From: a virus | Length of the DNA stretch: 13,459 nt | UHGV virus genome: UHGV-0077154 | Strand: one strand, 5' to 3' | Part shown: in pieces, positions 1 through 13,459 of the stretch | Layout: each line of letters begins with the position of its first letter | How positions within the stretch are numbered: position 1 is the first letter of the stretch | Translations under genes and position numbers: made by a program | The notes under the pieces: model-generated | Database searches by the model: none | What the model was told of the DNA's origin: nothing | What the model saw: only the letters and a program-made list of their open reading frames with translations

Positions 1-54
1 GAACGAGAGCTTCCCAAGCTCTATACGAGGGTTCGATTCCCTTCGCCCGCTCCA
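1..54 (+). tRNA. glyU: 3' portion of tRNA-Gly (anticodon CCC), truncated by the window edge; also the tRNA side of attL
   Basis: GAACGAGAGCTTCCCAAGCTCTATACGAGGGTTCGATTCCCTTCGCCCGCTCCA matches my memory of the 3' two-thirds of E. coli glyU. Anticodon stem AGAGC/GCTCT with loop TTCCCAA (anticodon CCC at 13-15), T-arm GGTTCGATTCC, encoded CCA ending at 54. The 5' part lies outside the window. Confidence 0.9.
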
Positions 55-61
55 GTCTCCT
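2..61. repeat. attL copy of the direct repeat (tRNA-Gly 3' end plus 7 nt downstream)
   Basis: Identical to 13376-13435. Similarity continues for 24 more nt with 3 mismatches (62-85 vs 13436-13459). Base 1 (g) continues the authentic tRNA body (..TAGAACGAG). Confidence 0.9.
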
Positions 62-621
62 GATAAATCAACAAGTTATGATTTATCAGTTAGTTACGTT
101 GCCCCGCTTTAGCAGGTACAACTTAAACTACCCATTGTTCTACGCCCGCACCTGTCGCGTGATTGGTCTGTGGTACAAGGGAGCATATCATCACGCTGGC
201 GGTGGTTCCAAGTTCTTACCGCGACAGTACAACAACGAACAAAAAGCCGCATACCTGGCATAACTCCCGAACTGATTGATCACACGCATTTAAGCCCGAT
301 GTGTGGCCCTATGAGCCACGTAAACAGGTGAATAGTGGTAATGCCCCGGTAGCTACAGATCCGGCTCTGCCAGCGCTTCGCTCACGCTCCGAAAGGTACA
401 CGAGCACCCTGATAAGGTGTGATCCATCTGACAATCTGATGATGTCGCTACGCTCCGCTTGTTGCTTGTACCACTAACGGGGCTTTATGGTTTCTATTGA
501 CTTAAATTAGATAGTTGCAAGGAAATAAACTAAGGATAATTTAAGTGTTGAGCGGTTTACTCATACTGCTTGAGGGCAGTATCATTACAACATTAATGGG
601 ATTTTTAAGGGACTGATGTGA

Positions 622-1257
622 ATGGCTGAGTATCATCCTGCGGTATTTAATGCTGAGGCTTTTAACTGTCCTTACTGCGGTGTATATGCCCGTCAGTTCT
701 GGCGCAATTTGTTTGGTAGCGGAAATGCGTTGGCAACTGTTGCGACTGCGTTCCGTATGTCAACATGTTCTCATTGTGATGAAGATTCTTATTGGTATGA
801 GGGCAATATGATGGTCCCTGCTGCTGGAAATGTGGAACTACCTAGTCCTGACATGCCTGAAGACTGCAAGTTCGACTATATGGAAGCAAGAAGCATCGTT
901 AATCTGTCCCCTAAAGGTGCTGCTGCACTCCTTCGCCTGAGTCTGCAAAAACTGATGGTCCACCTTGGCGAACCGGGTAAACATATTGACACGGACATAA
1001 AATCTCTCGTGGCTAAAGGCTTGTCTCCGTTGGTCCAAAGAGCCGCAGATATTTGTCGCATTGTCGGTAATCAGGCTGTTCACCCCGGAGAAATTAATCT
1101 TGATGATGACCCGCAATTAGCACATGGCCTCTTCAAATTACTGAATATTATTGTCACGGAACAAATTACCAGACCCAAAGAGGTTGAAAAGATGTTCAAT
1201 AGTATGCCTGAAAGGGCGTTGAAGGGTATTGAAAACAGAGATAAACCTAAAACTTAA
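622..1257 (+). CDS. Zn-ribbon + DUF4145-like (HEPN-related?) protein, 211 aa; candidate defence/abortive-infection cargo
   Basis: ATG at 622 is preceded by AAGGGA (607-612). The N-terminus has paired CxxC motifs (CPYC...CSHC). The C-terminal helical region [11 protein letters not shown]...IKSLVAKG...[16 protein letters not shown] fits the DUF4145 signature (R..GN.A.H) as I remember it. A possible promoter is TTGCAA (515-520), 16-bp spacer, TAATTT (537-542). Confidence 0.7.
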
Positions 1258-1261
1258 ACTG

Positions 1262-1277
1262 AGGGGCTTAAGCCCCT
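1262..1277. terminator. Perfect 16-bp palindrome AGGGGCTTAAGCCCCT between convergent genes (possible bidirectional terminator)
   Basis: GC-rich hairpin lying between the stop of 622-1257 (+) and the stop of 1283-2101 (-). The flanking T/A runs are short (TTTA downstream), so strength is uncertain. Confidence 0.45.
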
Positions 1278-1282
1278 TTAGA

Positions 1283-2101
1283 TTATTCAGAAAACCAAAT
1301 TTCTGGCCGTCTAAACTCCTTATTCTCAATAAAAAACAGAATATCTTTCCAGGCTTCTTCATTTTCTTCCCAGAATTTTTGTTTTTCATTCATTGTAAGG
1401 ACTTTACTATCATCTATTAACTTCTTGAGAATAGCAGGGATATCTTTATAGGGTTTTTTCCAGAAGGCATTACGTAATTCTTCAATTTCTGCATTTGCAT
1501 CCCGAACGGGTTTTAGAAGTTCAAGCTGTTTTTCTGTATCGGTAATAGGTTTATTTCCAACCCACTGATGATAGATTTTGCTAGCTTCTTCATGATGACC
1601 CCGAAGAATTGTTATTATTGTTTTTGAGAGTAACGAGCACATGTCAAAAGTAGTAAAGTAAAACCAATCGTGTTTGATTGCGGTTAATTCATCTTTTTTA
1701 ACCCCTATTTGTTCAAGTTCACTCGAAATTGAAGATACTAATTTATAAAGATCTTTGTTTGATGTTGCTGTATCTAGGCGTCCGGTTCTGGAGGCTAATG
1801 AAATAGCTACTTCAGAAATAGGTAAGGAAACTTTTCTTAAACTATCTAAAACTTTTTCAGCATCGTTAATAGTATCTCTTAATTTTGCCTCCATGCCTAA
1901 GAGCTTTATTTCATGCCATTCAAATTGAGTAAGTACCATCAACCCGAAGCCTGTTACAATGACAACAGTCCCTTCAGTTGCTCCTATTGTCAGAGTTACA
2001 ATTACACCAGCGCCTATAAGTAGCAATGCAATGAAAAACAAAAAATTCTTTATCCATTTATTTTTTAGCATATCACTGTCACCATTACGATTAAATTTCA
2101 T
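1283..2101 (-). CDS. AT-rich membrane protein, 272 aa, two N-terminal TM helices plus a helical cytoplasmic domain; function unknown
   Basis: Long uninterrupted ORF in very AT-rich DNA (19 G+C in the 60 nt at 1381-1440). Hydrophobic segments are FLFFIALLLIGAGVIVTLTIGA and VVIVTGFGLMVLTQF, and the remainder is charged and helical. The start is uncertain (ATG 2101 has no clear SD; the internal Met at codon 11 follows GGTGA). Confidence 0.75.
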   Translation of the reverse strand: MKFNRNGDSDMLKNKWIKNFLFFIALLLIGAGVIVTLTIGATEGTVVIVTGFGLMVLTQFEWHEIKLLGMEAKLRDTINDAEKVLDSLRKVSLPISEVAISLASRTGRLDTATSNKDLYKLVSSISSELEQIGVKKDELTAIKHDWFYFTTFDMCSLLSKTIITILRGHHEEASKIYHQWVGNKPITDTEKQLELLKPVRDANAEIEELRNAFWKKPYKDIPAILKKLIDDSKVLTMNEKQKFWEENEEAWKDILFFIENKEFRRPEIWFSE

Positions 2102-2124
2102 CCAATATGAAGTAAAGTAAGTAA

Positions 2125-2334
2125 CTATTTTTCGTTCTCTGATGCCTCAAACGTCTTGGAGTGAGGGCAGGACTGGGAGCGCGTCACCAGCGTGAACAGA
2201 TAAATGTTGCTTTCGTAAGTGCAAAGCCGTTTTCCGCCCTGTAACTCTTGTTCGTCGGGGTTGCTCATGGTGATTTTTCCTGCATGAGCCGCCAGCGGCA
2301 GCAGTGCCACAACAAATAGTAAAATTTTCTTCAT
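2125..2334 (-). CDS. Small secreted protein (about 69 aa) with a Sec signal peptide
   Basis: MKKILLFVVALLPLAAHA/GK is a classic n-h-c signal peptide with an AxA cleavage motif, and the mature part has two Cys. The ORF track starts at GTG 2340; I prefer ATG 2334. It lies 23 nt upstream of, and co-oriented with, the 272-aa gene. Confidence 0.55.
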   Translation of the reverse strand: MKKILLFVVALLPLAAHAGKITMSNPDEQELQGGKRLCTYESNIYLFTLVTRSQSCPHSKTFEASENEK

Positions 2335-3325
2335 TTCCACAACCTGCCCCGTAGGTGTCCCGGCTCTTTATCCTCCAAGTTTACATTCTCCTGTTGAAAA
2401 TATCCCCGGCTCTGTTGGTGATCTGCTAGACCGTCAGCCCAGGCCCTCGGTGAAAAGCGCTTTTCTTCGCCAAATATCGCTACGTTATGCCTTCAGCGAC
2501 ACGCCTCACTGCAACAAGCAGTGCAGTTACACAATGCTGCTTTGGGCTGAGGCAAGGGAGATAACTTGATGTTTTGAAGTGCCTCTGTTCACTAATTGTA
2601 CAACCATTTAACATATTGTATCTTATAAGTACTTGACTGGAATGGTCAGGTATTGCTTTTCGGAGCGTTGATGCGAAGCGGAGTACACAACAACGATTTG
2701 ATCAACAGAAGGAAAGCATTCGGGAGGATTTGAGGTGAGTTCTCTTGTTCAAGGATTTTGGATGAGTTTGTCCGGTCACCACACAATTTCAGGTTTCAGG
2801 CCTTTGAAGCTGCCAGCGCATCTAACACGATGAAAGAGCATTTTTCTCTTTATCAGCAGAAAAAGAGCTACTACGGCGACGTTACCACAACGGGGTGAAG
2901 AACTATCGTCACCTGGCGAAATTCTCCCGCCCTTGCAGGTCACGGATACGTACCTTTTCCCGCACCAGCGCAAGCCTTCTCACCAATAGCCCCGTATGCT
3001 CCACCAGAAGCGCTACAGCGCGTCATCTCCACACAATTGTAAACTACACACCCATAGCACAGCGCCCCGCTGAGAAGCTCTGACACGCCCAGAAATGGAT
3101 GGTTTTTCGTTGATTTTGCGAAGAAAATTAATTTTTTCGGTATGGAAGGGCGGATCGGTAAACTGGTTTGACACGCATTTGGTTGACATATTTAACGCAT
3201 CCAGCCCCTGCGCGGGTTCGTTGTGTATCCGATACCATAACGATCACCACACCACACAGGCGAGCCAGTGACAACAGACAGGATTTTCTAGCAATTAACC
3301 GCAATTAACAGGTATTAAAGCTCTA

Positions 3326-3697
3326 TTATTTCCCGCCGAAAATCCAACCGATGATGGCACCGATTATCGCAGAGCGGGTCTCACCTGCTGCTCCTTTGAG
3401 AACGTTAATAACTGCATCGCCTGCACCAGGTGCCTGCTGTTGAAGTAAATTCAAACCACGAGGTGTTAACTTGGCGGCGGTATCCATGTCGGTTGAAGAG
3501 ATTATCTCCGTGTAACCCATATCGCTGAGAGCCTGGAGTGTGTTGCAAAGCAGGTCAATCTGAGTTCTGTCTCCTCTGGGCTTCCAGCCGAAGTCTGAAA
3601 ATTCGAAAGAAGAGTAAGCCGGATAGTCCGCAAACAGTTTCACCAGGATTCCAGTTGCCATCTCGTTAAAGCTGTCTTTGCCTTGGACGAATTCCAT
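3326..3697 (-). CDS. 123-aa protein with a C-terminal hydrophobic Gly/Ile-rich anchor; transcribed divergently from the control region
   Basis: ATG at 3697 has an AGGA SD 6 nt upstream (minus-strand AAAAGGAAACATT-ATG). The composition looks protein-like. The C-terminus SAIIGAIIGWIFGGK looks like a tail anchor or glycine-zipper helix. Confidence 0.7.
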   Translation of the reverse strand: MEFVQGKDSFNEMATGILVKLFADYPAYSSFEFSDFGWKPRGDRTQIDLLCNTLQALSDMGYTEIISSTDMDTAAKLTPRGLNLLQQQAPGAGDAVINVLKGAAGETRSAIIGAIIGWIFGGK

Positions 3698-3820
3698 AAT
3701 GTTTCCTTTTGTTCACTGATTGAACGAGGTTACTTACTTACCGCTGGAAGTGCCAGCAAGAAGGGATGACGCTGTGCTGTTAATCACTAGGTGAGGGGGT
3801 GTCTTCTACCAGAGGGGAGG

Positions 3821-3915
3821 CCATTGGTAAAGAATCTTAACTAACGTTAGTAAAGATCCTTAACCAGCCATTAGTAAAGAATCTTAACTAACCATTGGTA
3901 AAGATACTTAACCGT
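3821..3915. repeat. Four tandem ~23-24 bp iterons (CCATTGGTAAAGAATCTTAACTAA-type)
   Basis: Copies start at 3821, 3845, 3868 and 3892: ccattggtaaagaatcttaactaa / cgttagtaaagatccttaaccag / ccattagtaaagaatcttaactaa / ccattggtaaagatacttaaccgt. They are contiguous with no spacers. Confidence 0.85.
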
Positions 3916-3917
3916 AC

Positions 3918-3959
3918 TATATCACTTACTAGATCATCTTTAGATCACTGCCTATATCA
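3918..3959. repeat. Four helically phased heptamers TATATCA / TAGATCA / TAGATCA / TATATCA
   Basis: Heptamers start at 3918, 3930, 3941 and 3953 (spacing 12, 11, 12 bp), immediately after the iterons. The two inner copies contain GATC. Confidence 0.6.
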
Positions 3960-4130
3960 GTAAAAACATTAAGGTCAAAGACAGATTGAACATGCGTTCA
4001 ATTGTTGGAGTTGTTAGGTGTTATGTAGACAGGCTTCGCCTGTTTACACTCTGTGTGGAAGACAAGCGCAAGCGCGTCAGTCCAATGTGGATCGAGCACG
4101 GCGCAGAGGAGCTTTAAACGCGACGTAACT

Positions 4131-4160
4131 CCCCCCTTGGAGGGGCGGCGCACCCCCCTC
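4131..4160. promoter_or_regulatory. GC-rich dyad with a lambda-cosN-like core (candidate cos/packaging site)
   Basis: GGGCGGCGCACC (4143-4154) compared with the lambda cohesive end GGGCGGCGACCT recalled from memory: the first 8 nt are identical and the rest aligns with a 1-nt indel. It is flanked by the inverted hexamers GAGGGG (4140-4145) and CCCCTC (4155-4160), and it is intergenic. An 8-mer match alone is near chance level. Confidence 0.3.
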
Positions 4161-4296
4161 AACCCTGCGCTCTAACAACATCTCTAGAGTCCTCTATCGC
4201 GTTCTGAGCGTCTTTCTCTTATTGTTGGTGACTTTGTACCGTTCCGCTTACAGCGTTGAATCTGAAGCGTCTGAGAGCGTTTTGTGATTACGGGGC

Positions 4297-4410
4297 TTGA
4301 CAAAGAAAATGTATGTGTATAAGGTTGCGGGGTATTGACACAAAACATTTATATCTCTTTATTCATTAAATGAGTTATCGGTTGACAAAGAAACTAATTT
4401 ACTATAAAAT
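4297..4410 (+). promoter_or_regulatory. Three tandem consensus -35 boxes/promoters upstream of the rightward operon
   Basis: TTGACA occurs at 4297-4302 (15-bp spacer, then TATAAG 4318-4323), at 4335-4340 (weak -10 TTTATT 4358-4363) and at 4382-4387 (17-bp spacer, then TAAAAT 4405-4410). The first and third share TTGACAAAGAAA. Confidence 0.55.
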
Positions 4411-4468
4411 ATATATTATCAAATGAGATGATTTTATGACTAAACAATAACTTAAATAGGAGAGATAC

Positions 4469-4897
4469 ATGGGGAAACCTGTTCTGTTCGATTTCTCGAG
4501 CGCCACTGCCTCAGAGATTGTCGCTGCAATCGATGCAAAAATTACCACAGCTCAAAATCTGCACGCCTTCCGCACTCGTATGGGTGGTGCCAAGAAAGCC
4601 GATAAGCTCTATCCAGCTACTCGCGAAGCACTGAACATCATTAAACGCCTGCGTCAGCAAGCGAAAGACGCAAAAATCATCCGGGATATTCTTAAACCGT
4701 ACTCAGCAGAGTTGGCAAAAGGCCGTGATGTTATGGAAATCATTGAACCAGTGCTGTCTGCCTGGCGTGTCTATTACGCCTCTCATGGCATTGGTTTGAT
4801 GAATGAGCAGATCCTCCTGTTGAAAATGATTGAGGCGGGCGGTGAACTCGAAGGTATTACCGGAAAACCCATTCCCGAACTGACCACAACCGAATAA
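4469..4897 (+). CDS. 142-aa helical protein of unknown function; first gene downstream of the triple promoter
   Basis: AGGAGA SD (4458-4463) lies 5 nt before the ATG. The composition is clean and protein-like. I recognise no motif. Confidence 0.8.
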   Translation: MGKPVLFDFSSATASEIVAAIDAKITTAQNLHAFRTRMGGAKKADKLYPATREALNIIKRLRQQAKDAKIIRDILKPYSAELAKGRDVMEIIEPVLSAWRVYYASHGIGLMNEQILLLKMIEAGGELEGITGKPIPELTTTE

Positions 4898-5078
4898 CCA
4901 TTCTCTTCTTTACGGTGCGAAGCACTTTACCAGAGGTAAACACCTCCGGTGCTATTAGCTTTACTCTGTTGGCAGCAACGCCACCAAACGAAATCGCCGT
5001 AAACACGGCTCCTTACCCCTGATCAATTCCATGATCGCAGGGGCGCACCCGCATATCTAACGCACAGGAGAGATGATT

Positions 5079-5264
5079 GTGAAACTGTCACTAGACGATG
5101 AAACATATGCAATTTTACGCGAAGAATCTGACCGTTTGGGGATGCCAGTTCCGAGGATGATCCGGAACATGTGCCAGAACCTGGCGAAACACATTCAGAA
5201 ACGCAATGAACAACCACTGACGAACCCACAGGGAGAACAACATGACAGAGACAGTAGAAGCTAA
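5079..5264 (+). CDS. Ribbon-helix-helix (CopG/Arc-type) DNA-binding protein, about 61 aa
   Basis: KLSLDDETYAILREESDRLGMPVPRMIRNMCQNLAKHI fits beta-strand/helix/helix RHH architecture. AGGAG (5066-5070) is 8 nt from GTG 5079 but only 2 nt from the ATG 5073 used by the ORF track. The 3' end overlaps the next gene by 23 nt. Confidence 0.65.
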   Translation: MKLSLDDETYAILREESDRLGMPVPRMIRNMCQNLAKHIQKRNEQPLTNPQGEQHDRDSRS

Positions 5265-5886
5265 TCTGCCAGACGAACAGGACGGCACTTTTGATCGCAA
5301 TTATACCGAGATTAAGCGCTTGAAAGTGTTGGTTGCCGACGATGGAACTAAAATTCCGTTCAGCGCGAACATGAAAGTAGTCTACGCCTACCTCTACACC
5401 TTCCAGACAAATAAAGAGCGGCGGAACTACCCTGAGCCAATTTATCCTAATATGGAAATAATCGCGTGGGAAAATGGCATTACTAAACCCACGGCGCAAA
5501 AGGCTGTGGATGATTTGATGCGGGCGGGGGTGTTGATTAAGGACCAAATTCAGGTTGGGAGCGGGTTTAAGTCCAACAATTACGTTGTGTTGAAACCCTC
5601 GAAAGTGGTGGCGCGTGGCGTCACTCCACCGCATCCAAATGCTTCTAAATATTCAACTGCCGAGGAGAGCGGTAAGAATGAACAAAAACGTGCTGTGGTG
5701 GAACCTGCCGCGCCTGTTGCTGGAAAACCAGACGGCATACCTGTTGTGGATATTCCTGTCGATGCTGATGTACCTGCCGATGATGATGCGGTGATCGGAG
5801 ACTTTAGTGATCCTTACCTTGATGCTGAAGTAAAAGAATGGCAGAAACAAAAACATAGTGGAGGATTGAATTGTGTGAACACGTAA
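5242..5886 (+). CDS. Winged-helix DNA-binding protein with an acidic/proline-rich C-terminal tail, 214 aa (possible origin-binding/initiator or regulator)
   Basis: GGGAG SD (5231-5235). The core VVYAYLYTF...MEIIAWENGITKPTAQKAVDDLMRAGVLIK looks like a wHTH of the plasmid/phage Rep-type helix-turn-helix family. The C-terminus PVVDIPVDADVPADDDAVIGDF looks disordered. Confidence 0.75.
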   Translation: MTETVEANLPDEQDGTFDRNYTEIKRLKVLVADDGTKIPFSANMKVVYAYLYTFQTNKERRNYPEPIYPNMEIIAWENGITKPTAQKAVDDLMRAGVLIKDQIQVGSGFKSNNYVVLKPSKVVARGVTPPHPNASKYSTAEESGKNEQKRAVVEPAAPVAGKPDGIPVVDIPVDADVPADDDAVIGDFSDPYLDAEVKEWQKQKHSGGLNCVNT

Positions 5887-6347
5887 GCGTTGAACTGACC
5901 GCAGATGAAGAACAAAAGCTATCTCGCCTTTTCTCCGTCCTGGAGAAACCGACATATAAATCCCGATCCAAACCTTCCGATCCGGAAACACAACGCAAAG
6001 CCCGTTTATTGCTTAATCGTGGATTTTCACCGCATATTGTCGCTAATACCCTAGATCTGCCGTTCGCTGAAGTCTGGCGGCTCGCACGTCAAAAACAAGC
6101 GGTGACCTGGGCGATGATGACACCGACAGCCCGGACAGAATTTGTCCGTGAAATGTGGTCACATCGGATGCACCCGGAACAGATCCGCAAGCGTTGCGAT
6201 GGTCTGTCATACGTCAGTCTGAGATATTACCTGCATAACGCCGGGATCACTGACGCTGAAATGTTGGGTTACTACCCAGACGTGTTCGTGAATATCTGCA
6301 AGCTGCCGACAGTGAAGAAGAAGCGCACTAAGTGTAAGGCCCGTTAG
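5871..6347 (+). CDS. 158-aa protein with two HTH-like segments and a basic C-terminus (regulator or packaging-specificity factor?)
   Basis: TTG start has a GGAGGA SD (5860-5865) 5 nt upstream and overlaps the previous gene by 16 nt. Candidate HTH segments are GFSPHIVANTLDLPFAEVWRLARQ and MHPEQIRKRCDGLSYVSLRYYLHNAG. The tail is KKKRTKCKAR. Confidence 0.7.
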   Translation: MCEHVSVELTADEEQKLSRLFSVLEKPTYKSRSKPSDPETQRKARLLLNRGFSPHIVANTLDLPFAEVWRLARQKQAVTWAMMTPTARTEFVREMWSHRMHPEQIRKRCDGLSYVSLRYYLHNAGITDAEMLGYYPDVFVNICKLPTVKKKRTKCKAR

Positions 6348-6414
6348 GGTGAACGTTAACGTTCATCACTTTGTGACCGGATCGCCAATCCAAATAATCC
6401 CACATCGGGAGCCA

Positions 6415-6531
6415 ATGAACTTTGAAGCAATCCTTTCTTACCTGCCCGTTGTCTGGCTGGCGTATCGCTGCGTCCGTGATGGGCTGATCCTACTTTGGAG
6501 ACACCATAAAAATGACATTGAACAGCATTAA
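6415..6531 (+). CDS. Possible 38-aa single-TM peptide (uncertain)
   Basis: Internal ATG 6415 follows GGGAG (6407-6411). The product MNFEAILSYLPVVWLAYRCVRDGLILLW is hydrophobic. It fills the gap between two coupled genes and overlaps the next start by 20 nt. The track's longer GTG-6349 version has no SD. Confidence 0.3.
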   Translation: MNFEAILSYLPVVWLAYRCVRDGLILLWRHHKNDIEQH

Positions 6532-6892
6532 AAATGCTCTGTTTGCCGCTATGCACGGCATGACACCGGAGGAATACGAACTCCAAAAGGCGCGGGACAA
6601 TCTCAAGAGCGTCACCGATAACTTTCTGGATCAACATCCGGAGTTGCTCAAATCAGCCTCGTCTGACACCCCCACGGATAAACGGGGCGAAGCCCTCTCG
6701 CCAATGCGAGACACCTTTGGTGCTGAACAACGGATTAAAAAATCTTTGGGCGCTGATAGCCGTCCGGCGGTAAGTCATACCGCTGATCACATCGATCCTG
6801 AAATGCTGGCGAAAGCTAAAGCAGCGGCTGCTGCTCTCGCAAAATCTGACCCTGATCGTTACGGCAATATCATCAAGCAGCAGGGGGTGTGA
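6512..6892 (+). CDS. 126-aa acidic/Ala-rich protein of unknown function, translationally coupled to the 715-aa gene
   Basis: GGAGA (6497-6501) lies upstream of the ATG. The stop TGA (6890-6892) overlaps the ATG at 6892 (TGATG). The sequence looks largely helical or disordered. Confidence 0.7.
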   Translation: MTLNSIKNALFAAMHGMTPEEYELQKARDNLKSVTDNFLDQHPELLKSASSDTPTDKRGEALSPMRDTFGAEQRIKKSLGADSRPAVSHTADHIDPEMLAKAKAAAAALAKSDPDRYGNIIKQQGV

Positions 6893-9036
6893 TGGCGAAT
6901 GGCAATATCATAGTGACTGAAACCGTAAACGAGGTGACATGGTCTGTCGATCGGACAGCCTTCGGTCGCGCCCTGAAAGCTGTTAAATCCATCAAGGCTG
7001 CTCATGAGAAACCAGCTAAGGCGCTTGAGAAGGCCCAGAAGCGGACCGTCCAGAGTGAAGGCAAAGCCGCACTAGCAGCAGCGAAAGCCCAGACAGCGAA
7101 GCTACGCCAGGCTGAACAATTGTCTAAACAGCAACAGAAACAAGCTCAGATACAAGCCAAAATGGAGCGGGACGCAGTAGCCCACGCCAATAAAATGACC
7201 TCATTACAGGCGCGTCAGTTATCCCAACAGGAACAGGCAGCACGTCAGAATGCCCGTTTAGCAGCAATATCTGAAAAGGTGAGACAGGCGAGTCGCTCCC
7301 GCGCGATGACCTACACCCCAAACATGGGCGGTCAACATTACGATCCTGGTCTTGTTTCCCGTCAGACTGACGCAATGAACCGTGGTCACGGCGCTGTTGC
7401 TGCCGACATCGCAGCCACCAAAAAGGCGATGGCCCTGGAGGAGAAGCGCCAGCGTGAGAAAGAGGCAGGACTTAAGCGTGAGGTGACTTATTACAACAGT
7501 TTGCGCCGTAGCGCTTTGACTCTGGCAAACGTGAACGGCGCTGACGTTGCAACCCGTTATAAAGCGATCAGTGCAGCAAAAGAGGCACTCAAAGCCCAGA
7601 AAGAAGAGCGTTATACGGTCGAAGAGACCCGTTTCGAAATGGCCCGTATCACTACAGAATTACGCAAGCAGGCTCGTCTGCAACAACGTATTACCCGTGA
7701 GCAGAAAGCCGCAGGTGTTCGTGCTGGTCGTGTACGCACAGAAAGCCGTGGTGGAAGTGTAGGTCTGGCTGCCGCTGGTGTTGTTGGTGGTGCGGCGTTA
7801 GTAGGTAGTATGGGCGTTTCTCGTGTTGGTCAGACCCTTCAGGGAAGCCTTGAGCGTTCTCGCGATGTGAAAAAACTCCAGCAGTATGGGATCAGCAACC
7901 TTGAGTTCGCAGCACTTCAGGATCTATCAATGAGCCGTGTTGGTTACTCACTGAGTGCTGACAAGCTGGCTGACCTCAACAAGGACACAACCGAAAAGGC
8001 CGGGGAATTGCTGAATACTGGCTCTTTCAAACGTAACAAGAAAACTGGACAGGTGAATTTCAGCGGCGGTGGTGAGTTTGCAGATATCATCAATAACGTA
8101 CTGACCTCCACCAACGGCAACCAGAAGGTAGCCCAAAAGGTGATCGGGGAACTGCAAAAACTGGATTTTCCAACATTTATCACTTATCTAAAGCAATTAC
8201 AGAAAACTTTCGGCTGGACTGATCGACAGGTGCGACACCTGGCCGAGGCTGTGAATGATGGTTCGGTCTTCCTCGAAGTGTTCAATGATGAGGGGCAGGG
8301 ACTTATCCAGCGTATGAATCAACTCGCTTCTGAAGGATGGACCCTATCTGATGCACAGCAGGCCAACCTTGATAAGCTGGCAGCTTTGGGTGCTGAGTAC
8401 AGTCGCGTGCAGATGTCGCTTGCTGACCACTTCAGCGCCAGCTTCGTGCAGGGTCTGGGAGAATATGCAGCTAATACTGACACTCTACGTCAGAAGATGA
8501 CTGGACTGATCCCAATTTCCGATGCTCTCGGCGTTGCCCTTGGTGAGCTAACCACCAACATTCTCTCCTTCGCTGGTCGAGTCGGTGAAGAACTCAAGAA
8601 AGGCGCGACACTGCCGGATGCAGTCTACAACACCGTAGTGGATGACTCTGCAAATAGCACCGCCGATTGGATTAAGGAAAAGACCGGATTTGATCCACGC
8701 AGCATCGGTCAGACGCTCAAACAGATTTACCCGTGGCTGGATAGTTTCGCTCCGAGCAATATCGGCTCAGGCACGGCGTATAACGATCCAGCGCTAGCGT
8801 TGAATGTTCCTGGTTTCAACTCAATACAACCCCAGCAACCAACGTTTACGATTCCGACAATTGACAGCATGACGCAGCGACAGCCGATTCCTGTTGCGGT
8901 CACTGGCGAAGCTGAGATTAAACTCTCACCGCTTGATATTAACGTGAATGACGGCGCTATTAACGGTTTGATTGATACAAAACTGAGGAGCTATGAGCAG
9001 GCACAGAACAACATGATCCTTGGTATTGCTCAATGA
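6892..9036 (+). CDS. 715-aa coiled-coil + glycine-zipper TM + tape-measure-like domain protein
   Basis: Roughly residues 30-290 are Q/A/K/R-rich heptad-like sequence. GGSVGLAAAGVVGGAALVGSMGV is a Gly-zipper hydrophobic segment. The next ~200 aa (LADLNKDTTEKAGELLNTGS...GGGEFADIINNV...LKQLQKTFGWTDRQVRHLAEAVNDGSVFLEVFNDEGQGL...LSDAQQANLDKL) resemble the conserved core of phage tail tape-measure proteins as I recall it. Confidence 0.8.
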   Translation: MANGNIIVTETVNEVTWSVDRTAFGRALKAVKSIKAAHEKPAKALEKAQKRTVQSEGKAALAAAKAQTAKLRQAEQLSKQQQKQAQIQAKMERDAVAHANKMTSLQARQLSQQEQAARQNARLAAISEKVRQASRSRAMTYTPNMGGQHYDPGLVSRQTDAMNRGHGAVAADIAATKKAMALEEKRQREKEAGLKREVTYYNSLRRSALTLANVNGADVATRYKAISAAKEALKAQKEERYTVEETRFEMARITTELRKQARLQQRITREQKAAGVRAGRVRTESRGGSVGLAAAGVVGGAALVGSMGVSRVGQTLQGSLERSRDVKKLQQYGISNLEFAALQDLSMSRVGYSLSADKLADLNKDTTEKAGELLNTGSFKRNKKTGQVNFSGGGEFADIINNVLTSTNGNQKVAQKVIGELQKLDFPTFITYLKQLQKTFGWTDRQVRHLAEAVNDGSVFLEVFNDEGQGLIQRMNQLASEGWTLSDAQQANLDKLAALGAEYSRVQMSLADHFSASFVQGLGEYAANTDTLRQKMTGLIPISDALGVALGELTTNILSFAGRVGEELKKGATLPDAVYNTVVDDSANSTADWIKEKTGFDPRSIGQTLKQIYPWLDSFAPSNIGSGTAYNDPALALNVPGFNSIQPQQPTFTIPTIDSMTQRQPIPVAVTGEAEIKLSPLDINVNDGAINGLIDTKLRSYEQAQNNMILGIAQ

Positions 9037-9132
9037 TGAAACAGAGGGTGGCGAATTCGTCGCCCCTATCTCAACACCACAATGCGTATGTATCAAATTT
9101 AGCGACAAATCAAATACTTTTCGTGAAATTTG

Positions 9133-9161
9133 TTGTAAATGATAATCATTCGTGTTAAAAT
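9133..9161 (+). promoter_or_regulatory. Candidate sigma70 promoter with extended -10, heading the capsid-gene leader
   Basis: -35 TTGTAA (9133-9138), 17-bp spacer, TGTTAAAAT (9153-9161; TGn + TAAAAT), inside an AT-rich stretch just after the 715-aa gene. Confidence 0.45.
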
Positions 9162-9511
9162 AATATACAAGGTGAATTACAACAGCCAAATGTTTTTCCC
9201 TTCTCCTTAGGAATCAAAGTGCGCTTTTCCCAGAGCGCCTTTTCTCATACAGCCAATATCCGCACCCTCTCACGGTAAGGTTAGGCCATTGCCGCTGGCT
9301 GTATCAGAAAAGCATCGCAGAGCGATTAGCCAGCAGGCTAACCCGTTCTCGTGTGTAGAAAATTTCCACCTAAGGTGGATTTGCCAAAAGTCCTGTCCTC
9401 CTCGGCGGGCTGTCAGCCGGACACTAACGGCATCAGGTGGCAACGTTTTTGGGTCTCCTTACCCATTCTTTGGAGCGTTGCCGCCTCCTCATTCCTACCA
9501 GTGAAATTCAC

Positions 9512-9542
9512 ACCGGACGACTCTCCGTCCGGTCACTTTTTT
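9512..9542 (+). terminator. Intrinsic terminator candidate t1 in the capsid leader
   Basis: Stem ACCGGACG (9512-9519) pairs with CGTCCGGT (9526-9533), loop ACTCTC. CAC follows, then a T6 run (9537-9542). Confidence 0.5.
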
Positions 9543-9557
9543 CATCGGAACAATTCT

Positions 9558-9610
9558 AAAGGCTGGCCCTGTCGCCGTTTACGGCTCAAGCAGGCGCTGG
9601 CCTTTTGTTT
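9558..9610 (+). terminator. Intrinsic terminator candidate t2 (long GC-rich compound hairpin + U-run) just before the capsid-gene RBS
   Basis: 9561-9571 pairs with 9591-9602 (one bulge, two G-U pairs), with an inner hairpin GCCG-TTTA-CGGC (9574-9585). AAA (9558-9560) can pair with the following T-run, and TTTTGTTT lies at 9603-9610. Confidence 0.55.
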
Positions 9611-9645
9611 ACATAGCTATGTGAAATTTAACGGGAGTTAATTAT

Positions 9646-9987
9646 ATGAAAATGGGAAGCCTTGAGCGCTCTTACAATGACGTGATCGCGTATGCAGCCG
9701 ATCCGAATTTTGACCGCAAGACTATTACTGTCGATCTAGCTGTAGAAGTCCAGCCGGGTAGTTGCATTACCAGCACTGGAGCTGCTTATGTCTCTGGTGA
9801 TGACTGCCTGCTGGTCCTGAGCCACCACAGGGCCGAAGATGCTGCTCATATCATCGTTGCTGATCGCGGGATTTACATCAAACAAGACACCATCACCGCT
9901 GTTATGGGCGCTACCGCTGGCGCTAATGCTATTGCCGCACTCACCAAAACGGGCGCAATCCGTACTAGCGCACCGGACGCAGAATAA
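9646..9987 (+). CDS. Head decoration protein, lambda gpD-like, 113 aa
   Basis: GGGAG SD (9633-9637) is 8 nt from the ATG. Size, position immediately upstream of the gpE-like gene, and the pattern ...GDDCLLVLSHHRAEDAAHIIVADRGIYIKQDTI...TGAIRTS parallel lambda gpD (...[31 protein letters not shown]...GTAISIV, from memory). Confidence 0.6.
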   Translation: MKMGSLERSYNDVIAYAADPNFDRKTITVDLAVEVQPGSCITSTGAAYVSGDDCLLVLSHHRAEDAAHIIVADRGIYIKQDTITAVMGATAGANAIAALTKTGAIRTSAPDAE

Positions 9988-10005
9988 TAATAAGGAGAAG
10001 ACAAC

Positions 10006-11040
10006 ATGGGACTATCAACCAATTTCAGCTACGCGGATTACACCAACACCTTTGTGAACATGGATGCAAAGAACACTTTGCTGTCCACGCTTAATGTTTT
10101 CAGTGATCGTCAGACTTCTGCAAGTCCGAAGGTGAGCCTCGATATCATTGATGAAGTCGCTCAGAAGGTGGCAAGCTCTGTTAATCGTTACGGTTCAGAG
10201 TGGTCAACCATTCCTAAGCGTAGCGCTAGCAATCACCTGATTGAAGCTCCACTTTATGCTTTTCAAGACCGGATTACAGCGGCAGACGTGCAACCATATC
10301 GCAAACCAGGCTCCGACCTGCAAATGTCTGTAATGGATGCGGTCACTTCTTCTGCTGTCGCAATGCACGATAAGTACATGCGTACTAAAGAGAAAATTTT
10401 CGCTGACGCACTCTTCCGAAATACTGTCGAAGCGACCTACACCCAGCAGCCGATCATTTCCTGGGAAGATGAATTTGGATACCAACAGGCAACCGGAACG
10501 ATCAAAACCAGCGTTAGCTCTGGTGACCCACTTCGCAGCCTCGATGATGCAGTAACCGCTGCTAAAGTGCGCATGGGGGGCCTGGCTGGTCAGCTTGATG
10601 GATTTATCCTGTTTGCAGGTAGCAATGTTTATCGCGGCATTAAGTATCACCCTGATGTTCGTCAGAATGTTCAGTTCGGTGTGCTTGATCGGGATGTTCT
10701 GTTTAATAAAGAAGTGCTTCCGGCATTCTCAACATTCATCATTGAAAATGTTCGAGTGGTGGAGGTCACGGATCAGGCACTTTACGGAATTGGTCCGGAT
10801 GAATCCTTCCTGGTTCCACGTTTCAGCCGCCCACTGTCCTCTGATATTGCTCTACCTTTCGGTTATGTAGCAACGGCTACCAGCCGCAATCTTGATCTGG
10901 CATTTGCTGATCCGGTTGATTTCCGTATCTGGAGCGTACAGGACAAGTTTAAGAACGTGGAGCTATTCGCGGAAAGCTCAATCTTGCCTGTGGTGTACCG
11001 TCCGGATTTCGTTACAAAACTGACGAACGACGCAGCGTAA
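10006..11040 (+). CDS. Major capsid protein, lambda gpE family-like, 344 aa
   Basis: AAGGAGAA SD. The length is close to lambda gpE (341 aa). It sits directly after a D-like gene. The C-terminal ...ESSILPVVYRPDFVTKL resembles gpE ...SAPLMLLADPDEFVSVQL (from memory). Confidence 0.75.
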   Translation: MGLSTNFSYADYTNTFVNMDAKNTLLSTLNVFSDRQTSASPKVSLDIIDEVAQKVASSVNRYGSEWSTIPKRSASNHLIEAPLYAFQDRITAADVQPYRKPGSDLQMSVMDAVTSSAVAMHDKYMRTKEKIFADALFRNTVEATYTQQPIISWEDEFGYQQATGTIKTSVSSGDPLRSLDDAVTAAKVRMGGLAGQLDGFILFAGSNVYRGIKYHPDVRQNVQFGVLDRDVLFNKEVLPAFSTFIIENVRVVEVTDQALYGIGPDESFLVPRFSRPLSSDIALPFGYVATATSRNLDLAFADPVDFRIWSVQDKFKNVELFAESSILPVVYRPDFVTKLTNDAA

Positions 11041-11121
11041 GACAGCGGATTTTGGGGCTGACTATTTGGCCCCACCGTGAAGAATGGCCTGAAAAGGCGA
11101 GGCAAAGAAGAGGTGATTACT

Positions 11122-11325
11122 ATGAAAATTCAATTTCAGACTAACAACGGCTTCCCGTTGCTGACAGTTGCAGACGAGCGCGTTTTAGATTTTCTGAACG
11201 TTAGCGCAGTGTGTCGGTTCCTGAAGGTTCCGCGTTCCTCGTTCATGATGGACGTTGAGCAATACGGGCTTGAAAAGGCAATCAGTGAAGCCCTGCTGAA
11301 GTTAAGAAAGAATAAAAATTGTTAA
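11122..11325 (+). CDS. 67-aa HTH protein (AlpA/excisionase-like DNA-binding protein?)
   Basis: ATG 11122 follows GAGGTG (11110-11115). LNVSAVCRFLKVPRSSFMMDVEQYG resembles the MerR-type/excisionase HTH pattern. The upstream GTG-11077 extension in the track lacks an SD. Confidence 0.55.
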   Translation: MKIQFQTNNGFPLLTVADERVLDFLNVSAVCRFLKVPRSSFMMDVEQYGLEKAISEALLKLRKNKNC

Positions 11326-11386
11326 TAATCAATCTGTTGGTATTTGTTGTCAAAAGAATCATTGTGTTTGTTTTTCGCGCATTTAC

Positions 11387-11415
11387 TTGACACTATGATG
11401 CAGATTGCGTAGGCT
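11387..11415 (+). promoter_or_regulatory. Candidate promoter of the two-gene cassette
   Basis: TTGACA (11387-11392), 17-bp spacer, TAGGCT (11410-11415). Confidence 0.4.
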
Positions 11416-11509
11416 GAACATAAAATAATTGACTATTCTATATTCAAACCGGACTTCAACTTGAGAATGCTTCGTTCCTACATCTCCCTTCAAGGGGTAG
11501 GAGGATTAT

Positions 11510-11719
11510 ATGAACTTTGATATGCGTACAAACCAAAATTGTGCATCTTTTTTTAACCCAGCAACCAAGGCGTTTGTCGTCGTCGATTCGTTTGACAACT
11601 ACGAGTTCGATGTTCGTGCTGGTACTTTATCACGCACTGAATTTGTAGGCACAATCACAGCTTCGAACGATGAAGAGTTGAACAAGAAATTAGCTGAGAT
11701 CACGGCTGCTCATATATGA
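11510..11719 (+). CDS. 69-aa protein, first gene of an overlapping pair (unknown; antitoxin-like position)
   Basis: Strong AGGAGG SD (11499-11504) lies 5 nt before the ATG. The stop overlaps the next start (ATGA at 11716-11719). The gene is AT-rich. Confidence 0.7.
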   Translation: MNFDMRTNQNCASFFNPATKAFVVVDSFDNYEFDVRAGTLSRTEFVGTITASNDEELNKKLAEITAAHI

Positions 11720-12090
11720 TAACTCAACAGCAAATTGATGATTTAGTTGCAGATATTAACGATATCTTAGAAGAAGATAGAGCTAGACTGAAGATGTCAT
11801 TTCATTTTGCTGTTGATAGACTCAATGATCAGCGTAACAAACCTCCAATCACGCTAGATGAATTGAGAGTGATTTTTACAAATTTCATTGAACAACACTT
11901 GCAGACCATTTTAGGCAAAGATGAGGGGTTCTCCTTCACTATTAAGTGCCAGAAATCAGGTATTGCTATACCTTGCGCCATAGAGCATGAACTTGAGATT
12001 GGTGCAACGTGGGTAGTACAGCAAGTGATCACCATCATGCGGAATCCGAACTTTAACCCATACCATGGTGATGTCATCTTCGAAATCTAA
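11716..12090 (+). CDS. 124-aa protein, second gene of the overlapping pair (unknown; toxin/effector-like position)
   Basis: Translationally coupled by the ATGA overlap and followed directly by a strong terminator. I recognise no motif. Confidence 0.7.
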   Translation: MITQQQIDDLVADINDILEEDRARLKMSFHFAVDRLNDQRNKPPITLDELRVIFTNFIEQHLQTILGKDEGFSFTIKCQKSGIAIPCAIEHELEIGATWVVQQVITIMRNPNFNPYHGDVIFEI

Positions 12091-12092
12091 GT

Positions 12093-12118
12093 AAAAAGGC
12101 GCAATAGCGCCTTTTTTT
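12093..12118. terminator. Bidirectional intrinsic terminator shared by the cassette and int
   Basis: AAAAA-GGCGC-AATA-GCGCC-TTTTTTT: a 5-bp GC stem (12098-12102 / 12107-12111) flanked by an A5 run and a T7 run. The int stop codon (12117-12119) lies in the T-run. Confidence 0.8.
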
Positions 12119-13313
12119 ACAAATCCGGATAACACGCCAACTCGACATACTCCGATAGTTCCTTCATCCCTGGCCCTTTGCTGTAGGTTCTGAATGCTTC
12201 GGTTTTCGCTTTTTGTTCGGTATGTCCAGTGATGGCTCCGATCCGTTGTTCTGGCACCCCTGCACGGTCTAAGCAGGTGATGAACATTCCCCGTAAGCTG
12301 TGAAAACATTGCCGATCTGTAGCGGTTGGCAATGTGCTGTCACGTAGCCGGGTAAACTTTTGGCTGTACCACGGACCCCGCTTACCATCCTTCCGAATGA
12401 TGTTATTAGACTGAGCCAGAAGATATTCACCGCTGTTATTTGCCAGATGCTTATCAACAATCCCCATCAGCAGCGAGTGGATCGGAACATACCGCACCCC
12501 GGCTACAGTCTTGGACTTGCTGACAAAGAAACATCTGACACCCTCCAACATTACAATTTCATCCCGCTTGATGCTGGCGATCTCATCAAGTCGCATTCCT
12601 GAATACAGCCCAATCAGTATGACATCGCGTAGAACGTCATCCGCTTCTCTGACAAGTGTTTGCAATTGTTCAGGTTCAAACGGCTGATAACTTTCTATCG
12701 TGCGACGTGCTTCGAGGTTATGACCGTGAAACGGGTTACTGTCGGGGATTGCGTCATATCGACGTTTGGCGAACTCGTACAGACTCCCTAAAGAGGTTAG
12801 CCAGTTTTGCACGGTCTGCGGTGCTGCCTTTTTCTGTTGGCCTTCAATGAAGTCTGTAACCGTTCTGCGTCCTATCTTGTTCAGACTAATATCAACTTTA
12901 CCGATACTCTGGAGAAATACTTCCACCGCTCGCGCGGATTTGCTGAGTGTGGAAAATGCCCGACGTTCACTATAAACCGTCATGTATTCATCACGGATGA
13001 CTGCCAACGTTGGGATAGGGGAGACTGCTACAGGCGTACTCTTGGCCTGTTTGATTGTGGTGTGGAGTGTGGTGATCGCATTCTGGATGCGAATGTCTTC
13101 CCGATCAGGATTCAACAGGGCTTTCAGATTGTTGAACTCAATCAACATGTGATTTCTGAAGTGACGAGCCTTAAGGATGTCTTTTGTCCCGGTGGATTTT
13201 CGCCAGGCTCGTTTGTTGTCAAACAGGTGACGCATGTACGCAGGTACAAAGACCTGAAAGATCCATACGCCCGAATGACTTTGAAAAAGATACTGATTGT
13301 TCTTGATAGACAT
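12117..13313 (-). CDS. int: Tyrosine recombinase / phage-type integrase, 398 aa
   Basis: Catalytic signature visible: ...YSGMRLDEI (Arg), HSLRGMF (His-x-x-Arg), ITGHTE (His), FRTYSKG (Tyr). It sits next to attR with its 5' end facing the tRNA-derived repeat. Confidence 0.95.
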   Translation of the reverse strand: MSIKNNQYLFQSHSGVWIFQVFVPAYMRHLFDNKRAWRKSTGTKDILKARHFRNHMLIEFNNLKALLNPDREDIRIQNAITTLHTTIKQAKSTPVAVSPIPTLAVIRDEYMTVYSERRAFSTLSKSARAVEVFLQSIGKVDISLNKIGRRTVTDFIEGQQKKAAPQTVQNWLTSLGSLYEFAKRRYDAIPDSNPFHGHNLEARRTIESYQPFEPEQLQTLVREADDVLRDVILIGLYSGMRLDEIASIKRDEIVMLEGVRCFFVSKSKTVAGVRYVPIHSLLMGIVDKHLANNSGEYLLAQSNNIIRKDGKRGPWYSQKFTRLRDSTLPTATDRQCFHSLRGMFITCLDRAGVPEQRIGAITGHTEQKAKTEAFRTYSKGPGMKELSEYVELACYPDL

Positions 13314-13375
13314 GATTTCGATCCTCTAAAATCACGCCATCAGGTACAGCCATATGTACAATGTCGGGATGGAGT

Positions 13376-13435
13376 AACGAGAGCTTCCCAAGCTCTATAC
13401 GAGGGTTCGATTCCCTTCGCCCGCTCCAGTCTCCT
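13376..13435. repeat. attR copy of the direct repeat: displaced 3' fragment of tRNA-Gly (13376-13428) plus 7 nt; not a functional tRNA
   Basis: Identical to 2-61. The sequence upstream (..GGGATGGAGT) diverges from the tRNA body (..AATGGTAG), so the acceptor 5' strand and D-arm are missing. Confidence 0.9.
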
Positions 13436-13459
13436 CATAAATTAACAAGTTATAATTTA

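What the first reader, a model, noticed from the sequence alone, without database searches (positions are those of the whole stretch)
1..13459. Whole window is one att-bounded 13.4 kb element: a capsid-encoding but terminase-less satellite candidate at tRNA-Gly
Seen directly: 2-61 and 13376-13435 are identical (60 nt), and the next 24 nt differ at only 3 positions. The left copy continues the genuine tRNA body, while the right copy is a 3' fragment. That is the signature of site-specific integration into glyU with tRNA reconstitution. An intact-looking tyrosine integrase abuts attR. The interior encodes gpD-like and gpE-like head proteins, a tape-measure-like protein, RHH/wHTH/HTH regulators and iterons. 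I can recognise no large or small terminase, portal, prohead protease, tail tube/sheath/fibre, holin/endolysin or primase/helicase, and 13.4 kb is far too small for an autonomous lambdoid phage. From established knowledge of satellite families, P4-like elements carry psu/sid/delta/alpha, PICIs carry alpA plus pri-rep plus terS/ppi/cpm-type genes, cf-PICIs carry a full head-plus-terminase module, and PLEs are Vibrio-specific. None of these layouts matches this gene set. Inference: a helper-dependent satellite of a lambdoid (D/E-capsid) phage, possibly an undescribed family.
Basis: partly seen in the sequence, partly recalled or inferred. Interest (0 to 1): 0.9.

Follow-up and report, generated by a model that had tools for sequence, protein, structure and literature searches.

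The report
Capsid-encoding, terminase-less phage satellite family
The window is one complete 13.4 kb mobile element inserted in a glycine tRNA gene. It belongs to an apparently undescribed family of probable phage satellites that make their own capsid shell, decoration protein and often a tail tape measure, but must borrow a portal, DNA-packaging motor and tail, most likely from large rV5/phiTE/phi92-type lytic phages rather than from lambda-like phages.

Summary
The window is a discrete element bounded by a repeat derived from the tRNA-Gly 3' end, although the true core is about 53 nt, not 60-84 nt. The same element occurs at 99.8-99.98% identity in at least five chromosomal contexts. An E. 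coli relative is a precise insertion compared with empty sites. Repeat-bounded relatives with different integrases and tRNA targets all measure 12.4-13.6 kb.

Core genes are a 142-aa protein, an RHH protein, a wHTH Rep with iterons, a tandem-HTH protein, a beta-tulip decoration protein, a Phage_cap_E capsid protein and a small downstream ORF. About half the members add a tape measure protein. The left end carries defence cargo, here PD-T7-4/RAZR. No ORF is large enough to be a portal or large terminase, and no HMM finds one.

The lambdoid-helper inference is not supported. The capsid protein aligns full length with Vequintavirinae and phi92 capsid proteins but not with lambda gpE. The decoration fold, the tape measure N-terminus and a phiTE-type adaptor in a distant member point the same way.

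A covariation-supported, pseudoknotted RNA leader followed by terminators precedes the capsid genes. I found no description of the family. Helper dependence and packaging are inferred, not shown.

The parts
1..54 (+). 3' part of the tRNA-Gly(CCC) gene glyU (the window begins inside the gene). Positions 2-54 form the attL core.
   Evidence: Rfam tRNA hit at 1-51, cut at the 5' end. The repeat is shown. A full tRNA-Gly sits at the same place in L001 and L020.
55..271 (+). Left arm of the element (attP-derived). It is conserved in other glyU-type members and contains a doubtful 61-aa ORF at 78-263.
   Evidence: It is 86-88% identical in L007 and L020. A diverged copy lies downstream of attR in the source-type genome L034.
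622..1257 (+). Defence cargo: PD-T7-4, also called RAZR, a zinc-finger/HEPN RNase of the DUF4145 family.
   Evidence: PADLOC PDLC04109, E 4e-98, full length. Pfam DUF4145. Function taken from PMC13017515.
1283..2101 (-). Accessory 272-aa protein of unknown function. It is variable in the family.
   Evidence: No family match. Present only in the window and L002 among 18 representatives. Split in L030.
2125..2340 (-). 71-aa protein with a signal-peptide/lipoprotein-like N-terminus.
   Evidence: phrog_4641, E 2e-8. Present in 10 of 18 representatives.
2341..3325 (.). Gene-poor stretch conserved at the DNA level in some members. Function unexplained.
   Evidence: 88% identical in L001 and 94% in L011, despite divergent neighbouring genes. 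No RNA-folding signal on either strand. No phage match.
3326..3697 (-). 123-aa protein transcribed away from the core operon. Function unknown.
   Evidence: phrog_2266, E 1.6e-6. Homologues in L002 and L039.
3820..3916 (.). Four iterons spaced 23-24 nt apart: the putative replication origin.
   Evidence: Repeat family D2. The iteron region is also matched in L003 and L004.
4382..4410 (+). Near-consensus sigma-70 promoter-like site upstream of the core operon.
   Evidence: TTGACA-17-TAAAAT, 11 of 12 positions. This is a consensus match only.
4469..4897 (+). Core gene g06, a 142-aa helical protein of unknown function.
   Evidence: Present in 18 of 18 representatives. No Pfam, PHROG, NCBIfam or PADLOC match.
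5073..5264 (+). Core ribbon-helix-helix protein (weak match).
   Evidence: Pfam RHH_1, E 0.007, below the cutoff. Present in 17 of the 18 representative loci.
5242..5886 (+). Core winged-HTH replication initiator-like protein.
   Evidence: PHROG replication initiation families, E 8e-6 to 5e-4. Homologues carry DUF6945/HTH_36. Present in 18 of 18 representatives.
5871..6347 (+). Core gene g09, a tandem helix-turn-helix DNA-binding protein. It may be a packaging-site binder or a regulator.
   Evidence: AF2 model with pLDDT 75, two three-helix domains. Only generic HTH fold matches, E > 0.3. Present in 18 of 18 representatives.
6349..6892 (+). Two small overlapping genes, g10 (6349-6531) and g11 (6512-6892). 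g11 is Ala/Lys-rich and possibly scaffold-like (inference).
   Evidence: Present in 13 and 14 of 18 representatives. No informative family match.
6889..9036 (+). Tail tape measure protein homologue, 715 aa, mosaic in origin. It is optional in the family.
   Evidence: PHROG tape measure families. Residues 5-50 are 63-69% identical to the tape measure N-terminus of Vequintavirinae. Residues 312-569 are 31% identical to the tape-measure-position protein of a Stephanstirmvirinae phage. phiTE tape measure hit in the PDB. Present in 9 of 18 representatives.
9133..9161 (+). Extended -10 promoter-like site of the capsid operon, conserved across the family.
   Evidence: TG before the -10 element. The TAAAAT block is nearly invariant in alignment A2. 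It is 85-87% identical even in members whose capsid protein is 53% identical.
9168..9645 (+). Highly structured leader RNA of the capsid operon. The conserved pseudoknotted core lies at 9385-9499. It is followed by an intrinsic terminator at 9512-9533 with a T-run and a second hairpin with a T-run at about 9560-9600.
   Evidence: Folding z-score -7.8. The core is found once in every close family locus. 87% of cells pair against 34-51% in slid controls, 21 of 29 pairs show compensatory change, and 0 of 500 shuffles do as well. No Rfam match.
9646..9987 (+). Head decoration protein with a beta-tulip fold, of the gpD superfamily.
   Evidence: 16 of 31 family members hit Pfam HDPD. The AF2 model (pLDDT 80, pTM 0.72) matches decoration proteins of the Bas63, Sf14 and phiTE capsids, then lambda gpD and SHP. 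hhalign against the BIS47 decoration protein gives 52%, against lambda D 0.9%.
10006..11040 (+). Major capsid protein (Phage_cap_E family).
   Evidence: Pfam E 4.6e-14. Full-length hhalign to the BIS47 capsid protein, 97.8%. PDB hits are phi92 gp124 and the phiTE capsid protein. Not alignable to lambda gpE.
11077..11325 (+). Core small protein g15 of unknown function (gene callers start it at 11122).
   Evidence: Present in 18 of 18 representatives. No family match.
11510..12090 (+). Two accessory genes (11510-11719 and 11716-12090) of phage-borne families with unknown function.
   Evidence: phrog_14630, E 4e-39, and phrog_14518, E 1e-63. Present only in this element type.
12117..13313 (-). 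Tyrosine integrase with a DUF6538 N-terminal domain.
   Evidence: Pfam Phage_integrase and DUF6538. phrog_1, E 1e-35. 82-83% identical in other glyU-type members.
13376..13429 (+). attR core, a duplicated 3' fragment of tRNA-Gly. Positions 13430-13459 lie outside the element.
   Evidence: Repeat. Identity between copies in different hosts ends at 13428/13429.

Best explanation
The window is an intact member of a compact (12.4-13.6 kb) family of Enterobacterales mobile elements. The family most likely acts as phage satellites with an unusual division of labour.

Shown:
- The element integrates by a tyrosine integrase into the 3' end of a tRNA gene, restoring the tRNA.
- It spreads intact between hosts.
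- It carries an iteron/wHTH-Rep replicon, defence cargo, and a late module made of a beta-tulip decoration protein and a Phage_cap_E capsid protein. Many members add a tape measure protein.
- The late module sits behind a conserved promoter, a pseudoknotted structured RNA and intrinsic terminators.

Inferred:
- On infection by a helper, the element excises and replicates from its iterons.
- Read-through of the leader terminators switches on the capsid genes.
- The satellite capsid protein and decoration protein build a small shell, sized for about 13 kb, on the helper's portal.
- The helper's terminase fills the shell, possibly directed by the tandem-HTH core protein or an unidentified pac or cos site.
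- The helper's neck and tail complete the particle, with the satellite tape measure incorporated through its helper-like N-terminus.

The homologies place the helper among large lytic rV5/phiTE/phi92-type myophages (Vequintavirinae, Stephanstirmvirinae), not among lambdoid phages.
For: Discrete and mobile:
- The flanking repeat and tRNA are confirmed.
- The identical element, 99.83-99.98% over 13.42 kb, lies in at least five different right-flank contexts, and identity ends at the tRNA CCA.
- For the E. coli relative L001, the joined flanks match genomes without the element at 100% in one piece.

Size and architecture are conserved:
- Repeat-bounded lengths are 12397, 12410, 13117, 13249, 13374 and 13577 bp. 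These members sit at glyU or thrW, with integrases about 40% identical between the two site types.
- Some members have the integrase at the other end, and one variant has ParA and no integrase.
- Seven gene families are present in essentially all 18 representative loci (17 or 18 of 18).
- Members with only 28-29% capsid identity keep the Rep - tape measure - decoration - capsid layout.

Capsid module.

No packaging machinery:
- Pfam, PHROGs, NCBIfam and PADLOC find none.
- The largest unassigned ORF is 272 aa.

Helper lineage:
- The capsid profile matches BIS47 at 97.8% against 0.3% for lambda gpE.
- An exhaustive search of 1.84 billion representatives gave 99 clusters. The satellite-type clusters are followed directly by BIS47-type capsid proteins, and none is lambda-like.
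- The tape measure N-terminus is 63-69% identical to Vequintavirinae tape measures in 72 phage records and matches the phiTE tape measure in the PDB.
- A phiTE-type adaptor domain is present in L037.

Defence cargo is typical of satellites: PD-T7-4 here, and DUF4062, a STAND NTPase, DUF2971 and HATPase_c_3 with Hypoth_Ymh in relatives.

Regulated late module.
Against: - There is no direct evidence of excision, replication, helper induction or encapsidation.
- The IMG/VR hits lie inside larger contigs, so they do not show packaging.
- Capsid identity to any sequenced phage is only about 21-23%, so no specific helper is identified.
- The decoration-protein link to the BIS47 decoration protein is only 52% by hhalign.
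- No cos or pac site, small terminase, scaffold or protease was recognised. It is therefore not explained how a foreign portal and terminase would serve this shell.
- The tape measure protein is absent from about half the members, so its role cannot be essential.
- In 22 E. coli genomes the thrW-type copy has an integrase pseudogene, and L011 has an inversion through the tape measure gene. Some copies are therefore decaying.
- Known helpers of integrated satellites are mostly temperate, so a lytic 140-kb helper would be unusual, although PLE and PICMI are precedents.
Confidence: 0.5

Rival explanations
1. The element is an integrative defence island that uses structural decoys. The capsid, decoration and tape measure proteins are dominant-negative poison subunits that derail assembly of infecting rV5/phiTE-type phages. 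The element itself moves by other routes, such as generalised transduction or mobilisation, and is not packaged in its own capsids.
For: - The cargo end carries proven or candidate defence genes.
- The tape measure has a helper-like N-terminus on an otherwise different body. That suits a competitive inhibitor.
- No packaging functions or packaging site were recognised.
- The capsid genes sit behind terminators, like an inducible response.
Against: - The tight 12.4-13.6 kb size across different integrases, targets and cargo is what a headful or capsid-volume limit predicts. A defence island would not be so constrained.
- A complete capsid protein plus a matched decoration protein, kept as a pair down to 28% identity, is more than a poison subunit needs.
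- Nearly identical copies in different hosts need an efficient transfer route.
- Known satellites combine interference with their own transfer, so this reading is not exclusive.
Confidence: 0.2
2. This is the first reader's version: a satellite of a lambdoid phage with a D/E-type capsid.
For: The capsid and decoration proteins fall in Pfam Phage_cap_E and HDPD, the families named after lambda E and D. The gene sizes (113 and 344 aa) and their order mirror lambda D and E. Lambdoid prophages are common in these hosts (general knowledge).
Against: - The capsid profile does not align with lambda gpE (0.3%), and lambda is absent from the PDB hits.
- The decoration profile scores 0.9% against lambda D. 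In the fold search, lambda gpD ranks below the decoration proteins of Bas63, Sf14 and phiTE.
- No lambda-like cluster appears in the exhaustive capsid search.
- The tape measure and adaptor links are to Vequintavirinae and Stephanstirmvirinae.
- No DNA match to lambdoid late regions was found.
Confidence: 0.07
3. The element is a decayed remnant of a larger prophage that happens to retain head and tail genes next to an integrase.
For: Some copies show decay: an integrase pseudogene in L002, an inversion in L011, a split gene in L030, and a left-arm remnant beside attR.
Against: - No larger relative exists in any collection searched.
- Lengths and gene order are conserved across genera, integrases and targets.
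- Copies that are 99.9% identical sit in different hosts.
- The nearest phage relatives of the structural genes are strictly lytic phages of about 140 kb, and the family's own Rep/iteron core proteins have no match in the phage collection (PMC11972413).
Confidence: 0.03

Closest known systems
Capsid-forming PICIs (cfPICI, for example EcCIEDL933)
   Same: Both are integrative elements of about 13-15 kb in Enterobacteriaceae that encode their own major capsid protein. Both are thought to make satellite-sized capsids and to take tails from a helper. A distant member (L037) also carries a head-tail adaptor.
   Different: cfPICIs encode the whole head-and-packaging set: portal, protease, small and large terminase, HNH, adaptor and connector, plus a PICI-type regulator and primase. 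Tail genes are forbidden in the SatelliteFinder model (PMC10085698). This family has no portal, terminase, protease, HNH or primase. It often has a tape measure gene, uses a wHTH Rep with iterons, and its capsid protein belongs to the Phage_cap_E lineage.
P4-like satellites
   Same: Similar size (median 10 kb). Both integrate at tRNA genes by a tyrosine integrase, can exist in plasmid or integrated forms, carry a defence hotspot, and carry a decoration protein (Psu in P4). Both depend on a helper for the portal, terminase and tail.
   Different: P4 uses the helper's capsid protein and resizes the shell with Sid. Its core is psu-delta-sid, alpA, epsilon and the alpha primase-helicase. None of these is found here. 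This family brings its own capsid protein instead.
PLE (Vibrio cholerae/ICP1) and PICMI (Vibrionaceae)
   Same: Both are integrated satellites whose helpers are lytic phages, which is a precedent for the helper type proposed here. Both carry a Rep/origin replicon and interfere with the helper.
   Different: They are restricted to Vibrio and have unrelated gene sets. PLE remodels hijacked ICP1 coat proteins with TcaP (abstract of PMC10002752). PICMI has no capsid-remodelling genes (abstract of PMC10803314). Neither is described as encoding its own capsid protein.
Head module of Vequintavirinae/Stephanstirmvirinae myophages (phiTE, BIS47, PVP-SE1, phi92)
   Same: The decoration and capsid genes lie next to each other in the same order, belong to the same Pfam capsid family, share the beta-tulip decoration fold, and the tape measure N-terminus is homologous.
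   Different: Those are 137-148 kb lytic phages, and phiTE has a T=13 head. Capsid identity is only about 21-23%. No homologue of the helper's portal, protease or terminase is present in the element.
Small temperate, tailless HK97-fold 'mini' viral genomes from gut metagenomes (bioRxiv 10.1101/2025.06.18.659913)
   Same: Both have a capsid protein plus an integrase and a Rep, with no portal, terminase or tail genes detected, in genomes of about 9-13 kb.
   Different: Those carry encapsulin-like capsid proteins, average 8.9 kb, and come from gut metagenomes with direct terminal repeats. This family has a Phage_cap_E capsid protein with a decoration protein and a tape measure, and lives in Enterobacterales chromosomes.

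Membership tests
tRNA-integrating genomic island / integrative mobile element | A tyrosine integrase, a direct repeat that duplicates the tRNA 3' end, and a precise empty site in related genomes | tested here: met
   The empty glyU site matches the joined flanks of L001 at 100% in one piece. Identical copies end at the CCA.
Phage satellite (general) | Lacks a full set of virion and packaging genes yet is transferred in helper-derived particles | not testable with these tools
   The incomplete gene set is shown. Helper-dependent packaging and transfer need experiments.
P4-like satellites | Core components psu, delta, sid, alpA, epsilon and the alpha primase-helicase, plus an integrase (SatelliteFinder, PMC10085698) | tested here: not met
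   Only an integrase is present. No PHROG, Pfam or NCBIfam match to the other six, and no ORF of primase size.
PICI (Gram-negative type) | An integrase, AlpA, a primase/replicase, and capsid-morphogenesis or packaging-redirection genes. cfPICI-type head components are forbidden in the model. | tested here: not met
   No AlpA, primase or small-terminase/Rpp-type match. The replicon is a wHTH Rep with iterons.
cfPICI | Eleven core components including a large terminase, head-tail adaptor and connector, portal, protease/HNH and capsid. Tail genes are forbidden. | tested here: not met
   Only the capsid protein and integrase are found in the window. A tape measure (tail) gene is present.
PLE | An island restricted to Vibrio cholerae with the conserved PLE marker set | tested here: not met
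   The hosts are Enterobacterales. No shared markers were detected by PHROGs.
Pfam Phage_cap_E (PF03864) capsid proteins | A full-length match above the gathering score | tested here: met
   52.6 bits against a cutoff of 22.9, covering residues 15-340.
Pfam HDPD (PF02924) / beta-tulip head decoration proteins | A family HMM match and the trimeric beta-tulip fold | tested here: met
   The window copy alone has no hit, but 16 of 31 homologues do (best E 2.3e-6). The model matches capsid decoration chains of Bas63, Sf14, phiTE and lambda. Trimer formation was not tested.
Lambdoid (lambda D/E) head module | Capsid and decoration proteins alignable with lambda gpE and gpD | tested here: not met
   hhalign gives 0.3% and 0.9%. 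Lambda gpE is absent from the PDB hits at E <= 1.
Tail tape measure proteins | Homology to tape measure proteins that sit in the tape-measure position of characterised phages | tested here: met
   PHROG tape measure families. Hits lie in the tape measure genes of BIS47 and FBKp34. phiTE tape measure hit.
Rfam RNA families | The leader RNA matches a curated covariance model | tested here: not met
   No match at E <= 1 apart from the tRNA hits and one weak, unrelated STnc40 hit at 12060-12117.

The most novel reading that the evidence does not exclude
These elements would be a new satellite family that parasitises large lytic rV5/phiTE/phi92-type myophages. They would build their own small capsid shell, decoration lattice and, in many members, their own tape measure protein on a stolen portal, packaging motor and tail. 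Their late genes would be gated by a previously unknown pseudoknotted leader RNA that senses the helper, for example through helper-driven antitermination.
Probability: 0.3. Interest if true: 0.9.

Novelty: new variant of a known kind. Interest (0 to 1): 0.78.

Why it matters
If confirmed, this fills a gap between satellites that only reshape the helper's capsid (P4, SaPI, PLE) and those that bring the whole head and packaging kit (cfPICI). It would be an element that supplies the shell, its cement and sometimes the tape measure, but not the portal or motor.

That arrangement would require a foreign capsid protein to assemble on a helper portal. It would give a clean system for studying portal-capsid compatibility and capsid size control.

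It would also be an Enterobacterales satellite of lytic phages of about 140 kb. Several phages of this kind are being considered for therapy and biocontrol, so it could affect how well such phages work and could spread defence genes such as RAZR across genera.

The conserved leader RNA is a new structured RNA candidate with strong covariation.

Tried and rejected
- Prophage remnant: rejected. [quoted passage not shown]
- Q-type or pR'-like late promoter borrowed from lambdoid phages: a resemblance noticed by eye was not backed by any DNA match to lambdoid phages, so I dropped it.
- The leader as a copy of a helper RNA: only a 33-nt match to a non-coding region of PVP-SE1 (E 4e-3), plus a GATTAGCC motif repeated four times there. 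The full RNA motif is absent from the phage loci held. A pattern scan of IMG/VR gave only chance seed matches.
- A protein-coding ORF inside the leader (9351-9641): not called by any gene caller in six identical copies. By my arithmetic, ORFs at that place in relatives lie in inconsistent frames relative to the RNA motif. I treated it as spurious.
- The non-coding stretch 2340-3326 as a structured RNA: no folding signal.
- Core proteins as disguised head or packaging proteins: hhalign of nine family profiles (eight unassigned core and accessory families plus the decoration protein) against all ORFs of the BIS47 structural module matched only the decoration protein. The first run timed out. tblastn of the core proteins against phages found nothing. 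The fold search for the tandem-HTH protein gave only generic HTH hits, with a small terminase at rank 15 and E 1.7.
- A circular plasmid form: contig arithmetic for L003 hinted at a circle of about 12.79 kb. The 12,786-nt contig that seemed to corroborate it (L039) turned out to be a different, integrase-bearing variant, so circularity is unproven.
- PF26210 (Phage_phiTE_211), recorded for a 152-aa homologue, was not reproduced by my own Pfam scan. I did not use it as evidence.

Full report
**1. The observation**

The window is flanked by a direct repeat, 2-85 and 13376-13459. It is 84 nt at 96% identity. The first 60 nt are identical, and the mismatches fall in the last 24 nt (sequence).

Rfam scores 1-51 as the 3' part of a tRNA cut by the window edge (33.9 bits). 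It scores the right copy below threshold (26.2 bits against 29). ARAGORN reports no tRNA only because the gene is truncated by the window. In the relatives L001 and L020 a complete tRNA-Gly(CCC) occupies this position.

A 398-aa tyrosine integrase (Phage_integrase plus DUF6538; phrog_1, E 1e-35) lies next to the right repeat.

**2. Boundaries and mobility**

A look-up of the exact capsid protein sequence found the same element in many assemblies. Six loci (L030-L035) are 99.83-99.98% identical to the window over 13.42 kb, but they have at least five different right flanks. The flanks include MFS/LysR genes, PTS genes, an E. coli-type T3SS region and PA-IL/OmpA genes.

Identity stops at window 13428/13429, the CCA end of the tRNA-derived repeat. 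The att core is therefore about 53-54 nt (2-54/55 and 13376-13429).

In the source-type genome (L034), the DNA after attR is a 91%-identical copy of window 2-271. This is a remnant of the left arm of a related element. No third att copy lies within 7.5 kb.

For the E. coli relative L001, I joined its left flank (through the tRNA) to its right flank. The joined sequence matched genomes without the element at 100% in one piece, and 3376 genomes cover at least 80% of it. That is a precise insertion.

The family is rare in E. coli: 43 of 5426 complete genomes.

**3. A family with a fixed size and architecture**

Relatives occur in Escherichia, Citrobacter, Enterobacter, Pseudenterobacter, Buttiauxella, Winslowiella, Raoultella, Rahnella, Biostraticola and in metagenomes.

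Repeat-bounded lengths are:
- 12397 bp (L024, thrW)
- 12410 bp (L018, thrW)
- 13117 bp (L020, glyU)
- 13249 bp (L001, glyU)
- 13374 bp (window)
- 13577 bp (L002, thrW)

The integrases are only about 40% identical between the two target types. Other members have the integrase at the opposite end, and the capsid module runs straight into chromosomal genes. One variant has ParA and no integrase.

Profile clustering of ORFs from 18 representatives shows six families in all 18: g06 (142 aa), a wHTH Rep, g09, the 113-aa protein, the capsid protein and g15. The RHH protein is in 17. g10 and g11 are in 13-14, and the tape measure protein in 9.

Members with only 28-29% capsid identity keep the layout:
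- L036 has a DUF6945 Rep, a split tape measure gene, a gap, a 109-aa protein and the capsid protein.
- L037 is a 13.8 kb contig with an HTH_36 Rep, a phiTE-type adaptor domain, the capsid protein, a 633-aa tape measure protein and a DUF6538 integrase.

No larger relative was found anywhere. This refutes the variable-length prophage remnant alternative.

**4. Gene content**

- **Left end (cargo).** 622-1257 is PD-T7-4 (PADLOC E 4e-98, full length). This protein has been renamed RAZR and is an RNase activated by phage portal or recombinase rings (PMC13017515). Relatives carry other defence-like genes at this position: DUF4062, a STAND NTPase, DUF2971, and HATPase_c_3 with Hypoth_Ymh.
- **Replicon.** Four iterons lie at 3820-3916. 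A near-consensus promoter-like site lies at 4382-4410. A weak RHH follows, then a Rep-like wHTH protein (PHROG replication-initiator families; DUF6945/HTH_36 in homologues).
- **g09 (5871-6347).** It models as two helix-turn-helix domains (pLDDT 75) and has only generic fold matches.
- **Tape measure (6889-9036).** It is a genuine tape measure homologue and is mosaic. Residues 5-50 are 63-69% identical to the N-terminus of Vequintavirinae tape measures in 72 phage records. Residues 312-569 are 31% identical to the protein in the tape-measure position of a Stephanstirmvirinae phage. The C-terminal part resembles other tape measure proteins. The best PDB hit is the phiTE tape measure.
- **Decoration protein (9646-9987).** 16 of 31 homologues hit Pfam HDPD. 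The AF2 model (pLDDT 80, pTM 0.72) matches the decoration chains of the Bas63, Sf14 and phiTE capsids, then lambda gpD and SHP.
- **Capsid protein (10006-11040).** It is a Phage_cap_E capsid protein.
- **What is missing.** Nothing matches a terminase, portal, protease, tube, sheath, fibre, lysis protein or primase/helicase. The largest unassigned ORF is 272 aa, which is too small for a portal or large terminase.

**5. Which phages are the relatives**

The capsid protein has no close homologue in 50,697 phage records. The best is 21.8% identical.

The family profile aligns full length with the capsid protein of Klebsiella phage BIS47 (Vequintavirinae): hhalign 97.8%, E 9.5e-13. It does not align with lambda gpE (0.3%). 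Against PDB sequences the top hits are phi92 gp124 and the phiTE capsid protein, E about 1e-11 and full length. Lambda is absent.

An exhaustive HMM search of 1.84 billion representative proteins found only 99 clusters. The satellite-type clusters are followed directly by BIS47-type capsid proteins, and none is lambda-like.

In BIS47 the decoration and capsid genes are adjacent and in the same order as here. The decoration profile matches the BIS47 decoration protein weakly (52%, E 1.4e-4) and lambda D not at all. phiTE is a lytic 142 kb Vequintavirinae phage with a T=13 head and a beta-tulip decoration protein (PMC11972413).

The inference of a lambdoid helper is not supported. The structural genes belong to the rV5/phiTE/phi92 lineage.

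The other core proteins have no detectable phage homologues.

**6. A structured leader RNA**

All close family members have 450-650 nt without genes upstream of the decoration gene. In the window this region holds the following features:
- An extended -10 promoter-like site lies at 9133-9161. It is nearly invariant across the family.
- A 478-nt leader folds far better than shuffled sequence (z = -7.8).
- An intrinsic terminator sits at 9512-9533 with a T-run, followed by a second hairpin with a T-run.

A core of about 115 nt (9385-9499) is found exactly once in every close family locus and in none of the phage loci.

I proposed a structure of five hairpin helix segments plus a loop-to-downstream pseudoknot. 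On 18 distinct sequences, 87% of cells pair, against 34-51% when the partners are slid. 21 of 29 pairs show changes on both sides, and 0 of 500 shuffles reach these values. RNAalifold independently found two of the helices. Rfam has no match.

The arrangement of promoter, folded domain, terminators and capsid genes suggests conditional read-through. The trigger is unknown.

A 33-nt piece of the leader matches a non-coding region of PVP-SE1, which also repeats GATTAGCC four times. This link is weak.

**7. Interpretation**

Shown: a discrete, recently and repeatedly transferred, size-constrained element with its own replicon, defence cargo and an incomplete virion gene set.

Inferred: it is a satellite that builds its own small shell and needs a helper portal, terminase, neck and tail. 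The tight length range is what a capsid-volume limit would produce. The helper lineage is inferred from homology only.

The main rival is a defence island whose structural proteins act as decoys. This is compatible with the cargo and with the chimeric tape measure protein. It explains the size constraint and the conserved capsid-decoration pair less well, and the two readings are not exclusive.

**8. Comparison with known families and novelty**

The gene set fails the SatelliteFinder definitions of P4-like, PICI, cfPICI and PLE (PMC10085698).

The closest in concept is cfPICI, because it has its own capsid. But cfPICIs carry a portal, protease, terminases and connectors, and they exclude tail genes.

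Text searches for the domain names, for capsid-encoding satellites and for satellites of Vequintavirinae found no description. The library does not cover all journals, so prior description cannot be excluded.

I rate it a new variant of a known kind (phage satellites), with an untested mechanism.

Noticed in passing
window 9385-9499 (leader 9168-9645): A conserved pseudoknotted RNA motif with strong covariation lies upstream of the capsid genes and is followed by terminators. It is not in Rfam. Hairpin loops and the 3' tail repeat CUCCU-like, anti-Shine-Dalgarno-like sequences.
   Followed up: yes
window 13430-13459 and L034:13424-13645: In the source-type genome, the DNA after attR is a 91%-identical copy of the element's own left arm (window 2-271). 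This is a remnant of an earlier related insertion. No third att copy lies within 7.5 kb.
   Followed up: partly
window 622-1257: The cargo gene is PD-T7-4/RAZR, an RNase reported to be activated by phage portal rings. It is notable on an element that itself lacks a portal and would have to tolerate a helper's portal.
   Followed up: partly
window 2341-3325: About 1 kb without convincing genes is 83-94% identical in several members whose flanking genes differ. Examples are L001, whose capsid protein is only 32% identical, and L011. There is no RNA-folding signal and no phage match. It could be a cis-acting DNA site such as a packaging site.
   Followed up: partly
window 9314-9346; L025:3001-3032 (PVP-SE1 117070-117101): A 33-nt stretch of three small hairpins is 94% identical to a non-coding region of Seunavirus phages. 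That phage region repeats GATTAGCC four times, and the same octamer is conserved in the leaders of several family members.
   Followed up: partly
L003 and L004: A variant has ParA-type partition genes and Rap1a-like genes but no integrase, so it may be a plasmid form of the family. Circularity could not be shown.
   Followed up: partly
L037:6563-7066 and 10379-12280: A distant member (28% capsid identity) carries a phiTE-type head-tail adaptor domain (PF26075). Its tape measure gene lies downstream of the capsid gene rather than upstream.
   Followed up: partly
L002:17988-19193; L011:6715-8108; L030:1278-2065; L036:6817-9177: Some copies show signs of decay. The integrase has an internal stop in the thrW-type E. 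coli locus examined (L002); 22 genomes carry near-identical thrW-type copies whose integrase was not checked individually. An inversion runs through g11 and the tape measure gene in a Citrobacter copy. The 272-aa accessory gene is split in L030, and the tape measure gene is split in L036.
   Followed up: no
window 6889-7038: Only the first 46 or so residues of the tape measure protein are highly similar (63-69%) to Vequintavirinae tape measures, and the rest is of different origin. The protein looks like a chimera built to dock onto a helper tail component.
   Followed up: partly
window 11510-12090: Two accessory genes match phage protein families of unknown function very strongly (phrog_14630, E 4e-39; phrog_14518, E 1e-63). 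They sit in a second variable slot between the capsid module and the integrase. L002 has a GNAT acetyltransferase in that slot.
   Followed up: no

Follow-up and report, generated by a model that had tools for sequence, protein, structure and literature searches.

The window, by which we mean the whole 13,459-nt stretch of DNA analysed here, carries near one end a gene (razr, 622..1257, + strand) that raises the question of what a single zinc-ribbon protein does on such an element. A sequence-only reading had proposed an anti-phage or helper-interference effector, with a four-Cys ribbon (CPYC...CSHC) at the N-terminus and a DUF4145 domain at the C-terminus. In the ORF list, the gene starts with ATG and encodes 211 amino acids followed by a stop codon. 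A Shine-Dalgarno-like AAGGGA (607..612, + strand) is apparent in the sequence 9 nt 5' of the ATG.

The PADLOC profile PD-T7-4 (PDLC04109) matches the protein over its full length, with protein residues 1-209 on profile positions 1-209 of 211 (E=4e-98, 325 bits). Pfam calls the predicted DUF4145 domain (PF13643) on residues 88-163, far beyond chance (E=3.9e-13, 49.7 bits, cutoff 23.1). No NCBIfam model matches the protein. Its sole relative in the PDB is 9Y9C (E=1.9e-111, colinear over residues 1-208), an entry entitled 'DUF4145 domain-containing protein' that holds the cryo-EM structure of RAZR-Ec, the PD-T7-4 protein of E. coli UMB1727 (PMC13017515). The two proteins are 76.4% identical over 208 residues without a gap (zinc-finger domain (ZFD), 70.8%; linker, 92.9%, 13/14 residues; HEPN domain, 77.5%) and have a common residue numbering for AGN (68-70), R146, and H154. 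The family comprises 1015 clusters (90% identity) at E<=1e-10. The sequence-only reading was right to group DUF4145 with HEPN-like folds and with fusions to restriction or abortive-infection proteins: the domain counts among the HEPN families, and its fusion to zinc-ribbon, REase, and AbiJ-NTD domains is documented (PMC3710099); DUF4145 and the HEPN family are placed in one Pfam clan (CL0291).

PD-T7-4 was first identified in E. coli through a functional selection (Vassallo et al. 2022, PMC9519451) and has been renamed RAZR, for ring-activated zinc-finger RNase (Zhang et al., Nature 2026, PMC13017515). RAZR-Ec, described there as a divergent HEPN, is non-toxic alone and forms oligomers. Its triggers are the portals of T3, T7, and SECphi18 and the 24-meric Erf-like protein Gp77 of SECphi27. 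Upon triggering, 24 protomers are arranged around a ring of ~170 Å and the HEPN pairs are activated. Active RAZR-Ec cuts ssRNA (tRNA, rRNA, and mRNA) non-specifically, leading to a stop of translation and abortive infection. Defence is abolished by R146A, H154A, AGN deletion, and interface mutants, and the AGN deletion also abolishes ring assembly. Both RAZR-Ec and its Klebsiella variicola counterpart, RAZR-Kv, show single-gene activity from ~200 bp of native upstream DNA. The phage specificity of RAZR is set by the ZFD; RAZR-Kv, which is ~78% identical to RAZR-Ec, has a divergent ZFD that changes the phage range (PMC13017515). The single K. variicola homologue among our matches (P0183) shares 73.9% of its residues with the window protein and 84% with RAZR-Ec and, judging from these identities, is probably not RAZR-Kv.

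The anti-phage candidate thus has a 76%-identical homologue that is a proven abortive-infection RNase of known structure. On these matches, the window gene is very probably a member of RAZR (PD-T7-4), a stand-alone, single-protein abortive-infection defence carried as accessory cargo. The system is already known, named, and structurally solved, and standard defence annotators name the gene.

The alignment with RAZR-Ec divides the window protein into three parts. The ZFD (residues 1-65; 622..816, + strand) has a trigger-sensing and specificity role according to PMC13017515, and contains the Cys4 set C16/C19 (CPYC; nt 667-678) and C49/C52 (CSHC; nt 766-777), both on the + strand. The interdomain linker (residues 66-79; 817..858, + strand) includes AGN 68-70. 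The DUF4145/HEPN RNase domain (residues 80-211; 859..1254, + strand), assigned by Pfam PF13643 and by homology to RAZR-Ec, contains the predicted catalytic pair R146 (nt 1057-1059, + strand) and H154 (nt 1081-1083, + strand). In an alignment of 120 sequences (RAZR-Ec and the 119 best homologues listed, each of at least 200 aa), residues C16, C19, C49, C52, R146, N150, and H154 are invariant. The proposed ribbon is therefore borne out: its four cysteines are kept throughout and align with those of RAZR-Ec. The R..GN..H motif singled out from the sequence likewise contains R146 and H154, the published catalytic residues of RAZR-Ec. The spacing R146-x7-H154 (RIVGNQAVH) falls outside the canonical HEPN Rx4-6H, and an identical spacing is present in the proven RAZR-Ec.

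The residues that RAZR-Ec uses for assembly and for trigger contact fare differently in the window protein. V21 and R184, at the dimer-dimer interface for higher-order oligomers, are retained. Interface positions 179/180 are T/E instead of the D/D of RAZR-Ec, and both are common in the family (T in 49/120 sequences, E in 55/120). All five trigger-contact positions differ, with R29, Y31, R35, T41, and E43 of RAZR-Ec replaced by N29, F31, N35, A41, and A43. Variation in the 120-sequence alignment is much the highest in the ZFD (mean top-residue frequency 0.556, versus 0.909 in the HEPN core), in agreement with its description as the variable, specificity-determining domain (PMC13017515).

Since the window protein retains V21, R184, and the residues for catalysis and zinc binding but has changed contacts, the same mechanism with different triggers is to be expected, and we infer that the RAZR-Ec mechanism applies to the window allele. 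By homology to RAZR-Ec, the window protein would be made constitutively and would form harmless linear oligomers. On infection, the Cys4 ZFDs would bind the outer face of a phage ring of ~170 Å, be it a dodecameric portal or the ring of an Erf-like recombinase, and the protein would polymerise around it as a 24-mer. The curvature of the ring would reposition the paired DUF4145/HEPN domains such that R146 and H154 form active RNase sites. Non-specific cleavage of tRNA, rRNA, and mRNA would then halt translation, and phage spread would fail. With 5/5 trigger-contact residues different, the phage specificity of the window allele, that is, the set of phage rings that it recognises, is probably different as well.

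A natural comparison is provided by a near-identical E. coli element (L006, from strain 2016C-3878). Over most of 264-11434, the window shares 84-99% identity with L006. Their integrase modules are swapped (11434-13459; the integrases are 40% identical), the att-adjacent arms (62-263) are unrelated, and the elements are integrated at different sites, tRNA-Gly(CCC) for the window and tRNA-Thr next to proA for L006. A tract within razr (640..1160, + strand) is only 62-84% identical to L006 in nucleotides, whereas its flanks (362-640 and 1162-2660) are 96-100% identical. The silent divergence (dS) between the two elements is 1.13 for the whole of razr, 2.9 for razr codons 66-180, and 0.06 for razr codons 181-211; it is 0.03 for orf272, 0.16 for orf142, and 0.23 for the capsid gene. 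The roughly 40-fold excess of silent divergence (1.13 in razr versus 0.03 in orf272), limited to codons 1-180, means that this part of razr was exchanged with a distant allele by recombination and is not the product of local fast evolution. The C-terminal tail differs from that of L006 at 1/31 residues. The protein is also a mosaic relative to two other alleles (L002 and L010), being 92-95% identical to them in the HEPN core and only 52-54% identical in the ZFD. The swap of the sensor and core region, almost the only difference between these otherwise near-identical elements, matches the published control of phage range by the ZFD (PMC13017515), and this allele pair in near-identical elements amounts to a natural specificity experiment that may be used in specificity studies.

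Between the window and L006, omega is 0.10 for whole razr, 0.03 for the HEPN core, and 0.24 for the ZFD, indicating purifying selection that is most relaxed in the ZFD. These values bear on whether razr could be an inactive, decaying passenger. Some copies of the gene do decay, as exemplified by the homologue of Shimwellia pseudoproteus (L004, 10001-10628), which is split over two frames (residues 1-120 at 59% identity, residues 116-207 at 93%); this may reflect a pseudogene with a frameshift or else a sequencing error. In the window, however, the frame is intact, no residue for catalysis or zinc binding has been lost, V21 and R184 persist, the changes at 179/180 are common family variants, omega is low, and the identical protein is retained in several species; decay is thus hardly credible. 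The identical protein is found on 23 contigs, labelled at source as K. michiganensis, K. pneumoniae, or, in a multispecies entry, Enterobacteriaceae, and at 10/10 sites examined it lies within the same element. The flank of these copies is chromosomal with a LysM/M23 gene in 9/10. In the remaining one, a metagenome contig (L019), the DNA immediately upstream of razr (1-7200) belongs to a second integrative element. The integrase of this upstream element is 69% identical to that of the window, and the element contains a 115-aa ORF followed by a 345-aa ORF without Pfam match, in the order of the 113-aa ORF and capsid gene of the window, as well as Dit_like and EAL genes. L019 looks like a tandem array of two elements, with no tRNA site in view on the contig.

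The signals flanking razr bear out the sequence-only reading in part. A sigma-70-like promoter sequence (TTTACT-18-TATCAT, 556..585, + strand) matches at 9/12 positions and is the only such site upstream of razr. The promoter-like sequence that had been noted is therefore present, but it does not rise above chance, because sigma-70-like sites near razr number 3, compared with 5.2 expected in shuffled sequence. Upstream of razr, the window and the E. coli relative L006 agree at 96-98% of positions (362-621). On the 3' side, a GC-rich palindromic hairpin (1259..1281, no strand assigned) lies between the convergent genes razr and orf272, with the stem AGGGGC-TTAA-GCCCCT at 1262-1277. Of the claimed palindromic terminator, the palindrome is real (-12.7 kcal/mol, z=-2.67, 3' of the razr stop), but the U-tracts are weak and the terminator scan did not call the hairpin at 1259..1281. 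It is possibly a bidirectional terminator.

orf272 (1283..2101, - strand) encodes a helical protein with an N-terminal TM segment, has 35% GC, and is co-cargo in the razr slot. The protein has no match in Pfam, PADLOC, PHROGs, or NCBIfam. The two genes might form one module, with RAZR as a toxin and the convergent orf272 as its antitoxin or as a partner in the membrane, or the pair could be an addiction module by which the element is stabilised. They are adjacent and convergent with a terminal hairpin in common, both are found together again in a third context (L043/L044), as copies that are 78% and 74% identical, and the GC content of orf272 is foreign at 35%. Against this, plasmid-borne RAZR-Ec works alone and is non-toxic by itself (PMC13017515), most RAZR homologues have no orf272 nearby, and recombination has replaced razr while sparing orf272. 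Homologues of orf272 are found beside razr in L043/L044 and without razr in L039-L042, and in L039-L041 they are placed in the other hotspot of a related element. razr and orf272 are separable, and a two-gene module is very improbable. Working as a single gene is further indicated by the razr homologues themselves, which are found in at least four unrelated neighbourhoods with no neighbour gene in common.

The carrier of this single-gene defence is one integrated, capsid-encoding element of 13.4 kb at tRNA-Gly(CCC). It is bounded by an 84-nt direct repeat (family D1) with 96% identity, the first 60 nt being exact. The copy on the tRNA-gene side (2..85, + strand) contains the 3' part of tRNA-Gly(CCC), with the tRNA end at ~54, and the copy on the integrase side (13376..13459, + strand) is a partial tRNA copy. 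An Rfam tRNA match covers 1-51 with its 5' end cut, and the complete tRNA is visible at the left in L012; ARAGORN missed the truncated tRNA at the window start. A tyrosine integrase gene (12117..13313, - strand; Pfam Phage_integrase and DUF6538, PHROG integrase) lies at the end opposite razr. The placement of razr at the end of the element is therefore right: ~560 nt separate it from the att repeat distal to the integrase. This is the side of the tRNA gene, for which the earlier term attL is a label only.

The element further encodes a replication-initiator-like protein (PHROG scan) and a lambda-E-type major capsid protein (Pfam Phage_cap_E, E=4.6e-14). The 344-aa capsid gene follows a 113-aa ORF, in the order of lambda D-E, although the 113-aa protein has no family match. 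A 715-aa ORF (6889-9036, + strand) has weak PHROG 'tape measure' matches (best E=3e-17) in its N-terminal, coiled-coil rich part and no Pfam match. It is 67% identical to the L006 copy, compared with 95-99% for the neighbouring genes, and is missing from about half of the related elements. The Pfam and PHROG scans recognised no portal, terminase, protease, tail, connector, or lysis gene in the element. The same scans of the 17 main ORFs found none of the P4 hallmarks (psu, delta, sid, and alpha primase-helicase), and of the cf-PICI hallmarks no portal, protease, head-tail connectors, or TerS, leaving the capsid gene only. It is reasonable to call the element satellite-like, but these results do not support placing it in any known class of satellites. 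A megablast search of the phage collection with the whole window matched the tRNA fragment only, and a literature search on the carrier element family returned nothing relevant.

Two further regions of the element stand out. Four iteron-like 26-nt repeats (3820-3916), with the reference GCCATTGGTAAAGAATCTTAACTAAC and the others 69-96% identical to it at a spacing of 23-24 nt, are located between orf123 and orf142 and overlapped by a palindrome; they are a candidate replication origin or operator. A roughly 1-kb stretch (2660-3350) has no long ORF and is 51-86% identical to L006 between flanks at 95-99%. At this position, many relatives have a short (183-227 aa) gene with a Phage_integrase domain, of which tblastn finds no remnant in the window.

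The satellite-like character of the carrier raises the other half of the original proposal, namely that the element turns RAZR on its own helper via the portal ring of the helper, cutting helper output in its favour. Genes for an integrase, a replication-initiator-like protein, and a lambda-E-type capsid are present in the carrier, with no portal, terminase, tail, or lysis gene recognised. Without a recognised portal gene it would therefore need the portal of a helper, and portals are proven triggers of RAZR-Ec (PMC13017515). However, activated RAZR destroys RNA non-specifically and stops translation, so that packaging of the element would stop too. In addition, razr is missing from most relatives of the element and is common in unrelated, non-satellite contexts, indicating that it is not part of the life cycle of the element. 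Interference with the helper is therefore improbable. A related idea, which we regard as unlikely, is that the window allele has been selected by replacement to ignore the helper portal and to respond to rival phages, through their portals or recombinase rings. If it were true, satellite-helper compatibility would shape RAZR specificity, and allele swaps between near-identical elements would retune which phages may be the helper.

The reading of razr as mobile defence cargo is consistent with the distribution of the gene. The carrier family consists of widespread enterobacterial integrative elements of 11-14 kb (the window, L006, L008, and L022-L038) that have in common an integrase, orf142, a DUF6945-like replication gene, the 113-aa ORF, and the lambda-E-type capsid gene, and their gene sets are unlike those of P4-like elements, PICIs, cf-PICIs, and PLEs. 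Portal, terminase, tail, and lysis genes went unrecognised across the family. Relatives were fetched independently of razr, via the core genes orf142 and the capsid gene, giving ~10 distinct element variants. These come from Enterobacter, Klebsiella, Citrobacter, Phytobacter, and others, and their integration sites include tRNA-Gly and tRNA-Thr (next to proA). One Logan contig (L036, 12,982 nt) was considered as an excised or circular copy and rejected, since its ends do not overlap and a chromosomal copy matches it at 100% identity.

None of the ~10 variants fetched via the core genes has razr in the visible slot. As expected for variable cargo, the slot is occupied by other genes: arsH-arsR-arsB-arsC in L025, L027, and L029; an unrelated 211-aa TM protein in L023 and L024; DUF4062 and a tRNA_anti-like gene in L034-L036; an HTH/Peptidase_M78 gene and others in L038; a resolvase and a YopA_M-like gene in L026 and L028; and small ORFs only in L030-L033. 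Within the element family, razr is restricted to the window-type left arm, found in the window, the E. coli elements, and L043/L044. The razr-bearing element is present in 22/5426 complete E. coli genomes, at tRNA-Thr. Cargo also varies at a second hotspot, flanked by the capsid gene and int (11100-12100). In the window it contains the overlapping genes orf69 and orf124, which have 39-41% GC and match PHROGs 14630 and 14518 (function unannotated). In relatives (L023, L030, L032, L035, L006, and L022) it contains DarT+NADAR (DarTG), GNAT, YafO toxin, DUF2188, or an orf272 homologue.

Outside the element family, razr homologues overlap the 3' end of a ~535-aa integrase gene in five loci (L002, L003, L004, L007, and L010), in keeping with the report that PD-T7-4 often overlaps an integrase gene (Vassallo et al., PMC9519451). 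A homologue with 44% identity and the GenBank label 'PD-T7-4' is carried at 9123-9788 of L045 (PQ189324.1), an 11.5-kb filamentous (Tubulavirales) Vibrio prophage, and seven temperate phages of Streptococcus have homologues with 32-36% identity. These occurrences in a filamentous prophage and in Streptococcus phages make RAZR a cargo of very different mobile elements. Being absent from the variants of its own carrier and present in unrelated contexts, razr is therefore mobile, variable cargo.

The practical consequence is one of annotation: the entry 'DUF4145 domain-containing protein' should here be relabelled RAZR/PD-T7-4, an anti-phage abortive-infection RNase. Nothing new on the mechanism of RAZR follows from the window gene. 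The carrier family, with its two cargo hotspots (RAZR, DarTG, ars, and others) and its position outside the established satellite classes, may deserve a study of its own.

Compared with known systems, the window protein is closest to RAZR-Ec, with which it shares the Cys4 ZFD, the AGN linker, the DUF4145/HEPN domain with R146/H154, and the situation of a single gene on a mobile element near a tRNA-Gly att site. It differs from RAZR-Ec in the ZFD (70.8% identical, 5/5 contacts changed), in having T/E and not D/D at 179/180, and in its C-terminal tail, which is of the 211-aa type in the window and of the 219-aa type in RAZR-Ec. The published context of PD-T7-4 is an overlap with an integrase gene, whereas razr of the window lies at the integrase-distal end of a capsid-encoding element. 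RAZR-Kv is comparable in that the window allele, found in Klebsiella and related genera, is at a similar distance from RAZR-Ec. DS-38 is another validated defence protein with zinc finger and HEPN domains, but only its HEPN part aligns with PD-T7-4 and its zinc fingers are different (DefensePredictor preprint, 10.1101/2025.01.08.631726), whereas the window protein is PD-T7-4 proper. With HEPN-MNT, AbiJ-type proteins, and RNase L (PMC3710099), RAZR shares the helical HEPN fold, an Arg/His pair, an active site formed across a dimer, and abortive infection. Unlike canonical HEPN toxins, RAZR has no antitoxin or MNT partner and an R-x7-H in place of the Rx4-6H motif; canonical HEPN proteins are activated by simple dimerisation or antitoxin release, and RAZR by higher-order, ring-templated oligomerisation. 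Finally, the end-proximal variable slot in syntenic elements resembles the defence hotspots of P4/P2 (Rousset 2022, cited in PMC9519451) and the cargo of PICIs. The present carrier differs in having no P4-like or cf-PICI hallmarks in the Pfam and PHROG scans and in a slot that also holds the non-defence ars operon.

What the first reader, a model, noticed from the sequence alone, without database searches (positions are those of the whole stretch)
1283..2340. Compositionally foreign leftward module: small secreted protein followed by a very AT-rich two-TM protein
The 272-aa gene is far more AT-rich than the rest of the element (19 G+C in 1381-1440, versus 36 G+C in 7741-7800), implying separate acquisition. 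It encodes two N-terminal TM helices plus a ~200-aa charged helical domain with no motif I recognise. Immediately upstream and co-oriented, 23 nt away, is a roughly 69-aa signal-peptide protein of ordinary GC content. A membrane-anchored protein in a satellite cargo slot, convergent with the DUF4145-like gene, is a typical profile for superinfection-exclusion or abortive-infection effectors. The pairing with a periplasmic peptide is unexplained.
Basis: partly seen in the sequence, partly recalled or inferred. Interest (0 to 1): 0.5.

Follow-up and report, generated by a model that had tools for sequence, protein, structure and literature searches.

The report
Orphan membrane-anchored cargo gene beside RAZR
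The AT-rich gene is a separately acquired cargo gene for a membrane-anchored protein of a large, unnamed family that keeps turning up in the variable and defence slots of phage satellites, prophages and defence islands, so it is a good untested candidate anti-phage gene; the small secreted protein next to it is an ordinary backbone gene of the element, not its partner.

Summary
Both leftward ORFs exist. Its real start is probably Met11 (ATG 2071, 262 aa).

The "module" reading is not supported. The 69-aa signal-peptide protein, with two invariant Cys, is a conserved backbone gene of this satellite family. It occurs in 76 of 5426 E. coli genomes, against 22 for the TM gene.

TM-gene homologues occur without it:
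- at the integrase end of related satellites;
- in the orf30 slot (between S and V) of P2-like prophages;
- next to Mrr/RM, NucC-like, ABC-ATPase/AbiE and Abi_alpha genes in distant bacteria.

The convergent "DUF4145" gene is RAZR (PD-T7-4), a validated single-gene abortive-infection RNase. It is swapped independently of the TM gene.

The TM protein belongs to a family of about 600 cluster representatives with no Pfam, NCBIfam, PADLOC or PHROG model and no PDB or BFVD fold match. A confident AF2 model (pLDDT 93.5) shows an N-in/C-in TM hairpin and an all-helical cytoplasmic domain.

Best reading: a stand-alone anti-phage (abortive-infection or exclusion) cargo gene. This rests on context only and is untested.

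The parts
1283..2071 (-). Cargo gene for a 262-aa inner-membrane-anchored all-helical protein. The alternative upstream ATG at 2101 would give 272 aa. It has a TM hairpin at residues ~5-49, then a cytoplasmic domain of ~210 aa.
   Evidence: ORF. Met11 is invariant and is used by RefSeq. GC 0.34, GC3 0.26. AF2 pLDDT 93.5. 598 family representatives at E<=1e-3. No Pfam, NCBIfam, PADLOC or PHROG hit.
2125..2334 (-). Backbone gene for a 69-aa secreted (Sec signal peptide) mini-protein with two invariant Cys. It is not a dedicated partner of the TM gene.
   Evidence: phrog_4641, E=2e-8. At least 198 clusters across Enterobacteriaceae. Present in L002 and L003 without the TM gene. Found in 76 of 5426 E. 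coli genomes against 22 for the TM gene. Cys38 and Cys56 are invariant.
2072..2124 (-). Short spacer between the two genes. No promoter-like or terminator-like site was found, so the TM gene is probably co-transcribed by read-through from the 69-aa gene (inferred).
   Evidence: Pattern scan. Upstream sequence with GGTGA before ATG 2071.
2335..2660 (-). Upstream region of the 69-aa gene, which belongs to the same recently shared block (1164-2660). It is the presumed promoter region for the 69-aa and TM transcript (inferred).
   Evidence: 98.9% identity to L001, while the sequence beyond 2700 falls to 61-84%.
1259..1281 (.). GC-rich hairpin (GGGGCT-TAAG-AGCCCC) between the convergent stop codons. 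It coincides with the recombination breakpoint between the RAZR slot and the TM gene. It is a possible bidirectional terminator, but a weak one.
   Evidence: -11 kcal/mol, z = -1.4. Similarity to L009-L011 starts at 1263 (at 1293 in L012).
622..1257 (+). Convergent neighbour: RAZR (PD-T7-4), a single-gene abortive-infection zinc-finger/HEPN RNase. It is an independent system.
   Evidence: PADLOC PDLC04109, E=4e-98, full length. Pfam DUF4145. Cys16, 19, 49 and 52 plus R146 and H154 are present. Function from PMC13017515.
1..55 (+). 3' part of tRNA-Gly, which is attL of the element. The matching attR copy is at 13376-13429.
   Evidence: Rfam tRNA. Matches tRNA-Gly of 5,400 E. coli genomes. Direct repeat.

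Best explanation
**What it is.** Gene 1283-2071(-) is an independently acquired cargo gene. It sits in the tRNA-proximal variable slot of a 13.4-kb integrative, satellite-like element.

**The protein.** It is anchored in the inner membrane by an N-terminal helical hairpin. The N-terminus and the bulk of the protein are cytoplasmic, and the periplasmic loop is about 5 residues. A juxtamembrane helix about 40 residues long follows, ending in a conserved R-x-G-R loop, and then a helical bundle.

**The family.** It belongs to a large uncharacterised family that travels as a single gene between satellite cargo slots, the orf30 moron slot of P2-like prophages and defence islands.

**Most likely function (inferred).** A stand-alone anti-phage protein. 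The variable part of the cytoplasmic domain would recognise a phage component. The conserved hairpin and juxtamembrane module would then act at the membrane, either killing or arresting the cell (abortive infection) or blocking entry (exclusion).

**Expression in this element (inferred).** Probably by read-through from the upstream 69-aa backbone gene.

**Independence.** It needs neither that secreted protein nor the convergent RAZR gene.

**Shown versus inferred.**
- Shown: composition, gene structure, topology signals, family size, lack of known homologues, and independent distribution from both neighbours.
- Inferred: expression, anti-phage role and mechanism.
For: **Foreign origin.** GC 0.34 and GC3 0.26 against 0.48 for the rest of the window.

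**Independent of the 69-aa gene.**
- The TM gene is in 22 of 5426 E. coli genomes, the 69-aa gene in 76.
- L002 and L003 have the 69-aa gene but other cargo.
- Homologues lack the 69-aa gene in L004-L008 and L013-L025.

**Independent of RAZR.**
- L009-L012 keep 264-499 and 1263-2829 (L012 only as far as about 2427), but the interval between, which holds RAZR, carries an unrelated ORF of 157-171 aa.
- Window versus L001: RAZR is 80.5% identical, while the TM and 69-aa block is 98.6-99.5% identical.
- RAZR defends on its own (PMC13017515).

**Contexts of the family.**
- Convergent with RAZR (window).
- Convergent with a Pfam Abi_alpha gene, near ParE and Dam (L025).
- Between gpS and gpV of P2-like prophages. 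This is a known slot for horizontally acquired genes (PMC3091744).
- Beside Mrr and a NucC-like nuclease, between IS91/integrase pairs (L019).
- Beside an MTase-Mrr fusion (L022).
- In an RM/Vsr/PLD/Bro-N island (L021).
- 11 nt after a Ppl/GajA-like ABC ATPase, between two integrases, with AbiEii (L023).

**Architecture.**
- AF2 pLDDT 93.5.
- K+R counts: N-tail 2.0, loop 0.5, post-TM2 3.2. The loop length is fixed.
- Conservation is highest from TM2 to residue 104 and lowest at 172-226.
Against: - There are no experimental data.
- There is no detectable homology to any validated defence, exclusion or Abi protein.
- One of the 12 independent contexts examined looks like housekeeping (L020), and one is an uninformative chromosomal region (L017).
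- In P2-like prophages the gene starts 11 nt after gpS, in the late operon. This fits a phage-cycle function as well as a moron.
- No TM-gene promoter was identified, and co-transcription is not shown.
Confidence: 0.5

Rival explanations
1. Phage or satellite life-cycle membrane protein. It would be, for example, a holin, antiholin or lysis-timing factor, or a factor that interferes with the helper phage at the membrane, rather than host defence.
For: In P2-like prophages the homologue lies in the late operon, 11 nt after gpS and just downstream of the lysis cassette (gene order in PMC3091744). An N-in/C-in two-TM hairpin is also the class II holin topology (established knowledge). In the window it sits in a satellite.
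Against: The protein is 262 aa with a conserved cytoplasmic domain of about 200 aa, which is unlike holins. Homologues occur in non-phage defence islands and between IS elements. No homologue was found in 50,697 deposited phage genomes or in BFVD. It is present in only some members of the satellite family.
Confidence: 0.15
2. Accessory membrane protein unrelated to phages. It would be a lysogenic-conversion, stress or envelope function, or an immunity-type protein, that merely hitch-hikes in mobile-element slots.
For: One member is in a housekeeping-like neighbourhood (L020). Another is near DUF1493 and WapI-like genes in a Pantoea chromosome (L017). No defence homology was found.
Against: The distribution is sporadic, 0.4% of E. 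coli genomes. The gene is repeatedly adjacent to Abi, RM or nuclease genes in unrelated taxa. It occupies slots known to hold defence cargo.
Confidence: 0.2
3. The first reader's module: the secreted 69-aa protein and the TM protein form a two-component system, with a periplasmic peptide and a membrane partner.
For: They are co-oriented, 23-53 nt apart, with no terminator between them. They are almost identical as one block between two elements with different integrases. The same pair occurs in L009, L010 and L012.
Against: The 69-aa gene is far commoner, with at least 198 clusters against 13 close ones and 76 against 22 E. coli genomes. It occurs without the TM gene (L002, L003). The TM family occurs without it in every other context. 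The TM protein exposes only about 5 residues to the periplasm.
Confidence: 0.07
4. Partner of RAZR: an antitoxin, regulator or second effector of the convergent PD-T7-4 gene.
For: The two genes are immediately adjacent and convergent, 25 nt apart. A second family member is convergent with another Abi-type gene (Abi_alpha).
Against: RAZR confers defence alone from its native promoter (PMC13017515), and PADLOC models it as a single gene. RAZR is replaced by unrelated ORFs while the TM gene stays. Most family members have no DUF4145 neighbour. The two genes have discordant divergence, 80.5% against 98.6%.
Confidence: 0.05

Closest known systems
Stand-alone membrane-anchored abortive-infection or exclusion proteins carried as prophage or satellite cargo. 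Examples are two-TM effector proteins of the SLATT type, and prophage superinfection-exclusion proteins such as HK97 gp15 or T4 Imm. The resemblance is recalled from knowledge, not tested.
   Same: A single gene with an N-terminal TM anchor or hairpin and a cytoplasmic tail. It is AT-rich cargo in variable slots of temperate elements and sits next to other defence genes.
   Different: No sequence or fold similarity to any of them was detected: no Pfam SLATT or other hit in 106 members, and no PADLOC hit. The conserved all-helical domain of about 210 aa has no counterpart in those proteins. No phenotype is known.
RAZR / PD-T7-4 (the convergent neighbour, 622-1257)
   Same: It occupies the same cargo slot of the same element, and both are single genes near a tRNA att site.
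   Different: The proteins are unrelated. RAZR is a soluble zinc-ribbon plus DUF4145/HEPN RNase. The TM protein has no Rx4-6H motif and no conserved His. The two are exchanged independently.
P2 orf30-locus cargo (the variable slot between tail genes S and V of P2-like phages)
   Same: Family members P0134, P0284 and P0135 sit exactly there. The slot is described as holding horizontally acquired genes (PMC3091744).
   Different: The window copy is in a satellite-like element, not in P2. No phage in the collection, P2-like phages included, encodes a detectable homologue (tblastn found no match in the phage collection).

Membership tests
RAZR / PD-T7-4 (applies to neighbour 622-1257 only) | Full-length match to the PD-T7-4 model and a DUF4145 (HEPN-like) domain | tested here: met
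   PADLOC PDLC04109, E=4e-98, residues 1-209 of 211. Pfam DUF4145, E=3.9e-13.
RAZR / PD-T7-4 (applies to neighbour 622-1257 only) | N-terminal Cys4 zinc ribbon and catalytic R146 and H154 (PMC13017515) | tested here: met
   Cys at 16, 19, 49 and 52, with R146 and H154 present. Residue roles are taken from the paper.
RAZR system, as a putative second component (TM gene) | Conserved co-occurrence with the RAZR gene | tested here: not met
   RAZR is replaced by unrelated ORFs in L009-L012. No DUF4145 gene lies next to homologues in L004-L008 and L013-L025.
Two-gene operon of 69-aa secreted protein and TM protein | Conserved co-occurrence and adjacency of the two genes | tested here: not met
   76 against 22 E. 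coli genomes. L002 and L003 lack the TM gene. Most TM homologues lack the 69-aa gene.
SLATT-type two-TM effector domains | Sequence match to a Pfam or PADLOC SLATT model | tested here: not met
   No SLATT family among the Pfam hits of 106 members. One member hit RTasSLATT weakly (E=0.002) out of 106.
SLATT-type two-TM effector domains | Two closely spaced TM helices forming the effector core | tested here: met
   Helices 5-28 and 31-49. Present in 92 of 106 members. This is an architectural resemblance only.
Class II holins | Small protein (typically under 150 aa) with two TM helices and a short charged C-terminus, located in a lysis cassette | tested here: not met
   The protein is 262 aa with a conserved helical domain of about 210 aa. 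No endolysin or spanin gene is adjacent in the window.
HEPN RNases | Conserved Rx4-6H motif in an alpha-helical core | tested here: not met
Validated anti-phage defence system (any) | Protection against phage on heterologous expression | not testable with these tools
The accessions WP_061092834 and WP_061092835 are absent from the searchable literature.

The most novel reading that the evidence does not exclude
The 262-aa protein founds a new, widespread family of single-protein, membrane-anchored anti-phage systems, with about 600 representatives at 50% identity reaching from Enterobacteriaceae to Omnitrophota. A variable cytoplasmic helical region (residues ~172-226) would sense a phage component. 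The conserved TM hairpin, juxtamembrane helix and R-x-G-R loop would execute membrane-level abortive infection or entry block. The family is unrelated in sequence and fold to any described defence protein.
Probability: 0.3. Interest if true: 0.6.

Novelty: new member of a known kind. Interest (0 to 1): 0.4.

Why it matters
If the protein is protective, it would add a compact, single-gene, membrane-acting defence family that current annotation tools miss (PADLOC, Pfam and NCBIfam). It would also mark a cargo slot of a poorly described Enterobacterial satellite family as a defence hotspot that already holds RAZR.

The result also shows that the apparent "secreted peptide plus membrane protein" pair is an insertion artefact. 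This saves a mis-designed two-gene experiment.

If the protein is not protective, this is simply one more hypothetical cargo gene.

Tried and rejected
**Family scans of the TM protein.** Pfam, PHROG, PADLOC and NCBIfam scans of the protein and of 106 family members gave only scattered sub-threshold hits.

**Structure-based searches.**
- A PDB sequence-profile search returned only designed helical repeats, E >= 0.008.
- The AFDB50 library was unavailable.

**Deposited phages and plasmids.** tblastn of the protein, and of a 42%-identical relative, found no match in 50,697 phage records or 72,556 plasmids.

**Other searches that gave little.**
- The third word-index search, run with the deep alignment, returned almost only the close set because the candidate cap saturated.
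- The search for related loci with deep alignments failed for lack of a conserved stretch. With a shallower alignment it gave a single locus.
- N-terminal extensions in longer family members showed no informative fused domain.

**Neighbours.** The convergent neighbours (RAZR, Abi_alpha, the 244-aa ORF and the ~170-aa ORFs) are not related to one another.

**Named systems from the literature.** The recent P2/P4 hotspot systems (Crouga, Bandua, Aernus, Toga, Reve, Hailong) do not match this architecture.

**Rejected readings.** RAZR partner, two-gene module, holin and HEPN; see the rival explanations and the membership table for the reasons.
Full report
**1. What is there**

The window is an integrative element bounded by direct repeats of the 3' part of tRNA-Gly. 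The repeats lie at 2-85 and 13376-13459 and are 96% identical. Rfam finds the tRNA 3' part at 1-51, and the ends match tRNA-Gly in about 5,400 E. coli genomes.

The element carries the following genes:
- a tyrosine integrase (12117-13313, minus strand);
- a lambda-E-type major capsid gene (10006-11040);
- a 715-aa tape-measure-like gene (6889-9036);
- a replication-initiator-like gene (5242-5886).

The finding lies at the tRNA-proximal end, opposite the integrase.

**2. Checking the observation**

Both minus-strand ORFs are real and sit at the stated coordinates, 23 nt apart.

| Region | GC | GC3 |
|---|---|---|
| Large gene | 0.341 | 0.26 |
| 69-aa gene | 0.49 | 0.60 |
| Rest of window | 0.477 | – |

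The lowest-GC 789-bp stretch of the whole window lies inside the large gene.

Hydropathy and a high-confidence AF2 model (pLDDT 93.5, pTM 0.73, built from a 106-sequence alignment) agree on the architecture. Two TM helices (5-28 and 31-49) are followed by an all-helical domain.

One correction is needed. Met11 is invariant in all 13 close homologues. Four of them start there, a GGTGA precedes it, and RefSeq annotates that form. The gene is therefore most likely 1283-2071, encoding 262 aa.

The small protein has a canonical Sec signal peptide (…LAAHA|GK). Its two Cys are invariant across 100 homologues, which fits a disulfide-bonded periplasmic mini-protein.

**3. The neighbour is a known defence gene**

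The convergent "DUF4145-like" gene (622-1257) matches the PADLOC PD-T7-4 model over its full length at E=4e-98. It keeps the Cys4 ribbon and the R146/H154 catalytic pair.

PD-T7-4 has been renamed RAZR. It is a ring-activated zinc-finger HEPN RNase that causes abortive infection. It works as a single gene from its own promoter in MG1655 (PMC13017515). So this slot of the element demonstrably carries defence cargo.

**4. The two genes of the finding are not a unit**

The 69-aa gene is widespread. It has at least 198 clusters at 90% identity across Enterobacteriaceae, and 76 of 5426 complete E. coli genomes carry it.

The TM gene is much rarer. It has only 13 close clusters and is in 22 of 5426 genomes, all carrying one allele.

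Related elements keep the 69-aa gene in the same position but have unrelated ORFs downstream of it:
- L002, at tRNA-Gly in E. coli EC21Z-048;
- L003, beside a different integrase in strain AREA_C483.

Conversely, TM homologues occur without the 69-aa gene:
- at the integrase end of a related Enterobacter element, after the capsid gene (L004-L007);
- after a UDG-family gene in a degenerate relative of the element (L008);
- in all more distant contexts (section 6).

The "unexplained pairing" is therefore cargo inserted downstream of a backbone gene. No promoter-like or terminator-like site separates the two genes. The block 1164-2660 is 98-99.5% identical between this tRNA-Gly element and the tRNA-Thr element of E. 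coli 2016C-3878, while the flanks drop to 61-84%. I infer co-transcription from the backbone gene's promoter. This is not shown.

**5. The TM gene is not a RAZR partner**

In L009-L011, similarity to the window covers 264-499 and 1263-2829, but the interval between, which holds RAZR, carries an unrelated ORF of 157-171 aa. L012 shows the same replacement, although its similarity to the window ends at about 2427. The breakpoint falls at the small GC hairpin (1259-1281) between the convergent stop codons.

Between the window and L001, RAZR is only 80.5% identical, whereas the TM gene is 98.6% identical. The two genes have separate histories.

**6. The family and its contexts**

An exhaustive profile search finds 598 representatives (50%-identity clusters) at E<=1e-3, and 201 at E<=1e-10. 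Nearly all are 255-280 aa and align end to end. Named members include Pantoea, Raoultella, Klebsiella, Enterobacter and a Candidatus Omnitrophota MAG.

I examined twelve independent genomic contexts. The distant ones were picked only for contig length.

| Context | Loci |
|---|---|
| Convergent with RAZR | window, L001 |
| Same slot, convergent with an unknown ORF of ~157-171 aa | L009-L012 |
| Integrase end of a related satellite | L004-L007 |
| Degenerate relative of the element, next to an integrase | L008 |
| Convergent with a Pfam Abi_alpha gene, near Dam and ParE | L025 |
| Between gpS and gpV of P2-like prophages | L013-L016, L018 |
| Pantoea chromosomal variable region | L017 |
| Beside Mrr and a NucC-like PD-DExK nuclease, between IS91/integrase pairs | L019 |
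| RM/Vsr/PLD/Bro-N island | L021 |
| Beside an MTase-Mrr fusion | L022 |
| 11 nt after a Ppl/GajA-like ABC ATPase, between integrases, with AbiEii | L023 |
| Housekeeping-like neighbourhood | L020 |

The site between S and V is the P2 orf30 locus, which the literature describes as a slot for horizontally acquired genes (PMC3091744).

So the gene behaves as a self-contained mobile cargo gene that repeatedly lands among defence genes.

**7. How it most likely works**

Several features are shown:
- The topology signals are positive-inside. Mean K+R is 2.0 in the N-tail, 0.5 in the loop and 3.2 just after TM2, and the loop length is fixed. This gives an N-in/C-in orientation, with almost nothing exposed to the periplasm.
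- Conservation across the family is highest from TM2 through the long juxtamembrane helix to the R95-x-G97-R98 loop. It is high again at the C-terminal FRRPxxW motif. It is lowest at residues 172-226.
- Some relatives replace the hairpin with a different anchor but keep the soluble core.

From this I infer a sensor-plus-effector arrangement in one polypeptide. A variable cytoplasmic surface would recognise a phage product, and the conserved membrane-proximal module would act on the membrane. I rate an anti-phage role at about 0.5. A membrane-level abortive-infection mechanism specifically is about 0.3. Entry exclusion is less likely because there is essentially no periplasmic exposure.

**8. 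Rivals**

- *Life-cycle function (lysis timing or helper interference), 0.15.* The late-operon position in P2-like prophages suggests it. The protein's size, its presence in non-phage islands and its absence from sequenced phages argue against it.
- *Phage-unrelated accessory membrane protein, 0.2.*
- *Two-gene module with the 69-aa protein, 0.07.*
- *RAZR partner, 0.05.*

**9. Novelty and verdict**

The protein belongs to a sizeable family that no current library names. Conceptually, though, it is one more candidate single-gene defence or exclusion protein in a mobile-element hotspot, so I rate it "new member of a known kind".

Interest is moderate at 0.4. The candidate is well delimited and cheap to test, but there is no phenotype and no surprising mechanism yet.

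Noticed in passing
window 622-1257 vs L001 13340-13975: The RAZR (PD-T7-4) allele here is only 80.5% identical in DNA to the allele in the same slot of E. coli 2016C-3878, while the sequence on both sides is 97-99.5% identical. This looks like allelic replacement or fast diversification of the defence gene within a conserved frame.
   Followed up: partly
window 2-85 and 13376-13459: The direct repeat is 84 nt (96%) and runs past the tRNA 3' end (position ~51) to the very end of the window. The sequence right of attR therefore resembles the element's own left end. This suggests a second, related element integrated in tandem, as seen in L004, where a second integrase and 69-aa gene follow.
   Followed up: no
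window ~11300-12090: This is a second AT-rich patch (GC 0.38) at the integrase end. It holds a 69-aa ORF and a 124-aa ORF (phrog_14518, E=1e-63). In E. coli L001 a GNAT acetyltransferase occupies this position, and in Enterobacter elements the TM-protein homologue sits here. Both ends of the element seem to be cargo slots.
   Followed up: partly
window 56-13429 (whole element): The element carries a lambda-E-type capsid gene preceded by a 113-aa gene, a 715-aa tape-measure-like protein (PHROG and TMP_3 hits), a replication-initiator-like gene and an integrase. No portal, protease or terminase was detected. By gene content it does not obviously fit P4-like, PICI or cfPICI satellites. Variants sit at tRNA-Gly, at tRNA-Thr and beside rcnR.
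   Followed up: no
window 2125-2334: The 69-aa secreted protein with two invariant Cys is a strongly conserved backbone gene of this element family (at least 198 clusters; phrog_4641). Its function is unknown, and it has only one weak hit in deposited phages (Citrobacter phage Tr1, 42%).
   Followed up: partly
window 2341-3325 and 3698-4468: These are two long stretches without convincing ORFs. Identity of the first to L001 swings from 99% to 61% and back within 1 kb. No Rfam family matches.
   Followed up: no
L023 4051-7798: In a distant family member, the TM-protein gene starts 11 nt after a 979-aa ABC ATPase gene with Ppl/mad3/GajA-like matches. The pair lies between two integrases and near AbiEii. 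It may be a two-gene system in that lineage.
   Followed up: no
L012 (CACSKA010000001.1): A contig labelled Chryseobacterium sp. 18061 carries a 90%-identical copy of this Enterobacterial gene, together with the flanking element sequence (264-499 at 90%). The likely cause is a mislabelled or contaminated assembly rather than cross-phylum transfer.
   Followed up: no

Follow-up and report, generated by a model that had tools for sequence, protein, structure and literature searches.

An integrated island with capsid genes

The window, i.e., the whole stretch of 13,459 nucleotides that was analyzed, is an integrated element of ~13.4 kb, flanked by a 60-nt direct repeat (2–61 and 13376–13435) corresponding to the 3′ end portion of a tRNA-Gly gene. 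A tyrosine integrase is encoded on the minus strand at 12117–13313. Relatives of the island are found at other tRNA genes (e.g., tRNA-Thr in the Escherichia coli island L001), and their integrases are ~40% identical. The region 6512–11040 encodes a 715-aa tape-measure-like protein, whose gene is preceded by a 126-aa gene, and a lambda-E-type major capsid protein (10006–11040), whose gene is preceded by a 113-aa gene; relatives match Phage_phiTE_211 and TMP_3 here. A DUF4145 protein and several further proteins with no family match are also encoded. No portal, protease, or terminase was recognized in the island, and no ORF matched a loader, helicase, or primase family. The capsid module has been swapped between relatives, with 33% identity in L018 and L039.

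Relatives were found at tRNA-Thr in 27 of 5426 complete E. coli genomes, and also occur in Enterobacter, Klebsiella, Citrobacter, Pseudenterobacter, Cronobacter, and Raoultella. Neither a megablast search with positions 2400–12100 nor a tblastn search with the 214-aa protein described below returned a match in phage and plasmid collections. The island family appears to be undescribed, and it may represent a satellite-like family of its own. The many contigs of ~13 kb that carry homologues of the 214-aa protein were considered as possible free circles. The 26-nt terminal overlap of one of them, L018, is the tRNA att repeat; assembly breaks at att explain these contigs, which therefore give no evidence of episomes.

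Four dyad-bearing units in a non-coding interval

An array of four units lies at 3821–3915 (no strand assigned). The first-pass annotation had described four head-to-tail units starting at 3821, 3845, 3868, and 3892, and these positions are exact. Read from the sequence, the units are CCATTGGTAAAGAATCTTAACTAA (3821–3844), CGTTAGTAAAGATCCTTAACCAG (3845–3867), CCATTAGTAAAGAATCTTAACTAA (3868–3891), and CCATTGGTAAAGATACTTAACCGT (3892–3915), with unit 3 also being the unit consensus. A repeat search gave unit spacings of 23, 24, and 24 across the four copies. TRF reported 3820–3913 as 4.0 copies of period 24 (74% matches, score 104), and the same array as 2.0 copies of period 47 (89% matches, score 153), meaning that the array resembles a duplicated two-unit block. 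The core TTAGTAAAGANNCTTAAC occurs four times in 13.5 kb with ≤1 mismatch, each time within the array. The only other matches with ≤3 mismatches are on the reverse strand inside units 1 and 3, because the units have dyad symmetry. The self-offset match statistic for the array is 44, as compared to 33.6 ± 1.4 (maximum 39) for 300 dinucleotide shuffles, none of which reproduced the array.

Each unit contains the dyad GTAAAG-N4/5-CTTAAC. In units 1 and 3, the dyad extends to TTAGTAAAGA-A-TCTTAACTAA, with 8–9 of 10 arm positions paired; in units 2 and 4, 6 of 10 arm positions are palindromic. Searches of IMG/VR with the exact core pattern returned single matches at chance level and no arrays, and an Rfam search of the whole window (E up to 1) found nothing in 3700–4470. 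One unrelated phage-like metagenome contig (JGI10211J34971_10009677; L038) shares the core (GTAAAGAAACTTAAC), which it carries at positions 1–260 in 23-bp units repeated perfectly in tandem at least four times. An AT-rich tract comes after the units, and they stand directly upstream of two genes: a 374-aa ORF, wHTH-like at its N-terminus, and a DnaG/DnaB primase-helicase gene. This contig is an independent example of the origin layout described below.

The array sits in a non-coding interval of 770 bp, with the start codon of the leftward 123-aa gene 124 bp to one side and the first rightward gene 554 bp to the other. The first-pass annotation had called this interval a divergent control region. 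The array does lie between the 123-aa gene and the rightward operon, but the link to a promoter was overstated. The only good rightward promoter match, a sigma-70-like TTGACA-17-TAAAAT that fits 11 of 12 positions, is ~470 bp downstream of the array, on the plus strand at 4382–4410, so the array does not overlap the rightward promoter. Indeed, no promoter-like site at the scan threshold overlaps the array. The TTGACA boxes are kept in relatives, and the operon that this promoter would serve includes the gene for the 214-aa protein.

An AT-rich tract and a palindrome follow the array

The array is followed directly by a tract of 70% AT (3916–3970, plus strand). Within it, four TAKATCA motifs start at 3918, 3930, 3941, and 3953 (spacings of 12, 11, and 12), all on one strand. 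These are the only TAKATCA motifs on either strand of the window, and two of the four contain GATC. TRF detected a tandem repeat at 3915–3949 in the same tract. Judged by these sequence features, the tract with its TAKATCA/GATC motifs resembles a DNA-unwinding element, and we propose it as the unwinding region. DNA stability in the window is lowest around ~4385–4440, in the promoter region, and not in the AT-rich tract beside the array.

Beyond the tract are a conserved box, AAGGTCAAAGACAG (3971–3984), and, directly after it, the palindrome ATTGAAC-ATGC-GTTCAAT (3985–4002), both unstranded. Folded as single-stranded DNA, the box and palindrome (3971–4002) give −6.1 kcal/mol, with z = −2.3. RNAalifold predicted no consensus pairs for this region; because the palindromes are out of alignment register, no covariation statistic is claimed for them.

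A search for the DnaA box TTWTNCACA with ≤1 mismatch found none in 3700–4000, the nearest being at 4054–4062 and 4314–4322, and the total number of DnaA boxes in the window is at chance level. A scan with the IHF consensus found no site near the array. Cumulative GC skew has its minimum at ~3300–3600; since gene strand switches at the same place, we set it aside as evidence. The DNA from 4003 to 4290, between the palindrome and the operon promoter, is conserved and non-coding. It contains a GC hairpin (4024–4048) followed by CTCTGTGTGG at 4049–4058, a CTGTGTGG motif. This module of hairpin plus CTGTGTGG motif is present in one to three copies in relatives, with three in L003, and has no Rfam match.

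Relatives keep the layout with different unit sequences

We gathered 12 further loci using homologues of the 214-aa protein and pattern searches; a scan with the 142-aa protein, limited to one genome per species, yielded only two loci. All loci have a common layout, with a dyad-bearing array, then an AT-rich tract, then a conserved box and a palindrome. Conservation of the array in related elements had been suggested as a check in the first-pass annotation; the layout is kept in at least 12 Enterobacteriaceae islands, with unit sequences that differ by class. Arrays consist of three or four units of 21–24 bp, with the exception of L015 and L016, which have two units of ~44 bp. The AT-rich tract is 48–78 bp long, with 63–81% AT in nine of nine independent relatives, as compared to 43–59% in the flanks, and often contains short repeats with GATC. 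It is followed by the conserved box AAGGTCAARGRCAG. The position of the palindrome is kept but its sequence varies (GTGAAC/GTTCAC, GAATGAC/GTCATTC, GATGAC/GTCATC, or AGAGAGAG/CTCTCTCT).

The unit sequences fall into at least eight classes. Class A comprises the window, L004–L007, L018, and L039, all of which have an identical array. Graded variants of class A define class A1 (L008) and class A2 (L010, the graded variant, and L011). The remaining classes are B (L002), C (L003 and L012), D (L001 and L041), E (L014 and L040), and F (L015 and L016).

Some arrays are adjoined by a single unit of another class. In the window, one class C unit, GGTGTCTTCTACCAGAGGGGAG (3798–3819, unstranded), i.e., the array unit of L003 and L012, adjoins the array on its left. 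Similarly, L002 has one class-A-like unit (5078–5104) to the left of its class B array, and L015 has a degenerate class-C-like unit (~2590–2612) immediately to the left of its array. These off-class units could be relics of array replacement or sites of cross-recognition.

Array class tracks one domain of one protein

The main evidence comes from comparing islands, first the window with the E. coli island L001. DNA homology between these two (85–94% identity) is broken at only two patches, in both of which L001 has unrelated sequence. The first patch consists of the array and the AT-rich tract (3764–3962, unstranded; blastn alignments stop at 3763 and restart at 3963). The second patch (5024–5860) comprises the genes for a 63-aa RHH protein and the 214-aa protein. 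The L001 array (10463–10541 in L001) is three copies of TCATCGGTAACGGTTAC, and L001 encodes a different RHH protein and a 266-aa DUF6945 protein.

Two swapped genes therefore accompany the swapped array, and the other loci separate them. Islands with the identical class A array (the window, L004–L007, and L018) have N-terminal domains of the 214-aa protein (Rep) that are 79–83% identical, whereas their RHH proteins are only 34–38% identical. Conversely, the window RHH protein is 83–90% identical to those of L002 and L003, which have unrelated arrays (classes B and C). The relationship between array and Rep N-domain is also graded. In L008, the N-domain is 77% identical and the array, CATTAGTAAAGGTTCTTAAC, has a near-identical unit with a changed spacer; in L010, the N-domain is 63% identical and the array, AAGAAACTTAAACAACGTAGTAA, is recognizably related; at ≤42% identity, the arrays are unrelated. 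Across 10 loci, array similarity correlates with similarity of the Rep N-terminus (Mantel r = 0.84, p = 0.0001), as compared to r = −0.01 for the Rep C-terminus, r = 0.01 for the RHH protein, and r = 0.13 for the 142-aa protein. Two loci that were looked up after this rule had been set agreed with it. L040, with an N-domain like that of L014 and a tail like that of L001, has a class E array, and L041, with an N-domain like that of L001 and a tail like that of the window, has a class D array. On these sequence comparisons, array class tracks the N-terminal winged-helix domain of the 214-aa protein only, and cognate recognition of the array by this domain is well supported.

These comparisons bear directly on a second proposal of the first-pass annotation, operators for the RHH/HTH regulators, taken here as the RHH protein (5073–5264), the 158-aa HTH-like protein, or the 123-aa protein. 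The RHH gene adjoins the initiator gene and is co-swapped with it between the window and L001, and RHH proteins frequently bind tandem repeats; yet RHH identity and array class vary independently in both directions, as described above. For the 158-, 123-, and 142-aa proteins, the window and L001 have near-identical versions (95% for the 158-aa protein, 98–99% for the 123- and 142-aa proteins) with unrelated arrays. The full element L018, which has the same array as the window, has an integrase that is 42% identical and a capsid protein that is 33% identical, and has no homologue of the 158-aa protein, meaning that none of these three is linked to the array. We therefore reject operators for the RHH, 158-aa, or 123-aa protein as highly improbable. 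A partition (centromere) site was also considered and rejected, since genes of the ParA/ParM type are absent from the island and array and RHH protein do not co-vary. L003 has two different RHH genes in tandem (4930–5288), one like that of the window and the other like those of L004 and L007, which fits recombination of RHH modules separately from the origin/initiator module.

A putative initiator of the winged-helix type

The gene for the 214-aa putative initiator (5242–5886, plus strand) is part of the rightward operon, which it shares with the capsid genes. AlphaFold, using an alignment of 87 sequences, predicts the N-terminal domain (residues ~19–135, 5296–5646), the putative specificity determinant, with confidence. 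The predicted fold consists of a helix-strand-strand extension, a wHTH whose beta wing is long, and a helix at the C-terminal end of the domain. The remaining residues, 137–214, are predicted to form a disordered, acidic, proline-rich tail. This C-terminal part is mosaic across the family: there are at least three types of tail, and the type is independent of both array class and N-domain. The tails (5647–5886 in the window, and those of L007, L012, L014, L015, L001, L040, and L041) stand behind a conserved linker, EESGKNEQKR...PAAPVAGKPDG.PVVD.PVD.

Similarity searches point toward replication proteins without assigning a family. Weak PHROG matches are to "replication initiation protein" (8e-6), "replication initiation O-like" (5e-4 and 1e-3), and "DnaD-like helicase loader" (4e-3), and the matches of the L001 counterpart are similar. 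Fold neighbors in BFVD include a DUF6945 protein, a "Replication protein", and a "RepA-like replication initiator". Foldseek against the PDB found pTZ2162 RepA at E ~0.02, a moderate fold likeness, and MarR-type regulators fit the winged-helix fold about as closely as initiators do. A sequence profile searched against the PDB gave only weak wHTH matches, the best being 4ro3 at E = 0.009. Within the family, Pfam assigns HTH_36 to 53 of 87 members and DUF6945 to 12 of 87; none of the 87 matches Phage_rep_O, RepA_N, or Rep_3 at 0.01, and the window protein has no match to RepA_N (PF06970) at E up to 1. An hhalign comparison of profile A1 with lambda O was not significant (E = 0.15, probability 0.4%). 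Thus, the 214-aa protein weakly resembles phage replication initiators and, in its fold, the N-domain of DnaD and RepA_N proteins, and it fits no named initiator family.

These matches also weigh on the possibility that the array is a packaging site, with pac- or cosB-like repeats, and that the 214-aa protein is a small-terminase-like specificity factor. A (w)HTH domain at the N-terminus and binding to repeated sites are features of small terminases, the island has no recognizable terminase gene although it has capsid genes, and swapping of specificity would suit packaging as well. Nonetheless, the 214-aa protein has no terminase match in Pfam, PHROGs, or NCBIfam, its matches being to replication initiators, and a one-sided AT-rich tract with GATC motifs is a feature of origins. 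A role in packaging seems improbable to us.

A candidate replication origin

Our preferred reading is that the array constitutes the iterons of a lambda-like replication origin of the island, bound by the 214-aa initiator. We put the probability of this whole mechanism at roughly 0.65; our confidence that the 214-aa protein is the binding partner of the array, which comes from sequence covariation, is higher. In the proposed mechanism, switching on of the rightward operon would lead to production of the 214-aa protein. Dimers of its winged-helix N-domain would then bind the four dyad-bearing units at 3821–3915, and the resulting nucleoprotein complex would destabilize the adjacent AT-rich tract at 3916–3970. 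Finally, the disordered, acidic C-terminal tail would recruit the helicase and replisome of the host or of a helper phage; we look to the host or helper because the island has no recognizable helicase, primase, or loader.

The first-pass annotation had suggested iterons of the lambda-O or Rep type that the winged-helix protein at 5242–5886 could bind. Covariation with the N-domain and the origin-like architecture bear this out as far as the pairing and the layout are concerned. From these we infer physical binding, strand opening, replisome recruitment, and an outcome in replication itself rather than in control of transcription. Several considerations favor an origin. First, the order of iterons, AT-rich tract, and palindrome, together with the number, symmetry, and spacing of the units, is as in ori-lambda. 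Second, an island that excises requires a replicon, and the element has no other candidate for an initiator or origin. Third, the initiator gene and the capsid genes belong to one rightward operon, which fits a function in the lytic phase and not that of a maintenance repressor. Against the origin reading stand the generic fold of the protein, its weak PHROG matches, its lack of a Pfam match to an initiator family and of significant similarity to lambda O, the lack of DnaA and IHF sites nearby, the lack of a recognizable helicase, primase, or loader in the island, the lower stability of the promoter region than of the AT-rich tract, and the distance of 1.3 kb between array and initiator gene, which is unlike lambda and PICIs.

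The same pairing of array and N-domain could instead reflect an operator set through which the 214-aa protein acts as a repressor or activator, e.g., of the 123-aa gene or of a non-coding transcript. Covariation speaks to cognate binding only and not to the effect of that binding, the fold is equally near to MarR/ArsR regulators, and the leftward gene begins 124 bp downstream of the array. However, no promoter-like site lies over the array at the scan threshold, and L008, L010, L012, and L014 keep the array while having no 123-aa gene. Moreover, an AT-rich tract and a palindrome always follow the array, the annotated neighbors of the protein in sequence and fold are replication proteins, and a regulatory role would leave the island with no candidate replicon. 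We consider such an operator unlikely.

Comparison with known origins

If the array is an origin, the closest functional analogue appears to be the RepA-ori pair of PLE, a satellite in Vibrio cholerae. PLE has a helicase-less RepA_N initiator and iterons that are semi-palindromic direct repeats in a non-coding region (PMC7145576, PMC8263062), and its initiator N-domain changes in step with the origin, the C-domain being independent (PMC8263062). In both systems, semi-palindromic direct-repeat iterons occupy non-coding DNA at a distance from the initiator gene. Both initiators combine an N-terminal domain for DNA binding (putative in the island), which co-varies with the array or origin, with a distinct, independent C-terminal domain, and include no helicase or primase; and satellites that are otherwise alike have repeatedly exchanged replicon modules. 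The island differs in having four units of 23–24 bp rather than three of ~30 bp, and at least eight specificity classes rather than two. Its initiator does not belong to RepA_N by sequence; host clade, integrase type (tyrosine in the island), and gene content also differ.

In architecture, the array is similar to ori-lambda, which consists of four imperfect inverted-repeat iterons of 18–19 bp that start 20–24 bp apart (at 39034, 39054, 39078, and 39101 in lambda), followed by a 38-bp AT-rich region (PMC3349717, PMC7466680). Both have four imperfect inverted-repeat iterons with starts 20–24 bp, or about two helical turns, apart, then a one-sided AT-rich tract (~40–55 bp), then a palindrome (PMC3349717, PMC7466680), and both initiators combine N-terminal specificity with a separate C-terminal part. 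However, ori-lambda is inside the O gene, whereas the array here is intergenic and 1.3 kb upstream of 5242–5886; the island has no P-like loader gene and no PF04492 match, and its units are 23–24 bp rather than 18–19 bp.

The origins of PICIs/SaPIs have two iteron sets that flank an AT-rich region and lie directly 3′ of pri-rep, and their Rep is a helicase or primase fusion (PMC6092414). Shared with these elements are an island-encoded cognate pair of initiator and origin, iterons with an AT-rich melting region, and the lifestyle of an integrated, phage-dependent element. By contrast, the island studied here has a small winged-helix initiator and one iteron set, to the left of the AT-rich tract and upstream of the operon. 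A second iteron set was not found, there being no further core matches in the window at ≤3 mismatches.

Iteron plasmids with Rep_3 initiators (RepE, pi, TrfA, and P1 RepA) similarly have tandem iterons of ~19–24 bp beside an AT-rich DUE. Short DUE repeats that contain GATC are reminiscent of P1 oriR and oriC. The island differs from these plasmids in that its initiator has a single wHTH domain and no Rep_3 match, its iterons are dyad-symmetric, and no DnaA box is beside the array. The rep promoter showed no autoregulatory inverted repeat.

Implications

The analysis proposes a concrete function for a repeat array and for a "hypothetical" protein of the DUF6945/HTH_36 type, both of which are widespread in islands of Enterobacter, Klebsiella, Citrobacter, and E. 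coli. The candidate minimal replicon consists of ~3760–4010 together with 5242–5886. The natural specificity series, with at least eight iteron classes and matching N-domains, suits studies of DNA recognition by winged-helix proteins and of replicon-module exchange. The kind of element is a familiar one; it is the island family that appears to be new, with the extent of origin-module swapping, and the off-class units as possible relics of it, as its most interesting features.

A broader reading, which we offer tentatively and consider doubtful as a whole, joins these elements. In it, the islands would be an undescribed satellite-like family of the Enterobacteriaceae that carries capsid genes, in which origin and N-domain form a freely exchangeable specificity cassette (at least eight classes among islands that are nearly identical elsewhere), leaving single units of other classes beside the arrays and diversified by conflict, and in which the helicase-less initiator would need its interchangeable tails to hijack a host or helper replisome. 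The conflict could be with origin-directed nucleases of helper phages, comparable to ICP1 Odn, which acts against PLE; alternatively, incompatibility between co-resident islands could be the driver. If module swapping does reflect conflict with helper phages, the model of an origin arms race between PLE and ICP1 would extend to enterobacteria.

Other regions of the island

The window has two stretches with no ORF of at least 80 aa, at 2341–3325 (~1 kb) and 9037–9645 (~0.6 kb). For the corresponding DNA of L001, RefSeq lists no CDS, although the first stretch is ~90% conserved. An Rfam search of the whole window with E up to 1 returned only tRNA pieces at the ends and a sub-threshold match to STnc40, a Salmonella sRNA, at 12060–12117, just downstream of the integrase gene. 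With 29 bits against a gathering threshold of 45 (E = 0.12), this match is probably due to chance. Finally, the region 622–2101, beside the att site, encodes the DUF4145 protein and a 272-aa membrane-anchored protein and has a low GC content (34–36%). Other relatives have different cargo in the same slot (a resolvase, GmrSD_N, or a tRNA_anti-like protein), and this region looks like a variable accessory slot, possibly for defense.

Follow-up and report, generated by a model that had tools for sequence, protein, structure and literature searches.

The PLE satellites of Vibrio cholerae phage ICP1 (PLE1, PLE4 and PLE11) encode a tape measure protein (TMP) that is a component of PLE virions (Nature 2026, PMC12987554). 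Deletion of the PLE tmp genes reduces transduction by 96-99.9%, and PLE tails are ~10 nm shorter (PMC12987554). Satellite TMPs have thus been shown to work only in 2026 and in one Vibrio system, but a lone TMP in a satellite, called odd in a preliminary description of the DNA analysed here, now has a precedent. Predicted tmp genes have also been reported in some cf-PICIs (PMC12987554, Extended Data Fig. 10), and the EPIP satellites of Mycolicibacterium are reported to have a capsid protein and a TMP, with other tail genes absent (bioRxiv 2025, PMC12822802). The tail length of EPIP differs from that of the helper (PMC12822802).

General features of the island

The window, i.e. the whole stretch of DNA that was analysed (UHGV-0077154, 13,459 nt), is a complete island of ~13.4 kb with tRNA-derived 84-nt repeats at both ends (Table 1). 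The direct repeat pairs 2-85 with 13376-13459 at 96% identity. The left copy matches the Rfam tRNA model at 1-51 (model positions 21-71, 33.9 bits) and has the anticodon loop CCC, which we read as tRNA-Gly, while a weak tRNA match is found at 13365-13424 at the right end.

Table 1. Features of the UHGV-0077154 island
Feature	Coordinates	Strand	Evidence
Left attachment repeat	1..85	+	3' part of tRNA gene, truncated at window edge
Anti-phage defence cargo PD-T7-4 (DUF4145)	622..1257	+	PADLOC PDLC04109, E 4e-98, full length; Pfam DUF4145
Small RHH-like ORF	5073..5264	+	Weak RHH_1 match
Replication-initiator-like gene	5242..5886	+	PHROG replication-initiation families, best phrog_270 at 8.4e-06
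126-aa gene, translationally coupled to TMP	6512..6892	+	TGATG overlap
TMP homologue	6892..9036	+	PHROG TMP families, full-length alignments, phage orthologue context, dN/dS
N-terminal ~45-aa TMP cassette	6892..7026	+	Matches Vequintavirinae TMP N-termini
Glycine-rich hydrophobic segment GGSVGLAAAGVVGGAALVGSMGV	7747..7821	+	Peak hydropathy of TMP
Central TMP domain, aa ~320-570	7849..8601	+	32% identity, E 3e-38, to FBKp34 TMP-slot protein aa 271-529
C-terminal ~75 aa of TMP	8809..9033	+	Predicted final helix aa 688-713
Terminator-like hairpins	9221..9533	.	In 609-nt gap, TMP gene to capsid module
113-aa gene, size class of head decoration protein	9646..9987	+	Position immediately upstream of capsid gene
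Major capsid protein, lambda gpE-type, HK97 fold	10006..11040	+	Pfam Phage_cap_E 4.6e-14, full length; phrog_29
Tyrosine integrase	12117..13313	-	Pfam Phage_integrase + DUF6538; phrog_1 at 1.2e-35
Right attachment repeat	13376..13459	+	Copy of tRNA 3' part; direct repeat with 2-85

When the ORFs other than the TMP gene were scanned against Pfam, PHROG and NCBIfam, matches were limited to capsid, integrase, replication-initiator, RHH and defence families. The counterpart of the replication-initiator-like gene in an E. coli relative bears DUF6945/HTH_36. These scans revealed no tail gene besides the TMP gene, and no portal, terminase, protease, sheath, tube or baseplate gene in the window; thus, the island appears unable to build a virion alone. 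It had been remarked earlier that a tape measure is present here without tube, terminator or baseplate genes. No such gene, nor one for a sheath, was found, and the element is indeed satellite-like: an integrase, attachment repeats at a tRNA, a replication-initiator-like gene and an incomplete set of virion genes are all present. The window is best explained as a complete integrative phage satellite of ~13.4 kb.

Many ~13.3-kb Logan contigs were considered as an excised circular form. This was rejected, as the 30-nt end overlap in one of them (L004) equals k-1. Attachment repeats break de Bruijn assemblies, and so contigs of ~13.3 kb do not show excision.

The head genes in the window are those for the capsid protein and the likely decoration protein. 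The capsid protein is ~20-22% identical to any phage capsid protein and, having no close phage relative (best 22%), is of no use in naming the helper. The 113-aa gene, which has no family match in Pfam, PHROG or NCBIfam, is conserved alongside the capsid gene in relatives. Decoration genes occur immediately upstream of the capsid gene in FBKp34, BIS47, phiTE and L041, and by its position the 113-aa gene is likely to encode a decoration protein.

The tape measure protein

The TMP ORF encodes 714 aa from an ATG at 6892, or 715 aa from a GTG at 6889, and ends at 9036 (+), in agreement with the ~715-aa ORF reported previously at 6892-9036. The three parts that had been discerned in it, namely a Q/A/K/R-rich helical region, a glycine-zipper hydrophobic segment and a motif string recalling the core of tape measure proteins, are all present. 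Over residues ~21-285 the Q/A/K/R/E fraction is 0.44-0.72 per 50-aa block, and long helices are predicted at residues 21-138, 153-212 and 243-282 in an AlphaFold2 model of low confidence. Hydropathy peaks in the segment GGSVGLAAAGVVGGAALVGSMGV at aa 287-311 (Kyte-Doolittle 1.69 over 19 residues), which is likely to act as a membrane-inserting element once the TMP has been ejected. In the TMP of phage FBKp34 and in all relatives, a hydrophobic Gly-rich stretch is found in these alignment columns. The motif string lies inside the central domain, which is conserved across all relatives. This domain holds most of the invariant columns of the TMP alignment; invariant TMP columns include D361, D365, G394 and E452.

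Scans of the 714-aa TMP against Pfam and NCBIfam gave no match, so that its assignment is based on PHROG and BLAST matches and on alignments over the full length. A search against tape-measure families, as proposed in the preliminary description, matched four PHROG TMP families: phrog_36805 (3e-17), 5255 (5e-11), 21358 (9e-6) and 2854 (3e-4). BLASTP gave E values of 3e-38 against the TMP-slot protein of FBKp34 and 5e-19 against the BIS47 TMP, and the island TMP can be aligned end to end with FBKp34 gp168, P0137, P0202 and P0208. Its length falls inside the 647-811 aa range of related phage TMPs, island TMPs being 600-730 aa. The phage orthologues are found in tail clusters of large lytic myoviruses, with the chaperone on one side and the baseplate on the other (gene order Phage_TAC_15, small ORF, TMP, Dit_like, Pam3_gp18, hub). 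By contrast, the TMP gene in the window has no surrounding tail cluster, which is to be expected of a satellite copy. Judged by these sequence comparisons, the island protein is a genuine full-length TMP homologue and not simply the bearer of a TMP-like motif string. The original tape-measure-like reading can thus be put more strongly as regards homology, whereas its comparison of the upstream gene with a chaperone is not supported.

The AlphaFold2 model of the TMP consists mostly of long helices and has a mean pLDDT of 49.8, values of 62-85 being confined to the central domain. A Foldseek search of BFVD with this model returned mostly TMP-named proteins, just one with E below 0.001, and may be taken as a weak pointer to TMP identity. 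Foldseek with the same low-confidence model found no match in the PDB, and a PDB sequence search with the TMP found nothing, the deposited phiTE TMP fragment included.

In comparisons with seven relatives the dN/dS ratio of the TMP is 0.11-0.26, and no segment reaches 0.4; purifying selection acts along the entire gene. There are 870 TMP homologues in databases, and in view of this number and the dN/dS values the TMP is far more than a chance ORF. In public annotation the homologues appear as 'chemotaxis protein' or 'hypothetical'.

Downstream of the TMP gene, a consensus scan alone identified terminator-like hairpins at 9221-9238 (both strands) and 9512-9533 (+). They carry little weight, since the region yielded 12 sites where 7.3 would be expected.

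The gene upstream of the TMP

The stop codon of the 126-aa gene (TGA, 6890-6892) overlaps the TMP start codon (ATG, 6892-6894), and the translational coupling (TGATG) described previously is therefore correct. The 126-aa gene had on this account been likened to the chaperone of a chaperone/TMP pair. A profile of the 126-aa family was compared by hhalign with five Phage_TAC_15-type chaperones. The probability obtained against the chaperones of related phages was 0.06%, there was no Pfam or PHROG match, and identification as a tail assembly chaperone was rejected. Nor was the gene in the window supported as a scaffold fragment (hhalign 0.36% against phage scaffolds), although the counterpart small gene in relatives (E. 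coli HB42, L004) copies the N-terminus of a phage scaffold. Homologues of the 126-aa gene form 87 clusters, all bacterial and without a Pfam domain, and tblastn of the protein against phages gave no match. On its sequence relationships the gene is a member of an island-specific small-protein family and no recognisable chaperone.

Matching of the TMP ends to phage TMPs

Residues 1-40 of the TMP are 70% identical to the TMP of Mydovirus BIS47, compared with 14-27% for the remainder. The N-terminal cassette shows 63-69% identity to the TMP N-termini of Mydovirus phages and Salmonella phage 40, and is swapped between island TMPs that are otherwise near-identical (L010: 90% overall, dN 0.41 in aa 1-50). 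The C-terminus shows weak similarity to the last 56 aa of the BIS47 TMP (28% identity, E 6e-4 in that pairwise comparison). End matching in the window TMP is one-sided, with a clear match at the N-terminus and a weak one at the C-terminus.

A two-sided pattern was seen when 103 Klebsiella island TMPs were compared with the TMP of phage FBKp34. Median identity was 88% at the N-terminus, 21% in the coiled coil and 52% in the central domain, and rose again to 59% at the C-terminus (range 54-83%). In phage-context orthologues of equal overall identity to the FBKp34 TMP, divergence is even along the length. The window TMP itself combines a Mydovirus-like N-terminus with an FBKp34-like central domain. 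As these resemble different phage groups, no known phage carries the combination, and it was found in no phage of the collections searched. [quoted passage not shown]

Related islands

Related ~13-kb islands occur across Enterobacterales, with hosts that include Klebsiella, Enterobacter, E. coli and Cronobacter. In every one, a TMP gene is paired with a capsid gene and other tail genes are absent; an intact TMP ORF is present in hundreds of genomes that represent more than ten genera. The position of the TMP gene relative to the capsid genes varies, as L004 and L038 have it after the capsid gene and L005 has it on the opposite strand. The small protein of a related island is 75% identical to the N-terminus of the FBKp34 scaffold. 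Some relatives (L004) also have a head-tail adaptor, and a related-island adaptor is 51% identical to FBKp34 gp176. No description of this island family was found in the literature searched, which lay mostly outside subscription journals, and the family appears to be undescribed there.

Proposed role of the TMP

Taken together, the sequence comparisons suggest that this is probably a phage satellite, with a TMP of its own that is built into helper-made tails. Four functions had been suggested for the protein, i.e. replacement of the helper's TMP, ejection or pilot protein, capsid scaffold, and interference with helper tail assembly. Replacement fits best, because the N-terminus matches a helper-type TMP and the PLE satellites provide a precedent; nothing found here favours the scaffold, pilot or interference readings. 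We infer incorporation into helper tails, a docking role for each end, the identity of the helper and a benefit to the island.

The island would supply two structural parts, a capsid shell (capsid protein and likely decoration protein) and the TMP. When a large lytic myovirus of the Vequintavirinae or Stephanstirmvirinae kind infects the cell, the island TMP would join the tail assembly line of the helper. Its C-terminal ~75 aa might dock in the helper baseplate hub, the helper tube and sheath would polymerise around its helical body, and the N-terminal ~40 residues, copied from the helper TMP, would provide head-proximal contacts. The island would have to rely on the chaperone and hub of the helper, as neither is recognisable in the island. 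The outcome would be a chimeric tail on island-carrying particles, similar to what is found for PLE and ICP1. By the scaling of phiTE, with 811 aa of TMP for ~102 nm, such tails would be ~11 nm shorter than those of a helper whose TMP has ~800 aa. Once the particle has adsorbed, the TMP would be ejected, and its glycine-rich hydrophobic segment might help to form a DNA conduit.

More tentatively, and at somewhat less than even odds, these islands might constitute an undescribed and widespread Enterobacterales satellite family that parasitises large lytic myoviruses (Vequintavirinae/Stephanstirmvirinae) by terminal mimicry. Such an island would retain its own lineage of TMP core, capsid, mini-scaffold and adaptor, onto which short end-cassettes (TMP N- and C-termini, scaffold N-terminus) would be grafted from the current helper, so that the parts plug into helper assembly. 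A cassette swap would then equal a helper switch.

It is unlikely that the TMP is instead an interference decoy that competes for the helper's hub, chaperone and terminator, giving dead or tailless helper particles and protecting the bacterial population instead of aiding transfer of the island. Ends matched to the helper with a divergent body between them are what a decoy of this kind would require, and this is the pattern seen here; the island also has a defence gene, and satellites commonly block tail assembly, e.g. by Tai systems (PMC11364771) or the PLE11 Rta (PMC12987554). However, docking ends would suffice for a decoy, yet the full length, central domain and hydrophobic segment are under purifying selection, and TMP length is kept in the range of working TMPs. 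Moreover, a capsid of its own would be pointless to the island unless tailed particles were formed, and the PLE satellite TMP is incorporated into infectious particles. The decoy and tail-part roles are not mutually exclusive.

There is little to commend a head-associated role either, in which the TMP would now serve the small capsid of the island as its internal scaffold, as a size determinant or as an ejection/pilot protein, and we regard it as quite improbable. The TMP gene does adjoin the capsid module in the window and lies directly 3' of a gene whose relatives copy a phage scaffold N-terminus, and the ~260-aa helical region is scaffold-like. Against this, the location of the TMP gene with respect to the capsid genes is not fixed (see section on related islands), every TMP feature is kept in order, both ends included, and no scaffold-protein similarity was detected by Pfam and PHROG scans of the TMP or by hhalign of the neighbouring gene. 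That the TMP is a functionless leftover of a decayed prophage tail cluster might be supposed from its being the sole tail gene and from its annotation, but this is disfavoured as highly improbable, given an ORF intact in so many genera at such low dN/dS, the conserved ~13-kb architecture with att repeats and integrase intact, and the lytic lifestyle of the related phages, which do not give rise to prophages.

Implications

If incorporation of the TMP into helper tails is true, the island family extends satellite TMPs to common clinical Enterobacterales (Klebsiella, Enterobacter, E. coli, Cronobacter), and the phenomenon to Vequintavirinae and Stephanstirmvirinae helpers. Phages of these two groups are, according to the literature, frequently isolated for phage therapy and biocontrol. 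Therapeutic phages that mobilise such islands would spread phage resistance, since defence genes are among the cargo (PD-T7-4 here). [quoted passage not shown]

Comparison with known systems

True homologues of the island TMP are those of the Klebsiella phages FBKp34 and KP13-16, classified as Stephanstirmvirinae, and of Vequintavirinae (Mydovirus BIS47, Certrevirus phiTE). These phage TMPs share with that of the island the same order of parts, namely N-terminal motif, helical region, Gly-rich segment, central domain and C-terminal helix. The phage genes are situated in complete tail clusters after a Phage_TAC_15 chaperone, whereas that of the island is not.

Like the island as we read it, cf-PICIs are satellites that make their own capsids and obtain tails from helpers. 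They possess the complete gene set for head formation and packaging (portal, protease, connectors, small terminase), whereas the head module of the island has the capsid protein, the likely decoration protein and small accessory genes only. EPIP, compared here by description, differs from the island in its actinobacterial host, serine integrase, temperate siphovirus helper, small terminase and connectors.

PLE and the island have no detectable sequence relation and can be compared in mechanism alone. Each is an integrated satellite with a lytic myovirus as helper (a putative one in the present case), and each has its own TMP and no sheath or tube gene; both TMPs are only ~20% identical to the helper-type TMP over most of their length. 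In PLE11 the TMP falls 95 aa short of that of the helper; the island TMP is 88 aa shorter than the Mydovirus TMP that its N-terminus matches. The systems differ in host and helper, PLE having a Vibrio host and ICP1 as helper and the islands being found in Enterobacterales. They also differ in that PLE supplies a chaperone (TAC) and a baseplate hub protein (BhuB) together with its TMP, neither of which is recognisable in the island, and in that PLE steals the helper capsid protein, whereas the island encodes its own. The helper-matched N-terminal cassette is a feature of the island that is undescribed for PLE.

The tape measure gene and its product

The largest ORF of the window has the frame given in the preliminary description, yielding 715 aa from a GTG or 714 aa from an ATG. 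The stop codon of the 126-aa ORF upstream (TGA, 6890-6892) shares a base with this ATG (6892-6894), which confirms the TGATG coupling of the two genes. The three parts described for the protein were all located: Q, A, K, R and E make up a fraction of 0.44-0.72 per 50-aa block across residues ~21-285, the hydrophobic maximum is the glycine-rich GGSVGLAAAGVVGGAALVGSMGV (aa 287-311, 715-aa numbering), and the motifs likened to a tape measure core lie at aa ~365-497. The gene is real; it has 870 database homologues, and its dN/dS against seven relatives is 0.11-0.26, staying under 0.4 in all five segments analysed.

The supposed likeness to tail tape measure proteins (TMPs) was borne out by PHROG profiles but not by Pfam or NCBIfam, neither of which matched the protein. 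Four PHROG families, all with the annotation tail length tape measure protein, hit separate parts of it (phrog_36805, 3e-17; phrog_5255, 5e-11; phrog_21358, 9e-6; phrog_2854, 3e-4). In tblastn searches of phage genomes, aa 5-50 are 63-69% identical to TMP N-termini of Vequintavirinae, chiefly Mydovirus. The segment aa 312-569 shares 31% identity with a single protein of the Klebsiella phages FBKp34 and KP13-16 (classified in Stephanstirmvirinae), and aa 510-704 share 30-40% with TMPs of siphoviruses. FBKp34 gp168 (647 aa) is encoded downstream of sheath, tube-size and small chaperone-size genes and upstream of baseplate spike and wedge genes; the match in the Mydovirus BIS47 is an annotated TMP in the same slot. 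An exhaustive profile-free search gave only 62 representative clusters, the full-length ones having 600-730 aa and 26-32% identity across nearly the entire query. In a 21-sequence alignment the window protein is colinear with gp168 from first to last residue; N-terminal motif, glycine-rich hydrophobic stretch, central domain and C-terminal end all correspond. Three orthologues on phage contigs are flanked by genes for a Phage_TAC_15 chaperone and for Dit_like, Pam3_gp18 and hub proteins. The end-to-end colinearity and the phage orthologues in the TMP slot identify the window protein as a TMP homologue over its full length.

The AlphaFold2 model has low confidence (mean pLDDT 49.8) and consists largely of long helices; a single domain, at aa ~330-470, is better defined. 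TMPs dominate its Foldseek matches in BFVD, but only one match is significant; in the PDB, neither sequence search nor Foldseek with this poor model gave a match. In NCBI and UniRef most close homologues bear the label "chemotaxis protein", and a Klebsiella homologue that of "TolA". These names are likely to be coiled-coil artefacts that hide the TMP family from keyword searches.

Anatomy of the island

A direct repeat of 96% identity forms the two ends of the window, and its left copy corresponds to the 3' portion of a tRNA gene. By our own reading this is tRNA-Gly, because the anticodon loop reads CCC. Such a terminal repeat indicates that the window is one complete integrated island. The many contigs of ~13.3 kb were rejected as a sign of excision, being best explained by att repeats that break short-read assemblies.

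Features of the island and of counterparts in related islands
Feature	Position	Strand	Remarks
Direct repeat, left copy	1-85		
Direct repeat, right copy	13376-13459 (last 84 bases)		
PD-T7-4 defence gene (DUF4145)	622-1257	+	PADLOC E 4e-98
Three ORFs	right of defence gene	leftward	no assigned function
RHH-like ORF, replication-initiator-like gene, 158-aa ORF	upstream of 126-aa ORF	rightward	
126-aa ORF	6512-6892	+	
TMP gene	6889 (GTG) or 6892 (ATG) to 9036	+	
Gene-free gap	9037-9645		609 nt, between TMP gene and capsid module
Terminator-like hairpins	9221-9238; 9512-9533		
Stretch not conserved with HB42 island	9205-9375		
113-aa ORF	between gap and capsid gene		
Lambda gpE-type capsid gene	10006-11040		Pfam 4.6e-14
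Three small ORFs	between capsid gene and integrase (the next two rows)		
~65-aa ORF	11122-11325		L004 9372-9563; L038 9739-9936
Two small genes	11510-12090	+	phrog_14630, 3.6e-39; phrog_14518, 1.4e-63
Tyrosine integrase	last gene at right		
~110-120-aa gene of relatives	L001 11353-11685; L004 7459-7824		

The leftmost gene matches PD-T7-4, a single-gene anti-phage system, over its full length and is 82% identical to the copy in a related island of E. coli HB42 (hereafter HB42); the window island therefore carries defence cargo. The gap downstream of the TMP gene, in which Rfam has no family match, may hold a capsid operon promoter or packaging site. The two small genes before the integrase belong to phage protein families without known function, and their position is a variable cargo slot, because HB42 carries a GNAT acetyltransferase there instead. 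The ~65-aa ORF always lies 3' of the capsid gene and, in the related islands L004 and L038, directly 5' of the TMP gene. Its three versions are similar on visual inspection (MKI.F..., followed by an HTH-like stretch) and were assigned to no family; it may serve in regulation or as a determinant of packaging specificity. Pfam, PHROG and NCBIfam scans of the window ORFs revealed no gene for a portal, terminase, protease, sheath, tube, terminator or baseplate protein, in keeping with the initial impression of an element with no other tail gene.

Module exchange in the island family

Homologues at least 90% identical to the window TMP come from Enterobacter, Klebsiella, Escherichia, Cronobacter and Citrobacter, and homologues of ~30% identity from Sodalis, Pantoea, Yersinia, Erwinia and Raoultella. 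Of 5426 complete E. coli genomes, 38 carry the gene. In all islands examined, a TMP homologue is accompanied by a gpE-type capsid gene but by no further tail gene, and most of them have an integrase. One related island (L006) has a TMP 92% identical to that of the window and a capsid protein only 32% identical, while in another (L009) the capsid protein is 96% and the TMP 70% identical. TMP and capsid modules recombine independently. Among L006, L007, L009 and L010, islands with TMPs of 90-92% identity have capsid proteins only 32-38% identical, and the converse is also seen.

The window and HB42 TMPs are 88-98% identical over aa 41-200, only 40-52% over aa 201-560, and 82-100% over aa 561-714. 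HB42 lies at a tRNA-Thr adjoining proA and has a different integrase (only 40% identical to that of the window); thus, the same cargo travels with different integration modules.

In related phages the portal and protease genes are followed by those for a phiTE_211-family protein (in the scaffold position), a decoration protein and a gpE-type capsid protein, and then by adaptor, terminator, sheath, tube, chaperone and TMP genes. Parts of this array recur as copies in island genes. The L004 adaptor is 51% identical to FBKp34 gp176; in contrast, no phage capsid protein is closely related to that of the island (20-22% identity). In HB42, the small gene ahead of the TMP gene matches the N-terminal ~60 aa of the scaffold-position proteins BIS47_49 (56%) and phiTE_211 (45%), and that of L004 is 75% identical to the FBKp34 scaffold N-terminus. 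This ~110-120-aa gene of relatives reproduces no more than the N-terminal ~60-70 aa of the phiTE_211-family protein. Its make-up suggests a mini-scaffold or a competitor for the binder of the scaffold N-terminus.

The 126-aa gene of the window is without this motif. Coupling of the upstream gene to TMP is retained in several related islands (L001, L006, L008, L010 and L031). The 126-aa family is found in bacterial genomes only, has no Pfam domain, and shows no profile similarity to scaffolds of related phages (hhalign probability 0.36%) or to their chaperones (0.06%); the analogy previously drawn with chaperone/TMP pairs finds no support.

Matching of the TMP ends and a possible role in helper tails

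The window TMP is 70% identical to that of BIS47 over aa 1-40 and 14-27% identical elsewhere, reaching 32% near the C-terminus. When 103 Klebsiella island TMPs (~606 aa) were compared with that of FBKp34, median identity was 88% in aa 1-40, 21% in the coiled coil, 22% in the hydrophobic region, 52% in the central domain, and 59% (maximum 83%) in the last 47 aa; phage-context orthologues of equal overall identity (43-50%) diverge evenly along the protein. The L010 TMP is 90% identical to that of the window overall, yet has a dN of 0.41 in aa 1-50, and its N-terminus best matches Seunavirus-type TMPs. The N-terminal cassette has been exchanged among islands. In the virion of phiTE (Certrevirus, Vequintavirinae) the baseplate hub encloses a C-terminal TMP fragment, and the N-terminal region is found in the part of the tail nearest the head (PMC11972413). 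From this geometry, the conserved ends are expected to be the parts that contact helper proteins.

We lean towards reading the island as a large lytic myovirus satellite that contributes its TMP to tails made by the helper. What the sequences show is the homology, the anatomy of the island, the matching ends and the selection. In the assembly route that we infer, tail assembly would start from the C-terminus at the helper hub, the helper's tube and sheath would grow round the helical body, and the helper-like N-terminus would supply head-proximal contacts; the glycine-rich segment would act in the membrane once ejected. By the ratio of phiTE (811 aa, ~102 nm), should it hold here, a TMP of 714 aa would shorten the tail by ~11 nm relative to a helper TMP of ~800 aa. 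Helper-matched ends would also be found in an interference decoy that competes with the helper TMP, but this is unlikely, since it leaves unexplained both the purifying selection along the whole TMP and the island's own capsid. A head-associated role, hinted at by the neighbouring genes in the window, is more doubtful still, because the position of the TMP gene varies across the family and every TMP feature is kept. That the gene is a relic is highly improbable, being contradicted by its conservation and selection.

Comparison with known satellites

TMPs of satellites have been reported before. In PLEs, satellites of the Vibrio cholerae phage ICP1, virions contain the PLE11 TMP to the exclusion of that of ICP1; PLE tails are ~10 nm shorter, tmp deletions reduce transduction by 96-99.9%, and the PLE11 TMP escapes the anti-TMP protein Rta of PLE11 (PMC12987554). 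Predicted tmp genes have been reported in PLE-like elements and some capsid-forming PICIs (PMC12987554), and a TMP in the EPIP satellites of Mycolicibacterium (PMC12822802). PLEs are the direct precedent for the island TMP. The window island differs in four respects: it has no detectable sequence relation to PLEs, lacks a recognisable gene for a chaperone or hub protein, codes for a capsid protein of its own and displays the end-cassette pattern of its TMP. It carries the defining gene set of neither PLEs nor capsid-forming PICIs, and no description of the family was found in the literature searched. A satellite-encoded TMP is of an already known kind; what is distinctive is the mosaic, in which a Mydovirus-type N-terminus is joined to an FBKp34-type core.

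Follow-up and report, generated by a model that had tools for sequence, protein, structure and literature searches.

The capsid-operon control region and its relatives

The DNA analysed here is the whole 13,459-nucleotide window of the virus genome UHGV-0077154, to which all coordinates refer. The segment 9037–9645 is the capsid-operon control region of a 13.4-kb integrative, satellite-like element. It lies downstream of a gene encoding a 715-amino acid protein and directly precedes the capsid module, which is read from the + strand. The module begins with a gene for a 113-amino acid protein (ATG at 9646, Shine-Dalgarno sequence GGGAG at 9634–9638) and continues with the gene of the major capsid protein (10006–11040, Phage_cap_E). 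The sequence-only reading of this DNA had labelled the first of these two genes ‘D-like’. This label could not be confirmed, as the 113-amino acid protein has no match in Pfam, PHROG or PDB and its AF2 model, with a pLDDT of 38, is unusable for assignment. The major capsid protein gave no tblastn match in the phage collection searched.

About 60 related elements with the same layout are found in E. coli, other Enterobacteriaceae and metagenomes. In every relative having enough upstream sequence, an extended −10 promoter is followed by a long folded leader, one or two intrinsic terminators and the capsid genes, while the integration sites differ. The relatives form three deeply diverged groups (A, B and C), with major capsid protein identities of 24–98%. 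The early genes of the L011-type elements have the reverse orientation with respect to the capsid module, and the promoter, leader and capsid genes remain joined. The leader RNA is present in 41 of 5,426 complete E. coli genomes (about 0.8%) and in other Enterobacteriaceae. No description of the satellite family or its leader RNA was found in the literature searched. DNA similarity searches of the promoter block and the leader against 50,697 phage records returned nothing, and a search for a helper with the other non-coding parts of the element gave no match.

The upstream end of the segment (9037–9132) is located 5′ of the promoter and contains the end-of-gene hairpin that belongs to the 715-amino acid protein gene (GGGTGGCGAATTCGTCGCCCC, 9047–9067, + strand). 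This hairpin carries no T-run and is outside the leader RNA. A relative, L005, keeps it with altered stem bases, and L002 and L003 have a different hairpin in the same place.

An extended −10 promoter with a palindromic spacer

The leader promoter (9133–9161, + strand) consists of a −35 element TTGTAA (9133–9138), a 17-nt spacer and an extended −10 element TGTTAAAAT (9153–9161; TG-T-TAAAAT, ending at 9161). It scores 9 out of 12 plus the TG extension in a promoter scan and sits exactly where the sequence-only reading had put it. Transcription is predicted to start at about 9167–9169. The pattern TTG(C/T)(A/G)AA-17-TGnTAAA(A/C)T is present in 47 of the 61 leaders examined, in all three groups; the 14 leaders with no match are L037, L043, L072 and eleven loci of group C, for which the stretch searched was limited to 760 nt 5′ of the first capsid gene. 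Between 8800 and 10100, the scan found four promoter-like sites against 1.7 expected. None is located between the second terminator (t2, see below) and the ATG, in agreement with the earlier claim, and the leader promoter is the sole promoter-like entry into the capsid genes by this consensus scan.

The earlier description of the spacer and the −10 element was right, but an operator-like feature within the spacer had been overlooked. Positions 9138–9150 form a perfect palindrome, AATGATAATCATT, which is unique in the window and represents a candidate operator. All six E. coli elements retrieved, which between them represent all three groups, carry it unchanged or with one base altered (L001, L053). 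L038 and L039 carry a variant palindrome, AATGGTTACCATT, and the other spacer classes are non-palindromic. AATGATAATCATT equals the central 13 nt of the Fur-box consensus: 9135–9153 agrees with this consensus, GATAATGATAATCATTATC, at 14 of 19 positions, the central 13 being identical. Other family members have spacers unrelated to this Fur-box-like one. The palindrome probably adds a second layer of control through a DNA-binding protein.

The leader is a structured RNA read from the + strand

The leader had been described as non-coding and 600 nt long. The first part of this description stands, but the length does not: as the RNA is predicted to start near 9167–9169, the predicted products, counted from about 9168, are about 375 nt (to the first terminator, t1) and about 443 nt (to t2). 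The folded RNA itself measures roughly 350 nt. The predicted transcript (9166–9612) folds at −171.6 kcal/mol with a z-score of −7.16, and 0 of 100 shuffled sequences fold as well; the z-score of the reverse strand is −2.76. Its features are kept with compensatory changes in about 60 independent relatives. The structure is under selection on the + strand, and the leader is a real structured RNA, which bears out the proposal of a highly structured non-coding leader with its own promoter and tandem terminators.

No alignment with the other leaders is possible for that of group C, which is just as structured (z = −7.8) and also displays CU-rich hairpin loops. Across all three groups, sequence is shared in the promoter cassette and not in the RNA. 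Rfam 15 contains nothing that matches the leader at gathering score or, in 9000–9700, at E ≤ 10, and the same is true of seven relatives. The Rfam matches that were obtained are limited to a flanking tRNA, a TPP riboswitch and IS009, all outside the elements, and weak scores for RsaE (E = 2) and RybB (E = 2.9) reflect only C-rich motifs and terminators. The leader is a new RNA family inside a known regulatory layout.

We also considered that the segment might contain a DNA-level site (a replication origin or cos/pac) or a small protein gene instead of an RNA. Its position directly 3′ of a large gene resembles that of the origin in the Staphylococcus island model, its position directly 5′ of the head genes resembles that of cos in lambda, and a mechanical list of open reading frames (ORFs) contains frames of 40–96 amino acids here. 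However, folding is strand-asymmetric and pairing is kept through G·U pairs. No direct repeats are present in 9037–9645, and the four 24-nt iterons of the element are located away from the leader, at 3820–3916. No similarity to any phage cos region was found. Loosely similar to lambda cosN (9 of 12 positions), the 9047–9067 hairpin shows the variation of an end-of-gene hairpin, is outside the RNA and has no phage similarity. The ORFs mostly start with GTG or TTG and have no ribosome site, and none has a constant position, frame or length from one leader type to the next, so their earlier dismissal as not credible was justified. A DNA site or a small protein is therefore largely refuted, and we hold either to be extremely improbable.

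Modular helices and a pseudoknotted 3′ domain

All elements of the RNA described below are on the + strand. The 5′ hairpin P1 (9169–9202; AAGGUGAA ... UUUCCCUU) is derived from the minimum free energy fold, and its pairing is possible in both 5′ variants. A CU-rich motif, CUUCUCCUUA (9200–9209), is the perfect complement of the capsid-gene ribosome site, UAAGGAGAAG (9991–10000). Next, the P2 hairpin (GCGCU..AGCGC) and the adjoining CUUUUCUCAU form a promoter-proximal terminator-like site identified by the scan (9221–9248), which we call t0. Its hairpin (9221–9238) is followed by CTTTTCTCAT, about 80 nt into the transcript. This third terminator-like site was missing from the earlier description, which listed t1 and t2 correctly. 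By a heuristic criterion, 24 of 43 distinct leaders have a counterpart of t0 (a hairpin of about −9 to −15 kcal/mol and a T-rich tail), with at least three different stem sequences at this position.

The U-run of t0 doubles as the 5′ strand of P3 (9239–9312), a long helix between CUUUUCUCAUACAGCC (9239–9254) and GGCUGUAUCAGAAAAG (9297–9312) that encloses a conserved apical region with the motif CUCUCAC. In A8, an alignment built from sequence only, the inner 8 bp of P3 are 100% paired, compared to 22–48% in slid controls; three pairs show compensatory changes, and G·U pairs are present. A GCCUCUUUU-like run that could be mistaken for an rrn/lambda boxA forms the 5′ strand of this covarying helix and is thus not a free boxA. 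P3 is followed by a variable linker of small hairpins (9313–9364), for which other modules substitute in the alignments of relatives, and by P4 (9365–9379), the palindrome TCCACCTAAGGTGGA, which folds into a 6-bp stem with a 3-nt loop. A hairpin is formed at this place in 14 of 16 distinct variants (−7.6 to −10.8 kcal/mol, at least five stem sequences), and it ends at GGA or GGG before UUUGCC.

The conserved 3′ domain (9378–9498), described by covariance model R1 (148.7 bits), contains GAUUUGCCA and a tail, CUCCUCAUUCCU. It also comprises the Pa hairpin (9392–9397/9404–9409, loop CUCCUC), Pb (9411–9414/9420–9423), an H-type pseudoknot GCCG/CGGC (9416–9419/9428–9431), and Pc, in which GGTGGCAACG (9436–9445) pairs with CGTTGCCGCC (9476–9485) with one G·U pair and which carries an apical hairpin (9451–9464, loop CUCCUU). 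The 15-bp palindrome at 9365–9379 and the 10-bp stem at 9436–9445/9476–9485 had both been noticed before, and both are real, but they belong to one covarying domain whose pseudoknot had been overlooked.

R1 gives a single + strand match per locus at a constant place in 49 relatives, which include every relative of groups A and B. Within the domain, 95.9% of cells are paired, compared to 74.8% in shuffles, and changes on both sides are found in 19 of the 24 modelled pairs. In a MAFFT-only alignment (A5), Pb and the pseudoknot are 99.3% paired, with compensatory changes in five of eight pairs. Furthermore, the helices keep their pairing via G·U pairs that would be A·C mismatches on the opposite strand. 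Three long-range pairings seen in single folds (UAGGAAU/AUUCCUA, GGUAAGG/CCUUACC, and a t1 arm with the pseudoknot region) are not kept in relatives, and a candidate ops/RfaH site, GGCGGGCTGTCA, sits inside Pa and is not conserved.

Predicted tandem terminators precede the capsid genes

The predicted intrinsic terminator t1 (9512–9542, + strand; scan) has an 8-bp G+C-rich stem followed by CAC and six Ts, with the hairpin at 9512–9533 and CACTTTTTTC after it. The second, t2 (9558–9610, + strand; fold and heuristic), is a long bipartite imperfect hairpin (9558–9603) followed by UUUUGUUU; its tail is TTTTGTTTA, and the heuristic assigns it −23.6 kcal/mol in the window. Both hairpin-plus-T-run terminators, the second ending 23 nt before the Shine-Dalgarno sequence, are thus where they had been reported. 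Six terminator-like sites were found by the scan in 8800–10100, compared to 1.3 expected. Most group A leaders keep t1, and all of them except L008 keep t2 (−22 to −28 kcal/mol). The L007-type leaders have a hairpin with no T-run in place of t1. In group B, unrelated hairpin-plus-T-run terminators stand in for t1 and the second terminator differs from t2, and at least two terminator-like sites precede the first capsid gene of group C. That terminators are kept despite unrelated sequences points to selection for termination at this position.

In the window, the pseudoknotted domain is directly 5′ of t1, with 14 nt to the t1 stem. This arrangement would suit a riboswitch-type attenuator, in which a small ligand or a tRNA decides whether the RNA at t1 folds as a terminator or as an antiterminator. 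There is, however, no conserved alternative pairing between the domain and the t1 stem, no Rfam riboswitch matches the leader, and in the L007-type leaders t1 is replaced. Moreover, about 15 nt separate the domain from the first terminator in the window, compared to about 100–150 nt in group B, where unrelated hairpins are inserted. Such variation is compatible with a processive mechanism and does not suit a switch in which aptamer and terminator overlap. The comparative data make a riboswitch unlikely, and we regard it as very improbable.

CU-rich loops and a possible role in trans

Four CU-rich single-stranded motifs are displayed by the RNA, namely 9200–9209, the Pa loop, the Pc apical loop and the tail at 9486–9497. 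They raise the possibility, which we consider quite unlikely, that the leader is a stand-alone trans-acting RNA gene with a double terminator, whose CU-rich loops pair with ribosome sites of capsid or helper mRNAs. It would then be an immunity or interference RNA like P4 CI, P1 c4 or PLE SviR, and transcription of the capsid genes would be secondary. Several observations favour such a role: (i) comparable CUCC loops are found in the non-homologous leader of group C, (ii) the window and the L004- and L007-type leaders show 10–13 nt of perfect complementarity to the capsid-gene ribosome site, (iii) a terminator hairpin with a U-tail makes an sRNA-like 3′ end, and (iv) elements with capsid proteins of only 33% identity have exchanged the R1 domain, which shows that this domain is independent of the capsid protein sequence.

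The complementarity is 10 nt in the window, a value reached by 6 of 500 shuffles, and 13 nt in the L007-type leaders (0 of 500), but it is at chance level in L001, L003, L008 and L013, which makes the CU-rich 9200–9209 motif a lead only. Co-evolution of the leader motif with the capsid ribosome site was rejected, as the group swap test gave a weak difference (8.5 nt for own pairs compared to 7.5 nt for swapped pairs). Furthermore, the capsid genes accompany the RNA in every one of about 60 loci and have no other promoter. A role in cis is thus needed in any case.

The C4 and CI RNAs are 70–80 nt long and are processed out of a leader. P4 CI and P1/P7 c4 (RF01695) resemble the present RNA in being regulatory RNAs in the leader of the operon that they control, within a satellite in the case of P4, and in having loops complementary to downstream ribosome-site regions, a property that only some members of our family display. 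Unlike them, the leader precedes capsid genes and not replication or antirepressor genes, and Rfam C4 (RF01695) gave no match at gathering score, none at E ≤ 10 in 9000–9700 and none in the seven relatives. By analogy only, the repetition of one short motif, here CUCC, in several hairpin loops is reminiscent of the CsrB/RsmZ decoys, but CUCC is the complement of the Shine-Dalgarno sequence and not the GGA site of CsrA.

A proposed termination gate for capsid expression

The layout is kept in three groups, even where the early genes are inverted, which makes control of the capsid genes by read-through a sound inference, as the sequence-only reading had suggested: capsid expression would appear to need passage through the terminators. 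Our preferred model, to which we give nearly even chances, is that the region gates transcription of the capsid operon by termination and that the folded RNA acts in cis. In this model, the transcript that the conserved extended −10 σ70 promoter is predicted to start near 9168 folds into P1–P3 and the pseudoknotted 120-nt 3′ domain. In the absence of a helper phage, most polymerases would halt at t1 or t2, the capsid genes would be silent, and the uninduced products would be two non-coding RNAs, about 375 and 443 nt long. Helper activity would render polymerases terminator-resistant once they had passed the leader (processive antitermination), so that they reach the capsid genes. The favoured cis element would be the folded RNA, chiefly its pseudoknotted 3′ domain, which may confer or receive the polymerase modification, either alone, in a put-like manner, or as the binding site of a helper or host factor.

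Two considerations weigh against this choice. If the RNA antiterminated on its own, the terminators would serve no purpose unless regulation acted on the promoter, and, with a shared promoter cassette and an unshared RNA, a promoter-loaded factor like Q would fit at least as well. Such a factor would be a Q-like protein of the helper that binds the spacer DNA and loads onto polymerase paused after the start, so that t1 and t2 are ignored. In lambda, the Q-binding element is located between −35 and −10, and the promoter cassette studied here, including its spacer, is the one element that is near-unchanged across groups A, B and C. The layout also matches that of pR′–tR′, with a constitutive-looking strong promoter, a short terminated RNA and late genes, and a −10-like pause hexamer, CAAGGT (A2/T6), is found just past the predicted start in the window. 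This hexamer, the bases of which also form the 5′ strand of P1, is CAAGGT or TAGGGT (A2/T6) in many leaders, but is not kept in other promoter variants, which have TAGGGA, TAAGGG or TTGGGT. Besides, the promoter block is absent from phage records: no helper pR′ sharing it was found at E ≤ 10 among the 50,697 records, a search that very short sites would escape. The palindrome in the spacer is more suggestive of a dimeric repressor than of a Q site, and Q alone leaves the strong covariation in the 120-nt pseudoknotted domain unexplained. If Q-type control applied, which we think unlikely, the leader would be the counterpart of lambda 6S RNA, and selection on its structure would reflect another function, exerted in uninduced cells, like that of StxS, the terminated RNA of the late region of Stx phages, which also acts in trans (PMC7547250).

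The resemblance to lambdoid late regions proposed in the sequence-only reading therefore holds for the promoter and terminators, i.e. a strong promoter, a short terminated non-coding RNA directly 5′ of structural genes and read-through for late expression, but nothing specific to Q was found: the pause hexamer varies, and the promoter block was not found among the phage records. This leader is 2–4 times longer than its lambdoid counterparts and has a selected complex fold with a pseudoknot, there are two terminators, and the promoter spacer is a perfect palindrome. No conserved σ-dependent pause and no recognisable Q-binding element were found here, and, unlike lambdoid phages, the element has no Q gene.

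HK022 put, the other precedent that had been invoked, is about 70 nt long and consists of two stem-loops of 35 nt each with a triplex; the leader has a 120-nt pseudoknotted domain and a 150-nt 5′ domain. Terminator read-through by put is factor-independent and involves contact with the zinc-binding domain of the RNA polymerase β′ subunit. A search of HK022 22000–33600 with R1, filters off, gave a best E of 0.36, not at the presumed putR stretch, which we assume to be just downstream of cro (put is unannotated in the record, and putL was not located). By this search, the leader is no homologue of put, and its architecture differs. It shares with put, a cis-acting folded RNA between a promoter and downstream terminators that works at variable distance (PMC9378689), the position of a folded RNA between promoter and terminators at variable spacing.

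Implications for phage satellites

We consider it possible, though doubtful, that the leader represents a new class of processive-antitermination or helper-sensing RNA in a phage satellite. The nascent pseudoknotted domain with its CUCC loops would then bind RNA polymerase or a helper-phage protein and give rise to terminator resistance, so that the satellite would time capsid production to the helper; once terminated, the same RNA may perhaps serve as an anti-Shine-Dalgarno decoy as well. If so, HK022 put would be the only earlier RNA-based system of this type known from enterobacterial phages, and none would have come from a satellite before.

Irrespective of mechanism, the modular helices, the pseudoknot and the extensive covariation of the leader give good support to a new family of structured RNAs that Rfam 15 lacks. 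Its presence identifies a family of small elements with a major capsid protein of their own. Coupling of the structural genes of a satellite to its helper has been described in few systems, examples being the Delta/Ogr activators of P4 and, in Staphylococcus islands, LexA and late activators. A gate that relies on an RNA and terminators would achieve this coupling in a new way.

The capsid genes within a complete, probably satellite element

The window is one complete integrative element of 13.4 kb, since it is bounded by 59-nt identical direct repeats (2–60 and 13376–13434), each including the 3′ portion of a tRNA-Gly gene; these repeats are its attachment sites. It encodes a lambda-O-like replication initiator (5242–5886), a DUF4145 protein, a 715-aa protein (6889–9036), a 113-aa first capsid-module protein (9646–9987), a major capsid protein of the Pfam Phage_cap_E type (10006–11040) and, on the minus strand, an integrase (12117–13313). 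Among the ORFs scanned, those up to 11040, none matched a terminase, a portal or a further tail protein. From this gene content we infer that the element is a phage satellite. The tape-measure likeness of the 715-aa protein is limited to its first ~130 residues (PHROG E = 3e-17; PDB 9cuy E = 0.004), and apart from this protein tail genes are absent from the ORFs scanned. A tblastn search of 50,697 phage records with the major capsid protein gave nothing at E ≤ 1e-5, and this capsid lineage appears to be restricted to small elements of this kind. The 113-aa protein, called D-like in the sequence-only reading and only a putative decoration protein, had no match in Pfam, PHROG or PDB, and its single-sequence AlphaFold model (pLDDT 38) was unusable.

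Four head-to-tail copies of an ~24-nt unit, GCCATTGGTAAAGAATCTTAACTAAC, at 3820–3916 are probably the iterons of the replication origin. They sit within a 2.3-kb stretch (2101–4469) nearly devoid of credible genes; ~2.1 kb is unannotated at the matching place in relatives, and one relative, L011, has different iteron-like repeats at 8390–8520. The top sigma-70 promoter match of the window (4382–4410, TTGACA-17-TAAAAT, 11/12) lies upstream of the rightward early genes, and TTGACAAAGAAA is repeated 85 nt upstream (4297–4308).

The leader travels with the capsid module

Among 5,426 complete E. coli genomes, 41 carry a relative of the element, with no fewer than three different integration sites between them, and PGAP places no annotation under the leader region. 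Using the major capsid protein, we fetched 74 loci from genome, viral and metagenome collections; their capsid identity to the window is 75–98% in group A, about 33% in group B and about 24% in group C. Every locus with enough upstream sequence has an untranslated stretch of 444–714 nt from the promoter to the first capsid-module gene. Even in group C, whose early operon has the opposite orientation, the leader stays in one block with its promoter and the capsid genes, and the leader is thus part of the capsid module, not of the upstream 715-aa gene. Two copies are decayed: in L012 (9001–9572) the element is cut off within the leader, and in L049 (1500–3711) the first capsid-module gene is broken by IS110- and IS3-type insertions.

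The leader had been proposed to be non-coding, and no ORF keeps its frame, position or length across leader types. It contains no direct repeats, and neither the window nor seven relatives gave a match to any Rfam 15 family.

Selection on a folded RNA

The predicted transcript folds far better than shuffled sequences (z = −7.16, against −2.76 for the opposite strand), and alignments display conserved single-stranded islands between helices of differing yet complementary sequence, with hairpin modules inserted, lost or moved whole among relatives. A covariance model of the 3′ domain (R1), built from ten sequences, scores 148.7 bits at 9378–9498 and has exactly one plus-strand match, at the same place, in each of 49 loci, which are all the group A and B loci with enough upstream sequence; it has no match in group C. 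In the R1-derived alignment, 95.9% of cells are standard pairs (74.8% when shuffled, 30–52% with partners slid), and 19 of 24 pairs changed on both sides. As this alignment is fitted to the model, the pair counts were repeated on sequence-only MAFFT alignments. There, helix Pb (9411–9414/9420–9423), together with a pseudoknot between its loop GCCG (9416–9419) and CGGC (9428–9431), is 99.3% paired, with slid controls at 13–53% and five of eight pairs compensatory. In P3, the long helix on the 5′ side (9239–9254/9297–9312), pairing of the inner 8 bp reaches 100%, with three compensatory pairs and some G·U pairs. The structured leader of the sequence-only reading is borne out, as are two of its specific elements: the 15-nt palindrome (9365–9379) is hairpin P4, where 14 of 16 distinct variants have a hairpin with an identical end point, built from at least five different stem sequences, and the 10-bp stem (9436–9445 with 9476–9485) is the base of hairpin Pc. 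The G·U pairs and the strand-asymmetric folding show the plus-strand RNA, not the DNA, to be the target of selection.

A two-hairpin module, AUUAGCAAC..GUUGCUAA-CCCGUAAACGGG, occupies about 9035–9085 in L002 and about 9370–9420 in L003; it precedes the 3′ domain in some leaders and comes after it in others, and a decayed copy lies at about 9334–9358 of the window. Leader modules are, by all appearances, shuffled by recombination.

Terminators and the proposed gate

Terminators t1 (9512–9542) and t2 (9558–9610) both lie where they had been predicted, and a scan found no promoter from the end of t2 to the ribosome site (9634). In the scan, terminator-like sites number six locally against 1.3 expected. 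By a hairpin-plus-T-run heuristic, at least one strong terminator stands 44–190 nt before the first capsid gene in every leader but L008, where the nearest is about 155–216 nt upstream, and most leaders have two. In group A, t2 is nearly unchanged in all members but L008, and t1 is kept by most; in group B both positions are taken by different terminators, and in group C no fewer than two terminator-like sites precede the first capsid gene. This persistence despite replaced sequences is the strongest argument that termination before the capsid genes is functional, implying that capsid expression would need regulated read-through. Spacing between the 3′ domain and the terminator nearest to it varies from about 15 to about 150 nt, which argues against an overlapping aptamer–terminator switch and for a processive mechanism.

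The promoter-like cassette, the folded RNA and the terminators have been kept together with the capsid genes as a single conserved unit. We tentatively propose, as a plausible reading far from established, that this unit uses termination and antitermination to gate transcription of the capsid genes. The folded RNA would be the favoured cis element because it is under evident structural selection and the terminators always follow it. The notion of an RNA acting in cis is taken from HK022 put, and P4 CI is the source for a regulatory RNA encoded in a satellite's leader. Of the earlier proposal that the capsid genes depend on terminator read-through, the promoter and terminator layout stands, and it is conserved in relatives; no homology to put was found, as R1 matches nothing in HK022 22000–33600, a span that takes in the sequence immediately after cro, where we place putR (put is unannotated in the record, and putL was not located). 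Tested as a put RNA, as a C4/CI RNA and as a riboswitch attenuator, the leader failed each time.

A promoter-proximal terminator-like hairpin, t0 (9221–9248), could release an ~80-nt RNA bearing a CU-rich motif; since its U-run can pair with either an upstream AAAG or a downstream AGAAAAG (helix P3), it is a possible switch.

A role in trans is hinted at by four CU-rich, anti-Shine-Dalgarno-like single-stranded motifs in the leader RNA and by similar CUCC loops in the non-homologous group C leader; as the sole function of the RNA it strikes us as improbable. One of the motifs, CUUCUCCUUA (9200–9209), is the exact complement of the capsid-gene ribosome site (9991–10000), a match reached by 6 of 500 shuffles, and L007-type leaders have a 13-nt complementarity reached by none of 500, both significant; in four other leader types, however, such complementarity is at chance level, and the putative CUUCUCCUUA pairing is therefore only a lead.

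The promoter and its spacer

The extended −10 promoter of the sequence-only reading is present at 9133–9161 (TTGTAA-17-TGTTAAAAT). Its form TTG(C/T)(A/G)AA-17-TGnTAAA(A/C)T recurs in 47 of 61 leaders examined, with all three groups represented; the 14 leaders lacking a match are L037, L043, L072 and eleven group C loci in which only the 760 nt ahead of the first capsid gene were searched. The spacer contains a perfect palindrome, AATGATAATCATT (9138–9150), unique in the window, and this or a one-base variant is present in all six E. coli elements fetched (the window, L001, L002, L003, L011 and L012, from all three groups). It corresponds to the central 13 nt of the 19-nt Fur-box consensus. The L038 and L039 promoters have a second spacer class, AATGGTTACCATT, in which the outer AATG/CATT is kept and the inner bases are changed symmetrically; the remaining spacer classes are not palindromic. 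The natural reading is that the palindromic spacer would be bound by a dimeric DNA-binding protein, candidates being Fur and proteins of the helper or of the element itself, and AATGATAATCATT and AATGGTTACCATT suggest operator and regulator specificity classes.

The window leader has the same layout as the lambdoid late control region, and it is the promoter cassette, not the RNA sequence, that all three groups have in common. Both would suit the main rival to an RNA-based gate, Q-type control at the promoter, which we nevertheless consider unlikely: the −10-like hexamer that follows the start site is not kept in all promoter variants, and no phage in 50,697 records shares the promoter block, the leader or other non-coding parts of the element. 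Nor would such control account for the fold of the RNA, unless the terminated transcript serves a separate function, like StxS of Shiga-toxin phages (PMC7547250).

Both the structured RNA and the conservation of the layout are firmly supported, and the leader RNA is, judged from the comparisons made here, a new family.

Follow-up and report, generated by a model that had tools for sequence, protein, structure and literature searches.

A small integrative phage satellite of Enterobacterales encoding homologues of myophage capsid, decoration and tape-measure proteins

Known phage satellites either reshape the capsid protein of their helper by means of a scaffold or carry a whole head module. P4 and PLE, which like the element described here are small satellites, end in small capsids by acting on the helper capsid protein via an external scaffold, and encode no capsid protein of their own. 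PLE parasitises the virulent myophage ICP1, the capsids being ~50 nm instead of ~80 nm (PMC10945586). The cf-PICIs encode a capsid protein, protease, portal, head-tail connectors, TerS, TerL and HNH (PMC10690885; PMC13612085). Part of a morphogenetic module, as in the present element, is also carried by the Streptomyces satellites MulchRoom and MiniFlayer and by the archaeal SRCEs. The former differ from the present element in carrying terminases, portal, capsid protein, scaffold and adapter, while the SRCEs may have no more of one than a capsid protein and/or an ATPase; they belong to spindle-shaped archaeal viruses, and their capsid proteins are unrelated.

The DNA analysed here, a stretch of 13,459 nt from the virus genome UHGV-0077154 (the window), was found to be a single complete element of 13,374 bp flanked by 84-nt tRNA-Thr att repeats, as the original prediction of a small integrative satellite-like element had supposed. 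The left direct repeat (attL, 2..85, + strand), containing the 3' part of tRNA-Thr, is 96% identical to the second copy (attR, 13376..13459, + strand; repeat family D1), which was defined by repeat and Rfam analysis. The Rfam match to the tRNA at positions 1-51 was truncated on its 5' side, the start of the tRNA gene lying just left of the window. A relative in E. coli sits between the proA/tRNA-Thr locus and yagU, and the element was present between tRNA-Thr and yagU in 32 of 5,426 complete E. coli genomes, carriers including 2016C-3878, MRY15-117 and LWY24. The att-to-att length was 11.9-13.6 kb, with or without a 2.1-kb tape-measure gene, a narrow range showing the pattern expected from a capsid-capacity limit within a sample of only six elements. 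Of the features general to phage satellites, small size, att sites, an integrase, own replication functions and an incomplete set of virion genes were found. We regard the window as a complete copy of an integrative phage satellite from an apparently undescribed Enterobacterales family. No published description of such elements was found in the literature, and no experiment or virome record was found that shows induction, packaging or particles for this satellite family.

The original prediction had centred on a pair of genes resembling D and E of lambda. The two adjacent ORFs were indeed present on the + strand at 9646..9987 and 10006..11040, each with a good Shine-Dalgarno sequence ~8 nt 5' of its ATG (GGGAG and AAGGAG, respectively). 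Both genes are real and under purifying selection (dN/dS of 0.08-0.39 for the first and 0.03-0.08 for the second), and the order of decoration gene and then capsid gene was kept in all relatives examined. The 344-aa product of the second gene is a major capsid protein of the Phage_cap_E family. In the HMM comparison proposed earlier, PF03864 was matched at 52.6 bits (E=4.6e-14), above its gathering score of 22.9, and the match covered the whole length, residues 15-340 being aligned with model positions 8-328 of 329; PHROG 29 'major head protein' was matched as well. The protein has no N-terminal delta/scaffold domain. Its best solved relatives were the phiTE capsid protein (6e-6), phi92 gp124 and the ICP1 coat protein 8G1R; it aligned end to end with the phiTE capsid protein 9cul_G and was ~21% identical to a Vequintavirinae capsid protein. 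No sequence match to lambda gpE was obtained at E<=1. As the AlphaFold2 model, built from a 23-sequence family alignment, had a mean pLDDT of 46.6, the fold is assigned here from sequence profiles only.

The 113-aa product of the first gene had been expected to match the head-decoration-D family. This was not the case, since no Pfam match at E<=1, including HDPD (PF02924), and no PHROG match were obtained for the window protein; a 36%-identical orthologue from a sister clade matched HDPD below the threshold (E=5.9e-4, 20.4 bits vs 29.1). The proposed structural comparison with gpD was more favourable. The AlphaFold2 model (pLDDT 73) retrieved almost only capsid decoration proteins in Foldseek, with phiTE DEC, phage 21 SHP, Sf14 and lambda gpD as the top matches (probability 0.9-0.99, TM ~0.5). 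In hhalign, a profile of the decoration family could also be aligned with the corresponding proteins of phiTE, BIS47, ICP1 and FBKp34 across 99 columns (probability 90%, E=1.6e-6). Modelling and profiles together assign the protein a predicted gpD-like beta-tulip fold and homology to known cement proteins. A satellite-encoded decoration protein is also known from P4, whose Psu resembles the cement gene of the window in this respect.

With lambda gpD/gpE the pair has the gene order, the Pfam family of the capsid protein and similar lengths in common, whereas gpE and HDPD gave no direct match and the rest of the element contains nothing lambdoid. The predicted likeness to lambda thus held for the types of protein and their order, not for the best solved relatives, which belong to phiTE (Vequintavirinae) and then to phi92/ICP1. 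Judged by these comparisons, the pair resembles most closely the DEC/MCP of virulent ~140-kb myophages (phiTE, phi92, ICP1), not lambda D/E. The same order, families and sizes were seen in phiTE (DEC phiTE_212 and MCP phiTE_213), BIS47_48/47, FBKp34 179/178 and ICP1 gp123/gp122. In phages of the rV5/phiTE/phi92/ICP1 lineage, the genes are arranged as TerL, portal, XkdF-type protease, scaffold, DEC and MCP. In contrast to the ~140-kb genomes of Vequintavirinae, Stephanstirmvirinae and ICP1-type phages, where portal, XkdF protease and a 330-450-aa scaffold adjoin the pair, the satellite has the pair alone on a 13.4-kb integrated element. Its decoration protein also differs in lacking the C-terminal extension of phiTE DEC (113 aa vs 149 aa).

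The element had been thought to bring only shell and cement, which proved incorrect, as a homologue of tail tape-measure proteins (715 aa; 6889..9036, + strand) is encoded just upstream. The assignment is made by homology, from matches to PHROG tape-measure families and alignments to phage tape measures; the corresponding protein of a sister element matched Pfam TMP_3. The tape measure of the Mydovirus BIS47 (Vequintavirinae), whose gene is located between tail chaperone and baseplate genes, showed ~70% identity over residues 6-46 of the satellite protein and 28% over residues 640-713, and that of the Stephanstirmvirinae phage FBKp34 showed 31% over residues 312-569. The gene was present in about half of the relatives, and the window contains no other tail gene. 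Alignments and profiles showed the decoration, capsid and tape-measure proteins to be distant homologues of proteins of rV5/phiTE/phi92/ICP1-lineage myophages. The origin of the best relatives in phiTE, then phi92/ICP1, and the failure to find gpE made a lambdoid helper unlikely, and this candidate was rejected because the three structural proteins all indicate the myophage lineage. The better guess, made from the homology of the three proteins and most strongly from the 40-residue N-terminal stretch of the tape measure, is a large virulent rV5/phiTE-type myophage of enterobacteria. ICP1, the host phage of PLE, is of the same capsid lineage as this presumed helper.

The predicted absence of portal and protease was borne out in the window and in ~20 related loci from >10 enterobacterial genera, across which the gene order is conserved, and terminase was missing there as well. 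No window ORF matched a portal, protease, scaffold or terminase family in Pfam, PHROG or NCBIfam, the only ORF long enough for a portal being that of the 715-aa tape-measure homologue, and no portal, prohead protease or terminase was found in the related loci. Neither a pac or cos site nor a small terminase was identified, and none of the relatives found had a full head module. As for the scaffold, also predicted to be missing, none was detectable in the window, but the corresponding gene slot of relatives (6512-6892 in the window) encodes the N-terminal motif of a scaffold. In the window this 'adapter' slot (6512..6892, + strand), aligned across 12 loci, holds a first variant of 126 aa. A second variant, seen in relatives such as the E. 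coli element L001, shares its N-terminal motif with the ICP1 gp124 / phiTE_211 scaffold; ICP1 gp124 has been shown by experiment to be an internal scaffold. The motif, GIAxCHxxQGYSANxRPxSLLxK, was found in the slot of L001, L012, L013 and L022-L025 and was absent from the 126-aa protein of the window. By hhalign, the second variant matched phiTE_211 at 97% (E=6e-11) and ICP1 gp124 at 97.5% (E=8e-12), whereas the first variant gave negative results with phiTE_211 and the FBKp34 scaffold and aligned weakly with the second in the first 40 residues alone (E=0.0023, probability 12.6%). The presence of the motif in the slot protein of relatives indicates that the family is not blind to scaffolding.

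Upstream of the capsid genes, a conserved region with promoter, leader and terminator was recognised (9131..9545, + strand). It comprises a conserved sigma-70-like extended -10 promoter at ~9131-9161, a leader of ~380 nt, and an intrinsic terminator (9512-9533 and a T-run); a second hairpin lies at 9561-9605. This arrangement would be compatible with read-through control of the capsid operon. Rfam gave no match in the 600-bp leader. A Seunavirus non-coding region had 33 nt in common with the leader, and likewise gave no Rfam match.

The remaining genes include a tyrosine integrase (12117..13313, - strand; Pfam DUF6538 and Phage_integrase, PHROG 1) and a replication-initiator-like protein (5242-5886, + strand; PHROG 270/391 replication initiation; its E. 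coli homologue bears the RefSeq name DUF6945). The latter is small and initiator-like, unlike the alpha-type primase-helicase of P4. The rightward core operon begins with a gene for a 142-aa protein (4469..4897, + strand) that is kept in all relatives; tblastn matches at 32-99% identity were obtained in 15 loci, and no family matched in Pfam, PHROG or PADLOC. The operon also contains two genes conserved in position (5871..6531, + strand), whose products of 158 aa and 60 aa had no significant family match. A small RHH-like protein with a weak Pfam RHH_1 match is encoded at 5073-5264 (+ strand), and a small conserved gene (11077..11325, + strand) stands 3' of the capsid gene in most relatives. 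Four tandem iteron-like repeats of ~24 nt (3820..3916; repeat family D2) in the divergent intergenic region are a candidate origin or operator. When the remaining element proteins were compared by tblastn with 50,697 phage records, matches were confined to two accessory genes at 11510-12090, and no phage relatives of the replication and regulatory genes appeared among these records. The accessory cargo includes a PD-T7-4 anti-phage defence protein (622..1257, + strand; PADLOC PD-T7-4 over the full length, E=4e-98; Pfam DUF4145), and other satellites carry defence genes as well.

In having its own capsid protein and no complete head module, the element differs both from Sid/Cpm-type redirection and from the cf-PICIs, as anticipated. 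The cf-PICIs are likewise integrative, with their own capsid protein and the remaining part of the virion from the helper; of their head and packaging set, the satellite has none except the capsid protein, with no portal, protease, connectors, TerS/TerL or HNH in the window or among the genes called in its relatives. Pfam and PHROG searches found none of the proteins expected of a P4-like satellite (Sid, Psu, Delta, alpha-type primase-helicase) and no TcaP-like protein. With regard to classical PICIs, the integrase is present, AlpA and primase had no match in Pfam or PHROG, and structural genes are present.

With slightly better than even confidence, we infer that the satellite builds a private small capsid on a borrowed portal, protease, terminase and tail. 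Upon infection by an rV5/phiTE-type phage, the satellite would replicate from its own initiator and express the capsid operon, possibly depending on terminator read-through in the conserved leader. Its capsid protein would assemble on the helper portal with the helper protease and scaffold, and in relatives the small adapter copying the N-terminal motif of the scaffold may assist. The resulting private shell would be smaller than the T=13 head of the helper, with T=3 or T=4 and ~45-55 nm as the predicted size, and would be cemented by the satellite decoration protein. The helper terminase would fill it with satellite DNA (about 12-13.5 kb), and a helper tail, assembled on the satellite tape measure where one is present, would be attached. 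Capsid protein and portal normally co-evolve (bioRxiv 10.1101/2025.02.15.638363). At a capsid identity of ~21%, compatibility with the portal, scaffold and protease of the helper can only be presumed.

The lack of any detected packaging function would also fit an element that interferes with the phage instead of exploiting it, with the capsid, decoration and tape-measure proteins serving as dominant-negative decoys of a defence island that spreads by other means. By joining the assembly of helper portal, scaffold, capsid or tail parts, or by titrating them, such decoys would abort phage production. The element already carries a defence gene, and the small protein of relatives copies the N-terminal scaffold motif alone, as a competitive inhibitor would. 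However, a full-length capsid protein under such constraint (dN/dS 0.03-0.08), paired with its cement in >10 genera, exceeds the needs of a poison, and the narrow range of lengths suits a packaged transferable genome, as do the integrase, att sites and replication module. We consider this explanation unlikely, and interference and self-packaging can coexist in known satellites. Quite improbable in our judgement is co-polymerisation of satellite and helper capsid proteins, for example at pentamer or particular hexamer positions, into chimeric shells of smaller triangulation number. The capsid proteins of the satellite and the helper lineage are of the same family and length and align end to end, and the helper scaffold would still be needed; nevertheless, 21% identity makes quasi-equivalent contacts in a mixed lattice seem unlikely, and a cement protein of its own suggests three-fold sites of its own. 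We know of no precedent for a capsid lattice mixed from satellite and helper proteins.

Very little credence is given to two further explanations. The gene set is incomplete for a virion, as it would be in a decaying prophage or a cf-PICI remnant that had lost portal, protease and terminase and kept the capsid genes as leftovers. Against this stand the same minimal order in ~20 loci from >10 genera, the intact ORFs, att repeats and integrases, the strong purifying selection and the absence of a full head module from all relatives found; a prophage remnant was rejected on conservation and selection. Hardly more credible is a helper-independent protein compartment, an encapsulin-like or procapsid-like shell unrelated to DNA transfer, although a link to encapsulins has been proposed through small temperate HK97-fold elements that lack both portal and tail (bioRxiv 10.1101/2025.06.18.659913). 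The capsid protein falls in the E family of tailed phages and not in an encapsulin-like group, and the tape measure with its helper-matching termini and the scaffold-motif protein of relatives tie the element to the assembly of tailed virions.

Extended beyond the window, the private-capsid reading would describe a widespread unnamed family of rV5/phiTE-type satellites, whose shell and cement are nucleated on the helper portal via interchangeable adapters mimicking the scaffold N-terminus, and some of which replace the helper tape measure within the tail taken from the helper. This wider proposal is plausible, and we place it somewhat short of an even chance. If true, it would represent a third strategy between capsid redirection (P4, SaPI, PLE) and full capsid formation (cf-PICI), the first case in which use of a foreign portal is the regular life-style of a capsid protein, and the first satellite-encoded tape measure; the cf-PICIs, to our knowledge, carry none. 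Shell and cement alone would show that a capsid protein is separable from its own portal, protease and terminase, while the tape measure or scaffold-motif adapter of some members would give additional contacts with the helper. A satellite family directed at virulent ~140-kb myophages would also be added. Such phages are in wide use as components of therapeutic cocktails for E. coli, Klebsiella, Salmonella and Enterobacter, and the family would be relevant to failure of phage therapy, to gene transfer, with a defence gene aboard, and to the engineering of small capsids.

The family is common enough for direct testing. An index of 5.8 billion proteins, queried first with the capsid protein and next with its profile, yielded nothing outside the family itself; the wider superfamily, which for the capsid protein comprised 95 representatives at 50% identity, came into view only with an exhaustive representative search. 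Scanning IMG/VR with the more distant capsid proteins P0070 and P0071 gave no match; four loci were found in IMG/VR, uninformative about packaging. In Klebsiella and Serratia, members of sister clades number in the hundreds. The contigs of two relatives, L024 and L025, were non-circular, and their ends were formed by 20-nt att-like repeats.

At 2-85 and 13376-13459, the window was bounded by 84-nt direct repeats that were 96% identical and included the 3' part of tRNA-Thr; it therefore corresponded exactly to a single integrated unit of 13,374 bp. Together with a tyrosine integrase gene at 12117-13313 (minus strand), these repeats demonstrated a mobile, integrase-bounded element. A 92-94% identical element was located in E. 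coli between the proA/tRNA-Thr locus and yagU, and was found in 32 of 5,426 complete genomes. The window's element also bore an RHH-like gene and a replication-initiator-like gene, and four tandem iteron-like repeats of ~24 nt each (3820-3916), overlapping a palindrome between divergent genes ahead of the core operon, were a candidate origin or operator. The left arm (622-3697), variable among relatives, appeared to hold accessory or defence cargo and encoded a full-length PD-T7-4 anti-phage defence protein (DUF4145; 622-1257, plus strand; PADLOC E=4e-98). Two accessory genes at 11510-12090 (plus strand; PHROG 14630 and 14518) were the only element genes with phage relatives besides the structural homologues; they were 52-58% identical to genes of Escherichia phage Phi05_1387 B and Klebsiella phage Kp4865-1, and one of them matched a gene of the jumbo Erwinia phage Kaldavass.

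The original prediction had described a lambda gpD-like and gpE-like pair of adjacent ORFs with Shine-Dalgarno sequences. Indeed, ORFs of 113 aa (9646-9987) and 344 aa (10006-11040) were present on the plus strand, preceded ~8 nt upstream of their start codons by GGGAG and AAGGAG, respectively. In the proposed profile search, the 344-aa protein matched Pfam Phage_cap_E over its full length (E=4.6e-14, far over the gathering threshold); it also matched PHROG 29 'major head protein'. By sequence, the closest solved structure was that of the Pectobacterium phage phiTE capsid protein (9cul_G, E=6e-6), and further solved relatives were phi92 gp124 and 8g1r_A, the coat protein of ICP1 in a procapsid-like particle of the ICP1 satellite PLE (PMC10945586). 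Residues 6-340 aligned with 5-327 of 9cul_G; as the alignment began at residue 5-6 of both proteins, the 344-aa protein has no N-terminal delta/scaffold domain.

The 113-aa protein had no match in Pfam, PHROG or NCBIfam, and its family was narrow (37 clusters, Enterobacterales only). The search proposed against the decoration family thus failed for the window protein itself and gave a sub-threshold Pfam HDPD match (E=5.9e-4) for a 36% identical sister-clade orthologue. An AlphaFold2 model with 32 family members as input (mean pLDDT 73; average 75-90 in the core blocks, residues 21-100) had phiTE DEC (decoration protein), phage 21 SHP, Sf14, lambda gpD and Bas63 as its best 15 Foldseek matches in the PDB (probability up to 0.99, TM ~0.5). 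When the family profile was compared with that of the phiTE, BIS47, ICP1 and FBKp34 decoration proteins, the probability was 90% (E=1.6e-6, 99 columns). The pair was accordingly named correctly in kind; lambda gpE itself was absent among the solved-structure sequence matches of the capsid protein at E<=1. Against relatives at a synonymous divergence of 0.1 to >2, the capsid gene had a dN/dS of 0.03-0.08 and the decoration gene one of 0.08-0.39, demonstrating that the pair is conserved and under selection and that both genes are functional.

The shell and cement proteins were not the only structural products, contrary to the original prediction. The ORF at 6889-9036 (715 aa), the sole one in the window big enough for a portal, matched PHROG tape-measure families, and tblastn revealed a mosaic of genuine tape measures. 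Residues 5-50 showed 63-69% identity to the N-termini of tape measures from ~140-kb Vequintavirinae, including Klebsiella BIS47 and Proteus Mydo, and residues 312-569 showed 31% identity to that of the phi92-like phage FBKp34; the BIS47 and FBKp34 genes are flanked by tail chaperone and baseplate hub genes. In pairwise alignment, residues 6-46 and 640-713 (E=6e-4) corresponded to the two termini of the BIS47 tape measure (802 aa). The N- and C-terminal ends of a tape measure are the parts that must fit the remainder of the tail. No window ORF matched a portal, prohead protease, scaffold, terminase, connector or other tail family, demonstrating that the remainder of the head and tail was absent.

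Related loci were retrieved via the capsid protein from Citrobacter, Enterobacter, Pseudenterobacter, Buttiauxella, Winslowiella, Dryocola, Raoultella, Rahnella, Biostraticola, Klebsiella and a Plesiomonas-like source. They had one gene order in common: a ~142-aa gene, a small RHH gene, a variable replication gene, a 160-210-aa gene, a ~60-aa gene, a 100-150-aa 'slot' gene, an optional tape measure (580-720 aa), a 600-700-bp non-coding gap, the decoration gene (110-114 aa), the capsid gene (338-347 aa) and a 70-90-aa gene. Portal, protease and terminase genes were found in none of these loci. The tape measure was present in the window, L001 (E. coli), L006 and L009-L012, and missing in L004/5, L013 and L015-L017. 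At E<=1e-3, an exhaustive capsid profile search yielded 95 cluster representatives (clustering at 50% identity). The next capsid clades, 25-33% identical, were chromosomal with hundreds of members in Serratia, Klebsiella, Citrobacter, Yersinia and Plesiomonas, and the two sister clades examined (L022-L025) had the same architecture.

Both att copies were located in six elements, with unit lengths of 13,374 bp (window), 13,578 bp (L001), 12,410 bp (L015), 13,117 bp (L017), 12,397 bp (L021) and 11,927 bp (L024). Although the 2.1-kb tape-measure gene was absent from three of the six, lengths still fell within 11.9-13.6 kb; this narrow range whatever the gene content, in a small sample, is what a capsid-capacity limit would produce. 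When volume-scaled from a T=13 head of 142 kb, ~12-13 kb would fit a T=3 or loosely filled T=4 shell. PLE forms ~50 nm capsids compared to ~80 nm for ICP1 (PMC10945586).

The head module of the large virulent myophages phiTE, BIS47, FBKp34 and ICP1 consists of TerL, portal, protease, a 330-450-aa protein, DEC and the major capsid protein (MCP). phiTE belongs to Vequintavirinae (142 kb, T=13), and its asymmetric unit contains 13 MCP and 13 beta-tulip DEC (PMC11972413). The gene phiTE_210 (L026 7424-7999), labelled DNA methyltransferase, matched Pfam Peptidase_S78_2 (XkdF-type prohead protease, E=1.5e-14). Given this match and its location, with the portal gene on one side and the scaffold gene on the other, the label is likely wrong. 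The 330-450-aa protein is the scaffold: scaffolding activity of ICP1 gp124 was demonstrated in a heterologous assembly system (PMC10945586), phiTE_211 has an N-terminal motif in common with it, and the FBKp34 homologue was labelled 'possible scaffold protein' by the FBKp34 authors.

This motif was also found in the slot gene, which occurred in two variants. Variant 2, carried by L001, Buttiauxella L012, Winslowiella L013, Klebsiella L022/23 and L024/25 (in the last after the non-coding gap), contained GIAxCHxxQGYSANxRPVSLLMK, corresponding to the N-termini of BIS47_49 (45% identity over 58 residues), PHROG 2970, phiTE_211 (hhalign 97%, E=6e-11) and ICP1 gp124 (97.5%, E=8e-12). The window gene (6512-6892) was variant 1, which lacked the motif, matched neither the scaffolds tested nor any phage protein, and had at most the first ~40 residues in common with variant 2 (hhalign E=0.0023, probability 12.6%). 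The predicted absence of a recognisable scaffold thus applied to the window and not to the family, in which relatives of the window carry a mimic of the scaffold N-terminus; a scaffold-derived module is part of the family's toolkit. The slot variant was uncorrelated with capsid clade or tape-measure presence, suggesting modular swapping.

As all three structural proteins were homologous to one lineage of large virulent myophages, we infer that such phages are the helpers on which the element depends as a satellite. A lambdoid helper is unlikely for the same reason. A prophage remnant would also lack most head and tail genes, and is unlikely for a pair under selection in a common gene order; an encapsulin-like compartment is unlikely for a capsid protein of the E family that is accompanied by a tape measure and, in relatives, by a scaffold-motif protein. 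The satellite would build its own small shell using the portal, protease and scaffold of the helper, the helper terminase would fill this shell, and the filled shell would be joined to a helper tail. The main rival is that the capsid, decoration and tape-measure proteins act chiefly as assembly poisons; it is compatible with assembly of a satellite shell.

Published satellite classes (P4-like, PICI, cf-PICI, PLE, PICMI and Streptomyces satellites; PMC10690885, PMC13612085, PMC10945586) have either no capsid protein or a whole head and packaging module, whereas the window's element has the capsid-decoration pair with no portal or terminase. A full-text literature search of incomplete coverage turned up no satellite described with such a set of genes, and an earlier description elsewhere is possible. 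The family is common and experimentally tractable, and would imply a capsid protein operating with a foreign portal.

The 609-bp gap upstream of the decoration gene (9037-9645) opened with a sigma-70-like extended -10 promoter block, kept even in the sister superfamily. Downstream of it came a ~380-nt leader with partly covarying hairpins (compensatory changes in 12 of 34 predicted pairs, seven sequences). The leader was followed by a strong intrinsic terminator (9512-9533, then a T-run) and a further hairpin that may be a second terminator. The gap matched no Rfam family. With such an arrangement, the capsid operon may be switched on by read-through or antitermination, and 9131-9605 (plus strand) could function as a leader under antitermination control or as a small RNA. 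A 33-nt leader segment with two hairpins (9314-9346), absent from L001, matched Seunavirus (Vequintavirinae) genomes at 31 of 33 positions (Salmonella phage PVP-SE1, L028 3001-3032; E=4e-3 against 2.3 Gb); the matching site lies in a 2.2-kb non-coding region that gave no tRNA or Rfam match. In Klebsiella L022, an IS (rve transposase; 8092-9177) was inserted in the leader gap between the tape-measure and decoration genes. Another hairpin, flanked by T/A runs (12060-12117) between the convergent gene 11716-12090 and the integrase gene, gave a weak sub-threshold match to Rfam STnc40 and is most likely no more than a bidirectional terminator.
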